Below, one piece after another: positions 1-37,300 of a stretch of DNA of 37,300 nucleotides. Location: positions 124,001-161,300 of the forward strand of contig QPGO01000169.1 of assembly GCA_008632985.1 (NCBI GenBank), in the 5' to 3' direction. The translations under genes and the position numbers were made by a program. Source of the DNA: Psammoneis japonica. Taxonomy: Eukaryota. The notes beneath the pieces were generated by a model, which was not told the DNA's origin, did not search any database, and was given only the letters and a program-made list of their open reading frames with translations. The stretch's first letter is position 1. Every line of letters starts with the position of its first letter.

Positions 1-2900
1 GTGCAACAACTCCACTTTCTGACAGCAGGCAGACCTTTGGGATGTTGGGGCATTGCACAATGCATCTTGGTCCATTTGGATTCTGGGTCCAATCCAATCA
101 TGCACAGTGCACAATTGATGACTTGTGGTTGAGTGAGGGTGATGGACCCATCTTTGTCATCATGTTCAAAACAAGTCCTGAGGCAATCTGCAATTTGCTG
201 TCATCAGCAAGGCCAAAATTTGGTGGATGTGAGTGACTTGGATGGTGACATGAGAGTGCCATTGTCCATGCCGAAGAAGAAAATTGTTCCGGTGCGGGTT
301 TTGCACAAACACATGTGTTGATCTTTGATTGCTCCCAGCCCCTGGCAAGAAGCCCTTTGCAAAGAAATTGGAGTCAGGCATGCAAGGCATCCTTGAGTCT
401 GTGCAAATTCTTGACAAGCTCATGTGCACTCTTGAGCTGGTCAATGAATTTAGATGGATCTGGAATGAAAAAGTTTGAAGGCACTCTTGCTGCTTTCATG
501 CTTGTGTCCATCTGGGCTGGGGCTTGAGGACAAGCAAATGCAAAATCAATTGATTCAAGGTGCCAGCCTTGAATCAGTGTGTGTTGACAATCATGAGATG
601 TGTGGTGCTCCACAAGGCAACAGGTGAGCAAGTGGACCAATGGCCCAATCCTTCAACAGATTTGTGCCCCCCAGCACAAAGTCATGCCTTGCATTTGATG
701 ATCTCACTGATGGGATTGCTTTTGCACTTTGTGGACCAGACCATGGGAGTGGGATGTGACCCTTTGTTTGGCACAGATTTGATTGGCACCACTTTCCAAT
801 GTTTCCTGTCAATGTGGTCTTGCAGCTCCTTCTTTGCAGTTTTGACAAATGCTTCTTGGTCAGACTGTTTCAATGCCTCTTCCAGGGTCTCAGTGTTGGG
901 GTCCCTGGATTTGGCTGCCAGAGCCATGGTGCAGTGAGAGAGCATCACAAGTGGGTGTCCTTCATTGTGTGGCATTCCAGGTCAGGTTGCAGCAAGGGCT
1001 GATCTGATGAACAGTCTTGCAGAGGGGAGCACTTTGTCATGAAGGCTGCAGCCACCTTGAATGTCCTCATGGCCACATTGGTGCACAGTTTGTTTGGTTT
1101 GACATGCCATCTGGATTGGGCTGTGTGTGGAGCTGGGGCACTGTTGTCAGCTTGCTGAGTTGGGTTTCTTGGAGTGATTGGTGTCTTCAATTCCCAAAGC
1201 TGGAGTTGGGATTTGTTCTGCATCCGACAACCCTCCTTGATCTGTGTTGATGTTGACATCTTCTGGCACATCTTCTCTGTTGTCAATGAACATTGGTGCA
1301 GGATCAGGTGGATCCTTGTTCTTGGAGGCTGCCTTGGGAGGAATGCTTCTTGGCAAGTTGACAGTGCCCTTTTGAGTTGCCTTGGCTGACTTCTCACTTT
1401 GCACCTTGGCCTTTGCCTGCCACACAGAATTGAATTTTGCATCTCAGCAACATGCTGTGCATGCAATGAAGTTGTGGTAAAATGTTTCCAGTGAGTGTGT
1501 TGAGGACAAGTGGCACATTCAAAGCATGGCTCTCAGCAAATGTGTGAGAAAGATTCCAGCATGCAAATGATTGGTCTGCTTGTTGCGGGACTTTTGCTCC
1601 TGCAAGGACAACTCTTGGATGCATGCTGGGGACCCAAAGGGGATGGAAGTGCTCAAGATTTGGCTCAACTGGTGAGCTGGAAAACAATGAGTTGGGGTCA
1701 ACTGTCAAGTGTTGGCACTCTCACAATCTTTTTGTTTTGGTGTGGCATTGCAAAGATGTTGGCACAGTGCTTGAGGGCTGCCCCAGCCACAACAATGGGT
1801 GCATTGCCTTTGGCGTTTGATGAACAGCATTCAGAGGAGCAGTTTGTGCTCCAGTGGCAATGTCCATCCTCAATGTGGTTTCTGGCTCTGCCATTCTGGT
1901 GATGAGCATTCATGCCACAAACAAAGCTCAGGGTTCAGCCGGCCACTTCAATTGCCACCTTGAATGCTTTGATGTCAAACAGACTGCTGTCAGTGACAGT
2001 GCAGGACTCGCACACATGGGCTCAAGTGATCATCCATTCAAACACCAGTTTGGCCCAAACGGTGGTGGCAGCATCCATGTTGGTCATAAGATGAGCACAA
2101 GCAAATTCAGAAAAATGGGTGACAAACACTGTGGCACCATTGCAATGTGTCACAGTGGGGGTGTCATGGTGAGTTGGTGCCAGCCCACAAGGAGCAGGGC
2201 TTGCAAGCTGGTTGATGCTGATCACTTCTCTGGGTTTGGTGGCTGGTCTGATGTTGTTTCAGCTCCACTTGCCTTTTGTTGCCTTGGGTTTGCATTGAGC
2301 TTTGCTGCAGGCACAACCAAGACATGCAGGTGGCATGGCTTTGGCAAGTTCCCTGGGACAAGACTGGCCTTGGCCATCAGTTGGAGTTTGGAAAAGCTCA
2401 ACTGGCTCAGAGTCTCACAGGTGGTGGCCAGCTTTTGCTTCTTGCATTGAGTGGTGATGACATCTAGATCAGATTGCTTGTTGGCATTGTCTGAAGAGCT
2501 GTTTTGGTTGAACATTGTGTTTTGAGGCTCATTGTTGATCGGGGCAAGGTCTGTGTCCTTGTGCAGCAATTTTGTGAGGTGCGTCATCCATTGGCTCCCC
2601 ACTTGTTCCACAGTCTTGGCAATGCTTGGCTCCCTTGGTTTCTCTTGCTCCAGTTGTGGTCTGCTCTGTTCATTGTCTGCAGCATCATGAACAGGAAGGT
2701 GGTTGCCAAGTGCTGCCATGCACAACTGTGGTGTGCAGCAGTTGCTCTGTTTGATGCAGCATGCAGTGCTCCAGATTGTTGCAAAGGCCAGTGTAGCTTT
2801 GACAGAGGAAAGTGAAATTTGTGGCAGTGATTGCATGGATGGTGGATGAAGTGATGGCAAAGGCAAAAAAAAACAGATCCACATTTTAAGTGCTGTCACT
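1..2900 (-). mobile_element. Decayed Ty1/Copia (CoDi-like) LTR retrotransposon pol fragment: integrase and reverse transcriptase, running off the window start
   Basis: Minus-strand fragments occur in Copia order. Integrase Zn-finger remnant LSQLSFSKLQLMAKA (~2300-2430). Integrase core ISINQLASP..GATVFVTHFSEFACAHLM..AKLVFE (2022-2225) and NAHHQNGRA (~1890-1913). RT remnants WKVVP..PMVWSTKCKSNPISEIIKCKA (682-800), GWHLESIDFAFACPQAP and KNLHRLKDA (374-570). Many frameshifts and stops. Confidence 0.9.
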
Positions 2901-3194
2901 CCTTTGCCAGCTGGGCCGGTGCCGGCTGACCCACACCCCCAACACACAGTCAAGTGCGGCAGGAGCTTGCATGGGATCAGCTGGAATGGGCATCACCAGA
3001 AGGTGACACCCCACCAAGACAACTGAGAAGGAATGGTTCACATGAGGGGATTTGTTGGTGTGTGTGCTTGTTGATGATGGCCACAGAAGGCACGCCACAA
3101 CTGCAATGGACAATTGCATTCAGACAGGTTTTTAAAACAGTCCACAAAAGGAGCCTTGAAGGCAAGATGAGCAGGTCATTGGAGAAAACATTCT

Positions 3195-3664
3195 TGACAC
3201 GTAGAAACAATGCTGAGTCTTGCACAGAAAAGCTGATGAGAGCAGCAAACTAAAGACCATCAAATGGCACCACAGGACAACTTGCGTTCTTGCTGAAAAG
3301 GGCCGCAAAAGAAGCAGCACATTCACCACAAAGAGCGAAGTGCTTGATTGCACGGTGGAGAAAAGAAGAGAGGTTGAAGACCAATTGGCAAGGATGAAAG
3401 TAGTCCAGAGAAGTGACACATAGACAGTCAGAGGTGACACGTAGAAACAACACCAGATCTTGTGCAGAAAGACCGATGGGAGCAGCAAATCAATGACAAT
3501 CAAATGACTCCGAAGGACAGCCAATGTTCTTGCTGAAAAGGGCCGCAACAGAAGCAGCACTTGCACCACAAAAAGTGAAGGACTTGATTGCACAGCAAGG
3601 AAAAGAAGCAGCATTGAGAACCAATTCGCAAGGACAAAAGTGGGCCAGGGAAGTGACATGTAGA
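3195..3664. repeat. Diverged tandem duplication with a 240-bp period (about 2 copies)
   Basis: TGACACGTAGAAACAA occurs at 3195 and 3435, and GTTCTTGCTGAAAAGGGCCGCAA at 3286 and 3526. The offset is exactly 240 bp at both anchors. Confidence 0.9.
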
Positions 3665-5400
3665 TCATCAGCAGCATCTGCAGATCCGCGTAGAATTTGC
3701 ACTGGAACCTGTGTGGAAAATTTTCTGAGACAACAGAATGTTGTGAGAAATGACAACCAGCATGTGAACCAAAAGGCCAGGACACTCGTCATTTTCCACT
3801 GATGAACTTTGCTCATCATGCTGTGATGAGGATGTGCCATTGGCAAACGTGGACAGAATGGGCTTGTTGGAGCCAAATCAATGCTGTCTGAGAATGGCAA
3901 CATCAGTGCAAAAACACGGGTGGAAACACACACAGGAGGTTGCCAGTGGGTGCTCACGCAGAAGAGTGATGGCAAAGGCAGCACACCATTTCAACAGAGT
4001 GGGGCCATCTTTGCACTCTTGGGCAGCATTGACAAACTGTCTGAACATGGCACTGTGGAGGGATCCTGCCATGGAGCTCCTGAGACAGCGACATGTTTGA
4101 GCTCTGCCTGTCTTGGCTGGTCACACACACAATGTGCACAGCAGCTTTGGCCTGTTCACCTTGGTGATTTGTTGTTGGCAGTTGCCACAGAGGTTGTGTC
4201 CACCAAAACAGCACATGTGCCCTGAGGGATGGAGGCACTTTGATGCTGAGTTTTCTTCAGCTCATGTGTCTTGGGAATTCAAAAGTGGCCACTTTGCTGC
4301 TCTAAATGCCAGCTCCATCAGTGCACAAAGACAAAAAAACAGAAAGCTGCATTGCCCATTTGAGAAGGGCAAAATCAAATGGCTCATAAAACTTGAGGGG
4401 GGGACAAGAAAACTGGAGGAGGCTGCGCTGCTGCAGCAGAGCTGTGGCCTTGAGGTCAGCAACTGCACTGGCCAAGGCACTCAGACCTGCTGCCTGCAGT
4501 TGAGCATTGTGAGACACTTCTTTGCATTGGGCAATTGCTCTCAGATTGGTGGTTTGGAGTGAGATGGTGACTCTGACACAGCGGCAGAGCTTTCATTGGG
4601 GCAACATCCCAGTGCTTTTGGGGCAACAGCACACAAATGTTGTGGCAAAGGTGTGTGCACATTGTGCAGAGGTTTTGTCTCAATGGTGGTGGACAGTGTC
4701 AACACATGTGACTGTGACAATGCAGGTGTGCAGAAGTTGCAACAGTGGTGCAAAAACATCACAGAAATGTGTCTCGTTGCAGCGGAGGTGCAAAGTGATG
4801 TCGCAACTGCGGTGCAAAAATGTCTCTGCACAGCACTTTGTCAAAGGGTCCCAAAGACACAAGAGCACTGAGGAGACAAGTGCTGCAACTCTCATTTGGG
4901 CTTGAAACTTGAAAGAATGGCAAAGGAAGTGAAGTGCACCAGTTTGCAGATTGCAGAAAAAGTGAATGAGAGAAAAGAAGGGAAGGCAAGGTGGTCAACA
5001 GGAACCTTGCAATCTGACTTGCTTTAAGATGAACTGGAGAGTCCATCCCTTCATCATTGGTTGCTTGATTTCCTTTTGCACACATGCAAGAGACTTGTTT
5101 TTGCCAAGTGTTGCATGAAGAACGTGCAGTGTTTTGTCGAGTGTAGATTTTTTTGCAGACTGCTTCACAGAGTTTCCACCAGTGTTCTCCCATGTTGTTT
5201 GCACTGTCCCAAGGCTGTCCAGCAGCTTTCCACTCTGCATGCTAGAGAGGGGGGCGAACTTGGCTGGTGCCAGTTGCTAGCTGCTGTTGCTTCGCGCCCC
5301 AAAAGGCAAAAACGAAAGTTTTCGCATGCAGCGAGCAGCGAGCGCGGGCTCTCTTGTTCAATCATCGGTCAAGTGCTCAGTGCTTGAGCACACATCGCGC
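3665..5400. other. Unidentified degenerate sequence depleted of TpA and CpG (probable TE or pseudogene debris)
   Basis: TA is almost absent and CA/TG is in large excess. I recognised no motif. Confidence 0.5.
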
Positions 5401-5551
5401 GGAAGCTACCAGTACGAAGATTCTTCCTACGAAATCAGAAAGCACCATTTTATTATGAACTGAGTTAAAGCCCAATACAAGGCCAGCTGTTGTCGCCGAA
5501 GTTTTGTTTTGTTTTGATATAGTTTAAAGTTTATTTCATCGCAGACTTCAT

Positions 5552-6631
5552 CTATTCAGGTGGTACACTTGCTTCCAAAATTGAAAACTGCTCCGACGAA
5601 AGATAGTGGTGAGTAATGTACTCATCCGGTTTATCTGTAGCATGAAAATTGAACAACGGTTCTGCATACATATCGGCTCCGTGTATTCTCGCACATTCTT
5701 TGAATACGTGGTCATCCCCACTCTTTCTATTCCACTTTTGAGGCCAAAAGAGGAGAGGTTGCTCATAGTCGGGCCGTGCATCGACAAAGTTGCAATCGGT
5801 TCGATTGACGTAGGTTCGTGACAACTCAAGGGTGCACTTTTGAAAATCCCTTGTCGACGTCATTGCCGATGAACAGGTGGACGTTAAAAGCTCTTGACAA
5901 CTTTCAAACGAACAGCCAAGAAATGAATCATTGTTGCATTCTGTATTGTTGTTGGCCTTTACTTTTTGGTACAAGAAACTTGAATAACACGAAAAGAGAG
6001 TACGCGCATTGTATTTCTCAACGAGCCCTCGACTAAAGACAAGGACACTCCCCCAAAAAGGTGGCACACAGCTGTACCAGAGCTTGTCGGGGTTATATTT
6101 GGTCTTGTTTGAACTTAGCAAGAGTTGCATTCTTGGAACGTGGAACCAAGCGTCGTCGTCCACCAAAAAGTAATAGGACGCATTCGGAAACTCCTCTCGC
6201 ATTGTGAGAAGCAGATACAAAAATCGCATTTGTGTGCACCGATCTCGAGCATTAAAAAGCCTTGCATCATTTCCCAGCAGTGGTCCCATACTAGAGTTGT
6301 GTGAGCAATAATACTTTCCTGGCACGCCACGTATCCCCAACGAGGAATTCTCCTGGTCCCCCATGACAATGTTGTTGCGAAACCGCGAAAGAAACCCAGA
6401 CATGGTACGAATTCGACGTACAGCATTCGGTCCACCTGTATTTATTCCAACAACCCAAGAATATGTAAAGGATGCTGCGTATTTAGATGAATTTGCCGGG
6501 GCTTTTGTCTCTTTTGTAAGAGATGTGTCACTTGTCGCTTCGCGTCGATAGACATATGGGAACAATAGTAGTTGAAGAAACACACATTGAATCAGTAAAG
6601 CACAGATGGAATGGCGAATGCGCCGCCACAT
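5552..6631 (-). CDS. Type II membrane glycosyltransferase, GT31/Fringe-like (paralog A), 359 aa
   Basis: Intact ORF with an N-terminal TM segment (ICALLIQCVFLQLLLF), a YYFLVDDDAWF DxD motif, a GSVLVFSRGLV motif and a late GDDH motif. Normal TA and CG content. Confidence 0.8.
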   Translation of the reverse strand: MWRRIRHSICALLIQCVFLQLLLFPYVYRREATSDTSLTKETKAPANSSKYAASFTYSWVVGINTGGPNAVRRIRTMSGFLSRFRNNIVMGDQENSSLGIRGVPGKYYCSHNSSMGPLLGNDARLFNARDRCTQMRFLYLLLTMREEFPNASYYFLVDDDAWFHVPRMQLLLSSNKTKYNPDKLWYSCVPPFWGSVLVFSRGLVEKYNARTLFSCYSSFLYQKVKANNNTECNNDSFLGCSFESCQELLTSTCSSAMTSTRDFQKCTLELSRTYVNRTDCNFVDARPDYEQPLLFWPQKWNRKSGDDHVFKECARIHGADMYAEPLFNFHATDKPDEYITHHYLSSEQFSILEASVPPE

Positions 6632-7049
6632 TGTTGTGATTGCAAGTGATTTGTTTTTGCGATGGCTGTCTGCATTTCATATTCATTTCACTACTGTACC
6701 CAGTGACGATTCGATTTTGTGAGCGCTGCCGTTACATTCACGCAATGGTCTTTTATCTACCGGTACATAAGATTTCATTGAGACGTGAATCGCTCTCTTC
6801 CGTTGAAGGCTCAACGGTCGTGAGAATGCAAATGTGGGAAACAATTTCTGAATATTTTATTCTATCGCCAACTATCCCATTTATTGATAAATGCTGTATG
6901 TAAGATTATATTTTTTCCCACTTCCACCCTCCACATTATTCCACATCGCATCGCACTACACTACACTAACAACATCATGTTGTCGGCTCCAGTTTGCTTC
7001 CTTTGCTCTTACTGCACAGGGTGTTGGCGATCAGGTTGCATCCATGGGA

Positions 7050-8950
7050 ACGACACTCGTGACTCCAAGAAGAGCAATGCTTGCAAACTCTTGTTTTCAC
7101 TTTGCAACCGCTCAGGCTTTGTCGGATGAGAGGGGGCGACTTGACATGCGCGACTGGTGGCTTCAACAAGCAACAAGAATGTGACAGTCAAAATTGATGA
7201 GTCATTCTTAATTGACATCAAACACATGTGCCATTCCCAGTCCCGGTGAGGAACTGCTGCTGGATCTGCCAAACCTTGCACCCTGTTGTGCAAAGCATTG
7301 CTTCCATCGGCTGACAAAAAAAGGCTCAACCCAAAATGCATCCCTTTCATTCTCACCACCCAAGAAGGTGTCACTGACCTGAGTCTATTCTGTTTTGGTC
7401 TTGTTGCACTGAAATGTCTCAATTTAGCCCACATTGTTCAGTCCATTGACATCACATGATGGGCCCCCAACAACTGGGACGTTTGAGTTCTCTCGGCTCA
7501 AATCCACGAGTCACCAAACTGACTGCATTCTTGTTGAACTGAGAGAGTTTGACCATGTTGTGATCACGTGAACATTGTGCAGTCATGAGCAAACACCAGC
7601 ACCTTCCCCAGTCCACCCGCTGCAAAAATCAAGCCACTGTCATCAAGAGCAAGAGAGATGTGTTCCAATCTGAAAAAATGCGCCTGGTCCATTGATTGGA
7701 TCACCCACCAGTTCCCACAGGGATGACACTGAATTGCATTCATGCACTGAAACCTGACTAGTGCTTCCACCTCTGTCACTCAAATGTGCTGCAATGTCAA
7801 CAACAAACCCCAAGCCACTCAAGGAAGCTGATTGACCAAATGGAAAGTCTGAAGGTTCGCCAACCGGTTTCTGTCCAAGCTGCTCCCAAGATGATGTGCT
7901 GGGATTGCATTGAAATGATTGTGCTGACCCAGTCCAGTTGTTGTGGCTTGTGTCATCCCTTGAAGATCCAACAGCAAGAATGCCCCAGTGGCCAACAGTG
8001 ACAGAGAAGTTCCAAACCCATCTTCAGCTGCCTGTCCTTCAATGTCACCTCCAAGTGGATCCCAAAGATCCGCATTGGAACCACATTTGTGTGCATTGAT
8101 GTGACCCAAAACCTGCCTGCTGCCATCATTAAAAATGGTGCTCCAACTGCTGACATGGCACCACTCTCATTCAAAGACACAGAGGCACCAAATCTGTCTC
8201 CAATGCCTTCGCCAAACAACTCTTGTCCCAAGGGAGTCTGCAATTCCGTTTGGTTGAATCAAAAGACCAAGACATGTCTGGGATTGATGGAGCCTTGCAA
8301 TGCTCCCACTGCCACAATGCTTCCTTCAGCAACAAGGCAACAGACTTGCTGAGCTCATCACCTGCTGCTGCTCTTCCAACAAGCGCTTGTCCAACGGGCT
8401 GCCACATGGACAGTTTGGGAGTGCAACAACAGGAGTTGGAGCTTGCAAAGGAGGAAGAGTTGGCCCAGGTGTTGGCTGTCTTGTTGGAAGTGGTGTGGGA
8501 CTTGTTGAGGGTGTTTCTGTGGGCAAGCTTGTCAGAAGAGGCACAGGACGGGCTGCACTGTTGTTCCCACAATTGTTGGATGTCACCACAGCAGCAATTG
8601 CCACCACAAGACAAACAGTCAAAATTGCAATGCCCAAAGAAACATTTTTGCCAGTGCCTTCTTGTCCCATCACCCCACTTGTTGGAAGTGTTGCCGCTGC
8701 CATTCTTGGATGTTTGAGCAACCTCAGCATGGGCAAGAGGTGCAGACTGGTCTCCCTCTTTGAGATGACTGATTTGTTCTTTAGCACAGCCCACCTCATG
8801 CCGCATGTTGACAAGGTCCGTGGCAGAGGAGTGGGCAAGCTCAGCCTCCAAAAGGATTGTCCCATCATGCCTGTCAGGTGGCAGTGTGAGATCTGAGTTG
8901 ATGCTCTCCAAGGCAGTCATGGCACTGATGTGTTGTTGTCATCTTGTTCA
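7050..8950 (-). pseudogene. Pseudogene of a membrane-anchored FG-GAP-like (beta-propeller) repeat protein with a Pro/Thr-rich stalk
   Basis: Fragments in several frames: TM segment LGIAILTVCLVVAIAAVV; stalk PTETPSTSPTPLPTRQPTPGPT; repeats WQPVGQALVGRAAAGDELSKSVAL, LGQELFGEGIGDRFGASVSLNESGAMSAVGAP, WDPLGGDIEGQAAEDGFGTSLSL and FGLSLFLSADGS. Frameshifted and depleted of TpA and CpG. Boundaries approximate. Confidence 0.8.
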
Positions 8951-11900
8951 CATTGAACTCCCCTGCTGCCTGGGCATGTGGCAAAAGCACCAGCAGAGTT
9001 GGAGACATTGATGGAGTGCATGTGTTCAGACTCTTCTTCATCTGCTTGTTCTTCATTGTGATGAATGTGATGATGTTCTTTCATGCCAGGAGAACCAGGC
9101 CTGGGCATTGGGGCTGGTTCATCTGATGCTTCTTCCCCTTCTTCTTGCTGTTTTTTTTGAATCCTTGATGCTTGCCAAACAGTTTGTCCCTTTTCATCAT
9201 TGATGTCTTCTTGCTGGCATGTTTCATGGTTGTCATGGTTGAAAAACTGAAAGAGAGGTCAGGTTGTGTCACAATGCACAAGCAGCAAGCTGTGTTCAGT
9301 TGCTGCATCTAACTCAGTCATGGTTTGTTGCCAAGACTCAAGCAAGGCGCGAAAAAATGCTGCAACAAAAAATCTTTTGAAATTGTCACAATGGCCACAA
9401 TTGGTGTGTGGAGTTGTTGTGCACAATGTGGTGTCACACTGTGCCAGCAAGGGGTGAATAGTGCCAGCAATTTGTGGGATTTCAATTGAAATGCTGTCCC
9501 ATCTTGGGTGTTTTGTCAACAAACAATTGAGCAACACCTGGAGTGGGGTTGTGTGGGGTGGCATTTCATGCCTTTCCTGAGAAGCCACACAATTTGCACA
9601 CAGACAGACAGCCTGCCTGAACAACATTTCTCTGGCACCAGCCGGGGTGGCTTCTGCACAGCAGCAGCTCTCATCCAGCCCTGAAAGACTGTTTTGTTGA
9701 CATGATTGCTCAAATTTAACTTTTTAAACAAGAAAATTGCGGTGCTGACAATGCCTTTTTTGCTGAGATTTTGCAGTCATCAAGAGGCCTGGCCCTGCAG
9801 TGCTCACACTTTGCTGATGACTGGCAGAGAGAAGCCACCATGCACCAGGTGCTTGCGACAATCGCTCACATGAGAAGATGGTTCACACACAATGCATGAT
9901 GTGCCAACACAAAATTTAAACTTGTTCTGTTGAGCACAGGCTGATGGGACCCAGCTGTGTGAGGTGCCATCTGCAAGCAAGATGTTGGCAGTTGGCAGAG
10001 CACCAGAGCTCAGGGTTGCCCAGCCAATGACAAGTCAGGGTGTCTTGGGATGGAGATGAGCTGCAGCTCTGGGGAGGAACTCACAGTGAAGAACCACAAC
10101 ATTTTGCATTTTTGTGTCTCAGTGAAAAACTTCATGCTCACTTCCATGTCACTTTGGATTTGTTCCCAACAACTTTTTGACAATTTTTGCTGCATTCTCC
10201 CATGTCTGCTACAGAGTGCAACTGTGGGCATGGACTTTCTAAAATTTTGAGCATGAAAAGGTGTGGCAGTGCCACAAAAGGGGTTCTTTCTTGTTTTGGT
10301 GTCAAAGACAGGTGAGTCCATTGTCCACACCAGCACACAAGCTGCAGAGTTTGCACGCAGAATCATGCAGGACACATGTCCAAAATTCCCACCCAGAGCT
10401 GGGGTGTGTTGTTAAAGTCCACCATGAAAAACATTTTTTGCTGTGTGCTGCTGTGCACAAACCAATGTCACAGGTCACAGAGGGGCACACTTCACACAAA
10501 GCAGCTGTGGGACAAGAATGCAGCATGCATGAACAGCCAGTGAGACTTTCGCTCCTGCATCTGCATGACACACACACACAAGCAGCTTCACAATTTTCAA
10601 TTGCAATGAAAGAGGCTGTTGCACTCTGCATTTTCGTCACATCACATTTTCCTCATGTGAGACAGCCCCTCCAGTTCTTGCACAACTTGCCCTTGAAATT
10701 TTCTAAAAAAATGTTTTACCACTGCTGTCTCCTGTGTGTCACCCAAAACATGGCCAACTGCAAACTCCCCATGTCTCTCTCACACTTGTGAGTTGTTCTG
10801 GAAGTGGGCTTGTTGTTCAAGAGAAAGAGAAAATTGCCATTGTGTGGCAGCATTGCAGCAGCTGTTGAGCTGGAAAATTGAAAGTCAAACTAGAAGCTGA
10901 TCTGATTTGGTGCACAACCAGTCTGATTTGGCTGTTGTTTCTTGCTTGAATTGTGCCTTGTGGTGATGGCATTTGCTCTTTCATGTTTGTTCAGAGGCAA
11001 AGAATCTTGGTGTGCTCGAGACAAAAGTTGCTGACATTTTTTTGTGGCCACAGCACAAACTGCATTTTGCAGAAGGAAAAGGCAAGCAGTGGCATTGCAG
11101 CAGCTTGTGCTTTTGCTCCCCTTCTGGTGCACAGAATTGCAGCTGAAAATGGGCTTCATGAAAAAGACAAAAGTTTTAGAAAAACAAGAGAGCCTGGCTC
11201 AAGCAATGTGCTCAAATTGTGAGCTGCCAGTTGGCTCCATCTGACACCAGGTGTTCTCCAACTAAGAGAGCACAGCCAATGGCCCCACTCTGTGATTCCA
11301 AATCAAGGCTTTGAACCCAAGTGCCAGGCATGCCATCAGACATTCTGTGAGCAATGAAAGCAGGGTGTGTGTGATTTTCCCTTTTGATTTGTGTGCAAAA
11401 GAACAGCAAGACACACAAGCACTGCACTTTCACAGAAGCTGAGCAACAGCAAGAACATTCATTGCTGTGGTTGTGCTGTGCATGTTGGCCATGTGCAAAG
11501 CCCCTCCTGAAAAACATGTGTGATTTGCAAGAAAGCACGGCTGCACAGCTGCAAATGCTCAAAACAACTTAGATGCACTGACTTGCAGCTGCTGCAAGAG
11601 TTGCAAAATTTAACACAAAAGGAGCTTGACACACAAGACAGAATGTTGTGGGGAAAACAACAATGGAGCAACCCCAGCAGGCGGTTGTTCAATGGCAAGA
11701 ATCAGGGTTGTTGAAGCATTGCACAAAGGCTCTGCACAATGTGACACTCTACATCATCTGCTTGTTGGGGCAGAACAAACTTGAACAAACTGTGTGTTGT
11801 GGTGTTTGTTGTCAACCCACAGAAAAACAAAACAAAACAACTCCCCGCATGGTTGTTCAATGGCAGCAAGAATCAGGGCTGTTGCAGCACTGCCTGAAGG

Positions 11901-12350
11901 CTCTCTTCACAACATGACACCCTGTGTCTGTTTGATGTCAAGCAGGAAGAACTCAAACAGACTGTGTGCCATGTGATCATTTGTGCATTTTCATGCATTT
12001 CACTTCTTGGCACCACACTTGGTTTAGAATAAAAACAAAGGGGAGCACAGATGGTGGCAGCAGCTGTTCAGATTAAGACCCAGAGAAGTTCCAGAAGTTC
12101 AAACCCAAATTGCACTACACTGCATCCTTTGTGTGTCCCCTCATGGGCCACAACAACATTTGCCCTGCTTTTGCAAAGATGATGTAGAGTGCAGAGGTGT
12201 CTGGTTGGCTTGCACTGAGCGACTTTAGTCTGACTGATTGCAGCCCCCAAATGAAACAAAAACCATCAGAGTTCTTCGTGCAGTAAATGAATTGCAAAAA
12301 AGACAAATTGCAGTGCATCCCATTCTATCAAGTTCCATCAACGTGATGAT
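8950..12350. other. Unidentified degenerate block depleted of TpA and CpG
   Basis: Same compositional signature as the recognisable TE remnants. No confident protein motif. Confidence 0.5.
11683..11970. repeat. Diverged direct repeat with ~168-bp offset (2 copies)
   Basis: GGTTGTTCAATGGCA(GCA)AGAATCAGGG.TGTTG.AGCA.TGC occurs at 11683 and 11851, with similarity continuing to ACTGTGTG. Confidence 0.75.
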
Positions 12351-12442
12351 GTATGTTTTGGTCGAGCACCCTCTGGCGTTGTCACCGAACCTCTTGTTTG
12401 CTGTGCTTAAATACAAATAATTATTTCATTAACTGGCTGTTT

Positions 12443-13528
12443 CTATTGAGGTGGCACACTGGCTTCCAACATTGAAAACTGCTCCGGCGAAAGATAGTGA
12501 TGAGTAATGTACTCATCTGGTTTATCTACAGTTTGAAAATTGAAATTAAACAGTGGTTCAGCATACATGTCAGCACCATGTATTCTCGCACATTCGTTGA
12601 ATACATGGTCATCACCACACTGTCTATTCCACTTTTGAGGCCAAAACAGAAGCGGTTGCTCATAGTCGGGCCGTGCGTCGACAAAGTTGCAATCTGTTCG
12701 ATTAACGTATCTTCGTGACATATCCTGGGTGCACTTTTGAAAATCCCTTGTCGACGTCATCGCCGAAGAACAGGTGGAAGTTAAAAGCTCTTGGCAGCTT
12801 TCGAATGAGCATTCAATGAACGGATCATTGTTGCATTCTGCGTTGTTGTTCGCCTTCAATCTTTGGTACAAGAAACTTGAATAACAAGAAAAGAGAGTAC
12901 GAGCATTATATTTCTCAACGAGCCCTCGACTAAACACAAGGACACCCCCCCAAGAAGGCGGCGTGCAACTGTACCAGAGCTTGTCGGGATTGTATTTGGT
13001 TTCGTTTGAACTTAGCAAGAGTTGCATTCTTGGAGCATGAAACCAAGCATCGTCGTCCACCAAAAAGTAGTATGACGCTTTCGGAAACTCCTCTCGCATT
13101 GTGAGAAGCAGATACAAAAATCTCATTTGTGTGCACCGATCTCGGGCAGTAAAGAGCTTTTCGTCATTTCCCAACAGTGGGCCCATACTAGAGTTGTGCG
13201 AACAATAATACTTTCCCGGCACGCCACGTATCCCCAACGAGGAATTCTCCTGGTCCCCCATGACAATGTTGTTGCGAAACCGCGAAAGAAACCCAGACAT
13301 GGTCCGAATTCGACGTACGGCGTTCGGCCCACCTGTATTAATTCCAACAACCCAAGAGTCTGTAAAGGATGAAGTGTAATTTGATGGTTTGGCCTGTGCT
13401 TTTGTTGAAACGGTTTCACTTGTCGCTTGCAGTCGATCAGGTCGATAGACGTACGGAAACAGCAGAAATTGGATAACGGATAATTGAATCAGTACAACAC
13501 AGATGGAATGGCCCATGTGCCGCGCCAT
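12443..13528 (-). CDS. Type II membrane glycosyltransferase, GT31/Fringe-like (paralog B), 361 aa
   Basis: Highly similar to 5552-6631, including an identical stretch from SWVVGINTGG to PLLGND and YYFLVDDDAWF. The start is placed at ATG 13528 (MARHMGHSIC), which aligns with MWRRIRHSIC of paralog A. Confidence 0.8.
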   Translation of the reverse strand: MARHMGHSICVVLIQLSVIQFLLFPYVYRPDRLQATSETVSTKAQAKPSNYTSSFTDSWVVGINTGGPNAVRRIRTMSGFLSRFRNNIVMGDQENSSLGIRGVPGKYYCSHNSSMGPLLGNDEKLFTARDRCTQMRFLYLLLTMREEFPKASYYFLVDDDAWFHAPRMQLLLSSNETKYNPDKLWYSCTPPSWGGVLVFSRGLVEKYNARTLFSCYSSFLYQRLKANNNAECNNDPFIECSFESCQELLTSTCSSAMTSTRDFQKCTQDMSRRYVNRTDCNFVDARPDYEQPLLFWPQKWNRQCGDDHVFNECARIHGADMYAEPLFNFNFQTVDKPDEYITHHYLSPEQFSMLEASVPPQ

Positions 13529-13869
13529 GGTTATTACGCAGTGCCTGTAAAGCAATAGTCGTCGACAGCACTGCAAAGATGCTGGTATTCGCCTTTGCTA
13601 ACTCATTGGTGCTGTAGCCATTCGATTACAGTAGAGTCTATGTATGTACGGTATTTTCGACTTTGTGAGCTTGCTTTTTGACTGTCGGATTGTCCAACGC
13701 ATGCCGTAACGCATGCGACCGTCCGTTGCGTTGCCGTTGCTTGAGACATCTCGCCGCGCGCTTGACCGCCGTCCGTTGAGAGGCCCCAGGACCCGGAGTC
13801 TCCAACGAGATCCACTGGCGAACGCAATGTTTTTCGCCACCAAACAATGATTGGGGTTTGCCGCAACAT

Positions 13870-15130
13870 TTTTTAGACTTGTTTCATGCAGCGTTCAATG
13901 AAAAAGAGAGAGTTGGAGGGCACCTTGCATCAAGTGAAAAAAGCTTTTGTTTGGAAAAGCTTTGCAGGAGACCTCCTCTGAGCCTCCCTCACATTTGTCT
14001 CGACTCTCATGCTGGTTTTCTTGAAAACAGCTGAGTTTTCTCTCATTGTGGTGTGCCCAGCACCATCGTGCAGCACCTTTGTGTGCATGGCTGCTGAGAC
14101 TGCACCTGGCAATGGCTGGAACCTGCACACCGCAATGGAGCAAAAATGATGATTTTAAATTTGGCACAGGTGGCTGCAATGACAAAGATCTCTGCAACGC
14201 ACTTGGGCAGTTGGAGCACAAGGAGGAGCTTTTCTCACATTTGATGTGGCAATGTCACAGCTTGCAGCATCTTGAATGACACGTTTGCACTATGAGACCC
14301 TGACTTTGGGGCTGTTGACATGGGTTGTTTGTGGTGTTTGAGAAGTGGTCGGCCTCACATGGGCAGAAATTTTTTGTCTTCATTTTTTCATGCTGCCCCC
14401 AATCTGCCATTTTCTTTCCAGCTCAGCACTTGGGCTGGAGAAGCAGGCAGCCTCATGACATGTGCTCGGGGCACACTTTGAACAATCAATGTGCTGCTGC
14501 TCTTTTTTTAGAAAGCAATGCAGCGGGCCCAGGGCTTTTGTCACATGCAGCCACCATGCAAAGTTGCTTTGGTGCACCATTTGCAAAGCTTTTTTTTGCT
14601 CTCTGAAGACAAGGCATTGTTGAAAAAGCTTTGACAAATGCTGCCAAAGTTCAAGACTCTAAAAATGAGATGTGCGCTCACAAATCTTGTCTGGTGTGCT
14701 GCTTTGTTGGCAATTTGAGGAAAATGTTTGCACAATCCACCAGCTGCAACAATGCACCTTTTGCCATTGAAAGCACCAGATGCATCTTTCCACTGCTGGA
14801 AAGGTTTCACACATCAGTTCAGCAGGAACACCATGGCCATCACTTGCCATGGTGGCAGCCACAACAAAAACCAGAGTGCGCGCAATTCCTTGAATGAACA
14901 TTGTGCTGTTGTCCAGCACCATTGTGGCAACAATGTTGACAGCAAGTGCTTTGCACTGCAGAGGAGCATTAGAATTGCACATGAATTGTCTGACAGCTCT
15001 TGTTGAAGCTTTCAAAAGGTTGTGTCCACGAACGCAGAACACTCACATTTTCCATCTGAAGCTGCACCAGCAATCTGGCAAAAACTGTCATGCTGGGAAC
15101 AATTGCATTGTCAGCGGGAAACCACCAAAA
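13870..15130. other. Degenerate block depleted of TpA and CpG, probably a TE remnant
   Basis: Sharp compositional switch on both sides. A CWAH-like string near 14050-14070 (-) is too weak to assign a family. Confidence 0.45.
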
Positions 15131-15309
15131 TCATTCGGATATCTGCACAATGTTATAAGTTAGGAGTATGTAGGATGGAGTTCTTGTCAAGATCCATCAA
15201 AATTCAGCAGTCGCGTCAAACGTCAACAACAGCGCATGTACGCATGTACGTGTGTGTTGAAACAACTTTAAAGTTGGAGACCAGAAAGGTAGAATCGATG
15301 AAGTGACGT

Positions 15310-16278
15310 CTATGTTGGCTCATGTATTGCTGGCACCCATGTAGAGGTGTTTGTTGCGTTCTGACCAAGCGACATGAACGGTGCCATAAACATCCAGTCG
15401 GAAAACATACCATAACCCTTATAGGGCGGTTTCACCAGCAGACACGGGGACGGGAATTCCTCCAAACAACCCTTTAACATTAGAGGCTGATCTTTGCCTA
15501 TAAACTTTGACTTGCGTTTTCTCAGCAACTTGTAAAACAAATCATGCCATCGCAAAAGTCCTTGAATGTACCCTCCGATGAAGCCGCCTCCGATAGACCT
15601 GTATACCTGAAGCATTACAATCTGTTCTTCTTGAAGTGCTGGAGGAATGTGCTGCAACATTTTCTGACCATTGTACGTGCCGTCTCTAAAGTAGCCAATA
15701 TCAACCCACGCAAAAAACTCTGACTGGAAATGGTTCATGTCGATTGCTCGTTTGACAAACTCAATCTTTGACAGCCATACCCAGTACACAAGATATGAAC
15801 GGTGAACCTCCTTTTCAGGGTCCATTGCATACTGCCTTTTCCAGAACCTCGAGCTGAACATCTTGGCTGTATTGGTTTCATTCAATTCCAAAATCACAAC
15901 CTTGGTCTTGTTTAAAGCATGGGCACGGCCCTGCAAAATACGCGGAGCAAGGTCGGCCGAGGTGAAAACTACCATGGGATCCTCGAGCAAAAGAAAGTGT
16001 TCAATCCACTGCCAGTACAATTTGTTACTGTGCTTTGAGTCAAATTCATAATAGGCCGTCACAACGGTGTTGTTGGCACCTTTGGAGTGGATCCCGGTCC
16101 GCTCATTCGACAACTCGAGAGACACATGACGCACTTCTTCAACTTCTGAGCCGATAAACACGTAAGAAGGCAAGGCGAGGCAAAGAACGGTAACCAGTAG
16201 ATACCTGACTATGGTGAAGCACTTTTTTTTAGACAACCCAATGTCCTCAAGCGAGATCCGCTTTGTCGTTTCGCTCAT
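15310..16278 (-). CDS. HtrL/YibB-like putative glycosyltransferase, type II membrane protein, 322 aa
   Basis: N-terminal TM segment. Motifs TVVTAYY, PMVVFT, Y..W.SK..FVKRAI..N.F.SEFFAWVDIG, GGGFIGG and GKDQ are typical of the HtrL_YibB family. Confidence 0.75.
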   Translation of the reverse strand: MSETTKRISLEDIGLSKKKCFTIVRYLLVTVLCLALPSYVFIGSEVEEVRHVSLELSNERTGIHSKGANNTVVTAYYEFDSKHSNKLYWQWIEHFLLLEDPMVVFTSADLAPRILQGRAHALNKTKVVILELNETNTAKMFSSRFWKRQYAMDPEKEVHRSYLVYWVWLSKIEFVKRAIDMNHFQSEFFAWVDIGYFRDGTYNGQKMLQHIPPALQEEQIVMLQVYRSIGGGFIGGYIQGLLRWHDLFYKLLRKRKSKFIGKDQPLMLKGCLEEFPSPCLLVKPPYKGYGMFSDWMFMAPFMSLGQNATNTSTWVPAIHEPT

Positions 16279-16788
16279 GACGAAACGTCACGTGAAAGCA
16301 CAAAGTCTTGCAGCGCACTAATGTAAGAGTGCTGGCACTGACTCTCTGAACACCAGCAATCTCCAACTCTTGTGGAAGAGCTATTGCAATAAAGTTTGCA
16401 TGCTTCGAACGTCACGTTGGAAGAAACTGGCTTTACACTGCTAAACGAACAACGCACGACGAACGCAACTAAACTACAATTGCGTCGATCCGACGCCCAA
16501 CGATAGTCTACATGCCGATTCCGATCACCGATCAAGTGCGCTTGAATGGGTCCAAGCTGGAAAGCAATGAAGCCCGCAAGTGATAGTGAACGGCACGGAA
16601 TTTCAATTTTCGCGGGAAATATGGATGATATACATGAGTTTATATCATATTTATTTTAATGTTGTAAATAATGGAAGATACGTCATTTTGGCGGGAAATT
16701 TGCGTCAGCGGCGCAAGCGTCAAAACTGAAGACACCATAACGAAACATCGGGCCGACAAACAGCGAAACCGAGCACAACGACGCCCAA

Positions 16789-17934
16789 ATGCCAATGACA
16801 TACGACCGACAGAGATCAAAGACGACGAGATCCAACATGTTGAAGAGAAAATGGAAGATATTTGCTTTCCTAGTGGTTGCTCTCTGCTGCATTGCTTTGT
16901 ACCCAGTCCTCTCTCTGGGTGTATTCTCGTCGCTTTCCATCGAAAACAAAGAACAAGCCCCAATAGTGAAAGAAGACCATGAGAACACCGAGTACGACAA
17001 CAAAAACATCAGCTCTTCCTTACCTGCCGAAACACTAAAAAGATGGCTCAACGGCACAATATCTCCTCCAAATACACCCGTGGCTTTTATTCATATTGGG
17101 AAAACGGGTGGGTCGACAGTGTCGTCTCAACTAGCAAATGGTTGTCACTCTTGGGTAAAAAAACCGTGCCAATTAGTTACAAACGAGACTCTGATAAGTC
17201 GCTTGTCTACGTATATGCACGTACCTGACTTTTACAATGGAATGATATCCAAACATCGCTATCGGGTTTACGTAATTTCAGTACGCGATCCCTTTTCCAA
17301 GTTTCTCTCCTCGTTCACATACGAGCATCCCGACAATGTCAAAGTTGCGGGGGGACCCTACGCGCTAAAACGGATTCGGCAGAATCAGCCCTTTTTTGAA
17401 CCCTGCTTCCCTTCGGTTGAATCGTTTGCTGAAGCGCTTGGGGATGGCGATCCTCTCGAGTATGACTACCCGTTTCCTGTCACCACAGTCAACAATACCA
17501 ACTGCACAAGCTTGGCACGAGCCGCCATGAATAATCGAGTCCGGGGTGGCCTTGAACACATGTATGCCAATACCAAGTTTGTTATTTCGCTGCTACCAGA
17601 AAACAGTCTGAGCAACTCTACGATACTGCTTTTGAGACAGGAAAATCTGTGGGGAGATTGGCAGGCAGCAAATCAATGGCTCGGTCAACCAGAGGACGAT
17701 GTTGCACCCTTTCCAAACGTACGGATACGAGATTACAGTACCGTTAAGCTACCCGTTTCCAAAAAGGTAAGTGCCCTTGGACAACAACGTTTATGTCGAG
17801 CCCTGGAACCAGAGTATCTAGTCTACCTAGATTTGGTTCGACGCGCATCGAATCTTGCAGCCAGTGACAAAGAACAAGCCCTGAAGCTTGCGCAAGAGCA
17901 CTGTCCATTACTAAATTTAACTCTCAGCGCATAA
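16789..17934 (+). CDS. Golgi-type (type II membrane) sulfotransferase, 381 aa; alternative start at ATG 16837
   Basis: TM segment IFAFLVVALCCIALY, 5'-PAPS-binding loop FIHIGKTGGSTV and 3'-PB motif SVRDPFSKFLSSF. Confidence 0.85.
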   Translation: MPMTYDRQRSKTTRSNMLKRKWKIFAFLVVALCCIALYPVLSLGVFSSLSIENKEQAPIVKEDHENTEYDNKNISSSLPAETLKRWLNGTISPPNTPVAFIHIGKTGGSTVSSQLANGCHSWVKKPCQLVTNETLISRLSTYMHVPDFYNGMISKHRYRVYVISVRDPFSKFLSSFTYEHPDNVKVAGGPYALKRIRQNQPFFEPCFPSVESFAEALGDGDPLEYDYPFPVTTVNNTNCTSLARAAMNNRVRGGLEHMYANTKFVISLLPENSLSNSTILLLRQENLWGDWQAANQWLGQPEDDVAPFPNVRIRDYSTVKLPVSKKVSALGQQRLCRALEPEYLVYLDLVRRASNLAASDKEQALKLAQEHCPLLNLTLSA

Positions 17935-18149
17935 TTCACACCTCTAGCTAGTAGAGTTAAAAACCACAGGAGGGTGATTTGTTCTCTGTTGTTGGGTGTG
18001 CTGTGTGATGCTGGCATGACACAAAACAGACGAGCAGCAAAACGCAAAACCCTGAAATGTAAACCACCAGTTGCAACTGGTCTGGGAGGTGAGAACACCT
18101 GGGAAATGCACCGCAGGTGCCCAACCTTGGTGTCGGGACTTTAACAAAC

Positions 18150-18570
18150 CAAAAACAACTGAAACACAAGTTCCATCAATGCTGGCTTGTTGTGATCTTG
18201 GTCAAAATGTCCACCAAAATTGTTTCTCCACCTTCTTTCCCAACTCTCCTCACAATGCCTGCAGCAACACCTTCTCTAACAGTGTGACCACTGGCCATGG
18301 TGTGCCACCAACATTCTTCACAACTCTGATGCTGGCACAAATTTGCTCAAAAGATCTTCAATTGGAGCACCAAGTGCTTGAATTCATGCTGAAATGCAAT
18401 GACCAGCAGCTCCTTGGCAATTTGTGAAGTGGCCAACTTGTTGCTCTCCTCACCAAGCCAGCTGATCAGAGCATGATGCTGTGCAAAAGTCATCATTCCA
18501 CTGTGCAATCTGTGCATGGTTCCATTTCCATCATGATTTACATTGTCAGCACAACCAACCAACACAGTGT
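18150..18570 (-). mobile_element. Decayed Ty1/Copia RNase H fragment within the TpA-depleted block at ~17960-18990
   Basis: CADNVNHDGNGTMHRLHSGMMTFAQHHALISW resembles FVDANHAGN.VTRRSHTG..IF.Q.API.W. It is followed by IAKELLV and then HTVREGVAAGIVRRVGKEGGETILVDILTK, which resembles the Copia RNase H C-terminus YH.VRE.VAAG...V.K.....NLAD.LTK. Confidence 0.8.
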
Positions 18571-19864
18571 GGGCTGATGTGCTGCCGTTTTTCTGAGGAG
18601 CTGCAAGGTGTTTGGACAGTGGTGCCCCCCCTCACACACACACACGCAAAAAAGCACAAAACGTGCGCCACTCTGTCTCCCCACCACCAAAACCCACTGG
18701 ACATGTGGAGAATGACAGCAACATGTGAGTGCATGTGCCAGAGGCCACTCAAGTCTGTGCTTCTTGCAGGAAAGTTCTGTGTCGCATGACCTCACACCAC
18801 CAGCAGCCGAGTCTTCTTCTCTTTCAGTTGTGCCGCGGCCCCACAGAACAGGAGCCAGCACTTTCTTCTGTTGCTTCACATTGCCAAAGCATGTCCTGGC
18901 TCTGACAAAGCAAGCAAATTTCACATGTCTCACCTTGTCCCAGATAAATGACCAAGTGGCATTGCAAACAATCAACCTTCTCTCTTGTCGCAATTTCTGA
19001 TGGAGAATTACAACCGAAGTTGAGCGTCATGAAGAGCAGGCGGCCAGACCGTAGGAATTTGCCTTTTCCGTCCGTCCCTCCGTCATAGCATCGCATCATG
19101 CACCATGACGAAGAAACCAAAAACGCCCGCGTTCAATGCCATTGTAGTACAATGGCTTTGTTACTGACATGGAGAGAGCCATCATGAGCAAGAAGTCTAT
19201 CCTGCATAACCCGTGGGTGCACTGAATTGTTTGATCCGATTCATGTAGTGCGGGGAAATTTTGCGGCACTGATGTGTGTCGGTGTCGGCCGAATATTAGC
19301 GGCGCAACGCGTCCTGTCAAACGGCACTTTTAGCACCTTTGTCGCATCTGACTTAATATTTTACACTGCGATGAAGGAGATATAGCGAGTGATGATCTAC
19401 AGATGTAATATTTCATTATGGTCGAGACTTTCTGTTGAGTTGTTCAATTGCTGATGCATGTTATACTGTGCGACTTGGTCACGCGTGATTCATGCCAAGC
19501 ACATTCGTACCGGTAAATCAACAAATTGCAATGCCAATCAAGAGTTAGAGCATTGAAACTTTCTTCATAAAAAGAGAGAACGGTCGATTTGTGGAGATTG
19601 AATTCAAATCTCTCGATTCATCATCTCTTTATGGACTTATCGTGTGACGCCGAACGGTCAAACAGCCACGTTGGACCACACTCTGTGTTTCTTTTCTCCT
19701 GAAACAGAGTACCAGGTTCCGTTTGATTATTGTCACAGGGCCTTGACTGTTGATGCTTCCTTATTGTTGCCTATTATGAAGAGATTAAAATTCAAGAAGA
19801 AACGCAACGGTGTTCACAAATCTCAAACAGCACACAACTTCGACAGAACGTGTTGGTGTCGACC

Positions 19865-22562
19865 ATGGGGACGGGTCCATCAAAGCAAGTGGAGACCCCG
19901 CCTAGACCTTTTGATCGCAACGAGAGCCGCTCATGCTTAGTTGTATCTCTCAAGAAGAAGAAGAAGTCGAAGAAGGGTAAACAGCGCGACACGTCTGTGC
20001 TGCTCCAACTTATTGCAAGGCGTGATTGGCAAAAGGCGTTGATACGAATGTCGCTTTTTCCTCGGGAGATTTCCACGATACAGAAAATGGACTTATACGG
20101 CGTAGAATGGGAGCTTTTACCTCTTCATTTGGCTTGTGCCTTGCAGCCTCCCACCGCCGTTGTTTCAAAGTTGATGGAGCACCATTCTGACACTGCTCGA
20201 GTGCCGATGATTCGTTCAAAGCAACAAGGTGAGTACATGTCTATCAAAATGAAGTCTTTTCCGGAAACATGCTCATATCATCTTTATTTTATCCCTTCAC
20301 CGGTTAAGGGGAACCTGGCATCTCCTCGATTTCCCGAGGCAAAAGCAAACGCCATCGGAGGAGTTTTGCATTGCTTGCTGGAAGAGGCTCAGGCAAGTCC
20401 TTTTCGTACTTTGAAGAGGGGTCTCGAACGTCGTATCCCAAGACATCACCCACAAAGACCCTCGCTACAGACCCTGAATCAATCGTTCCTTCTCCGCCTG
20501 CCAAGAAACGTCGAGGTGGAAAAGTGGCGTATATCAAAAAGTCCATGGGTAAAAAGCCGATGACGGCAAGGAAGCTATTTCAGGACAAGTCGACGGAAAA
20601 CGCGCGTTTGCCCAAAGAGGAGGACTCATTTGGCTCACTGACTGGTGAAGGCACAACATCAAACGGGCAGTTTCCGAAAAGATTGTTTCAGAGTTCGGTG
20701 GGAGATGAGCCCGACAGGTACTCAATGGTTGACGATACTGCGTCTTGGCACCTTCAGTTGTCTTATCATCGCACTCGCTGGGAGAAGGATCGCCTATCTA
20801 CTCTTTTGAAGACAGCCTCTCCGACGACGAAGACCCGGAAGTCGAGGATGGAGATAGCGTTGACAAGGCTCTAAAAACGAATGCTAGATGCTTGCAACTG
20901 AGTCCTTCAGGAGGGATCCTCACAGTTGAGCTAGACGAATCAGAGCAGCGTTCTTTAGGCGGTCAGGTGGATTTTCCGGAGTCTCTTTCCCCATCTCCCT
21001 GGCTAGATATCGAAAGACAGAGGCTAGACGTTGAACAAAAGGCTCAAGGCGAGAGGAATGATTCTTTACTTGCCGATACGGCAATTGCGGACCTCGATCG
21101 AATTCTCGAGAATGCGGATGATCTTCTCCCCCTCTTCATTGCCTGTCTCTATCGTGCGTCACCTCACGTAATCAAATGTCTTCTCGACGCGCACCCAAAA
21201 GCTGCTCAAACTTCAAACCCGTCGTTTGGAATGCTTCCCATTCATGTCATTTGCTCCAACCTTTCCTTACCGTCGCCTTGTCCGCCTCCAAGCCCTGCTA
21301 TTCCGAACACGAATGGCCTATCCATCGGCGAACAAGACTGGAGCTTGGTGAGGCTTGAAGTAGTCCGCGAGTTGCTTGACGCATTTCCAGAGGCTCGAGT
21401 GTCTCCTAGCGTGCACAAAAACATGACACCATTCGAGTATGCACAACGGTATATGGAAGCTGATGGTGAAAAGGGCAAATGTCTTGATCTGCTTACGGCA
21501 TCTTTTGTACCAAATGGTGGTGCCGTCGCCCTGCGTTCAGACTTCGTTCACTCCATGGATTCATCATATCAAGGACCGTCTGACGAGAATGACAATACTT
21601 TCAATGCACATGAAAGGTAAGGAACGTTGTGGGTTTGCATTACTCAATAGTTTCTGGTACAGTCACTGAATGCAAGTTCTTTTTTTGCTGTATGCTCGTA
21701 TGGTAGAAGGGAAGAAGGAAGCTTCAAACAGAAGGCGTTTCCAGTACCATCCGTCATCCAGTACGACGACGGCATGGCTCGATCTGTAGACAGTGGTTTT
21801 GTCAGTCATGACTATGTCGAGCCTGAACGTTTCGTAGGCACTCAGCTGTACATCCACATTATTAACAAGGACTGGGATGGATGCCGTCACATTCTGAAGG
21901 AAGACCCTCATCAAGCCACCGTATGGCGTTATGGCGTGAATGTTGATTCGAGGGGGGGTCAGCTGCTCTGGAAGCGACTCCCACTTCACGATGCGTGCAC
22001 TCTGGCGACCCCCGTTGACGTTATTGTCTCCTTGATTGACGCTTTTCCCGAGGCGTTGACGTCCCCTGACATGTACAGTGGTGCGCTCCCTCTGCACATG
22101 GCTTGTCGATACAAAGCTTGCGTTGATGAGGCGATAATGGCTCTGCTACATGCTTCCCCCGTGGCTGCCAAGACCCATGACCTGCAGGGCTGCCTGCCCC
22201 TTCATTTACTCTGCATGACTCAAGGGAATTTAGAAGTCGTCAAGAAACTAGTGGATGCTCACCCAGCAGCTGCGTGGATGAGAGACAATTCAGGTATGCT
22301 ACCGGTCGATTATGCCCAGTCGTGCAACTTCGTTCGGGATGCCAACTCTGCTGAGTTGCCGCAACCCAGCGCCCTTGTTGACTTTTTCAAGACGTTGCCC
22401 GCTTCTACTTCATCTCCGAAACACAGACGCGAGAGGGTTAACATAATTTCTGATGCTGCAGGTCGATCGATCATGATTGGTGGTGGCTCAGAAGACATCC
22501 CGAGGACGATCTGTGAAGTGTTTCCGACCTTGCCATTGCTGTCCGAGCCGCGCGAATTATAA
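19865..22562 (+). CDS. Spliced protein with ankyrin-like LPLH..C repeats and an N-myristoylation-like N-terminus
   Basis: ATG at 19865 (MGTGPSK). Introns 20229-20308 (GTGAGT..TAAG) and 21617-21706 (GTAAGG..TAG) both join the ORF pieces in the correct phase. One unresolved frame break near 20744. Repeats include LLPLHLACA, LLPLFIACL, MLPIHVIC, LPLHDACT, LPLHMACR and LPLHLLC. Confidence 0.75.
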
Positions 22563-22713
22563 AGGAAATGTTTCAGTATCTACAGAAAGTGCGCAACCGC
22601 GTTATAAATACAAACAGAGACGTTAGCCCTCTTGTTGTCTCTAAAATTGGTCTAGTTATGCGAGATTTCAGCTTATTATTGAAGCAACTCTCCTCCATTA
22701 TTTGTATACAGGG

Positions 22714-23787
22714 TTAATCTCCCTTTTCTTGCCATGAACTCACCCATTCTTCAAACCGCCTAGACATATTGTGACATTGTGTCGCTGGCAAGTTTCCCTC
22801 TTGTGGTCTGGCTACAAACGCTTCTAGTTCTTCCAAATCAAGGGGGCCACTTCTTTCCTTAAATTGTATCTCAATATTTTCCAGCCTGTCTTCAGCATTG
22901 AGAAAAAGCGACATGCCCGGAACGTAAGGAGCGTATTGCTGCAATACCAAGTTCTTGATTTCATCCTTATCTATACCTCTAGGGTACTCTCGGTGCTTTT
23001 GATTCACACACGTGAACTGCATGGGCACCACCGAAGACAAATGCCAACAGGCCCTGAGCAGCAGAAAAAGCGCCGCTTGGCTGTGCCACTCAGACATGCC
23101 AGGAGGTAAGGTAACGTACGGCAAAATGTGTGGGACATGAGACCGAGAGAACACGTTTAGAATGGCATCAAAGGACGATGTAGTTATGAAGGATTTCGTG
23201 CTGTTTGCTGCTGGGAGACCTTCTATATTTCTCTTTTGACCATACTGAAACAACGCCGTCATGGGACTATTATTTGAAACGACGAGGAGCGTTTCAAGAA
23301 AATGCAAAAACCGCCGCCAACAGGTCTTGACGCTGCTTTCAAAAGGATCATCACAACGAAGCATGGCATCATCGTCGGCAAAGATCCAGTCGGTGAAGTT
23401 TTCACCCCGCCGTTCTTCCTCGATGTACGCGTAGCGTGCAAGAGCATTGCGCCCCGATGTCCAGGTGGTATTCGGAATGAATGTCCGCCGACAGTGGCGC
23501 CGCGACAAACGATCGTTAACAGGCTCGTCATAAGACCCATACACCAAAAGCAGTGACTCGGGGACTAGGGGGGAATTCAGCTTTTGTGCGAGCCAACACC
23601 ATTTGGAAAATTGGGCAGCGGGACCTTGCACCATCAAAACGTGTGTAGCGGTATCGTTTGCACGCTTCAAGACAAACTGCTGTCCATGACGGCTCCAAAA
23701 ATCCAACAGCATTTCCTTCCAGAAGAATGTGATGCAACCATAGATGGCAACAGCAGTTAAAACCGTTTTGACGACGGTGGGCGCCAT
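22714..23787 (-). CDS. Type II membrane protein with a DxD motif, putative GT-A fold glycosyltransferase, 357 aa
   Basis: First ATG at 23787 (MAPTVVKTVLTAVAIYGCITFF, TM segment). Contains PNTTWTSGRNAL and WIFADDD motifs. Intact ORF with normal composition. Confidence 0.65.
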   Translation of the reverse strand: MAPTVVKTVLTAVAIYGCITFFWKEMLLDFWSRHGQQFVLKRANDTATHVLMVQGPAAQFSKWCWLAQKLNSPLVPESLLLVYGSYDEPVNDRLSRRHCRRTFIPNTTWTSGRNALARYAYIEEERRGENFTDWIFADDDAMLRCDDPFESSVKTCWRRFLHFLETLLVVSNNSPMTALFQYGQKRNIEGLPAANSTKSFITTSSFDAILNVFSRSHVPHILPYVTLPPGMSEWHSQAALFLLLRACWHLSSVVPMQFTCVNQKHREYPRGIDKDEIKNLVLQQYAPYVPGMSLFLNAEDRLENIEIQFKERSGPLDLEELEAFVARPQEGNLPATQCHNMSRRFEEWVSSWQEKGD

Positions 23788-24149
23788 GGTGCGTATCAAT
23801 GGAGATGACGATGACGATGAGGGAGGAGAGGGATGAGATGAAAGCAAATAGACAGAGTCAATCTATCTCTACGGTACTCTAGTAGAGAGTAGACTATCTG
23901 AATATTGGACAATGAGAAGATTGATTTCACCTACCTTCTTCATCCAGTTTTATATATATTATAAAATCAATTCATATAAAAAATAACAATATAAAATTTA
24001 TATGTCAAAAGACTATATAATTTATGCACATACGTGTACTGTATCTTAGTTAAAGAGCATCATTTCAACGTTTTTTATCTATTGGATGGAGTGTAACTTT
24101 CAACGGAGATGCGTTGAAAGATGTTATTTTTCTACCGGCACTTATCACC

Positions 24150-26100
24150 ATGCCGGCAAACTGCATGACACAAGAGTGCACCAAGCTGCACAGCCCCACG
24201 ATGAGCGGCATGACAAGCATGATTCCAAGTGGCAAAACCCTTTGCCTGCTCCAAATTGGGCTGGCTTGCACAATTTGCCTTTTTCATCACCTCCTGCTCT
24301 CAATGTGAGTTTGCACTGTGCCAGAACCAGAGCCTTCTTTGCCTGTTCCAAATTGTGCTGGCCTGCCTGCCCACTTTGCCTTCTTCATCTCCTTCTGCTC
24401 TCAATTTGAGCCTGCAGCCAAATCTTCTTCCTCTGTGCCTGATCTGACCATTGCCCCAACACTGGCCAAAAACAAGCACCAGCACACTGAAGCACCCAAC
24501 AAGCACCACCGGTGCACTGAAATGCCCGTGTGCTGAGGGAGGGGAAAGGAACTTTTGCCAACAATCTCTGTGGCACCTTGCTTGGCCATGTTCAATTTTT
24601 TGTGTCTGTCCACTTCTGTGTTGTCATTCAAGCTGCAGGCACCTCTTCAAGAATGTCCAAGCCAAGTGTTGGTGCGGGGCAACATGATGTGACATGGACA
24701 ACTTCTGCAAGAATTTTTTGGCAAAGTCACTGAAAAAGAGGAACATCAATGCCCCAGCAACAAAACAGAAGAACAGCTTCATGGCAAAAAAAATGTTGAG
24801 TTAAATGCAAAAATGATCTTGTGGAGTGTGCACTGTGTGTGAGTTGAATGCAGAAAAATGATGAGACGAAGTGTTTTTCCCATGGGTGCAGAAGAAACAG
24901 GCCATTGCAAACTGACAGAGCTTTGCAGTTTGAACCTTTCATTGCCCCATTGCTGCTGGCTCTGGCAGCAACAGAGAGGCTGAGGTTTGTTCCCAACATG
25001 AAAAGCTGCGCACTTGTTTGCCACCTGCCAACACACAATGTGCAACAGCCAGATTTAAAAAAAAACAATGGGTCTTAGAACAATGGGTGGCAAAAGCTGA
25101 GCCAGCTGCTGCACTTGCGGTTGCTGCTGTTGAAACCCAGCAACAACCAACAACAGATTTGTCCTCTGCTCTTGACTCTTTCATTTCTTGTTGGAAAACC
25201 CCAAACTCTAGCTTGAAAAGCCTCATCAAAGCAAATGCTGTTTGTTGTGCCAAATGCAGGGCAGCAGCAGACAGCTGGGCCATTTTTTCACTGGTGTGTT
25301 TTTGTTGCAGATGTGAGAAGCTTTCACACACTGAGATCAGATGCTGCACCTGCCGTCCATTCTTTTGTCACCGTGCCTTTTGTGCAAGCCAGTCTGACAG
25401 ACTGTCTCCCAATTTTTCACTTTGCTTCTTTCCTCAAATCTGTTTGTTGCAAAGTGATGGCAATCATTCTTGCTCATTGCTTGGAGGGTGCAGGAAATGA
25501 ATGAAAGAAAAGAAATCCACCACAAGGAAATTTTTTGTTGAGAAAATGTCAGGAAACTTCACACAGCTGTTTTGCTGCCTCTTCAAGCCACTGTTTTTCT
25601 GTTTCTTCCACCTGGCTGTTTTTGACAAACTCTTGCACTTTTCACATCATGAAGGGTTCATGCCACAAAAAAGAACAGAGTTCTAACTCCATTTTGCATT
25701 GGACAAATTGGGGTGAACTGACTTTGCATGTGTTTTTTGCATGGTTGGTTGTCTCAAAGATTGATTGGTTTGCTGACCTGTGTGGCGGGGAGCCTCAAAA
25801 GTGAACAACTGCATGATGTCATTGAAGAAGCTGTGGCATCAAAGTTTGATGGATGTGTGGTGGTCAAGTGATTTGAAAGACAGAAGCAGAGGCGCAACCA
25901 TGAACCATTGACCAACTTTCAATGCTCAAACGACAAGTGGCACCATGGAATGAAGTGAAATGGCCACCAAACTCAGGTGTCACTAATGTCATTGTTCCGC
26001 TGTACAACATTGGGCATGTTGCACTTGCATCTGGGCTTCTTAATCGTCGTGCACCCTTAAAACTGATCACTGTCATTCTTTTGCCTAGAAAAATGCAATG
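24150..26100. other. Degenerate block depleted of TpA and CpG, containing a ~97-bp internal duplication (24241-24410)
   Basis: TTTGCCTG.TCCAAATTG.GCTGGC...TTTGCCTT.TTCATC.CCT.CTGCTCTCAAT occurs at 24241 and 24338. No recognisable protein family. Confidence 0.5.
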
Positions 26101-26222
26101 TCTTTTTTTTATGAAGACAGGCGGCTTTTTTTCTCACAAACAAGTACGACACAGAAGTTTACCTCAAGGCAACAGGCCAAGGGGCTACAAAAATGACATT
26201 TATTGTATCGATTATGACACAC

Positions 26223-28541
26223 TCAGCTACTATCCTCATCATCATCACTTTCCGATTCTTCCTCGCTATCATCATCGCTCTCTTGTTCTAGAAAGTCCAG
26301 GAAATCTTGCGTAGGTTTCTGCTGGAATAGTTGCCGCCGTGGGCTGTCATCATTCTCTTGTTTTCTCACATCTTCTGCCCACGACAAGATGGCCGCCTCG
26401 TTAACAACCTCCATGTCATGTAGGGTTTGCAGCAACAAGCGAAAATGCGGCTCTTTCATGAGCGAATCTCCGGCATCCCCGCCGCCCAAAGCAACTGCCT
26501 CTAAAGCAGATATGATACTCTTTTCTTCGTTAATGCCAATGCTCATCTTTCTGAAAAGTGGTCCCCAGTGATCTAGCAAACCACGCATCGACCCAACAAG
26601 CTTCTTCACGCTAATGTCAGGGGTAAGATTCATCTTCTCGAGAATTGCAAGAGTAGCGGCTTTTGTGCAGTCCGAGTAAGTGGCGTTTTGACTGAACTTG
26701 TACGAGTTGAGTTCAATACCCAAATTCTCGATCGGACTCGTCGGTTCATGCTCGAGACACATTGTCTTCAACTCTTTAATCACGTCTACACCTTGCTGTC
26801 GACCGACAATGACACCAAACTCGTTGTGGTTTGCCATGTCCGCGGCTCCAAACGAAAATCCAGAATCATAGTCCTCCTCTTCAAAGTCCACGTCAATCGG
26901 CTCTTGTACATCACTGAGCCCGTCATCTACCTCTTCTTGCTGTAGTTCAAATCGTTTTTGGTACAGAGGCGATGTGTCATATCCCATGCTTTGAGATTTC
27001 ACAAATTCCCGCACACCATCGCCACTATCACCGTCAACTTCTTCGTCATCACTTTCAGAGTCTTCCTCAAAAGGTGGAAGCCAAATCCGGCCCAATCCCT
27101 CAGCACCCACAACATGGCGATCCGAAACAACGGTATCTGCCCGGTCTTTATCAAGGGAATCAGCCTTGTCCGATGCGCTGTCGCTTGATGATTCCGAAAA
27201 ATCTGAAAAGTCATCGTCAAACTCGTCGTTCTCGGTTGCCAATGTGATTCGAGTAAAGTCCGGTACCGTTGTGTTGGCGCCAATGACACATCCTCGACCA
27301 ATTACACACCCACGTCCAATGGTTGCTCCGGCTTTGATTACGCAGTGGCTGGCCAATACAGATAGTGTTGCGGTTACTCCCTCTTCCACGACGACATTGT
27401 CCCACAAATGACAATCCTTCAACGCGACTCTTGATGCAATGCTACAATTGTTTCCAAGGACCGTGCCGAGAATGACACAATCATCTTGAATGACACATTC
27501 GCTTCCAACCATCCCTGGTCCACGAAGAGTGGAACTTCGACCGATCTTTGTAAGGGCCTTACTGTTTGTTTCCTTGTACAGGTAGTGTCGCTGCAGCACA
27601 TACCGATACTGCTTTTCATAACCCGACGGAAGGTTATCCGGAACAACCGGATAACACCAGCGCCTGAGCAAGTCTCGGGAAACAGCCGCATACGATGAAA
27701 AATCAACCACTCGAGCTGCGTATTCCGAACTCTGCAGCAAATGAGCATGAATCCGATTCTGAAGCCCTTCCTCCTCTTCGGCAACCGAATAAGCCACAAA
27801 CTGCTTCCGCATGTCCTCATAGTCAAACGCGTCGCTAAATCTGGCAAGCACGTCGGGACTGCAAATATCCACACCACAATCCAGCAAGTCACCTCGTAGC
27901 TGCACCTGAGGATGAGACGCAAAAAACGAACAAGGCACGGAAACTCCCTTAGAGCTGGCATCGTTGTCGTACACCAAGATTCGATTTTCTTGAGTAGGAT
28001 CCATCCCGATAATCAAATCATCACGAGTGGACACGAGCGGAGAATAAAACACGGTATTTTCTTTTTGCACACCGCCGCCGACTGGTTTCAGTAAGAGCGT
28101 CATGATTGCGCTGCTGTCCTTTTTCTTTCTCGCCTTGTGAGCCTCCATGGCCGGTGCAATATCCACATTGGTAATACAATTGCCGTGCATGAGCAAAAAG
28201 GGGTCACTCTTGATGATGTTTCGCTTGTCCAACTCGCGCAACGCGTCTCCCTCGCTTGCAAAGTTGCGGTCCACAATGCAATCAATCTGAAACGAAACCG
28301 ATAAGTTCCACTGCTGAACGTGCGTCTTTACTTCGGGACGAGTCGTCACTACGACGAGCTCTTGTACGCCCGCTCCCACCAAGAATTCCATGGCATAGTC
28401 AATCAATGTAATGTTGTTTAGTTTGGAGAGCACATGGGACGTTTCCATCGAGAGTGGGCCCAAACCATCCGAGTCCAACGCGAGCAGCACTGCCTGGAGC
28501 TTTTGCTCATGCTTGTTGTCCTGATCGGGTGCACGACCCAT
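26223..28541 (-). CDS. EIF2B5: Translation initiation factor eIF2B subunit epsilon, 772 aa
   Basis: N-terminal nucleotidyltransferase-like domain (LQAVLLA, GDALRELD, DLLDCGVDICSP, RRWCYPVVPD), left-handed beta-helix hexapeptide repeats, acidic linker and C-terminal W2/HEAT domain (ELNSYKFSQN, ILSW, FLDFLEQESDDD). Confidence 0.96.
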   Translation of the reverse strand: MGRAPDQDNKHEQKLQAVLLALDSDGLGPLSMETSHVLSKLNNITLIDYAMEFLVGAGVQELVVVTTRPEVKTHVQQWNLSVSFQIDCIVDRNFASEGDALRELDKRNIIKSDPFLLMHGNCITNVDIAPAMEAHKARKKKDSSAIMTLLLKPVGGGVQKENTVFYSPLVSTRDDLIIGMDPTQENRILVYDNDASSKGVSVPCSFFASHPQVQLRGDLLDCGVDICSPDVLARFSDAFDYEDMRKQFVAYSVAEEEEGLQNRIHAHLLQSSEYAARVVDFSSYAAVSRDLLRRWCYPVVPDNLPSGYEKQYRYVLQRHYLYKETNSKALTKIGRSSTLRGPGMVGSECVIQDDCVILGTVLGNNCSIASRVALKDCHLWDNVVVEEGVTATLSVLASHCVIKAGATIGRGCVIGRGCVIGANTTVPDFTRITLATENDEFDDDFSDFSESSSDSASDKADSLDKDRADTVVSDRHVVGAEGLGRIWLPPFEEDSESDDEEVDGDSGDGVREFVKSQSMGYDTSPLYQKRFELQQEEVDDGLSDVQEPIDVDFEEEDYDSGFSFGAADMANHNEFGVIVGRQQGVDVIKELKTMCLEHEPTSPIENLGIELNSYKFSQNATYSDCTKAATLAILEKMNLTPDISVKKLVGSMRGLLDHWGPLFRKMSIGINEEKSIISALEAVALGGGDAGDSLMKEPHFRLLLQTLHDMEVVNEAAILSWAEDVRKQENDDSPRRQLFQQKPTQDFLDFLEQESDDDSEEESESDDDEDSS

Positions 28542-29824
28542 ATTGTTATCTGTAATTTATTCTGTGAGGCGATATCAAAACAGTGCCGCCTTTTAGCTAG
28601 GTGACGAAGGGATCAAATAAAGAAGAAGGGTACAACACTCAGCAAAAAGCAAAAAGACAATGTGGCGGTCAATCAAGATACAAACACAGAACGGGTGTGA
28701 TAAATTGCGATGGAATAAAGTGATTTTTGCAAAGCTCGTTCGACACTTACAGCGTAAGCCAAGCTAGAGCAGAAGAAGCGAAGAGTAGAAGCCCGGGCGG
28801 CGCCTCAACAACTACAACAACAACAATAGCTAATCACAGACGTGTGGAGCTTTGTGATGTATGCTCCACTTTCCACTTGTGACACTACTTAGCTAGCTAG
28901 TAGGGCCCTACTTGTGCTCCATGGAAATTTTGCGCAACCCGCGCGGCCTGTCCAGCGCAGTGATCTCCTCACAGGCTCAGATATTCTATTTGACCGTCAG
29001 AAGAGGTTGGGAACCTGTCCCGAAAATCTCGATTCAAACAGACGCAAAGACAAAAGACCTCCTACTCGAGTTGCACGCAACAAACTGCGGCGCAGCACAA
29101 TGATGAGTGCCGCCGGTGTCACCGTAGGCATTTTGACATCTCAACGAGTCTTTCACCGATTTTCCAGTTTCTTGTTTCATTCTTAGCGATAATTTCACAA
29201 TCTGTCCGATTGGTTTGGTCCCATTGTGTGTCAATGAGAATTGTGGATTTGTGGTTTGTCCAAAGTTTGCCAAAAAATCGATTGTGAGATTTCAGGGGCC
29301 CTGGCTGGCAGTGGACAGGTACGTGTAGACAGGTGCGTGAGTGCTGTTTCGATTCTCAATGGCGCTTTCACCAGTTTTCTCACTTCTTTTTTGTTTTGCG
29401 TTAATCTTTTTCTGTTGTGCAGAAAGTTAAAGGGTGTGGAGCATTTTTGTGGTGATCCACTTTTTTGGGAAGAGCTGCATCACTGACAGCATTGCCGGTG
29501 CGCACCAGCAACAAGTGCAACGGCGACACCGTGAGCAGGTGCTGTCATCATTGCTGGTGTGTACGGGGAAGAAGTGCGCGCCACAGTGTTGCCATGAGCG
29601 CAAAACTGTTGGCACTTTTTGCAGGTTGGAACAGTGCAAACAAGCTCGTGAAGGATGCAGGTCAGCACTGCGTGAGCAAGCGCGGAGATTACGGATTCGT
29701 CTCGTGCGGTGCTGTGAAACTGGAGACATGAGAGCAAGTCATAGCCATGGATTAGAGTGATGCAAGCGAGCGCATGGCAGCTTGTGGTGTTTTGAAACTG
29801 AAGAATGGCAAGTTTGCAGACTTG

Positions 29825-30576
29825 TCAATCAAAAGAAACGGCCAGTTCTGCTGCGATGTTGACCTCCTCTCGGCATTTGTTGTGCTTGAGGCAATCCAAA
29901 ATGTGCTTGCACCCCATGCAACCCAAATCCTTTGTTGACATGTCAGGTGCATGTGTCACAGATGTGCCACTCACTGTTTCCGTCGTGTCCTTTCTCGCTC
30001 CAACAGATTCTTCAGATTCTTCGCATGGGAGCCCTTGGAGCTTCAGAGTTTTCGTGTAAGCCGCCTCAATGCAACACACCCACATGTCGCAATCATTTGT
30101 GTGCCTTGCTTGTCGAGGCATTTGAGCCCTCATCCACTTGGCTTGGGTGTTGATGAGAGGCGTGGAGGCAAACACATTCTGCAGGTCAAGCAGCGACGTT
30201 CGTAGAAATTTGGTGCCAAGTCAAAAAATGCAAACAGATCCTGTCCGGCTCTGGTTTGGTCAAGAACCTTCAAAGCCCAGTGGCCAGCTTCGTGCGGTCC
30301 ACAGAAGACTTGTGTGAAGATTAACTTGTCTTTCTCAAAATCTGTTTCCACTTTTCCTTGTTCTTGCAGTTTTTTCAAGAATGGTGTCCAACCCGCTTCC
30401 GTGCCATGCATCAAATGTTCGCAATGGAGAGAGCTGACAAAGTCATCAGTGCTGCGCCACACCCCGCTGTCACGGTGCTTGTTTGCCAATGAGTTCAAGC
30501 ACATGGTTGTGCAAAAGCCATTGATCATTGTTCCTTGGTTGTCAATGGCACTGAGCTCTTCCGGATCGAGTTGCAC
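29825..30576 (-). pseudogene. Ulp1/SENP-like (C48) cysteine peptidase domain carried by the Crypton
   Basis: GHWALKVLD (His), FAFFDL (Asp, resembling FDS) and, after a frameshift, PRQARHTNDCDMWVC (resembling Q....DCG, Cys), in the canonical His-Asp-Cys order. Confidence 0.8.
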
Positions 30577-33092
30577 TGCGCCAAAGTCAAGTTCCGATGC
30601 CGGATGCGGCCTCTAGCTTTGTTTGATGATGAGAGCAGGTTCCGCTTGCGCACTTCTTTTTTCACCGCTTCCGCAGTGGAGCCGACTTCAGAGAGCTCAT
30701 TCAGTTTGCGTTTCTTTGGTTTCTGGATGCTGCTCTCAGAAGTTTTTTAAAGTTTTCGAAGCGAACAGGCTGTTGTTTGCCAATGGATTTGATCAGTGCG
30801 CCTTTTTCTCCCGGTCGCTGTCGTTTCAACCGATTGAAGAATGCTCTGAATTGCCGGAGATGCATGGAGCGCAGCAACTGCAGATGTTGCACCTTTCTTC
30901 TTTGTTGTTGTAGCCTCATCAAATGCATTGCATGGAAATCGGAGATTGCACAATGTGGCTTTGCGGCCCTTCGTTTCTTTCAGGTCCCTGTCTGCAAGGC
31001 TTTTCCAAGGCGGCGTCAGGAAGAGCTCACCTTTAGAACCAATGCGCTGCTCGCCAAAATGCCAACAAATCCATGCGTCCAACGGCGAAAGCTTTGCATT
31101 CAGTTCATGGTCTTTCGGAGTGCCGTGCCAACTGCCATCTCCCCAATCAAAGGCAGCTTTCTTTGTTCTTGTGCCTTTTCTGTCCTCACCTTCTGCAGCA
31201 ACAATCTTGCTGTCATCGTGACCCGACCCTGAGTCACATTTCACAGACACTTCATCCAATTTCTTTGAGATGGGGTCCAGAAGGACTTCTTGGATCACAT
31301 CCATGGTCAATTCCCCACCACCAATCTGACGTTGGTCCAACACAGAGACGAAAAGCTTTTCAATTTGGGAAGGGACCGACAGAACAATTTTTAGAAGAAA
31401 CGACTGATGTCCAAACATCTTGGCAACTGGAGTCATTCCAGTGAAATTGACTTTCCATGATGACTGGCCAGGATTTGACCATGGATGGCAGCACTTGCAG
31501 CACGAGCCAAGGTTCCGAATGACCTCTTCACGGCAAACAACTGAGGTGCGAAGTGGATTTGTCCGGTGGAGCCTGTTTCTTAGAAAACTCCAATGAAACA
31601 CTGATGAAGCAAGCAAGTGTCGACAAAGCATGAGTTGCCCATTCGACATGTCCCCAAACAGGCTTCTGACACCATCCAACACATCGTTTTCTGAGGGGAT
31701 GATGTCGGAATTTTCTGCTGTGCCGGACTGCGAAGACAATCATTCACAGGTTGCTCGTTTTCAAAAAATGCAGACACGTCTCCAAGACCGGTCTCTTCTG
31801 GGTCGGCAGGTGACACATCAAAGCATGGCATCGAAACCATAAAGTTGGACGAGTTCACATCTAGGACAGCAACCGTGCGTCCGCAAACTTGGTCTCCAGC
31901 CGCGCCTTGTGTTGCAAACAAATGTCTTTCACCTGACCCATGGTCCATCCAGCTCGCACGCATGCAGCAGCAAAGCTCACACCACTGGTGGTTCCGTTGC
32001 AGCAGCATGCAGCAGCGCCTTTTTGAATGGAGTGAACGCCAATGCTTTTCGGATCAACTCCAAGGCCTCGCATCTCCTCATCGTGTGCTCGCACCACTCG
32101 ACCCAGCAGTTTGCAAAATCGATCATGCTGGCTGTTCCCTCCAACAGAGGACCGGACTCTCGTCCATGAACAAAAGCAGCACGAAAACGAGCAATGGACA
32201 GAACTGGACAAATCACGGGATTTAACGGGTTGGCGTGTGTGTGCCGTTTCCTCGCAGCTTGTTCTCCCAACATGTTGGTCTTGGAGTGAGCAAATTGCAC
32301 AATCATGGCATCACCCTCCCACCCAATGTGCTCCAGCAGCACAAGAACCGTGTTGCATGAGCGACACATCAGGTTCCAAGTGAGCATGAGGAAGCAGTGC
32401 CCGAATGTTGCTTCTGTGCTTTTGTCTTCAAGCAGCCATTTACACAAGGCACAGCACACCTGGAATGGAAGGGGAGCTTTTCCATCTCCCAAAGCCTCCC
32501 CAGTTGCATTGCGGGCTGCAGCAGCTGTGTTCTTTAAACCAGTCACAGCTTTTTTGAGTTTCTGTTTAAACTGCTCCGTCGGAACAACCTCACACTGCCC
32601 GAACAGATGCGTGAGTGACGCCCGATGACCTCCGCACGACTTGAGACAAAGGTTTGTTGTTGTGCTGTCCCTGAGCTTGCAGAAGTGAGCCATGTGCACA
32701 GCAACAGTTAACTTCTCCAATGCAATTGGGTGGTGCATTGGACTGGCACGAAAAATGTGCTTCATTGCCACCGCCCTTGCATGCTCCATGCAGCCCTTGC
32801 CTGATTCCACGCGGTCCAAATCGGCCTTCAAGTCTGCGTGTAGAATTTTGTAATTTTCGCTTGCTTTCTTTGCAGAGTTCTTGAAATAGAGAAACACAAT
32901 GAATCGGGAGAGAGAAAGGCGGTGCCCATGCTTTGCACCACGATCGATGTTCGCATCCACAATCCACTCCACACCTTCCATGAACTCGTCCTCATCATCA
33001 GAAAGCTCGTCTTCCAAATCATCACCTTTGGACCCACCACCAGTTCGAGCAATGTCATCCCTGTCCATGCAGGCAAGGAGGTCCTCAATCAT
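29825..33092 (-). mobile_element. Crypton-type tyrosine-recombinase DNA transposon (pseudogenised) with a C-terminal Ulp1/C48 peptidase module
   Basis: YR motifs: GDGKAPLPF, LTWNLMCRSCNT (catalytic Arg), FAHSKT (Lys), HTHANPLNPVICPVLS, IGVHSIQKGAA (HxxR with R>Q) and RAGWTMGQVKDICLQH..AGDQVCGRTV. Crypton-like C-terminal region FDWGDGSWHGTP..AWICWHFG..PPWKSL. Peptidase motifs follow. Several frameshifts. Confidence 0.88.
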
Positions 33093-33281
33093 CTAGGGTT
33101 TGTTGTTGGCAATCGTCAACACTGCCATGGTGTTGTTTTCTCTTCAACGAAAAAAGCAACAACAAATCGACAGGGAACGAATGAAGACAAGAGACGAGAG
33201 GCGTGTGGAGGAGCGCGGAGTGGGAGGCGGGCTGATGTCAGTTTGCCTTGCACAGACACAAGAGGGAACCATGACAGATGG

Positions 33282-33410
33282 TGCCAACCGAGGGTTGGCA
33301 ATTTTCCCTTGAAGATTTTGACAGCGTCGCAGATTGCACGCAAAATGTGCTGATTCGAGTGAGTCAAAAAAAGTCGTTTCAACGGAACATTGCCAACCAG
33401 AGGTTGGCAA
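33282..33410. repeat. Two copies of an interrupted palindrome, TGCCAACC-NNN-GGTTGGCA
   Basis: TGCCAACCGAGGGTTGGCA at 33282-33300 and TTGCCAACCAGAGGTTGGCAA at 33390-33410, 190-320 bp upstream of the YR ORF start. Confidence 0.85.
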
Positions 33411-34360
33411 AAACGTCTGTTTGCCACACCGGAACGCGTCAGCAGTTGGCAGAATTCCAGACTTTCAACCTCCTCCCCCCTCCACCCCCATCGTTTCGTG
33501 CAGCATGTTGCACTGAAATGACACCAGGCCACAGATTGTGACAAACTAAAATGCACAAGGAGAGCACCTGCCACAGCAGCATTTTCACAGCTGCTTTCTT
33601 TTTTTGGCTCTCTTCTGAGGTGTGCAAAAAAGTCTCTTTGAAGGTTTCACAAGGGCTGCAACAAGAAGGGGGGGGCTTCTTTCACAAAAAAATGCACAAG
33701 GCACTTTGAAGCAAAATGTGCGCAGCTCCCTGTGTTGCAAAAAGAAGTGGTCCTCAGCCAACAGGAAGGGGGGAGAGTGGCAGAGCCAACATGAGGCTGC
33801 ACCAGAGGGCTGTGCTGCTCTCATGGGCGGTGCCGAACTTCTTGTTTGCTGTGTTGACAAAGCAGGGTTTTGAGCCCAACTTTCCACAAAATTGGAAATC
33901 ATGCGTGGGCAAAGCAGAAGATGGAAAGTTTGCAGTTTGCCCAGCAAAGATGTGGCAACTCTGAAAATTCTGCACACAGAGTTGCGCGCAGCAGCCGATG
34001 GCTTGACTGCTCCTGCCGCTTTTGCAAATGGTTCAGCACACGAGGGAAAAAGGCAAGATTTCAATTTTTGCAGCAGAGCACAGTCTCCCATGGTTGAAAC
34101 AAATGGCTGGCATGTGCCAAAAATCCCATGCTTCAAATGTGTGAGACTCTCCAGCTCTGGAGCAGCAGCATCAAATGATCTCTGTCTTTCACAGTTGGAT
34201 TTTAGAGTTGAACTTCATGGTGATTTTCATCCATTGACCAACAAGAGCACATCTGTCCATCCCCTCTCACAACGCACAAGAATCCAAAATTGGTCGCACA
34301 CGTCCTGCGCACAACACAACACAAAAATTCCACACACAACAGCAAACACCACCTTTCACC

Positions 34361-34750
34361 ATGGTGACGGCTTGCTCCCCACGTGTTGTTGTCCATCAGG
34401 TTGTCTCCAAGGGCAAGACACTTGGCACCTCCAAGAAGTGTGCCACACTCAAGTTTGGTTTCGCCAACACCCAAGCTTTGTCAGGTGGGTTGGTGGGAGC
34501 AAATTGCCATGGCAGCAAACACAAGGTCAATCTCATTTCTCATTTGGAGTCTCAGTGCCGGCAAGCATCAAATTTTGCCAATGGCGAGGAAGTGCACACT
34601 GTTCAGAAAGCTGTGTCAGTGGCTGGACAGCCAACAGAAGCTTTCAATGCAGCTTTTTGCTGTGCAGTCTGGGCTGCAGAGCCCTCAAGTGTCAGGTCAT
34701 GTTGGCTCTGGTGCAGCCCATCAGAGTCTTGCCATGTGATTTGATTGTTG
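34361..34750 (+). pseudogene. Pseudogene of a conserved diatom hypothetical protein
   Basis: An A/C-rich leader and ATG are followed by KGKTLGTSKK.ATLKFGFANTQAL..G.VG.NC.GS.H.V.LI / WSLSAGKHQIL / NGEEVH. I recall this motif string from diatom hypothetical proteins (unverified). Frameshifted and TpA-free. Confidence 0.55.
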
Positions 34751-34898
34751 GTGGTGTTTGGATTCATTGAAAGTGCAAGATCATTCAATTGGGAATGTCT
34801 CAAATGAGAAAAATGTCCAGGGTCATTGGCAGTGATGGTGGCCTGCATCATGAACCCGATGTTGATCTGTGCGCAGGTCATTGTGCGGGTGCTGTCCT

Positions 34899-35400
34899 TC
34901 AAGATGTGCCGACACTCCTTTTGAAGTGTGCCTCTTCCATGAGCAGTGATGCCAACAACTTGTTCCTCTCTTTCTTCCAGGCATCCTCAGCATCTGTGTT
35001 GATCCCATCTTCTTTCTTGGCGATTTGTTCTGAAATGACTCTGCCACAGGACCCTCCTCTCACCATCTCAACAACACACTTGTGAGCCGATTGCAACAAT
35101 GTTGAAGTGTCCTTCCTTTGTCCTGCTGACAAATGAGCACCAACTGCTTCCAAGCCTTGGCAGCTTAAATGTGCAAGCAGATTTGCTTGCTTGCATTGAA
35201 CAAGATTGACACGAGAATTTGCCATGGTGCCGCCACATCTCTCACTCCTTTGTGACCCTCATGAACTCTGTCACTCCTTTCATTTTGCAATGAACAGCCT
35301 TCACATGCTGTCACACAAGCCCATCAAATGCCTTCACTGTCTGCATGTGTGTCTTGCAGATTGTGCCTTGTTTTGTGCAACAATTGTGTTGTTTCCCCCA
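34899..35400 (-). mobile_element. Possible decayed Copia gag fragment
   Basis: VNLVQCKQ..CVVEMVRGG..G..AWKKERNKLLASLLMEEAHFKR loosely resembles diatom Copia gag (VVE..GG; A.E..LA.LL...AD..R). Weak match. Confidence 0.35.
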
Positions 35401-36341
35401 GCTGCCTTGTCTTTCTCTGATGCGGCCCTTGAAGCACATCATTTTTTGCTCAGCCAGGCACACTCTTCAGATGTTGAAGAATGCACCCCTGGCACATTGC
35501 TGTTCCTGCAAACTCATCAAATGAAATGTCTGGGGTCTCACAAAACAGCGAGTCTGGAACAATTTTTTGGAACATCACACACAGAAATGCACGTGCAAAG
35601 CATGTGGCAGATGACAAAAAACACAATTGTGTCGTCACACATCAGCACTCTGGCAAGCTCCCAGCACCTGGGGGGGCTGGAACGCATGTTCCAGGTGTGC
35701 AGATGGATTTGAATTGGATTCGTGCAAATTTGAGCTAAAAGCAAAACTGCCACAAGCTCATTTGCTGTGCATGGGCAAAGGCATGGGGGCTTGAATGAAA
35801 GTTTGACTGTGCCAGAAACATCTGCAACATTTTCAGCGCTGTGCATCAAAGAGCTGGCTTTTGAGTCAGTGACGGGCCAATGCTCGGTCTCCCCAAAAAA
35901 AGGCCGAAGCTTTGGAAAGACCGCATTGTTCGAAAATGAGGGAGAAAACAAGGAGAACTGAAAAAAATCCTTTTTTCCTGCATCCCCCCGGGTTCGGCCC
36001 AACCGGCGCCATCCGTGTCCGCGGATCCGCGTTTTGTCAGTCCCGCGTCTCACAGGCTCCTTCAAGTTCGAGGGAAGTTTGGCAAGCGTCATCCAGACGT
36101 CTCAGGGCCCGGGATAACGAAGCGCGCATTTGCGCCCGCGGGCAAAAAGCGCCCTGCCGGGCGGAAGGCACCCGGAAAACCGCGCCCTGCTGGGCGCTTC
36201 TCTTGTTCGCAGGGCGCCCGGCAAGTGATGAGTGCCCACAACACGTACAATCCTACGTGCTCTGGTAGCACTTTGACAGCGACTCGTCCCTCCAACCGTT
36301 TCTCACATAAAAAACACACAAGCAACCATGAGCGGCGCTCT

Positions 36342-37211
36342 ATGAATACTACTCCCGCCCCTTCCAGCGGCAAGACAACGCCTACTCTCAGTACGGAAGA
36401 GTTACTTGCTTCGGCTAGTGATGAAGACAAAGGTGCCATCGGTCTGACGTCTTCTCGAAAAGCGCCTGTTGCCGGCACAAGCGATGCGAGTGGTGTCGAC
36501 GGCGCTACTGTTGTCACCAAGGTCGTCGCACCCTATTCGAGCTTTCAGAGGCTCGGTCCCTAGTAGGTTTCAAGTGACATTACGGGGAAAAAGTCAGAGG
36601 ATATTTTGAAGTCGTGTGTGAAGGAATATGAGTATGCATTCAAGAACTGGAAACTATCTGGGGACGCATGGAGAGTTTGGAGATCAAGACGATGAAGCAG
36701 GCAGGGAGTCGGCGAAGCCTTTCTCGGACTTTATTAACAACAGCAGCTACTTGTTGTATTTTCACGAGTTTGTTTTTCGGTTTCCTGGTATCTTTGAGAA
36801 ACCAACCGGTGAGTATTATTGTTCTGTCTGAATTTCTCTTTCATATTACTTCAATGAAAATCTAACTCGTCATGCGTCCTCAAATTGTATATTCGGTTCA
36901 TTTTCTTGAAAGGTGAACTGCCGGAGGGATCATTCAGCGAGTCTATTGCTCGCCAATTGCCTAAATTGAGTGTCAACAATGGTAGCAATACCAAGAAGCC
37001 TCGAAAGGCATCAAGAAAGGCATCCAAGGATAGAGCGTGGCGTGACTTCAACGAATCCGATGCCGACTCTGGTGGTTTGTATGACGCACCTGACTCGCAA
37101 GAATCTACATTTCTAGAAATCTACGAGACCCAAATAGAAATCGAAAACAAAAAAGAGCAGCGTGCGTATTTCGATCGCCAGCTCAAAGAGTTTCACGACA
37201 AAATAGCGTAG
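36342..37211 (+). CDS. Spliced hypothetical gene or young pseudogene, possibly a transposon accessory protein
   Basis: ATG at 36342. The segment KEYEYAFKNWKLSG/THGEF..PFSDFINNSSYLLYFHEFVFRFP needs a 1-nt correction at GGGG 36660-36663. Intron 36809-36912 (GTGAGT..AAG) is phase-compatible with GELPEGSFSES. The 5' junction (~36520-36566) is uncertain. Normal TA content. Confidence 0.5.
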
Positions 37212-37300
37212 CATAGATACAATACGAATCATAGCATATATTGGAGACTAGGCCCTAGTAGATTCAGTTCTACTAGTCCATCAGAATGTAAACTACATAG

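Follow-up and report, generated by a model that had tools for sequence, protein, structure and literature searches.

This locus raises the question of why long stretches of DNA hold almost no TA dinucleotides while the genes beside them have ordinary numbers. The window, that is, the whole stretch of 37,300 bp analysed, is diatom nuclear DNA; the diatom assignment comes from homologues of the eIF2B-epsilon gene at 26223-28541. When it was divided into 500 bp windows, depleted stretches at about 1-5250, 7000-12300, 13750-15100, 18000-19000, 24250-26000 and 29300-36100 had 0 to 6 TA per window (observed/expected ratio, o/e, 0.00-0.19), and the windows outside them had 11 to 40 each (o/e 0.33-0.87). 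Boundaries drawn from the gaps between successive TAs gave six sharply bounded TpA-erased blocks that occupy 21,420 bp, so that the six TA-poor blocks proposed in an earlier note are real, with limits within about 300 bp of those given there:

1..5277, unstranded, block 1, TpA-erased, truncated by the window start; 19 TA, o/e 0.055 (CG 0.13, CA 1.99, TG 1.75)
7011..12024, unstranded, block 2, TpA-erased; 22 TA, o/e 0.063 (CG 0.14)
13708..15139, unstranded, block 3, TpA-erased; 6 TA, o/e 0.062 (CG 0.43)
18143..18944, unstranded, block 4, TpA-erased; 2 TA, o/e 0.038 (CG 0.18)
24144..25983, unstranded, block 5, TpA-erased; 5 TA, o/e 0.037 (CG 0.14)
29191..36245, unstranded, block 6, TpA-erased; 33 TA, o/e 0.074
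26223..28541, minus strand, intact, intron-less eIF2B-epsilon gene with ordinary TpA, a contrast between blocks 5 and 6

The pooled blocks (21,420 bp) held 87 TA, whereas about 910 would be expected if TA were as dense there as in the rest of the window, and their o/e ratios were 0.06 for TA, 0.31 for CG, 1.78 for CA and 1.74 for TG, the last two bearing out the CA/TG excess claimed before. The remaining 15,880 bp had 675 TA (o/e 0.59) and ratios of 0.97, 1.18 and 1.21 for CG, CA and TG. Tyr made up 0-0.5% of the residues in block ORFs versus 2.6-4.1% in homologues; in the eIF2B-epsilon gene it reached 2.3%, with a TA o/e of 0.33-0.62. The effect was confined to discrete blocks. An untargeted, genome-wide hypermutability of TpA, with the blocks as old unconstrained DNA and the genes protected by selection, would agree with an o/e below 1 in the rest of the window and with the finding that every identified block content is dead sequence. 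However, whole-locus o/e values in 17 ordinary related loci run from 0.49 to 0.81 and so include the ratio of 0.59, TA density at the block edges switched over about 100-200 bp, the non-coding AT-rich DNA adjoining block 5 kept 40 TA per 500 bp (o/e 0.87), and a young Crypton-like copy with largely intact CpG was already TpA-erased, which makes this reading very unlikely.

A Pfam scan of 117 ORFs gave no family at or above the cut-off, and no content could be assigned to blocks 3, 4 and 5 or to most other parts of blocks 2 and 6. The following relics were recognised:

113..2309, minus strand, frameshifted Ty1/Copia pol relic (integrase and RT) in block 1, from HMMER homologues and tblastn columns
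7646..8342, minus strand, degenerate FG-GAP_2-type repeat pseudogene with stops and frameshifts in block 2, from tblastn
31332..33092, minus strand, Crypton-like (tyrosine-recombinase-type) ORF relic in block 6, from homologues, metagenome loci and Foldseek

The Copia relic had 77 homologues by HMMER, with RVT_2 in 12 of the 12 scanned. For the Crypton-like relic, the homologue P0126 matched Phage_integrase at E 0.11 only, below the cut-off, and every Foldseek match listed was a tyrosine recombinase (best E 2.5e-3, TM 0.31, from a low-confidence model). The homologues P0206 and P0207 of the pseudogene carry FG-GAP_2 (E 3e-17 and 1e-19), and their repeat motif RVYQ appears here as AHK and VHE; the pseudogene is the relic of a cellular-type gene, without recognisable transposon character. 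The claim that erasure is confined to blocks holding the Copia relic, the Crypton-like relic and the pseudogene was upheld.

The direction of change was read from conserved codons, using for the Copia relic consensus columns built from local tblastn alignments. This relic kept 205 of 317 consensus codons and none of the 12 Tyr codons, which had become TGY (Cys) in six cases and CAY (His) in three. Among the 230 consensus codons of the Crypton-like relic, 12 Tyr columns were listed (11 distinct), with one Tyr kept, CAY in four (one ambiguous) and TGC in three. Taken together, 1 of 23 distinct Tyr columns was kept and 16 had CAY or TGY, while 6 of the 22 Tyr changes were other than simple TA transitions (F, V, T, S, G). 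All non-Tyr, non-Arg columns were retained far more often (339/490; p=2.6e-10), including 25 of 33 Lys columns and 33 of 38 His and Cys columns, none of which had turned into Tyr. These results showed that the direction of change was TA>CA and TA>TG, and both outcomes were present on the coding strand (A>G, Tyr>Cys, nine; T>C, Tyr>His, seven), as had been claimed for both strands.

Of the individual codons cited in the earlier note, two were fully supported: CAC stands at 401-403 where 44 of 49 homologues have Tyr, and at 32235-32237 where all six homologues have it. The remaining examples stood in part. ACA was found at 32238-32240, although an ancestral ATA is only plausible there (I in three homologues, V in two, L in one); TGT was found at 530-532, with an ambiguous ancestral Tyr (F in 27 homologues, Y in 17); and in the C-L-Q-H at 31909-31920 the first Tyr>Cys change held, but the proposed ancestral YLRY did not, the only two aligned homologues reading Y-L-H-H. 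Foreign or specialised DNA that had always avoided TA, through codon usage or nuclease avoidance, would have this composition, and nothing further speaks for it. Against it, conserved Tyr codons were replaced, including the one in the recombinase motif H-x-Y-A-N-P of the Crypton-like relic, reading frames were broken, and relatives elsewhere had ordinary TpA. Of 21 metagenome loci that carry related recombinase genes, 20 had a whole-locus TA o/e of 0.34-0.81, and most of these loci retained most Tyr columns (e.g. 11/11 and 10/12). These relatives are not TpA-free, and the chance that native composition explains the blocks is close to nil.

Most blocks were strongly depleted in CpG as well (CpG o/e 0.13-0.43). 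In the Copia relic a single Arg-consensus codon of 17 was kept (AGG) and TGN or CAN stood in 13, so that CGN>TGN/CAN accounted for 13 of the 16 changed Arg codons. In block 6, the part from 33501 to 36245 had CG at 0.41 and TA at 0.03, and the part from 29191 to 33500 largely kept its CpG (o/e 0.67) with TA at 0.10; 9 of 16 Arg CGN columns of the Crypton-like relic were kept. TpA loss was therefore no side effect of CpG decay: it was separable from the CpG>TpG/CpA change and ahead of it in one sub-block. As stated before, 5mC decay and fungal RIP both fail to explain it.

With the blocks assumed to have started out with the composition of the gene-rich rest of the window, TA survival depended on context, being 37% for YTAR, 6.6% for RTAR/YTAY and 0.7% for RTAY. 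In the blocks, 55 of the 87 surviving TAs were YTAR; outside them the figure was 109 of 669 (OR 8.8, p=2e-19), and in the 17 ordinary related loci it was 352 of 1919. The one other strongly TA-depleted sequence found, the metagenome contig L008 (14 TA), had no such excess (3 of 14). A model of strand independence predicted a survival of 0.050 for the mixed class, and 0.066 was observed. The products RCAR+YTGY and RTGR+YCAY numbered 1527 and 962, compared with 1551/914 predicted under a TAY rule and 1337/1128 without it. All seven Tyr>His codons were preceded by a purine and all six Tyr codons that followed a pyrimidine became Cys (p=0.034; strict set p=0.044); the Tyr samples are small, with 23 distinct columns in all. 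Each strand thus appears to have been hit independently, with about a 5-fold preference for 5'-TAY-3' over 5'-TAR-3'.

ADAR-like A-to-I hyperediting of double-stranded transposon transcripts, fixed via reverse transcription, would hardly give this pattern. ADAR favours a 3' G, and TAG was among the spared contexts; erasure was near 100%, far beyond editing preferences; A>G and T>C both occurred on the coding strand; and a DNA-transposon-type element and a cellular pseudogene were equally affected. The presence of the non-transposon pseudogene points to action on chromosomal DNA and not on a transposition intermediate. RNA editing is highly improbable for these reasons, even though block 1 is a retrotransposon and ADARs prefer a 5' U, as discussed in a preprint on Bigelowiella natans (Mettrop et al., bioRxiv 10.64898/2026.01.13.699255).

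In sequence data the two bases are equivalent, since A>G on one strand is indistinguishable from T>C on the other, and every A>G at TAY is a T>C at RTA. The T of 5'-(R)TA-3' in silent DNA could then be the base that is modified (5hmU or base-J type) by a TET/JBP-like dioxygenase and miscopied or misrepaired as C, TpA decaying as a modified-base dinucleotide like 5mCpG. Co-located loss of TpA and CpG in five of the six blocks would fit two epigenetic base marks on silent DNA; dinoflagellate DNA carries 5hmU preferentially at TpA and TpC, and in trypanosome telomere repeats the T of TpA bears base J. On the other hand, 5hmU:A pairs are not known as strongly mutagenic. The literature consulted has no record of modified thymine in diatoms, and near-saturation ahead of CpG decay in the first part of block 6 suggests an active mutator and not a mark that decays slowly. 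According to the preprint text, mutations in B. natans came in bursts and in a subset of lines (10.64898/2026.01.13.699255), and we regard thymine-side chemistry as unlikely.

Duplicated sequences inside the blocks recorded how single sites had been resolved:

3195..3664, unstranded, tandem duplication in block 1, 230 bp twice, 77% identical
11683..11968, unstranded, tandem duplication in block 2, about 115 bp twice

The copies differed by six adjacent CA-versus-TG double differences in 230 aligned bases and by four in 113, respectively, implying that the two copies had resolved a single ancestral TA or CG in different ways. A third tandem duplicate inside the blocks had none in 76 bases, a control gene pair had one in 1076, and three such pairs were among the 40 differences listed against other genomic copies. 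Contigs built from exact 31-mers of a public run, X1, which may be the assembly's own source data, matched block 4 without a differing letter (8787 nt, depth 59) and enclosed block 5 with six differing letters (5350 nt, 23163-28512, depth 62). Modified heterochromatin bases miscalled in sequencing or polishing (T as C, A as G), with the TAs persisting in the cell, are a far-fetched explanation in view of this agreement at a depth of about 60, although neither the assembly nor X1 has a recorded sequencing platform and the effect is limited to probable heterochromatin. Miscalls would not yield CA in one tandem copy and TG in the other, the same signature was present in the independent metagenome contigs L008 and L001 (3' half), and such changes arise as real mutations in B. 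natans, according to the preprint text (10.64898/2026.01.13.699255).

Summed contig depth of blocks 4 and 5 was about 62, that of the single-copy genes nearby, and in block 6 it was 91-2010, suggesting several similar genomic copies. The stretches 28640-29306 and 36246-37300 had high summed depth and normal TpA, and a 1.1-kb gene pair, 85.6% identical, was untouched. Erasure neither requires duplication (blocks 4 and 5) nor follows from it (the gene pair and the two high-depth stretches), and the repeat-targeted, RIP-like trigger proposed earlier is not supported.

A real, region-limited TA>TG/CA mutational process is very probably responsible for the blocks. In sharply delimited stretches, non-functional DNA has undergone near-saturating TA>TG and TA>CA transitions, the targets being the Copia relic, the Crypton-like relic, the FG-GAP-repeat pseudogene and three pieces without assigned identity, while adjacent genes and AT-rich spacers were spared. 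A locally targeted enzymatic base conversion would act in chromosomal DNA, probably guided by a mark of silent DNA (chromatin or small RNA) and not by repetition as such; like the earlier note, we infer silenced-chromatin targeting and a dedicated mutator. The most likely chemistry would be deamination of A by a TadA/ADAT2-like enzyme to inosine, which is then copied as G; this candidate is suggested by its native site U-A-C-G, which has the same 5'-T and 3'-pyrimidine neighbours. That the enzyme is an adenine deaminase, with TadA/ADAT as the leading guess, is put forward tentatively. It is likely that the system is of the same kind as in B. natans, and the explanation as a whole (targeted TA erasure of the B. 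natans kind by adenine deamination) is favoured with some reserve. The process could be extinct, its footprint being read from sequence alone.

Like ascomycete RIP, the diatom process left region-limited, saturating transitions, destroyed transposon frames and a dinucleotide footprint. In contrast, RIP changes C>T mostly at CpA and makes TpA, whereas here TpA was destroyed and CpA/TpG made, and RIP requires duplicated DNA, which blocks 4 and 5, at single-copy-like depth, do not. With 5mC deamination in diatom transposons, whose methylation is DNMT5-dependent in Phaeodactylum (PMC9998398), it shares the decay of a self-complementary YpR of silent DNA to TpG/CpA. Such CpG decay was also present in these blocks, as the Copia Arg codons indicated, but it acts on the C of CpG, cannot remove TA, and lagged behind TpA loss in 29191-33500.

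The tRNA adenosine-34 deaminases TadA and ADAT2-ADAT3 and the base editors derived from them target an A with U/T on its 5' side and a pyrimidine on its 3' side (the consensus given for TadA, native and off-target, is U-A-C-G), and their product inosine reads as G, as proposed for the diatom blocks; their natural substrate, however, is the tRNA anticodon loop. We know of no established natural DNA adenine deaminase targeted to chromatin. APOBEC3 (C>U, retroelement cDNA) and ADAR (A>I, dsRNA) in animals likewise hypermutate selfish elements by deamination in a dinucleotide context, but they act on another base or nucleic acid, are strand-specific through the replication intermediate, and do not act on DNA transposons and pseudogenes resident in the chromosome.

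The earlier remark that no described pathway was known to do this is outdated by the closest parallel. In B. natans, integrated NCLDV and virophage DNA undergoes TpA-only A>G/T>C hypermutation, with de novo mutations in the viral inserts at about 6e-7 per site per generation, and further TpA-poor, CpA/TpG-rich clusters lie elsewhere in the genome, reverse-transcriptase and DDE Pfams being enriched in TpA-poor CDS; ADAT2 was put forward as a candidate, its DNA activity in amphioxus and trypanosomes being cited (10.64898/2026.01.13.699255). Both cases, as far as the preprint text goes, share exclusive TpA>TpG/TpA>CpA change, the same event on either strand, restriction to certain regions in an otherwise ordinary genome, and a long-term footprint of clustered TpA depletion with CpA+TpG gain; with 0.06 and 1.76, the diatom blocks fall within the limits that the preprint sets for clusters (Rho TpA <=0.43, CpA+TpG >=1.52). 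They differ in host (diatom, a stramenopile, versus chlorarachniophyte, a rhizarian), in targets (transposon relics and a cellular pseudogene versus viral inserts) and in extent, the diatom erasure being near-complete (o/e 0.06 versus Rho 0.45 in the B. natans NCLDV region). Diatom erasure was accompanied by CpG decay and showed 3'-pyrimidine preference and strand independence, none of which is mentioned in the main text of the preprint, figures and supplements aside, and the mutation rate was measured de novo in B. natans, whereas the diatom process is known from its footprint. A TpA-erasing A:T-to-G:C footprint had thus been reported once before, in an unrelated alga, and the diatom case is new.

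A 500-bp sliding count of TA dinucleotides, together with the gaps separating consecutive TAs, placed the limits of six TpA-erased blocks as follows:

1-5277, block 1
7011-12024, block 2
13708-15139, block 3
18143-18944, block 4
24144-25983, block 5
29191-36245, block 6

Six TpA-poor blocks had been claimed in the earlier note, and the limits obtained here agree with those within about 300 bp. The pooled blocks (21,420 bp) had a TA observed/expected ratio (o/e) of 0.06, with CG at 0.31, CA at 1.78 and TG at 1.74, and the remaining 15,880 bp contained 675 TA (o/e 0.59), with CG at 0.97, CA at 1.18 and TG at 1.21. According to the TA density of this remainder about 910 TA were expected in the blocks, and 87 were seen. 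The edges of the blocks were sharp in the 37.3 kb examined, the TA density shifting over approximately 100-200 bp; to the left of block 5, an AT-rich spacer with 40 TA per 500 bp is followed by 659 bp without any TA. The AT o/e fell from 0.92 in the rest of the window to 0.78 in the blocks and that of GC rose from 1.06 to 1.27, which fits a change of TA into CA or TG, because ATA and TAT are then lost, GTA becomes GCA and TAC becomes TGC. A possible edge at 36000-36200, where CpG appeared intact and TpA erased, was dropped because this segment has 66% GC and few TA are expected in it.

Pfam searches with 117 stop-to-stop ORFs of the blocks and with three read-through frames of 1-5400 gave no family at or above the cut-off, the sole match being Kelch_6 (E 0.0097, below the cut-off); eight additional ORFs gave no Pfam family and an Rfam search gave no match. 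Content could be identified in block 1 (Copia), block 2 (a pseudogene segment) and block 6 (a recombinase), and none for blocks 3-5. When the read-through frame of 1-2401 (minus strand) was used as a HMMER query, 77 homologues were obtained, and RVT_2 was found in 12 of the 12 scanned and gag_pre-integrs in 8 of the same 12. Local tblastn localised the Copia relic at about 113-2309 of the minus strand, spread over three frames, the integrase-side HSPs falling at about 1200-2400 and those of RT at about 1-600. The relic itself had no Pfam match, and comparison of the window with itself revealed neither an LTR pair nor any block resembling another block. The RVT_2-bearing homologues and the tblastn placement in three frames together indicate that block 1 contains a frameshifted Ty1/Copia relic.

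The ORF at 31980-33092 (minus strand) in block 6 had eight homologues without Pfam annotation and 21 related metagenome loci. One of the homologues matched Phage_integrase below the cut-off (E 0.11), and all the Foldseek matches listed for a structure model of low confidence (pLDDT 46) were Cre, Xer, Flp or integrase chains, the best of them with an E of 2.5e-3 and a TM of 0.31. When the recombinase profile was run against PDB sequences, all matches were designed helical repeat proteins and of no relevance. The Phage_integrase match and the Foldseek matches make an element of the tyrosine-recombinase (Crypton-like) type likely, not proven; the name Crypton is our assumption, based on family motifs. 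The segment 7646-8342 (minus strand) of block 2 could be aligned to two FG-GAP_2 repeat proteins, the alignments being interrupted by stops and shifts of frame, and it is a cellular-type pseudogene.

In order to read the direction of change, consensus codons were taken from window codons aligned by tblastn, with a homologue agreement of at least 60% and at least five homologues for the Copia relic or three for the Crypton-like relic. The Copia relic gave 317 consensus codons, 205 of them the same as the consensus. None of its 12 Tyr columns was kept (six were TGY, coding for Cys, three CAY, coding for His, and three other codons), and His was kept in 13 of 16 columns and Cys in 6 of 7. The Crypton-like relic gave 230 consensus codons, with 12 Tyr listed and 11 distinct, since 32127 and 32126 represent one homologue residue in overlapping frames; one of these was kept, four were His (one site ambiguous), three Cys, two Phe and one Val, and His was kept in 7/8, Cys in 7/7 and Arg in 9/16 columns. 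Taking both relics together, Tyr was kept in 1 of 23 columns versus 339 of 490 for the non-Tyr, non-Arg residues (p=2.6e-10); Lys, whose codons are A-rich and TA-free, was kept in 25 of 33. CAY or TGY was found in 16 of the 22 changed Tyr columns, which are end states and not de novo events that were watched, and none of the 38 columns with a His or Cys consensus had turned into Tyr. The recombinase homologues contain 2.6-4.1% Tyr, and related loci retain their Tyr columns (11/11, 10/12 and 8/9, for example). Because Tyr was lost in the relics and retained in the homologues, and His and Cys never became Tyr, the ancestral codon was TAY, changed by TA>CA and TA>TG. The direction proposed in the earlier note, TA>TG and TA>CA on both strands, was thus borne out.

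These results bear on two known processes. Fungal RIP converts C:G into T:A and creates TpA, and it fails on direction, because the blocks lose TpA and no His or Cys column gained Tyr. RNA hyperediting of the ADAR type, fixed by retrotransposition, predicts A>G in the transcript strand only and in retroelements only; however, the coding strand showed both A>G (nine Tyr to Cys) and T>C (seven Tyr to His), and the affected sequences also include a DNA element of the recombinase type and a pseudogene. The 3'-neighbour preference of ADAR is also at odds with the context found in the blocks.

Duplicated sequences were compared as well, including two paralogous genes located outside the blocks:

5551-6635, minus strand, paralogous gene, intact, 359 codons, no Pfam family
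12442-13532, minus strand, its paralogue, intact, 377 codons, no Pfam family

Adjacent CA-versus-TG differences between tandem duplicates within the blocks numbered 6 in 230 aligned bases, 4 in 113 and 0 in 76 (the third and shortest), and the untouched paralogous genes had 1 in 1076 aligned bases. Each of these CA-versus-TG pairs represents one palindromic ancestor (TA or CG) resolved oppositely in the two copies. Between block 6 and its other genomic copies in X1, a public sequencing run, 861 of the 1146 differing places were transitions, and at least three CA/TG pairs were present among the 40 rows of differences displayed (1130 more exist).

Five of the blocks were poor in CpG too (CG o/e 0.13-0.43). 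In the Copia relic only 1 of 17 Arg columns was kept (an AGG codon), and 13 of the 16 changed codons were TGN or CAN, as the decay of CGN predicts. The CpG loss in these five blocks is ordinary methylated-CpG decay, a process already documented in transposons of diatoms (PMC9998398). As a cause of the blocks, deamination of 5mC accounts for this CpG part only, because C>T is unable to remove TA, and in 29191-33500 a TA o/e of 0.10 lies beside a CG o/e of 0.67, with CGN Arg codons mostly intact. The loss of TpA is therefore a process distinct from CpG decay and, in 29191-33500, the faster of the two; the earlier note had rightly stated that neither 5mC decay nor fungal RIP removes TA. gBGC was dropped, as it is not TpA-specific and is incompatible with CG>TG/CA alongside.

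The TAs surviving in the blocks had a strong context bias, YTAR making up 55 of 87 versus 109 of 669 in the rest of the window (OR 8.8, p=2e-19); in 17 related loci of ordinary composition it made up 352 of 1919. Relative to the TA density of the rest, survival was 0.7% for RTAY, 6.6% for RTAR plus YTAY and 37% for YTAR. A model with strand-independent hits set by the base 3' of the A, its baseline taken from gene composition, gave s(TAY)=0.082 and s(TAR)=0.61, a survival of 5.0% for the mixed class (6.6% seen) and a hit intensity about 5-fold higher at TAY than at TAR. The 5' T of the target is absolute and a 3' pyrimidine is favoured about 5-fold, the ratio of survivors to expected being 0.02 for TAT, 0.05 for TAC, 0.20 for TAA and 0.16 for TAG. 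Under this TAY rule, R-TA-R should give R-CA-R, and Y-TA-Y should give Y-TG-Y. We counted 1527 RCAR plus YTGY and 962 RTGR plus YCAY products, the expectation being 1551 and 914 under the rule and 1337 and 1128 without it. In the polarised sample, which is small, the Tyr codons that became His follow a purine in 7/7 cases and those after a pyrimidine became Cys in 6/6 (p=0.034; p=0.044 in a strict set of 15). The 14 TAs of L008, a metagenome contig encoding a recombinase relative, had no YTAR bias in this small sample (RTAR 1, RTAY 3, YTAR 3, YTAY 7). Judged from sequence, the context rule fits A>G at 5'-TAY and T>C at 5'-RTA equally well. A flanking-base preference had not been part of the earlier note.

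X1 contigs (exact-word depth about 60) had no differing letters over 17301-22059, which includes block 4, and six over 23163-28512, which includes block 5; it is possible that the assembly was itself built from X1, whose platform is not on record. In L008 (1-2201) the TA o/e was 0.10, with CG at 0.30 and CA/TG at 1.6, and in L001, another metagenome locus encoding a recombinase relative, TA was ordinary (0.55-0.84) and then erased (0.0-0.2) over the 3' half (1000-2052). The exact 31-mer depth of 60, the CA/TG alternatives in duplicates and the footprint in L008 and L001 make a base-calling artefact unlikely, and this same footprint suggests that the process probably extends beyond the P. japonica genome.

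Two further genes were found between the blocks:

15310-16278, minus strand, HtrL_YibB gene, intact, 322 codons, Pfam E 2e-15
26223-28541, minus strand, eIF2B-epsilon gene, intron-less, 772 codons, with its domain set

The eIF2B-epsilon ORF had 258 database homologues, the top ones being unnamed proteins 56-58% identical to it, so that the source species has no near relative among them, and among the 120 listed every named match was from a diatom (Mayamaea, Seminavis, Chaetoceros, Cylindrotheca, Nitzschia, Cyclotella, Leptocylindrus), which indicates that the window is diatom nuclear DNA. Pfam describes the HtrL_YibB family as bacterial, and 15310-16278 may, on its sequence, be a bacterial-type gene within a diatom. 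A contig of 2788 nt from X2, a second public run, labelled 'DNA?', covers 19103-22059 of the plus strand and skips 20226-20305 and 21615-21704, so that X2 looks like RNA, as if spliced; a third run, X3, gave no cover of the window. The skipped segments correspond to two short introns, and the gene, on the plus strand, ends in an ankyrin-repeat ORF at 21774-22562.

Erasure also has consequences for annotation. Over six frames the blocks contained 989 TGA, 80 TAA and 60 TAG stops, and the rest of the window 621, 290 and 271. The erasure of TAA and TAG gives rise to long spurious ORFs, and of the 32 window ORFs that reach 150 aa or more, 20 are located in blocks; translations of block ORFs contain much Cys, His, Gln and Trp, with 0-0.5% Tyr. 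Such ORFs are a trap for gene callers, and TpA erasure conceals transposons from profile searches, as the 117 block ORFs without any Pfam family at or above the cut-off illustrate.

The process had been described as repeat-targeted in the earlier note, and in this respect the evidence did not bear the note out. The summed X1 contig depth of blocks 4 and 5 was about 62, equal to that of the flanking genes, and that of block 6 was high (91-2010). Two stretches adjoining block 6, 28640-29306 (X1 depth 560) and 36246-37300 (680-883, with 883 over 36644-37300), had normal TpA (o/e 0.5-0.9), and contigs of the RNA-like run X2 extended over them too; Pfam searches with five ORFs of 35940-37211 found nothing. 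These stretches may be young or active repeats escaping the process. The paralogous genes, which flank block 2 and are 85.6% identical over 1.1 kb (76 transitions vs 62 transversions), had normal TpA, and duplication at this level of identity does not appear to draw the mutator. The repeat dependence of RIP is likewise not borne out, given the gene-like depth of blocks 4 and 5, the untouched gene pair and the untouched high-depth stretches. A repeat-induced trigger is thus not supported as far as summed contig depth can show, which is not a copy number and does not reflect past copy number.

Since the pseudogene was affected, the targets are not limited to transposition intermediates and DNA resident in the chromosome is hit as well. 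The blocks are probably marked by chromatin state or small RNAs. The lack of X2 cover on blocks 4 and 5 was considered as a sign of silence and discarded, missing cover proving nothing. In one X1 contig (depth 41.5), position 28961 is linked to 33509 through 22 letters absent from the window, and 28859-28939 is replaced as well. The contig looks like another copy of the surrounding repeat lacking the 4.5-kb segment with the recombinase ORF, which would then be a nested insertion. Over 31739-32113 a contig of 375 nt matched exactly, with a depth of 32, about half the single-copy depth.

The claim of a mutator that changes TA to TG/CA within limited blocks, its targets being dead selfish DNA and a pseudogene, was right in substance, with its direction now shown. 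For the agent, adenine deamination is tentatively favoured as quite possible, because the consensus target given for TadA, U-A-C-G, fits the T-A-Y context; the enzyme would then be a natural, chromatin-directed DNA A-to-G editor. A modified thymine, 5hmU or base J located at TpA, is a serious rival, as the TAY preference can equally be read from the T side as RTA, and we consider it improbable. In a bolder reading, an ancient programmable genome-defence enzyme system common to diatoms and chlorarachniophytes would find silent or selfish chromosomal DNA under chromatin guidance and turn the A of 5'-TAY-3' sites in both strands into inosine, as a natural DNA adenine base editor, and TpA, and thereby Tyr codons and TAA/TAG stops, would be erased far faster than methyl-CpG decays. 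The shared editor would also be a main reason for the unrecognisable state of old transposons in these algae. This reading as a whole is possible but rather doubtful.

The earlier note knew of no described pathway; however, a recent preprint (Mettrop et al., bioRxiv 10.64898/2026.01.13.699255) describes TpA-specific A>G/T>C hypermutation in the rhizarian alga B. natans. It was the only report on TpA hypermutation, in diatoms or elsewhere, in a literature search judged by titles and abstract starts, with subscription journals outside its scope. According to its text, the mutation rate of two viral regions integrated in the genome is raised about 1000-fold in mutation-accumulation lines, in bursts that differ from line to line, 230 of 231 events being A>G or T>C and all at TpA; the genome has 124 clusters of TpA-poor, CpA+TpG-rich windows, RT and DDE Pfams are enriched among TpA-poor CDS, and an ADAT2-type DNA adenine deaminase is proposed by the authors (10.64898/2026.01.13.699255). 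The diatom blocks have all the sequence-level features described there: their TA (0.06), CA (1.78) and TG (1.74) ratios lie within the cluster thresholds of the preprint (Rho TpA <=0.43, Rho CpA+TpG >=1.52), and the TpA loss is region-limited, 0.06 versus 0.59 elsewhere in 37.3 kb. In contrast to the viral targets of B. natans, those of the diatom include a Copia relic, a tyrosine-recombinase element and an FG-GAP-repeat pseudogene, so that transposons and a pseudogene join viral inserts in the range of targets. The diatom case also differs in host lineage, near-saturation and the accompanying CpG decay, and its flanking-base preference has no mention in the text of the preprint, figures and supplements aside. 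The diatom case thus adds a member to the kind of system that this preprint alone has described, its saturated footprint placing TpA-specific A:T>G:C hypermutation, reported once before, in at least two SAR lineages, and it adds mechanistic constraints: strand-independent action, an approximately 5-fold preference for a 3' pyrimidine (or 5' purine) and independence from CpG decay.

Follow-up and report, generated by a model that had tools for sequence, protein, structure and literature searches.

The only TpA-specific hypermutation described so far comes from a 2026 preprint on Bigelowiella, which counts 231 de novo mutations and reports that viral DNA integrated in Bigelowiella natans acquires de novo A>G/T>C changes at TpA and nowhere else (Mettrop et al., bioRxiv 10.64898/2026.01.13.699255). 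According to its main text, these A:T>G:C changes give TpG/CpA, fall in separate domains whose DNA is foreign or transposon-like, among them one present in single copy, and leave long-term TpA-poor clusters rich in CpA and TpG, for which an adenine deaminase was proposed. The words "context", "trinucleotide", "flanking", "CpG" and "diatom" do not occur in that main text, which holds no analysis of flanking context.

Here we analyse a window (the whole stretch of DNA under study) of 37,300 nt from the diatom Psammoneis japonica (contig QPGO01000169.1, positions 124,001-161,300, forward strand), in which nearly all TA has become TG or CA across whole blocks. It appears to be the same kind of process, run to saturation in a diatom: the A:T>G:C change at TpA is here deduced from the balance between TA and CA/TG and from the codons of a Crypton, which makes up one of the blocks. 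The differences are a stramenopile instead of a rhizarian host, a near-saturated TA observed/expected ratio (O/E) of about 0.01-0.1 against a Rho of 0.45 given for the NCLDV region of Bigelowiella, a coupling of TpA loss with CpG loss in most blocks, and the 3'-neighbour rule (TAY >> TAR, with an effect of position +2) and direction derived below. New relative to the published main text are the quantitative motif (TAT ≈ TAC >> TAG > TAA, with the +2 effect), the action on both strands and the independence from CpG loss. The blocks were probably brought near saturation by domain-restricted, DNA-level TpA transitions with a 3'-base rule, accompanied by a separate decay of CpG, and include at least one dead CryptonS-like transposon.

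Fungal RIP is alike in that defence-like, domain-wide transitions ruin transposons and leave a dinucleotide signature, but RIP changes C to T mainly at CpA and so makes TpA, and the window shows the reverse, TpA being lost and CpA/TpG gained. A RIP signature was rejected, TpA being nearly absent and CpA doubled. RIP also requires duplication, whereas contig depth over positions 1-20000 shows the depleted blocks there at single-copy level, except for a satellite at 2870-3930, and a pair of duplicated genes (5551-6635 and 12442-13532, 85.6% identical) is not depleted.

The depleted blocks

The features of the window are listed with the TAs that survive in them.

1..2860: TA/CG-depleted block running off the window start, single copy (depth 63-65); TA O/E 0.01-0.07, CG 0.05-0.11; 5 TAs (2 YTAR, 3 RTAR)
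2870..3930: high-copy satellite-like repeat within the first depleted region; depth 2400-3600 versus about 60 elsewhere; internal 230-bp units 77% alike; 9 TAs, 5 of them GTAG
3940..5200: TA/CG-depleted block; 4 TAs (2 YTAR, 2 RTAR)
7020..12020: TA- and CG-depleted block, the one treated in the earlier note, single copy (contig depth 65-90, same as neighbouring genes); TA O/E 0.03-0.08, CG 0.06-0.31, CA/TG 1.5-2.1; 22 TAs (17 YTAR, 4 YTAY, 1 RTAR, 0 RTAY)
13720..15130: TA/CG-depleted block, sharp edges; 6 TAs (5 YTAR, 1 YTAY)
17970..19000: TA/CG-depleted block, sharp edges; 5 TAs (2 YTAR, 2 RTAR, 1 YTAY)
24150..25990: TA/CG-depleted block, sharp edges; 6 TAs, 6/6 YTAR
29200..33500, minus strand: TA-depleted block with CpG mostly retained, containing a decayed CryptonS-like element; TA O/E 0.08-0.18, CG 0.65-0.77; 28 TAs (15 YTAR, 9 RTAR, 2 YTAY, 2 RTAY)
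29831..33092, minus strand: coding remnant of the CryptonS-like transposon, assigned by homology
31980-33092, minus strand: tyrosine recombinase ORF of the remnant
30645-31730, 30199-30609 and 29831-30184, minus strand: frame-shifted pieces of the remnant
33501..36100: TA/CG-depleted block adjoining the Crypton, with stronger CpG loss; TA O/E 0.02-0.03, CG 0.26-0.5; 4/4 TAs YTAR

Block edges are sharp and the intervening genes are unaffected, with TA O/E of 0.01-0.13 in the blocks (0.08-0.18 in 29200..33500) and of 0.45-0.76 outside. In dinucleotide composition, ApA and ApT are near normal and the loss is limited to TpA, while CA/TG is about doubled, CA+TG reaching about 220 per kb. The books nearly balance: a loss of TA and CG of 75.6 per kb corresponds to a gain of CA and TG of 73.5 per kb.

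No credible Pfam family was found among 150 ORFs, none was matched by the ORFs of 7020..12020, and five of the six blocks have no recognisable origin, the sixth being the Crypton. In such domains the loss of TAA and TAG stops produces long false ORFs, and the loss of every Tyr codon hides transposon proteins from profile searches. No copies of the blocks were found at a likeness of at least 80%.

The CryptonS-like element

The Crypton remnant has 1935 homologues at E<=1e-3. The long ones (1107-1168 aa) align as far as 29831 and thus span the conserved C-terminal region; P0122 (1107 aa), for instance, aligns over residues 28-340, 455-800, 842-979 and 985-1106. The homologue P0123 has a sub-threshold match to Peptidase_C48 (E=0.006). 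This domain plan agrees with the description in PMC3212892 of CryptonS elements as having a conserved C-terminal region and sometimes a C48 (Ulp1) peptidase, and as occurring in stramenopiles including a diatom, which our host likewise is. The recombinase matched no Pfam model; the family consensus has the motifs ...LMCRS.NT..., FAH.KTD, GVHSIRKGAAT and KDRYL, which we read as putative counterparts of the R-H-R-Y catalytic residues. The copy in the window is decayed beyond residue ~320, the HSIRKG box being missing in frame.

Conserved columns of the recombinase have lost Tyr (Y57>H, G|CAC; Y286>H, A|CAC; Y153>C; Y213>C) and show I251>V, I265>V (T|ATA>T|GTG), I285>T and T53>A, and Met, Cys or Asn stand at sites of decayed CpG codons. 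The TA O/E of intact relatives is 0.5-0.8. CryptonS termini are 5-6 bp direct repeats, often TATGG; a terminus containing TA would have been mutated too.

Context of the surviving TAs

Between 7100 and 12050, where base composition predicts about 67-74 TAs per kb, only 2-6 per kb are seen. The earlier note had estimated by eye that about 19 of some 24 residual TAs in this block are YTAR and that none is RTAY. A full listing bears this out, with 24 TAs divided into 18 YTAR (TTAA x7, TTAG x5, CTAA x4, CTAG x2), six in mixed contexts and no RTAY; the mixed survivors are four YTAY (CTAT, two CTAC, TTAC) and two RTAR (ATAG, ATAA). All 11 positions offered there as examples are YTAR, the number given being that of the base preceding the T. 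Four nulls were compared with this 18/24, and each falls far short: 0.25 from the base composition of the flanks (p=4e-7), 0.33 from first-order frequencies of neighbours (p=3e-5), 0.159 from the NTAN spectrum that undepleted DNA shows (p=2e-10) and 0.224 from the contexts in which CA/TG stand within the depleted blocks (p=6e-8).

The skew extends to all six blocks, in which YTAR accounts for 56 of 89 survivors, compared with 104/654 (16%) where the window is undepleted (p=2e-23; chi2 117, p=4e-25), or for 53/80 when the satellite at 2870-3930 is left out. Outside the block of the earlier note the figure is 39/67 (p=4e-15 against 0.159), and in 29200-33500 it is 15/28, in keeping with the claim that over half of the Crypton survivors show the same skew. 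As a further baseline, 17.5% of 3135 TAs are YTAR in 22 undepleted metagenome Crypton loci.

Survival per kb relative to undepleted DNA is 0.38 for YTAR, 0.11 for RTAR, 0.03 for YTAY and 0.006 for RTAY, which is the order of depletion that had been predicted (RTAY > mixed > YTAR). YTAR is thus spared only relatively, about 60-70% of it, some 62% on these figures, having been lost as well. An exception is the TA/CG-depleted part of an environmental Crypton relative (L012, overlapping L003), where only 1 of 8 survivors is YTAR and 6 are YTAY, 5 being in-frame Tyr codons; either the YTAR rule is lineage-specific or it was overridden there by selection.

Target, direction and chemistry

Depletion differs among the 16 NTAN contexts, and all 16 are fitted (chi2 16.4, 12 df) by a two-strand model that lets the base 3' of the A set the rate of hits on each strand separately, with one factor per half-site. 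The survival factors are A.73, G.51, C.13 and T.05, corresponding to relative hit rates TAT:TAC:TAG:TAA of 9.4:6.4:2.1:1, where rates and direction alike assume ancestors whose tetranucleotide composition matched that of intact Cryptons or undepleted DNA. Position +2 also matters, an A there giving extra protection. Both the context dependence and the strand-independent behaviour of half-sites are shown for this window.

On the same assumption, the direction of change follows from the mass balance. Mixed contexts lost 19.4 TAs per kb; YTGY+RCAR, less half of the CpG flux, gained 19.0 (13.8-24.3) per kb, and YCAY+RTGR, computed likewise, -0.6 (-4.6 to 3.8). In the worst case, with all mixed-context CpG flux entering YTGY/RCAR, the first gain falls to 2.4 (-4.3 to 9.6) and the direction becomes indistinguishable in CpG-poor blocks, an extreme against which the flat CpG survivors argue. 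In the CpG-retaining block the raw gains are 17.4 for YTGY+RCAR versus 5.7 for YCAY+RTGR, and forward simulation on the undepleted DNA of the window gave chi2 of 38 for TAY>TGY, 96 for a random product and 217 for TAY>CAY. Codons that discriminate direction are few: I251V and I265V favour TAY>TGY, while I102>M (A|ATA|A>ATG) is opposite. Mass balance and simulation show TAY>TGY (RTA>RCA) to be the direction of change, and together with the half-site fit they support the earlier proposal that the target is the A of TAY (equivalently the T of RTA).

CpG loss is separable from this change. CG survivors are flat across contexts (p=0.19), CpG loss being independent of flanks in the same blocks, and in 29200-33500 about 85% of TA was lost but only about 22% of CG, so that TpA loss ran far ahead and the two processes are separate. 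The second, slower process would remove CpG whatever its flanks, most simply by 5mC deamination in methylated DNA; decay of methylated transposons resembles this CG>TG/CA component but leaves TpA untouched.

The process we propose would turn TpA into TpG or CpA on either strand, at a rate set by the base 3' of the adenine (TAT/TAC about 6-9 times TAA, TAG about twice TAA, an A at +2 slowing it further). On the TAY strand A would become G, read on the opposite strand as RTA>RCA. A TA would last longest where neither strand reads TAY, leaving residual TAs as YTAR, best YTARA-like, and decay in two copies would converge, since the context largely dictates the product. The chemistry is presumably an enzymatic deamination of adenine to inosine (A>I), which is read as G, the enzyme requiring T on the 5' side and favouring a pyrimidine on the 3' side. 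Targeting probably follows chromatin or a foreign-DNA mark and not present-day repetition: the Crypton is a DNA transposon and the depleted blocks within 1-20000 are single-copy bar the satellite, which argues for a process at the DNA level that does not depend on repeats now.

To our knowledge, no enzyme is known for TpA hypermutation, and no natural DNA-adenine deaminase has been established as a cellular defence. TadA/ADAT2 offer an analogy, as they target an adenine after 5' U/T and here only TpA was lost; the natural site of TadA, U-A-C-G, places a pyrimidine 3' of the adenine. Editors derived from ecTadA are weak following 5' A or G (PMC11405849). The likeness may go no deeper: in this window the changes affect defined domains of the chromosome, and TAT is no poorer a target than TAC. 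No gene for a CDA-fold deaminase (HxE...PCxxC) was found within the window. It is conceivable, though we would not favour it, that a chromatin- or foreign-DNA-targeted diatom enzyme deaminates the adenine of 5'-TAY as a defence homologous to the Bigelowiella activity, and hence an ancient defence of SAR. If so, invaders would be rewritten by the collapse of TA (and, with methylation, of CG) into CA/TG by a natural A-to-G editor of DNA. The motif provides a testable sequence fingerprint for candidate deaminases and for such a putative mutator.

The same context-dependent mutator might instead alter the thymine of 5'-RTA so that it mispairs with G, candidates being 5-hydroxymethyl- or 5-formyl-uracil and O4-alkyl-T, derivatives that do mispair with G. 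TAY>TGY and RTA>RCA are one event in double-stranded DNA, and sequence evidence is therefore blind to which base was touched. We nevertheless consider this variant unlikely: we know of no thymine-modifying system with TpA specificity in diatoms, and A:T>G:C is explained more simply by adenine deamination, which is also the mechanism that the Bigelowiella preprint, in its main text, proposes.

It is improbable that the skew reflects no mutator preference, residual TAs having been regenerated later from CA/TG or kept by selection. The abundant CA+TG could yield a few TAs per kb through ordinary C>T, but the Y..R frame holds 22.4% of block CA/TG, so that regeneration predicts about 22% YTAR against 63% observed (p=3e-16), and the commonest survivor, TTAA (21-23), cannot come from CWG-type deamination. 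As for selection, the predominance of in-frame Tyr codons among L012 survivors indicates that it can shape survivors in some elements; coding selection would, however, retain TAY (Tyr), the opposite of what was observed, in blocks that have no recognisable genes except the Crypton remnant.

ADAR-like editing of double-stranded transcripts followed by copying back into DNA, a route discussed in the main text of bioRxiv 10.64898/2026.01.13.699255, resembles the present case in that A>G changes cluster in repeats and favour a 5' U/T, ADARs preferring a 5' U and hyper-editing repeats. We regard it as very improbable. The ADAR2 hot spot is 5'-UAG (review PMC10661471), but in this window TAG counts among the spared contexts, its half-sites surviving 4-10 times better than TAC/TAT. 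ADARs act on dsRNA, and the only element identified, a DNA transposon, has no reverse transcriptase and, like non-transcribed flanks, would not be rewritten genomically; both strands and non-coding parts are affected equally.

That TA/CG content in the blocks was abnormal from the start, in foreign DNA with a composition of its own, or that the blocks are an assembly or sequencing artefact, deserves the least credence of all, since, for all that five of six lack a recognised origin, Cys/His at conserved Tyr columns and decayed CpG codons point to a Crypton mutated in place, intact relatives have the higher TA O/E given above, TA+CG loss equals CA+TG gain, and long contigs of run X1, from which the assembly itself may derive, match the sequence apart from 8 differences over about 19 kb. 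All 8 lie within depleted blocks and 6 are at CG/TA<->CA/TG sites, among the 8 being ATAG at 9459 (TA in the window, CA in the contig) and CA versus TG at 4357-4358, a hint that the mutator may still be active.

Composition and extent of the depleted blocks

One-kb windows fall into two classes: ordinary DNA, with an observed/expected ratio (O/E) of 0.45-0.76 for TA and ~0.7-1.2 for CG, and depleted DNA, in which TA is at 0.01-0.13, CA and TG are at 1.5-2.3 and CG is at 0.05-0.3 in most cases. The edges between them are abrupt in 200-bp bins, and the depleted blocks total 21.4 kb of the 37.3-kb window.

Depleted blocks, set from 200-bp bins
1-5200
7020-12020
13720-15130
17970-19000
24150-25990
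29200-36100

Relative to the remaining DNA, the blocks have 39 TA and 37 CG fewer per kb and 73.5 CA+TG more per kb. Transitions have thus turned both self-complementary pyrimidine-purine steps into CA/TG. Within 29200-33500, TA has fallen to 0.08-0.18 but CG remains at 0.65-0.77, so the losses can be separated, and per site TA is lost much faster. We found no flank structure among the CG survivors of the blocks (p=0.19). A single enzyme of dual specificity was set aside, given that CG is lost irrespective of its flanks and that in 29200-33500 this loss trails TA loss by far. In 33501-36100, which adjoins this Crypton-bearing part, CG O/E is lower (0.26-0.5) with a similar TA depletion; TA decay and CpG decay run on different clocks or marks.

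All depleted blocks contain long overlapping ORFs in several frames and on both strands (e.g., 8154-8938 and 30633-31739), a consequence of the loss of TAA and TAG, which leaves TGA as the sole stop. Gene callers would be misled by such ORFs.

Flanking context and direction of TA loss

The earlier note had described, for 7100-12050, a skew of residual TAs to YTAR and an absence of RTAY. The full list of 24 TAs bears this out, with 18 YTAR (TTAA 7, TTAG 5, CTAA 4, CTAG 2), 4 YTAY, 2 RTAR and no RTAY; all 11 positions that had been quoted are YTAR. In the other blocks, YTAR makes up 39 of 67 survivors. The order of depletion that had been predicted, RTAY > mixed > YTAR, was recovered when depleted and undepleted NTAN contexts were compared.

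Surviving TAs by flanking context. Class counts refer to all blocks and to undepleted DNA, survival is per kb, and the counts for single contexts (depleted/undepleted) are over 20.3 and 15.1 kb.
YTAR: 56/89 survivors; 104/654 undepleted; survival 0.38; TTAA 21/32, TTAG 14/20, CTAA 11/19, CTAG 7/33
RTAR: 23/89 survivors; 154/654 undepleted; survival 0.11; ATAA 4/43, ATAG 3/34, GTAA 4/39, GTAG 6/38
YTAY: 8/89 survivors; 175/654 undepleted; survival 0.03; TTAC 4/31, CTAC 2/45, CTAT 2/37, TTAT 0/62
RTAY: 2/89 survivors; 221/654 undepleted; survival 0.006; GTAC 2/58, ATAC 0/54, ATAT 0/54, GTAT 0/55

The class counts of survivors differ strongly from those of undepleted DNA (chi2 117, p=4e-25). Moreover, the YTAR excess stands above four nulls (p-values from 7e-9 to 2e-23), built on base composition, first-order neighbour frequencies, the undepleted NTAN spectrum and the CA/TG context within the blocks, the last being the source of any regenerated TA. 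Leaving out the satellite at 2870-3930, since its five GTAG may copy one site, gives YTAR/RTAR/YTAY/RTAY counts of 53/17/8/2 (n=80). As a second baseline, 22 undepleted metagenome Crypton loci have 17.5% YTAR among 3135 TAs. The YTAR skew is genuine, and it recurs in separate blocks of the window. Undepleted window DNA is the mirror image of the block survivors, YTAR being its rarest TA class (16%) and RTAY its commonest (34%).

We also modelled each TA as a pair of half-sites, one on either strand, whose survival depends on the base 3' of the A. A Poisson fit of this model reproduces all 16 NTAN cells (chi2 16.4, 12 df), with survival of 0.73 for A, 0.51 for G, 0.13 for C and 0.05 for T, that is, rates TAT:TAC:TAG:TAA of 9.4:6.4:2.1:1. 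YTAR is spared only relatively, since ~60-70% of it has been lost. Among YTAR survivors, A is further enriched at +2 (65/106 half-sites vs 76/210, p=2.6e-5), and the best-protected sites therefore resemble YTARA.

The direction of change is readable only where one strand reads TAY, that is, in YTAY and its complement RTAR: a change of the A beside the pyrimidine yields YTGY/RCAR and a change of the T yields YCAY/RTGR. In these mixed contexts 19.4 TAs per kb were lost. Net of half the mixed-context CpG flux, an even split justified by the flatness of CpG survivors, the gain is 19.0 per kb for YTGY+RCAR (13.8-24.3) and -0.6 per kb for YCAY+RTGR (-4.6 to 3.8; chunk bootstrap). The part that lost little CpG, 29200-33500, shows raw gains of 17.4 and 5.7, respectively, the minor flux being about what residual activity at TAR half-sites predicts. 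Counted by hand from per-block values, the excess of the first pair of products over the second is 18-43 per kb in 8/8 blocks and 1.6-17 in six undepleted segments.

Additionally, we ran a forward simulation in which undepleted DNA of the window was mutated at the fitted rates. With TAY>TGY, it predicted classes of 35.7/33.7/23.7/23.5 against 36.1/35.5/22.8/22.0 observed (chi2 38), and it failed for a random product (chi2 96) and for a reversed one (chi2 217). The residual TAs are quantitatively consistent with the proposal that the mutator acts on the A of TAY. The sequence patterns best support adenine deamination that is targeted to domains and directed at 5'-TAY, a reading in which the chemistry and the enzyme are putative.

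Relation to known systems

The natural site of TadA is U-A-C-G. This site resembles the TAY motif, as does the preference of ecTadA-derived editors for a 5' pyrimidine (PMC11405849), both as analogies only. The +1 preference of ADAR is for UAG, opposite to the motif found here (PMC10661471). Fungal RIP acts in the direction opposite to the TpA loss described here, and it needs repeats.

The only close precedent that we found is a preprint of 2026 on Bigelowiella natans. It describes de novo mutations in two integrated viral regions, 230 of 231 being A>G/T>C and every GC-biased one falling at TpA. TpA-poor, CpA+TpG-rich clusters occur genome-wide, and an ADAT2-like deaminase is proposed; flanking context, CpG and diatoms are not treated in the main text (bioRxiv 10.64898/2026.01.13.699255). 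A literature search of limited coverage returned no diatom study that reports TpA depletion or hypermutation at TpA. The process seen here belongs with this very recently described kind of hypermutation, as a variant new to it.

Targets of the process and the Crypton remnant

The window encodes eIF2B-epsilon as an intron-free ORF of 772 aa (26223-28541, minus strand; Pfam), whose best relatives come from diatoms (50-58% identity; the named matches being from Mayamaea, Seminavis, Amphora and Chaetoceros), which places the window on a diatom nuclear chromosome. The ORF at 15310-16278 (minus strand) has an HtrL_YibB domain (Pfam E=2e-15), a family described as bacterial. Two paralogous genes of a family that was not recognised (5551-6635 and 12442-13532, both minus strand) are 85.6% identical over 1.1 kb. 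They bracket the block at 7020-12020, and neither copy is TA- or CG-depleted.

Contigs of three sequencing runs (X1-X3) were compared with 1-20000 at 80% likeness. In run X1, which is probably the source of the assembly, contig depth over the blocks of this stretch is like that of genes (59-90), except at the satellite 2870-3930 (2400-3600). The single-copy depth and the untouched gene pair indicate that present-day repetition is not the mark of the blocks, a likeness to the hypermutated single-copy viral insert reported from Bigelowiella. A self-comparison of the window revealed no repeated family in the blocks; the exceptions are the internal tandem units (3195-3664) and a pair of short repeats. 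The satellite-like repeat at 2870-3930 is at ~40-60x single-copy depth in X1, with internal 230-bp units 77% alike. Its copies vary by transitions at 317 of 385 places, including several adjacent pairs that read TG in the window and CA in other copies; 40 of the 385 places, when inspected, gave a mixed picture, uninformative for the context of A>G.

Over ~19 kb, the window and long X1 contigs have only 8 differences (150, 1866, 4357-4358, 8134, 8803, 9459 and 13812), all in depleted blocks and six at CG/TA<->CA/TG sites. The residual ATAG at 9459 is CA in the X1 contig (RTA>RCA), and at 4357-4358 CA stands against TG. These may be haplotype differences, and they give only a hint that the process might be recent or continuing.

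Pfam searches of 15 long ORFs and the 150 longest of 168 stop-to-stop ORFs of >=70 aa returned no credible family in the blocks, and the Crypton remnant was recognised by homology search only. Its ORF at 31980-33092 (minus strand) has 1935 homologues at E<=1e-3, and those of 1107-1168 aa align on, with frame shifts, down to 29831. The family consensus has tyrosine-recombinase-like boxes and one long homologue has a weak Ulp1/C48 match, as in the published description of CryptonS, a group known from oomycetes and a diatom (PMC3212892). The label Crypton in the earlier note is thus sound.

Tyr makes up 0.5% of this ORF's residues, against 4.3% for Cys and 5.1% for His. Conserved Tyr columns are now His (CAC after G or A) or Cys (TGC), conserved Ile columns are Val (T|ATA>T|GTG, twice) or Thr, a conserved Thr column is Ala, and decayed CpG codons appear as R>C, T>M and D>N. 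Such changes show that the Crypton was mutated in place, in the way inferred for the blocks. The Tyr columns are all purine-preceded, so direction is not readable from them, and the few informative codons are two for TAY>TGY and one against (I102>M). A homology search for closer relatives, which would serve codon polarisation, yielded 8 proteins with at most 57% identity.

Related metagenome loci were sought with one alignment (A2), another (A1) being too diverse. Fragments f3 and f4, which mafft --addfragments had misplaced, were left out of the analysis. Among 26 metagenomic Crypton loci, one element is TA/CG-depleted:

L012:120-2201, overlapping L003:1000-2052 (metagenome contigs): environmental CryptonS-like element, TA/CG-depleted over most of its length, frame nearly open

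Its depleted part is a counter-example to the YTAR skew, having 1 YTAR and 6 YTAY among 8 survivors, five of which are in-frame Tyr codons. Either the element was active until recently and selection kept its tyrosines, or lineages differ in the preference. Compared with the homologue P0122 (60% identity), L012 gives one codon case for each direction. In L003, the 5' 1 kb of the same element escapes depletion; either a chimeric assembly or a domain edge within the element may lie behind this. Another homologue of the ORF at 31980-33092, P0126 (395 aa), has 0.3% Tyr with raised Cys and His, the sole such case among the 150 homologues listed, and is probably another TpA-mutated Crypton copy.

Follow-up and report, generated by a model that had tools for sequence, protein, structure and literature searches.

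The window, i.e., the whole stretch of 37,300 nt analyzed here, contains host genes, a Crypton-like tyrosine-recombinase element and further blocks of DNA that are nearly free of the TA dinucleotide. The features referred to below are as follows:

24144..25983, no strand: comparison block without TA and CG, like 1-5024, 7011-12024, 13875-14969 and 17959-18944
26223..28556, minus strand: host gene for eIF2B subunit epsilon (Pfam), with normal dinucleotide content
28557..28961, no strand: flank with normal TA content, located upstream of eIF2B-epsilon; TA depletion ends at the element border
28962..33508, minus strand: Crypton-like tyrosine-recombinase element copy, TA-poor and CpG-retaining, taken as one insertion unit
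30130..30612, minus strand: 160-aa ORF of unassigned nature within the element
31059..31978, minus strand: conserved C-terminal region of the Crypton protein, read first in frame -1 and after that in frame -3, with further frameshifts
31909..32145, minus strand: catalytic C-terminal part of the recombinase, shifted to frame -2 (tblastn); relatives have a conserved His-x-x-Arg ... Tyr
32005..32007, minus strand: catalytic tyrosine codon, now TGC (Cys) through TA>TG; Tyr in 19/19 homologues
32023..32025, minus strand: conserved arginine of the catalytic region, now CAA (Gln) through CpG>CpA; Arg in 18/19 homologues
32115..33092, minus strand: N-terminal and core part of the recombinase, frame -3, inside a 371-aa ORF (31977-33092)
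33509..35836, no strand: older block adjoining the element (TA o/e 0.026, CG o/e 0.238), with a word depth of 470-1600 in run X1 as compared to approx. 60 for single-copy DNA

Every named best match of the eIF2B-epsilon gene is a diatom sequence; judged by homology, the host is a diatom. A preliminary description of this DNA had placed the start of the element at 29430, but a contig junction in run X1 and the positions of CpG and TA put the left border at approx. 28962. The X1 contig in question, which represents an allele or a paralogue, connects 28961 to 33509 with 22 other letters in between; as it is locally diverged from the window, it provides no absolute date. At the right border (33508/33509), the CpG o/e drops from 0.74 to 0.23, with the final CG of the element at 33497 and the next CG at 33721. 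Neither terminal inverted repeats nor long direct repeats were found in 28600-33800. CryptonS elements typically carry terminal direct repeats of 5-6 bp (PMC3212892); CATGG (28920-28924) and CATGT (33504-33508) give no more than a hint of such repeats.

The recombinase part at 32115..33092 has eight protein homologues (E 1.8e-74 to 4.6e-43; frames assigned by tblastn), and an intact 662-aa relative (L005, 87-2072) aligns to 32972-31059 in the successive frames -3, -2, -1 and -3. The AlphaFold model of this relative matches Cre (E 1.3e-4, TM 0.44-0.46, probability 1.00) as well as XerH, Flp, lambda Int and XerD, and the Atlas neighbours are DUF3504 and Phage_integrase (PF00589) clusters. Pfam searches of window ORFs and intact relatives for the element protein gave no match at threshold (P0006 has a sub-threshold Phage_integrase match, E 0.11), and a PDB sequence profile search gave no relevant match. 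Pfam detected no reverse transcriptase, which in decayed form could escape such a search, in the six ORFs of 29.8-34.8 kb; one sub-threshold, unrelated match was seen among these ORFs. The recombinase fold of the relative's model, the conserved His-x-x-Arg ... Tyr columns and the lack of a detected reverse transcriptase (unlike DIRS/Ngaro) and of long terminal or inverted repeats are all characteristic of Cryptons. The element shares a tyrosine recombinase and a conserved C-terminal region with the CryptonS elements that Kojima and Jurka (2011, PMC3212892) described from oomycetes and a diatom and that likewise lack a GCR1_C domain and inverted repeats, have low copy number and occur in stramenopile hosts. 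Some CryptonS elements carry a second gene, encoding a C48-peptidase (PMC3212892); the 160-aa ORF at 30130..30612 showed no Pfam match at threshold and no PDB relative. Unlike CryptonS as described in that source, the window copy is dead, because Gln and Cys stand at the catalytic Arg and Tyr columns; it also has at least three frameshifts.

The long ORFs noted in the preliminary description have to be read with the composition in mind. In first-order Markov simulations (n = 100), the longest ORF reached approx. 200 aa by chance, because TA-free DNA has only TGA stops; the 371-aa ORF, which has real homologues, was matched in 1 of 100 simulations.

Dinucleotide composition of the element, the genes and the older blocks

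As had been proposed from the sequence, the Crypton has lost TpA and kept CpG: over 28962-33508 the TA o/e is 0.118 and the CG o/e is 0.692. Within 29430-33500 (4071 nt) there are 24 TA (o/e 0.095), as compared to approx. 150 expected at a gene-like TA o/e of 0.6, and 173 CG (o/e 0.675), with TG and CA at o/e 1.47 and 1.60, respectively; the example given earlier, 32041-32100, indeed has five CG and no TA. Six gene blocks showed TA o/e of 0.54-0.75 and CG o/e of 0.87-1.10, while the six other TA-free blocks (the five comparison blocks listed above and 33509-35836) showed TA o/e of 0.026-0.063 and CG o/e of 0.13-0.24. When the DNA was divided into 500-nt tiles, all nine Crypton tiles (CG o/e 0.60-0.83) exceeded all 31 other TA-free tiles (0-0.45; P = 6.6e-6, Mann-Whitney test), and TA was lower in Crypton tiles than in gene tiles (P = 8e-6). 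Crypton CpG density is 42.7 per kb, as compared to 39.2 in 16 relatives. Host genes or these 16 relatives served as a proxy for ancestral composition.

In all seven depleted blocks the combined deficit of TA and CG corresponds to the excess of TG and CA (e.g., 434 vs. 424, 424 vs. 421 and 221 vs. 183). Depletion ends sharply: the tile adjoining the element (28484-28961) has a TA o/e of 0.79, and the genes and introns in the window show no TA depletion. TpA hypermutation is hence confined to inserted DNA, as in the Bigelowiella natans type discussed below. Positions 398-403, cited earlier as adjacent codons hit by both processes, read CACAGA on the minus strand.

The same description had identified Copia and FG-GAP remnants lacking both dinucleotides. 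Six blocks do lack both, but none could be assigned to a family: 0 of 115 ORFs matched at the Pfam gathering score, no hallmark motifs were found and one exhaustive HMMER search returned nothing beyond a TPR-like match of 25 residues. Among the CpG contexts, TCGA is depleted most strongly in these blocks (2 vs. 81 in genes; P = 6e-6, chi-square test over contexts), while ACGT, ACGC and ACGG, which have no 5' T on either strand, are down to 13-17%. Decay of 5-methylcytosine (5mC) in methylated transposons likewise converts CG to TG or CA, and the TG and CA excess in the old blocks matches such a change; a loss that is strongest at TCGA, however, differs from the pattern of spontaneous 5mC decay.

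Direction and sequence context of the changes

At 12 alignment columns with a majority of Tyr, the window copy reads one Tyr, nine His or Cys and two other residues, and the catalytic Tyr is among those converted. At 24 columns with a majority of Arg, it retains 12 CGN codons and shows four CpG-type replacements (Cys, Trp, Gln or His), two AGR codons and six other residues. Conversion was significantly more frequent at Tyr codons (9 of 10) than at Arg-CGN codons (4 of 16; P = 0.0036, Fisher's exact test). Control columns were largely unchanged (9/9 Cys and 8/9 His retained), and 18 other related metagenome loci retained Tyr in 89 of 89 cases with no His or Cys (P = 6e-12). The replacements at 9/12 Tyr columns, together with a TA deficit balanced by TG and CA excess, indicate A:T>G:C transitions at TpA. 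The 12 retained codons among 16 informative Arg CGN codons indicate no parallel excess of G:C>A:T changes in the Crypton; in the six older blocks, on the other hand, CpG was lost as well.

Loss of TA favours T-A-Y over T-A-R approx. 4-fold on both strands (equivalently, R-T-A for the thymine of the other strand). With TA sites classed as 0, 1 or 2 according to how many strands read T-A-Y, the frequencies per kb were 7.05, 21.67 and 14.36 in genes, 3.52, 3.30 and 0.66 in the Crypton (P = 8e-6, chi-square test) and 2.27, 1.11 and 0 in the old blocks (P = 2e-19). A two-rate model predicted a class-1 retention of 0.151 (observed, 0.152), and the products match, with the favoured YTGY and RCAR in excess by 16.2 per kb and the disfavoured YCAY and RTGR by 5.6 per kb. 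Among the triplets, TAG has survived best in the Crypton (3.30 vs. 8.34 per kb in genes), while TAT and TAC are reduced to 0.44 and 1.10 per kb (13.4 and 12.4 in genes). In L008, a strongly TA-depleted metagenome locus, the 14 residual TA showed no clear shift to Y-TA-R (3/8/3).

Among the 21 related metagenome loci identified, 19 have a TA o/e of at least 0.39, and two (L001 and L008) show the same Tyr>His/Cys pattern as the window copy. TA and CpG losses do not scale together across the 21 loci (Spearman 0.35, P = 0.12), and one locus (L006) shows the reverse state, with CpG-type Arg loss at 6/10 and Tyr loss at 0/8 sites. The two observations that the preliminary description had named as fatal to uncoupled losses, joint scaling and a TA-poor family, were thus not made. 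In run X1, word depth over the element is 130-230, as compared to approx. 60 outside, with a depth of 32 for the window-specific unitig, and there are several copies with at least 85% likeness. Other X1 copies have TA at 29137 (in 6/6 contigs), 29243 and 31422 and CG at 29911 and 31425, where the window has CA or TG. TG and CA are swapped between copies at 31408/9 and 35387/8, which argues that the hits were independent; going by these sequence comparisons, the copies decayed independently.

Comparison with known mutational systems

Fungal RIP consists of C>T changes, mostly CpA>TpA, and raises TpA while lowering GC. The changes reported here resemble RIP in that targeted transitions with a dinucleotide context kill transposons in place, with sharp borders, and leave elements unrecognizable; unlike in RIP, TpA is destroyed and the GC content stays at approx. 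0.48-0.50. RIP was rejected since TpA is depleted rather than in excess. The members of a 1.1-kb gene pair (85.6% identity), separated by 7 kb, have been spared, and duplication by itself is hence not what sets off the process here. ADAR favours a 3' neighbouring G and needs an RNA intermediate to cause a heritable DNA change; ADAR-type A-to-I editing was rejected, as TAG survives better than the other triplets, very few TAT and TAC remain and no reverse transcriptase was found in the element. Adenine deaminases of the TadA/ADAT2 type and the base editors derived from them likewise act on an adenine preceded by a 5' T: U-A-C is the sequence in the natural tRNA substrate, and early base editors favoured Y-A-C, which resembles the T-A-Y preference observed here. 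When expressed in E. coli, amphioxus ADAT2 acts as a DNA deaminase, both on the C of TCG and on A (PMC10354150); for adenine, it preferred GAA, unlike the TA preference seen here.

The closest parallel is with B. natans, for which Mettrop et al. (bioRxiv 10.64898/2026.01.13.699255) proposed an ADAT2-like adenine deaminase. Of the 231 de novo mutations in two integrated viral regions, 230 were A>G or T>C, all at TpA, and one was G:C>A:T, at a measured rate approx. 1000-fold above background. In both cases TpA>TpG/CpA changes are limited to inserted foreign DNA, and TpA-depleted stretches of B. natans enriched in CpA and TpG are rich in transposon domains, a further likeness to the window. B. 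natans is a chlorarachniophyte (Rhizaria), while the best matches named for the host gene in the window are diatoms, and its targets retain many TpA (Rho 0.45), as compared to a near complete depletion in the window (o/e 0.03-0.12). The words "CpG", "trinucleotide", "flanking" and "context" do not occur in the preprint text; a CpG comparison and a T-A-Y preference are thus absent from its main text, while its Table S2 could hold neighbouring bases, and the T-A-Y preference of TpA loss is new here. Trinucleotide specificity and the TpA hypermutation measured in B. natans support the earlier suggestion of an active process.

Probable order of the two losses and alternative explanations

We consider it most probable (approx. 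0.6) that 28962-33508 is a dead CryptonS-like copy hypermutated at TpA, that CpG decay is a separate process and that TA loss came first and fast, with CpG loss slow. After divergence from an active master, context-specific transitions at the DNA level would have turned TpA into TpG or CpA, one change as read on either strand; these transitions affect both strands, end at the edge of the inserted DNA and have removed approx. 85-90% of the element's TA steps, the catalytic tyrosine included. CpG decay (CG to TG or CA) would be a second process, one that barely affected this copy and removed approx. 80-87% of CpG in the neighbouring unrecognizable TA-free blocks; the simplest order would place TA loss early and CpG loss later. 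The sequence data establish the dinucleotide states, the direction of the changes, their trinucleotide preference, the sharp borders and the fact that the two losses are separable; the chemistry, the cause of CpG loss and the reading of the difference as one of age are inferred. Enzymatic deamination of adenine in DNA, as proposed for B. natans, may account for the former, and deamination of 5mC in methylated transposons for the latter. Diatom transposons are CpG-methylated by DNMT5a (PMC9998398).

The suggestion that the two signatures form a two-speed clock is supported only in part: TA is near saturation in this element while CpG is mostly intact (Tyr vs. Arg codons, see above). The exposures are not proportional: old blocks exceed the Crypton approx. 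1.6-fold for TA and at least 5-fold for CpG, which indicates that the TA signal saturates or is front-loaded, and the two losses are therefore not two constant-rate clocks. Any trajectory rests on a single CpG-retaining element in the window and on the metagenome copies.

An appreciable, though clearly less probable, alternative is that the Crypton underwent the same TA hypermutation but keeps CpG due to absent or weak CpG methylation rather than youth, in which case the pair of signals would be no clock. CpG content does change abruptly, precisely where the element ends, which is what a mark specific to the element would produce, and TA-free margins of old blocks with TG and CA excess keep middling CG o/e (0.61 at 5026-5406, 0.67 at 7011-7208 and 0.48 at 14971-15139). 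The high-copy block at 34.7-36 kb (X1 depth 470-1600) is also CpG-poor, while the Crypton, with 2-4 copies, is not, so that copy number or methylation load may contribute to CpG loss besides age. On the other hand, CpG-type decay has reached 4/16 conserved Arg codons of the Crypton, including that of the catalytic region, and its frame is still recognizable with few frameshifts, with no family match among the 115 ORFs of the other blocks, which fits a younger age.

It seems improbable that both changes stem from a single deaminase guided by a 5' T, with A>I at T-A-Y as its fast reaction and C>U at T-C-G as its slow one; the two speeds would then reflect two substrates rather than two pathways. 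The depletion of TCGA, which reads T-C-G on both strands, and the activity of amphioxus ADAT2 on both bases (PMC10354150) agree with such an enzyme; the reduction of ACGT, ACGC and ACGG, the single G:C>A:T change among 231 mutations in B. natans (10.64898/2026.01.13.699255) and the GAA preference of the amphioxus enzyme do not.

There is very little likelihood that the family is TA-poor by descent, with a mutated master or non-autonomous copy amplified or moved in trans and TA loss older than the insertion. A dead copy could be mobilized in trans, and the similar copies in X1 would fit; however, a recombinase without its catalytic Tyr (codon TAY) is inactive and this copy has Cys there, other copies retain TA where the window has CA or TG and show TG-CA swaps, and 19/21 related loci have ordinary TA content. 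Finally, a sequencing or assembly artefact, e.g., misread modified bases, has a negligible probability: run X1 is not independent (it derives from the sample that probably also yielded the window), but its k-mer contig of 5350 nt (word depth 62) reproduces 23163-28512, including the TA-free block, with six differences, the independent metagenome contigs L001 and L008 show Tyr>His/Cys, and the borders are sharp and the trinucleotide rule strand-symmetric.

Under the favoured reading of fast TpA hypermutation and separate, slower CpG decay, we tentatively speculate that diatoms, like B. natans, may run a genome defence based on a DNA adenine deaminase, in which a TadA/ADAT2-like enzyme would read T-A-Y on both strands of new or silenced DNA and soon erase tyrosine codons, either independently of cytosine methylation or possibly with a slower T-C-G>T-T-G activity of its own. 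If so, TA retention by context class and CpG retention would together provide a two-dimensional date for every insertion, and adenine-deaminase defence would date far back in the SAR supergroup.

Alternation of gene-bearing and TA-free DNA

Dinucleotide counts showed that two kinds of DNA, gene-bearing and TA-free, alternate along the 37.3-kb window. Six gene-bearing blocks had observed/expected (o/e) ratios of 0.54-0.75 for TA and 0.87-1.10 for CG, with TG and CA each at approx. 1.2. Seven blocks were nearly without TA and rich in TG and CA, the products of TA or CG transition (o/e 1.4-2.2); one of these is a Crypton-like tyrosine-recombinase copy (hereafter "the Crypton"), and six ("old blocks") lack both TA (o/e 0.026-0.063) and CpG (o/e 0.13-0.24):

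1-5024, old block without TA and CpG
7011-12024, old block without TA and CpG
13875-14969, old block without TA and CpG
17959-18944, old block without TA and CpG
24144-25983, old block without TA and CpG
28962-33508, minus strand, the Crypton
33509-35836, old block without TA and CpG

The preliminary description had proposed that the Crypton (there 29430-33500) kept CpG while losing TpA. This region contains 24 TA (o/e 0.095) and 173 CG (o/e 0.675), and the example given for it, 32041-32100, indeed contains five CG and no TA. Among 500-nt tiles, CG o/e was 0.60-0.83 in the Crypton (9/9 tiles) vs 0-0.45 in the old blocks (n = 31; P = 6.6 × 10^-6), and TA o/e was 0.03-0.27 in the Crypton vs 0.34-0.79 in genes (P = 8 × 10^-6), with no overlap among the gene, Crypton and old-block classes. 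Counts and tiles thus bear the proposal out, and the pattern is real and far above chance. Two other stretches, 13708-13873 and 35837-36114, are TA-free and CpG-rich (CG o/e 1.38 and 0.98, respectively); as they show no TG/CA excess, they are not to be counted as DNA that lost TA and kept CpG, and are probably GC-rich gene-proximal DNA that was not hypermutated.

CpG steps down abruptly at 33508/33509, and a contig from X1, a public sequencing run containing 77% of the words sampled from the window stretch, connects 28961 straight to 33509, the two being separated by 22 other letters. We thus handled 28962-33508 as a single insertion unit (4547 nt; TA o/e 0.118, CG o/e 0.692). As TA o/e is 0.79 at 28484-28961, which flanks the element on the left and lies upstream of the eIF2B-epsilon gene, TA depletion stops where the inserted DNA stops. 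A sharp depletion border was also seen at 23951-24143, a TA-rich and partly (TA)n stretch directly adjoining the TA-free block from 24144. No tandem repeats were found in 33400-36300. Word depth in X1 was approx. 60 for single-copy DNA and 130-230 for the element; depths were 32 for a 375-nt unitig identical to the window copy and 41.5 for the contig that lacks the element, which fits a hemizygous insertion. The element-free contig shows local divergence from the window sequence and may represent a paralogous site rather than the other allele; therefore, no absolute insertion date was drawn. At its left end (approx. 29100-29350) the element contains a short, highly repeated segment (X1 depth 300-3000 at 29137-29243), and on the right the element is followed by a high-copy family (34660-37300; depth 470-1600).

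An artefact of noisy long reads can be ruled out, as the TA-free block 24144-25983 was reproduced in a 5350-nt X1 contig with 6 differences at a depth of approx. 60; as X1 and the window probably stem from one sample, X1 does not independently confirm the biology. Among the 40 listed of 815 differences between copies, the CA/TG of the window is matched in other copies by TA at three positions (29137, 29243 and 31422) and by CG at two (29911 and 31425), and other copies show the opposite product (TG vs CA) at 31408/9 and 35387/8. This is what independent decay of the copies predicts.

Duplication by itself is not the target of TA hypermutation, since a paralogous same-strand gene pair (5551-6635 and 12442-13532, 7 kb apart, 85.6% identical over 1.1 kb) has normal TA content; its 150 differences show a Ts:Tv of 77:73. 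A contig from a second run, X2, covers 19103-20225, 20306-21614 and 21705-22059; it omits 80 and 90 nt between these segments, which prove to be GT...AG introns once the cut is shifted by 3 and 2 nt, and are TA-rich (5 and 6 TA, respectively). X2 thus resembles transcript data, and introns were not hypermutated. Most TA-free bins had no X2 cover.

Identity of the element and direction of change

A 371-aa ORF (31977-33092, minus strand) matched 8 homologues (E 1.8 × 10^-74 to 4.6 × 10^-43) and 21 related loci on metagenome contigs. Pfam searches of six element ORFs found no family reaching threshold and no reverse transcriptase signal, and terminal repeats were absent. Neither Pfam nor a PDB sequence profile, which matched designed helical repeats only, named the recombinase; DUF3504 or Phage_integrase occurs in its protein-atlas neighbours. 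For an intact 662-aa relative (locus L005, 87-2072), the AlphaFold model (mean pLDDT 58, residues 80-395 mostly 70-90) best matched Cre recombinase (E 1.3 × 10^-4, probability 1.00, TM 0.44-0.46), followed by XerH, Flp, lambda integrase and XerD. The 662-aa relative aligned with window positions 32972 to 31059, passing through frames -3, -2, -1 and -3, i.e., with at least three frameshifts in the window copy. CryptonS elements are described as known from oomycetes and one diatom, with a recombinase and a conserved C-terminal region (PMC3212892), and the window element fits this group. CATGG (28920-28924) and CATGT (33504-33508) occur near the element ends; as CryptonS termini are mostly 5-nt direct repeats beginning with TA (PMC3212892), a TA>CA change could have produced these two motifs, which we take as a hint only. 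Within the element, a 160-aa ORF (30130-30612, minus strand) contains a His-Trp stretch reminiscent of the Ulp1-type (C48) peptidases encoded by some CryptonS elements (PMC3212892); Pfam and PDB sequence searches gave no support for such a peptidase. The search found no homologue of near length for the ORF at 30747-31739 (minus strand). Homology indicates that the host is a diatom: every named match of its eIF2B-epsilon is a diatom protein (41-51% identity), and, for two proteins, most of the atlas neighbours belong to Bacillariophyta.

The direction of change was assessed by mapping 29 relatives onto the window codons, keeping columns in which 5 or more relatives were present and one residue held the majority. 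Of 12 Tyr-majority columns, the window retains Tyr at one, while 9 now encode His (CAY) or Cys (TGY) and 2 other residues; the catalytic Tyr (19/19 relatives) is now TGC at 32005-32007. The 24 Arg-majority columns show CGN (12), AGR (2), CpG-type products, i.e., Cys, Trp or Gln (4), and others (6). Lost and kept codons thus number 9 and 1 for TA vs 4 and 12 for CpG (P = 0.0036; Fisher's exact test). Control columns were kept in the window (Cys 9/9, His 8/9), and the same Tyr columns were kept at 89/89 positions in 18 related loci (P = 6 × 10^-12 vs the window). Judged from these codons, the window copy derives from a TA-containing ancestor, and its recombinase is catalytically dead. Two related loci, L001 and L008, show Tyr>His/Cys at 4/11 and 4/7 columns, respectively, and are independent occurrences of this conversion.

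A family consensus that is itself TpA-poor is ruled out, as 19 of the 21 related loci have a TA o/e of at least 0.39 (median 0.59), only L008 (0.10) and L001 (0.34) being low; the dependence of an active element on its catalytic TAY codon also opposes a TpA-free consensus. TA and CpG loss did not scale together across the 21 loci (Spearman rho 0.35, P = 0.12). In locus L006, CpG-type changes affected 6 of 10 informative Arg and 0 of 8 Tyr were lost, the opposite of the window pattern; this locus is a decayed relative, with 14 stops and all 8 Tyr intact. Together with the codon test, the contrast between L006 and the window confirms the suggested uncoupling of the two losses. As the 21 loci come from unnamed environmental organisms, they demonstrate separability and not a trajectory within one genome. 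The TA process was found in some of these organisms (L001, L008) and was absent from others (L006).

CpG density in the Crypton (42.7 per kb) does not fall below that of 16 relatives (39.2 per kb). With gene blocks as baseline, the summed TA + CG deficit equals the TG + CA excess in every block. Less than half of this excess is accounted for by TA loss in the old blocks, so CpG was converted there and not missing from the start.

Table. Summed TA + CG deficit and TG + CA excess per block
Block; deficit; excess
A; 434; 424
B; 424; 421
C; 90; 88
D; 80; 85
E; 158; 138
Crypton; 221; 183
G; 191; 181

Trinucleotide specificity of TA loss

Each TA was classed by the number of strands (0, 1 or 2) with a pyrimidine after A. 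The class distribution differed from that in genes for both the Crypton (P = 8 × 10^-6) and the old blocks (P = 2 × 10^-19; chi-square tests), and class proportions were unchanged with 18 relatives (all loci minus L001, L004 and L008) as the baseline.

Table. TA sites per kb by class and triplet
Class or triplet; genes; Crypton; old blocks
0 strands (Y-TA-R); 7.05; 3.52; 2.27
1 strand; 21.67; 3.30; 1.11
2 strands (R-TA-Y); 14.36; 0.66; 0
TAT; 13.4; 0.44; 0.12
TAC; 12.4; 1.10; 0.25
TAA; 8.9; 2.64; 1.78
TAG; 8.3; 3.30; 1.23

A model with separate rates for T-A-Y and T-A-R and independent strands fitted well: classes 0 and 2 in the Crypton gave kR*t = 0.35 and kY*t = 1.54, and the model predicted a class-1 retention of 0.151 (observed 0.152). 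The old blocks gave 0.57 and 2.4, a ratio of approx. 4.3, as in the Crypton. Among mixed-class products in the Crypton, the favoured YTGY + RCAR rose by 16.2 per kb and the disfavoured YCAY + RTGR by 5.6 per kb, compared with 18.3 per kb of TA missing from class 1. At columns with a Tyr majority of at least 60%, a purine precedes the codon in 5/5 Tyr>His changes, as the T-A-Y rule demands. Residual TA in L001 (11/27/13 by class) and L008 (3/8/3) was too sparse for testing the rule. This specificity supports the active, specific TpA-removing process that had been postulated. From sequence, the rule may equally be read as R-T-A for the opposite-strand thymine, so that either base may be the one attacked; a thymine-modifying route, e.g., oxidation to a G-pairing base, would leave the complementary sequence pattern.

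The tRNA substrate of TadA is U-A-C, and early adenine base editors favoured Y-A-C, which resembles T-A-Y. ADARs prefer a 3' G, the opposite of the window, where TAG is among the triplets retained. Amphioxus ADAT2 is described as deaminating DNA at C in TCG and A in GAA (PMC10354150). In mutation-accumulation lines of Bigelowiella natans, 231 of 302 nuclear mutations fell within two integrated viral regions; there, 230/231 were A>G or T>C, every one at TpA, at approx. 6 × 10^-7 per site per generation and in some lines only (bioRxiv 10.64898/2026.01.13.699255). This is the same signature as the TpA loss in the window; "CpG", "trinucleotide", "flanking" and "context" have 0 occurrences in the main text of that preprint (10.64898/2026.01.13.699255). 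No report of TpA hypermutation in diatoms was found in the literature searched. The phenomenon is thus of a kind described once before, in 2026, in another lineage; what is new is the diatom host, the DNA transposon target, an explicit split between TpA loss and CpG decay, and a preference for T-A-Y.

We propose that inserted DNA would carry a mark set by some signal other than mere duplication, and that, at T-A-Y sites of both strands in the marked unit, an enzyme would turn A into a G-pairing base, the chemistry presumably being adenine deamination to hypoxanthine. Conversion would continue until chiefly Y-TA-R sites are left, with CpG decay running as a separate process.

Order of the two losses and significance

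The Copia and FG-GAP remnants of the preliminary description do lack both dinucleotides; their naming was not confirmed. Among 115 old-block ORFs of at least 75 aa, none matched a Pfam family at gathering score (one Kelch_6 match, E 0.0097), 12 searched at E <= 10 gave nothing relevant, and a search for Copia hallmark motifs matched nothing but one zinc-knuckle-like pattern (25303-25344). A Copia origin is also unsupported for the longest ORF of block 1-5024 (2225-2992, minus strand): its two HMMER matches (E 2.6 × 10^-5 and 4.3 × 10^-4 among 1.84 billion representatives) cover 25 residues of TPR_10/12 repeats of NB-ARC-TPR proteins.

The border step, the readable Crypton frame and the fact that coding can no longer be recognised in any CpG-poor block (0/115 ORFs) make TA loss first and CpG loss later the simplest account. 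Alternatively, CpG retention may reflect methylation load and not time; the high-copy block at 34.7-36 kb is poor in CpG, and three old-block margins are TA-free with intermediate CpG (0.48-0.67). DNMT5a is reported to CpG-methylate diatom transposons, and the RID-related DNMT4, of unknown function, to occur in many diatoms (PMC9998398). Residual CpG in the old blocks is nearly extinct in TCGA (2 vs 81 in genes) and kept at 33-41% in S-CG-S (CCGC, CCGG, GCGC), which may hint at an enzymatic C>T activity dependent on a 5' T.

The proposed two-speed clock stands as to the uncoupling of the losses and is unproven as a clock, its basis being one element. TA exposure in the old blocks is approx. 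1.6 times that of the Crypton by either rate, vs at least 5 times for CpG (-ln CG o/e relative to genes, approx. 1.8 vs 0.35). These disproportionate exposures indicate that TA loss is either saturating, possibly with TG/CA mutating to new TA, or else front-loaded or episodic, as differences among the B. natans lines suggest. TA loss can thus order young insertions and cannot date old ones.

The split of TA loss from CpG decay allows each process to be studied alone and, if calibrated, insertions to be dated. TA loss also explains transposons missed by annotation in such genomes, as none of the old-block ORFs matched any family and, without TAA and TAG, ORFs of approx. 200 aa appear by chance. 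The T-A-Y preference, seen both in the remaining TA and in the products, narrows the search for the enzyme and speaks against one that is ADAR-like; for base editing, too, a natural adenine deaminase acting on DNA would be of interest. If true, these data would extend TpA-directed hypermutation of invading DNA to a second lineage, distantly related to the first, and would point to a widespread genome defence, its enzyme still lacking, that acts opposite to the usual GC>AT bias.
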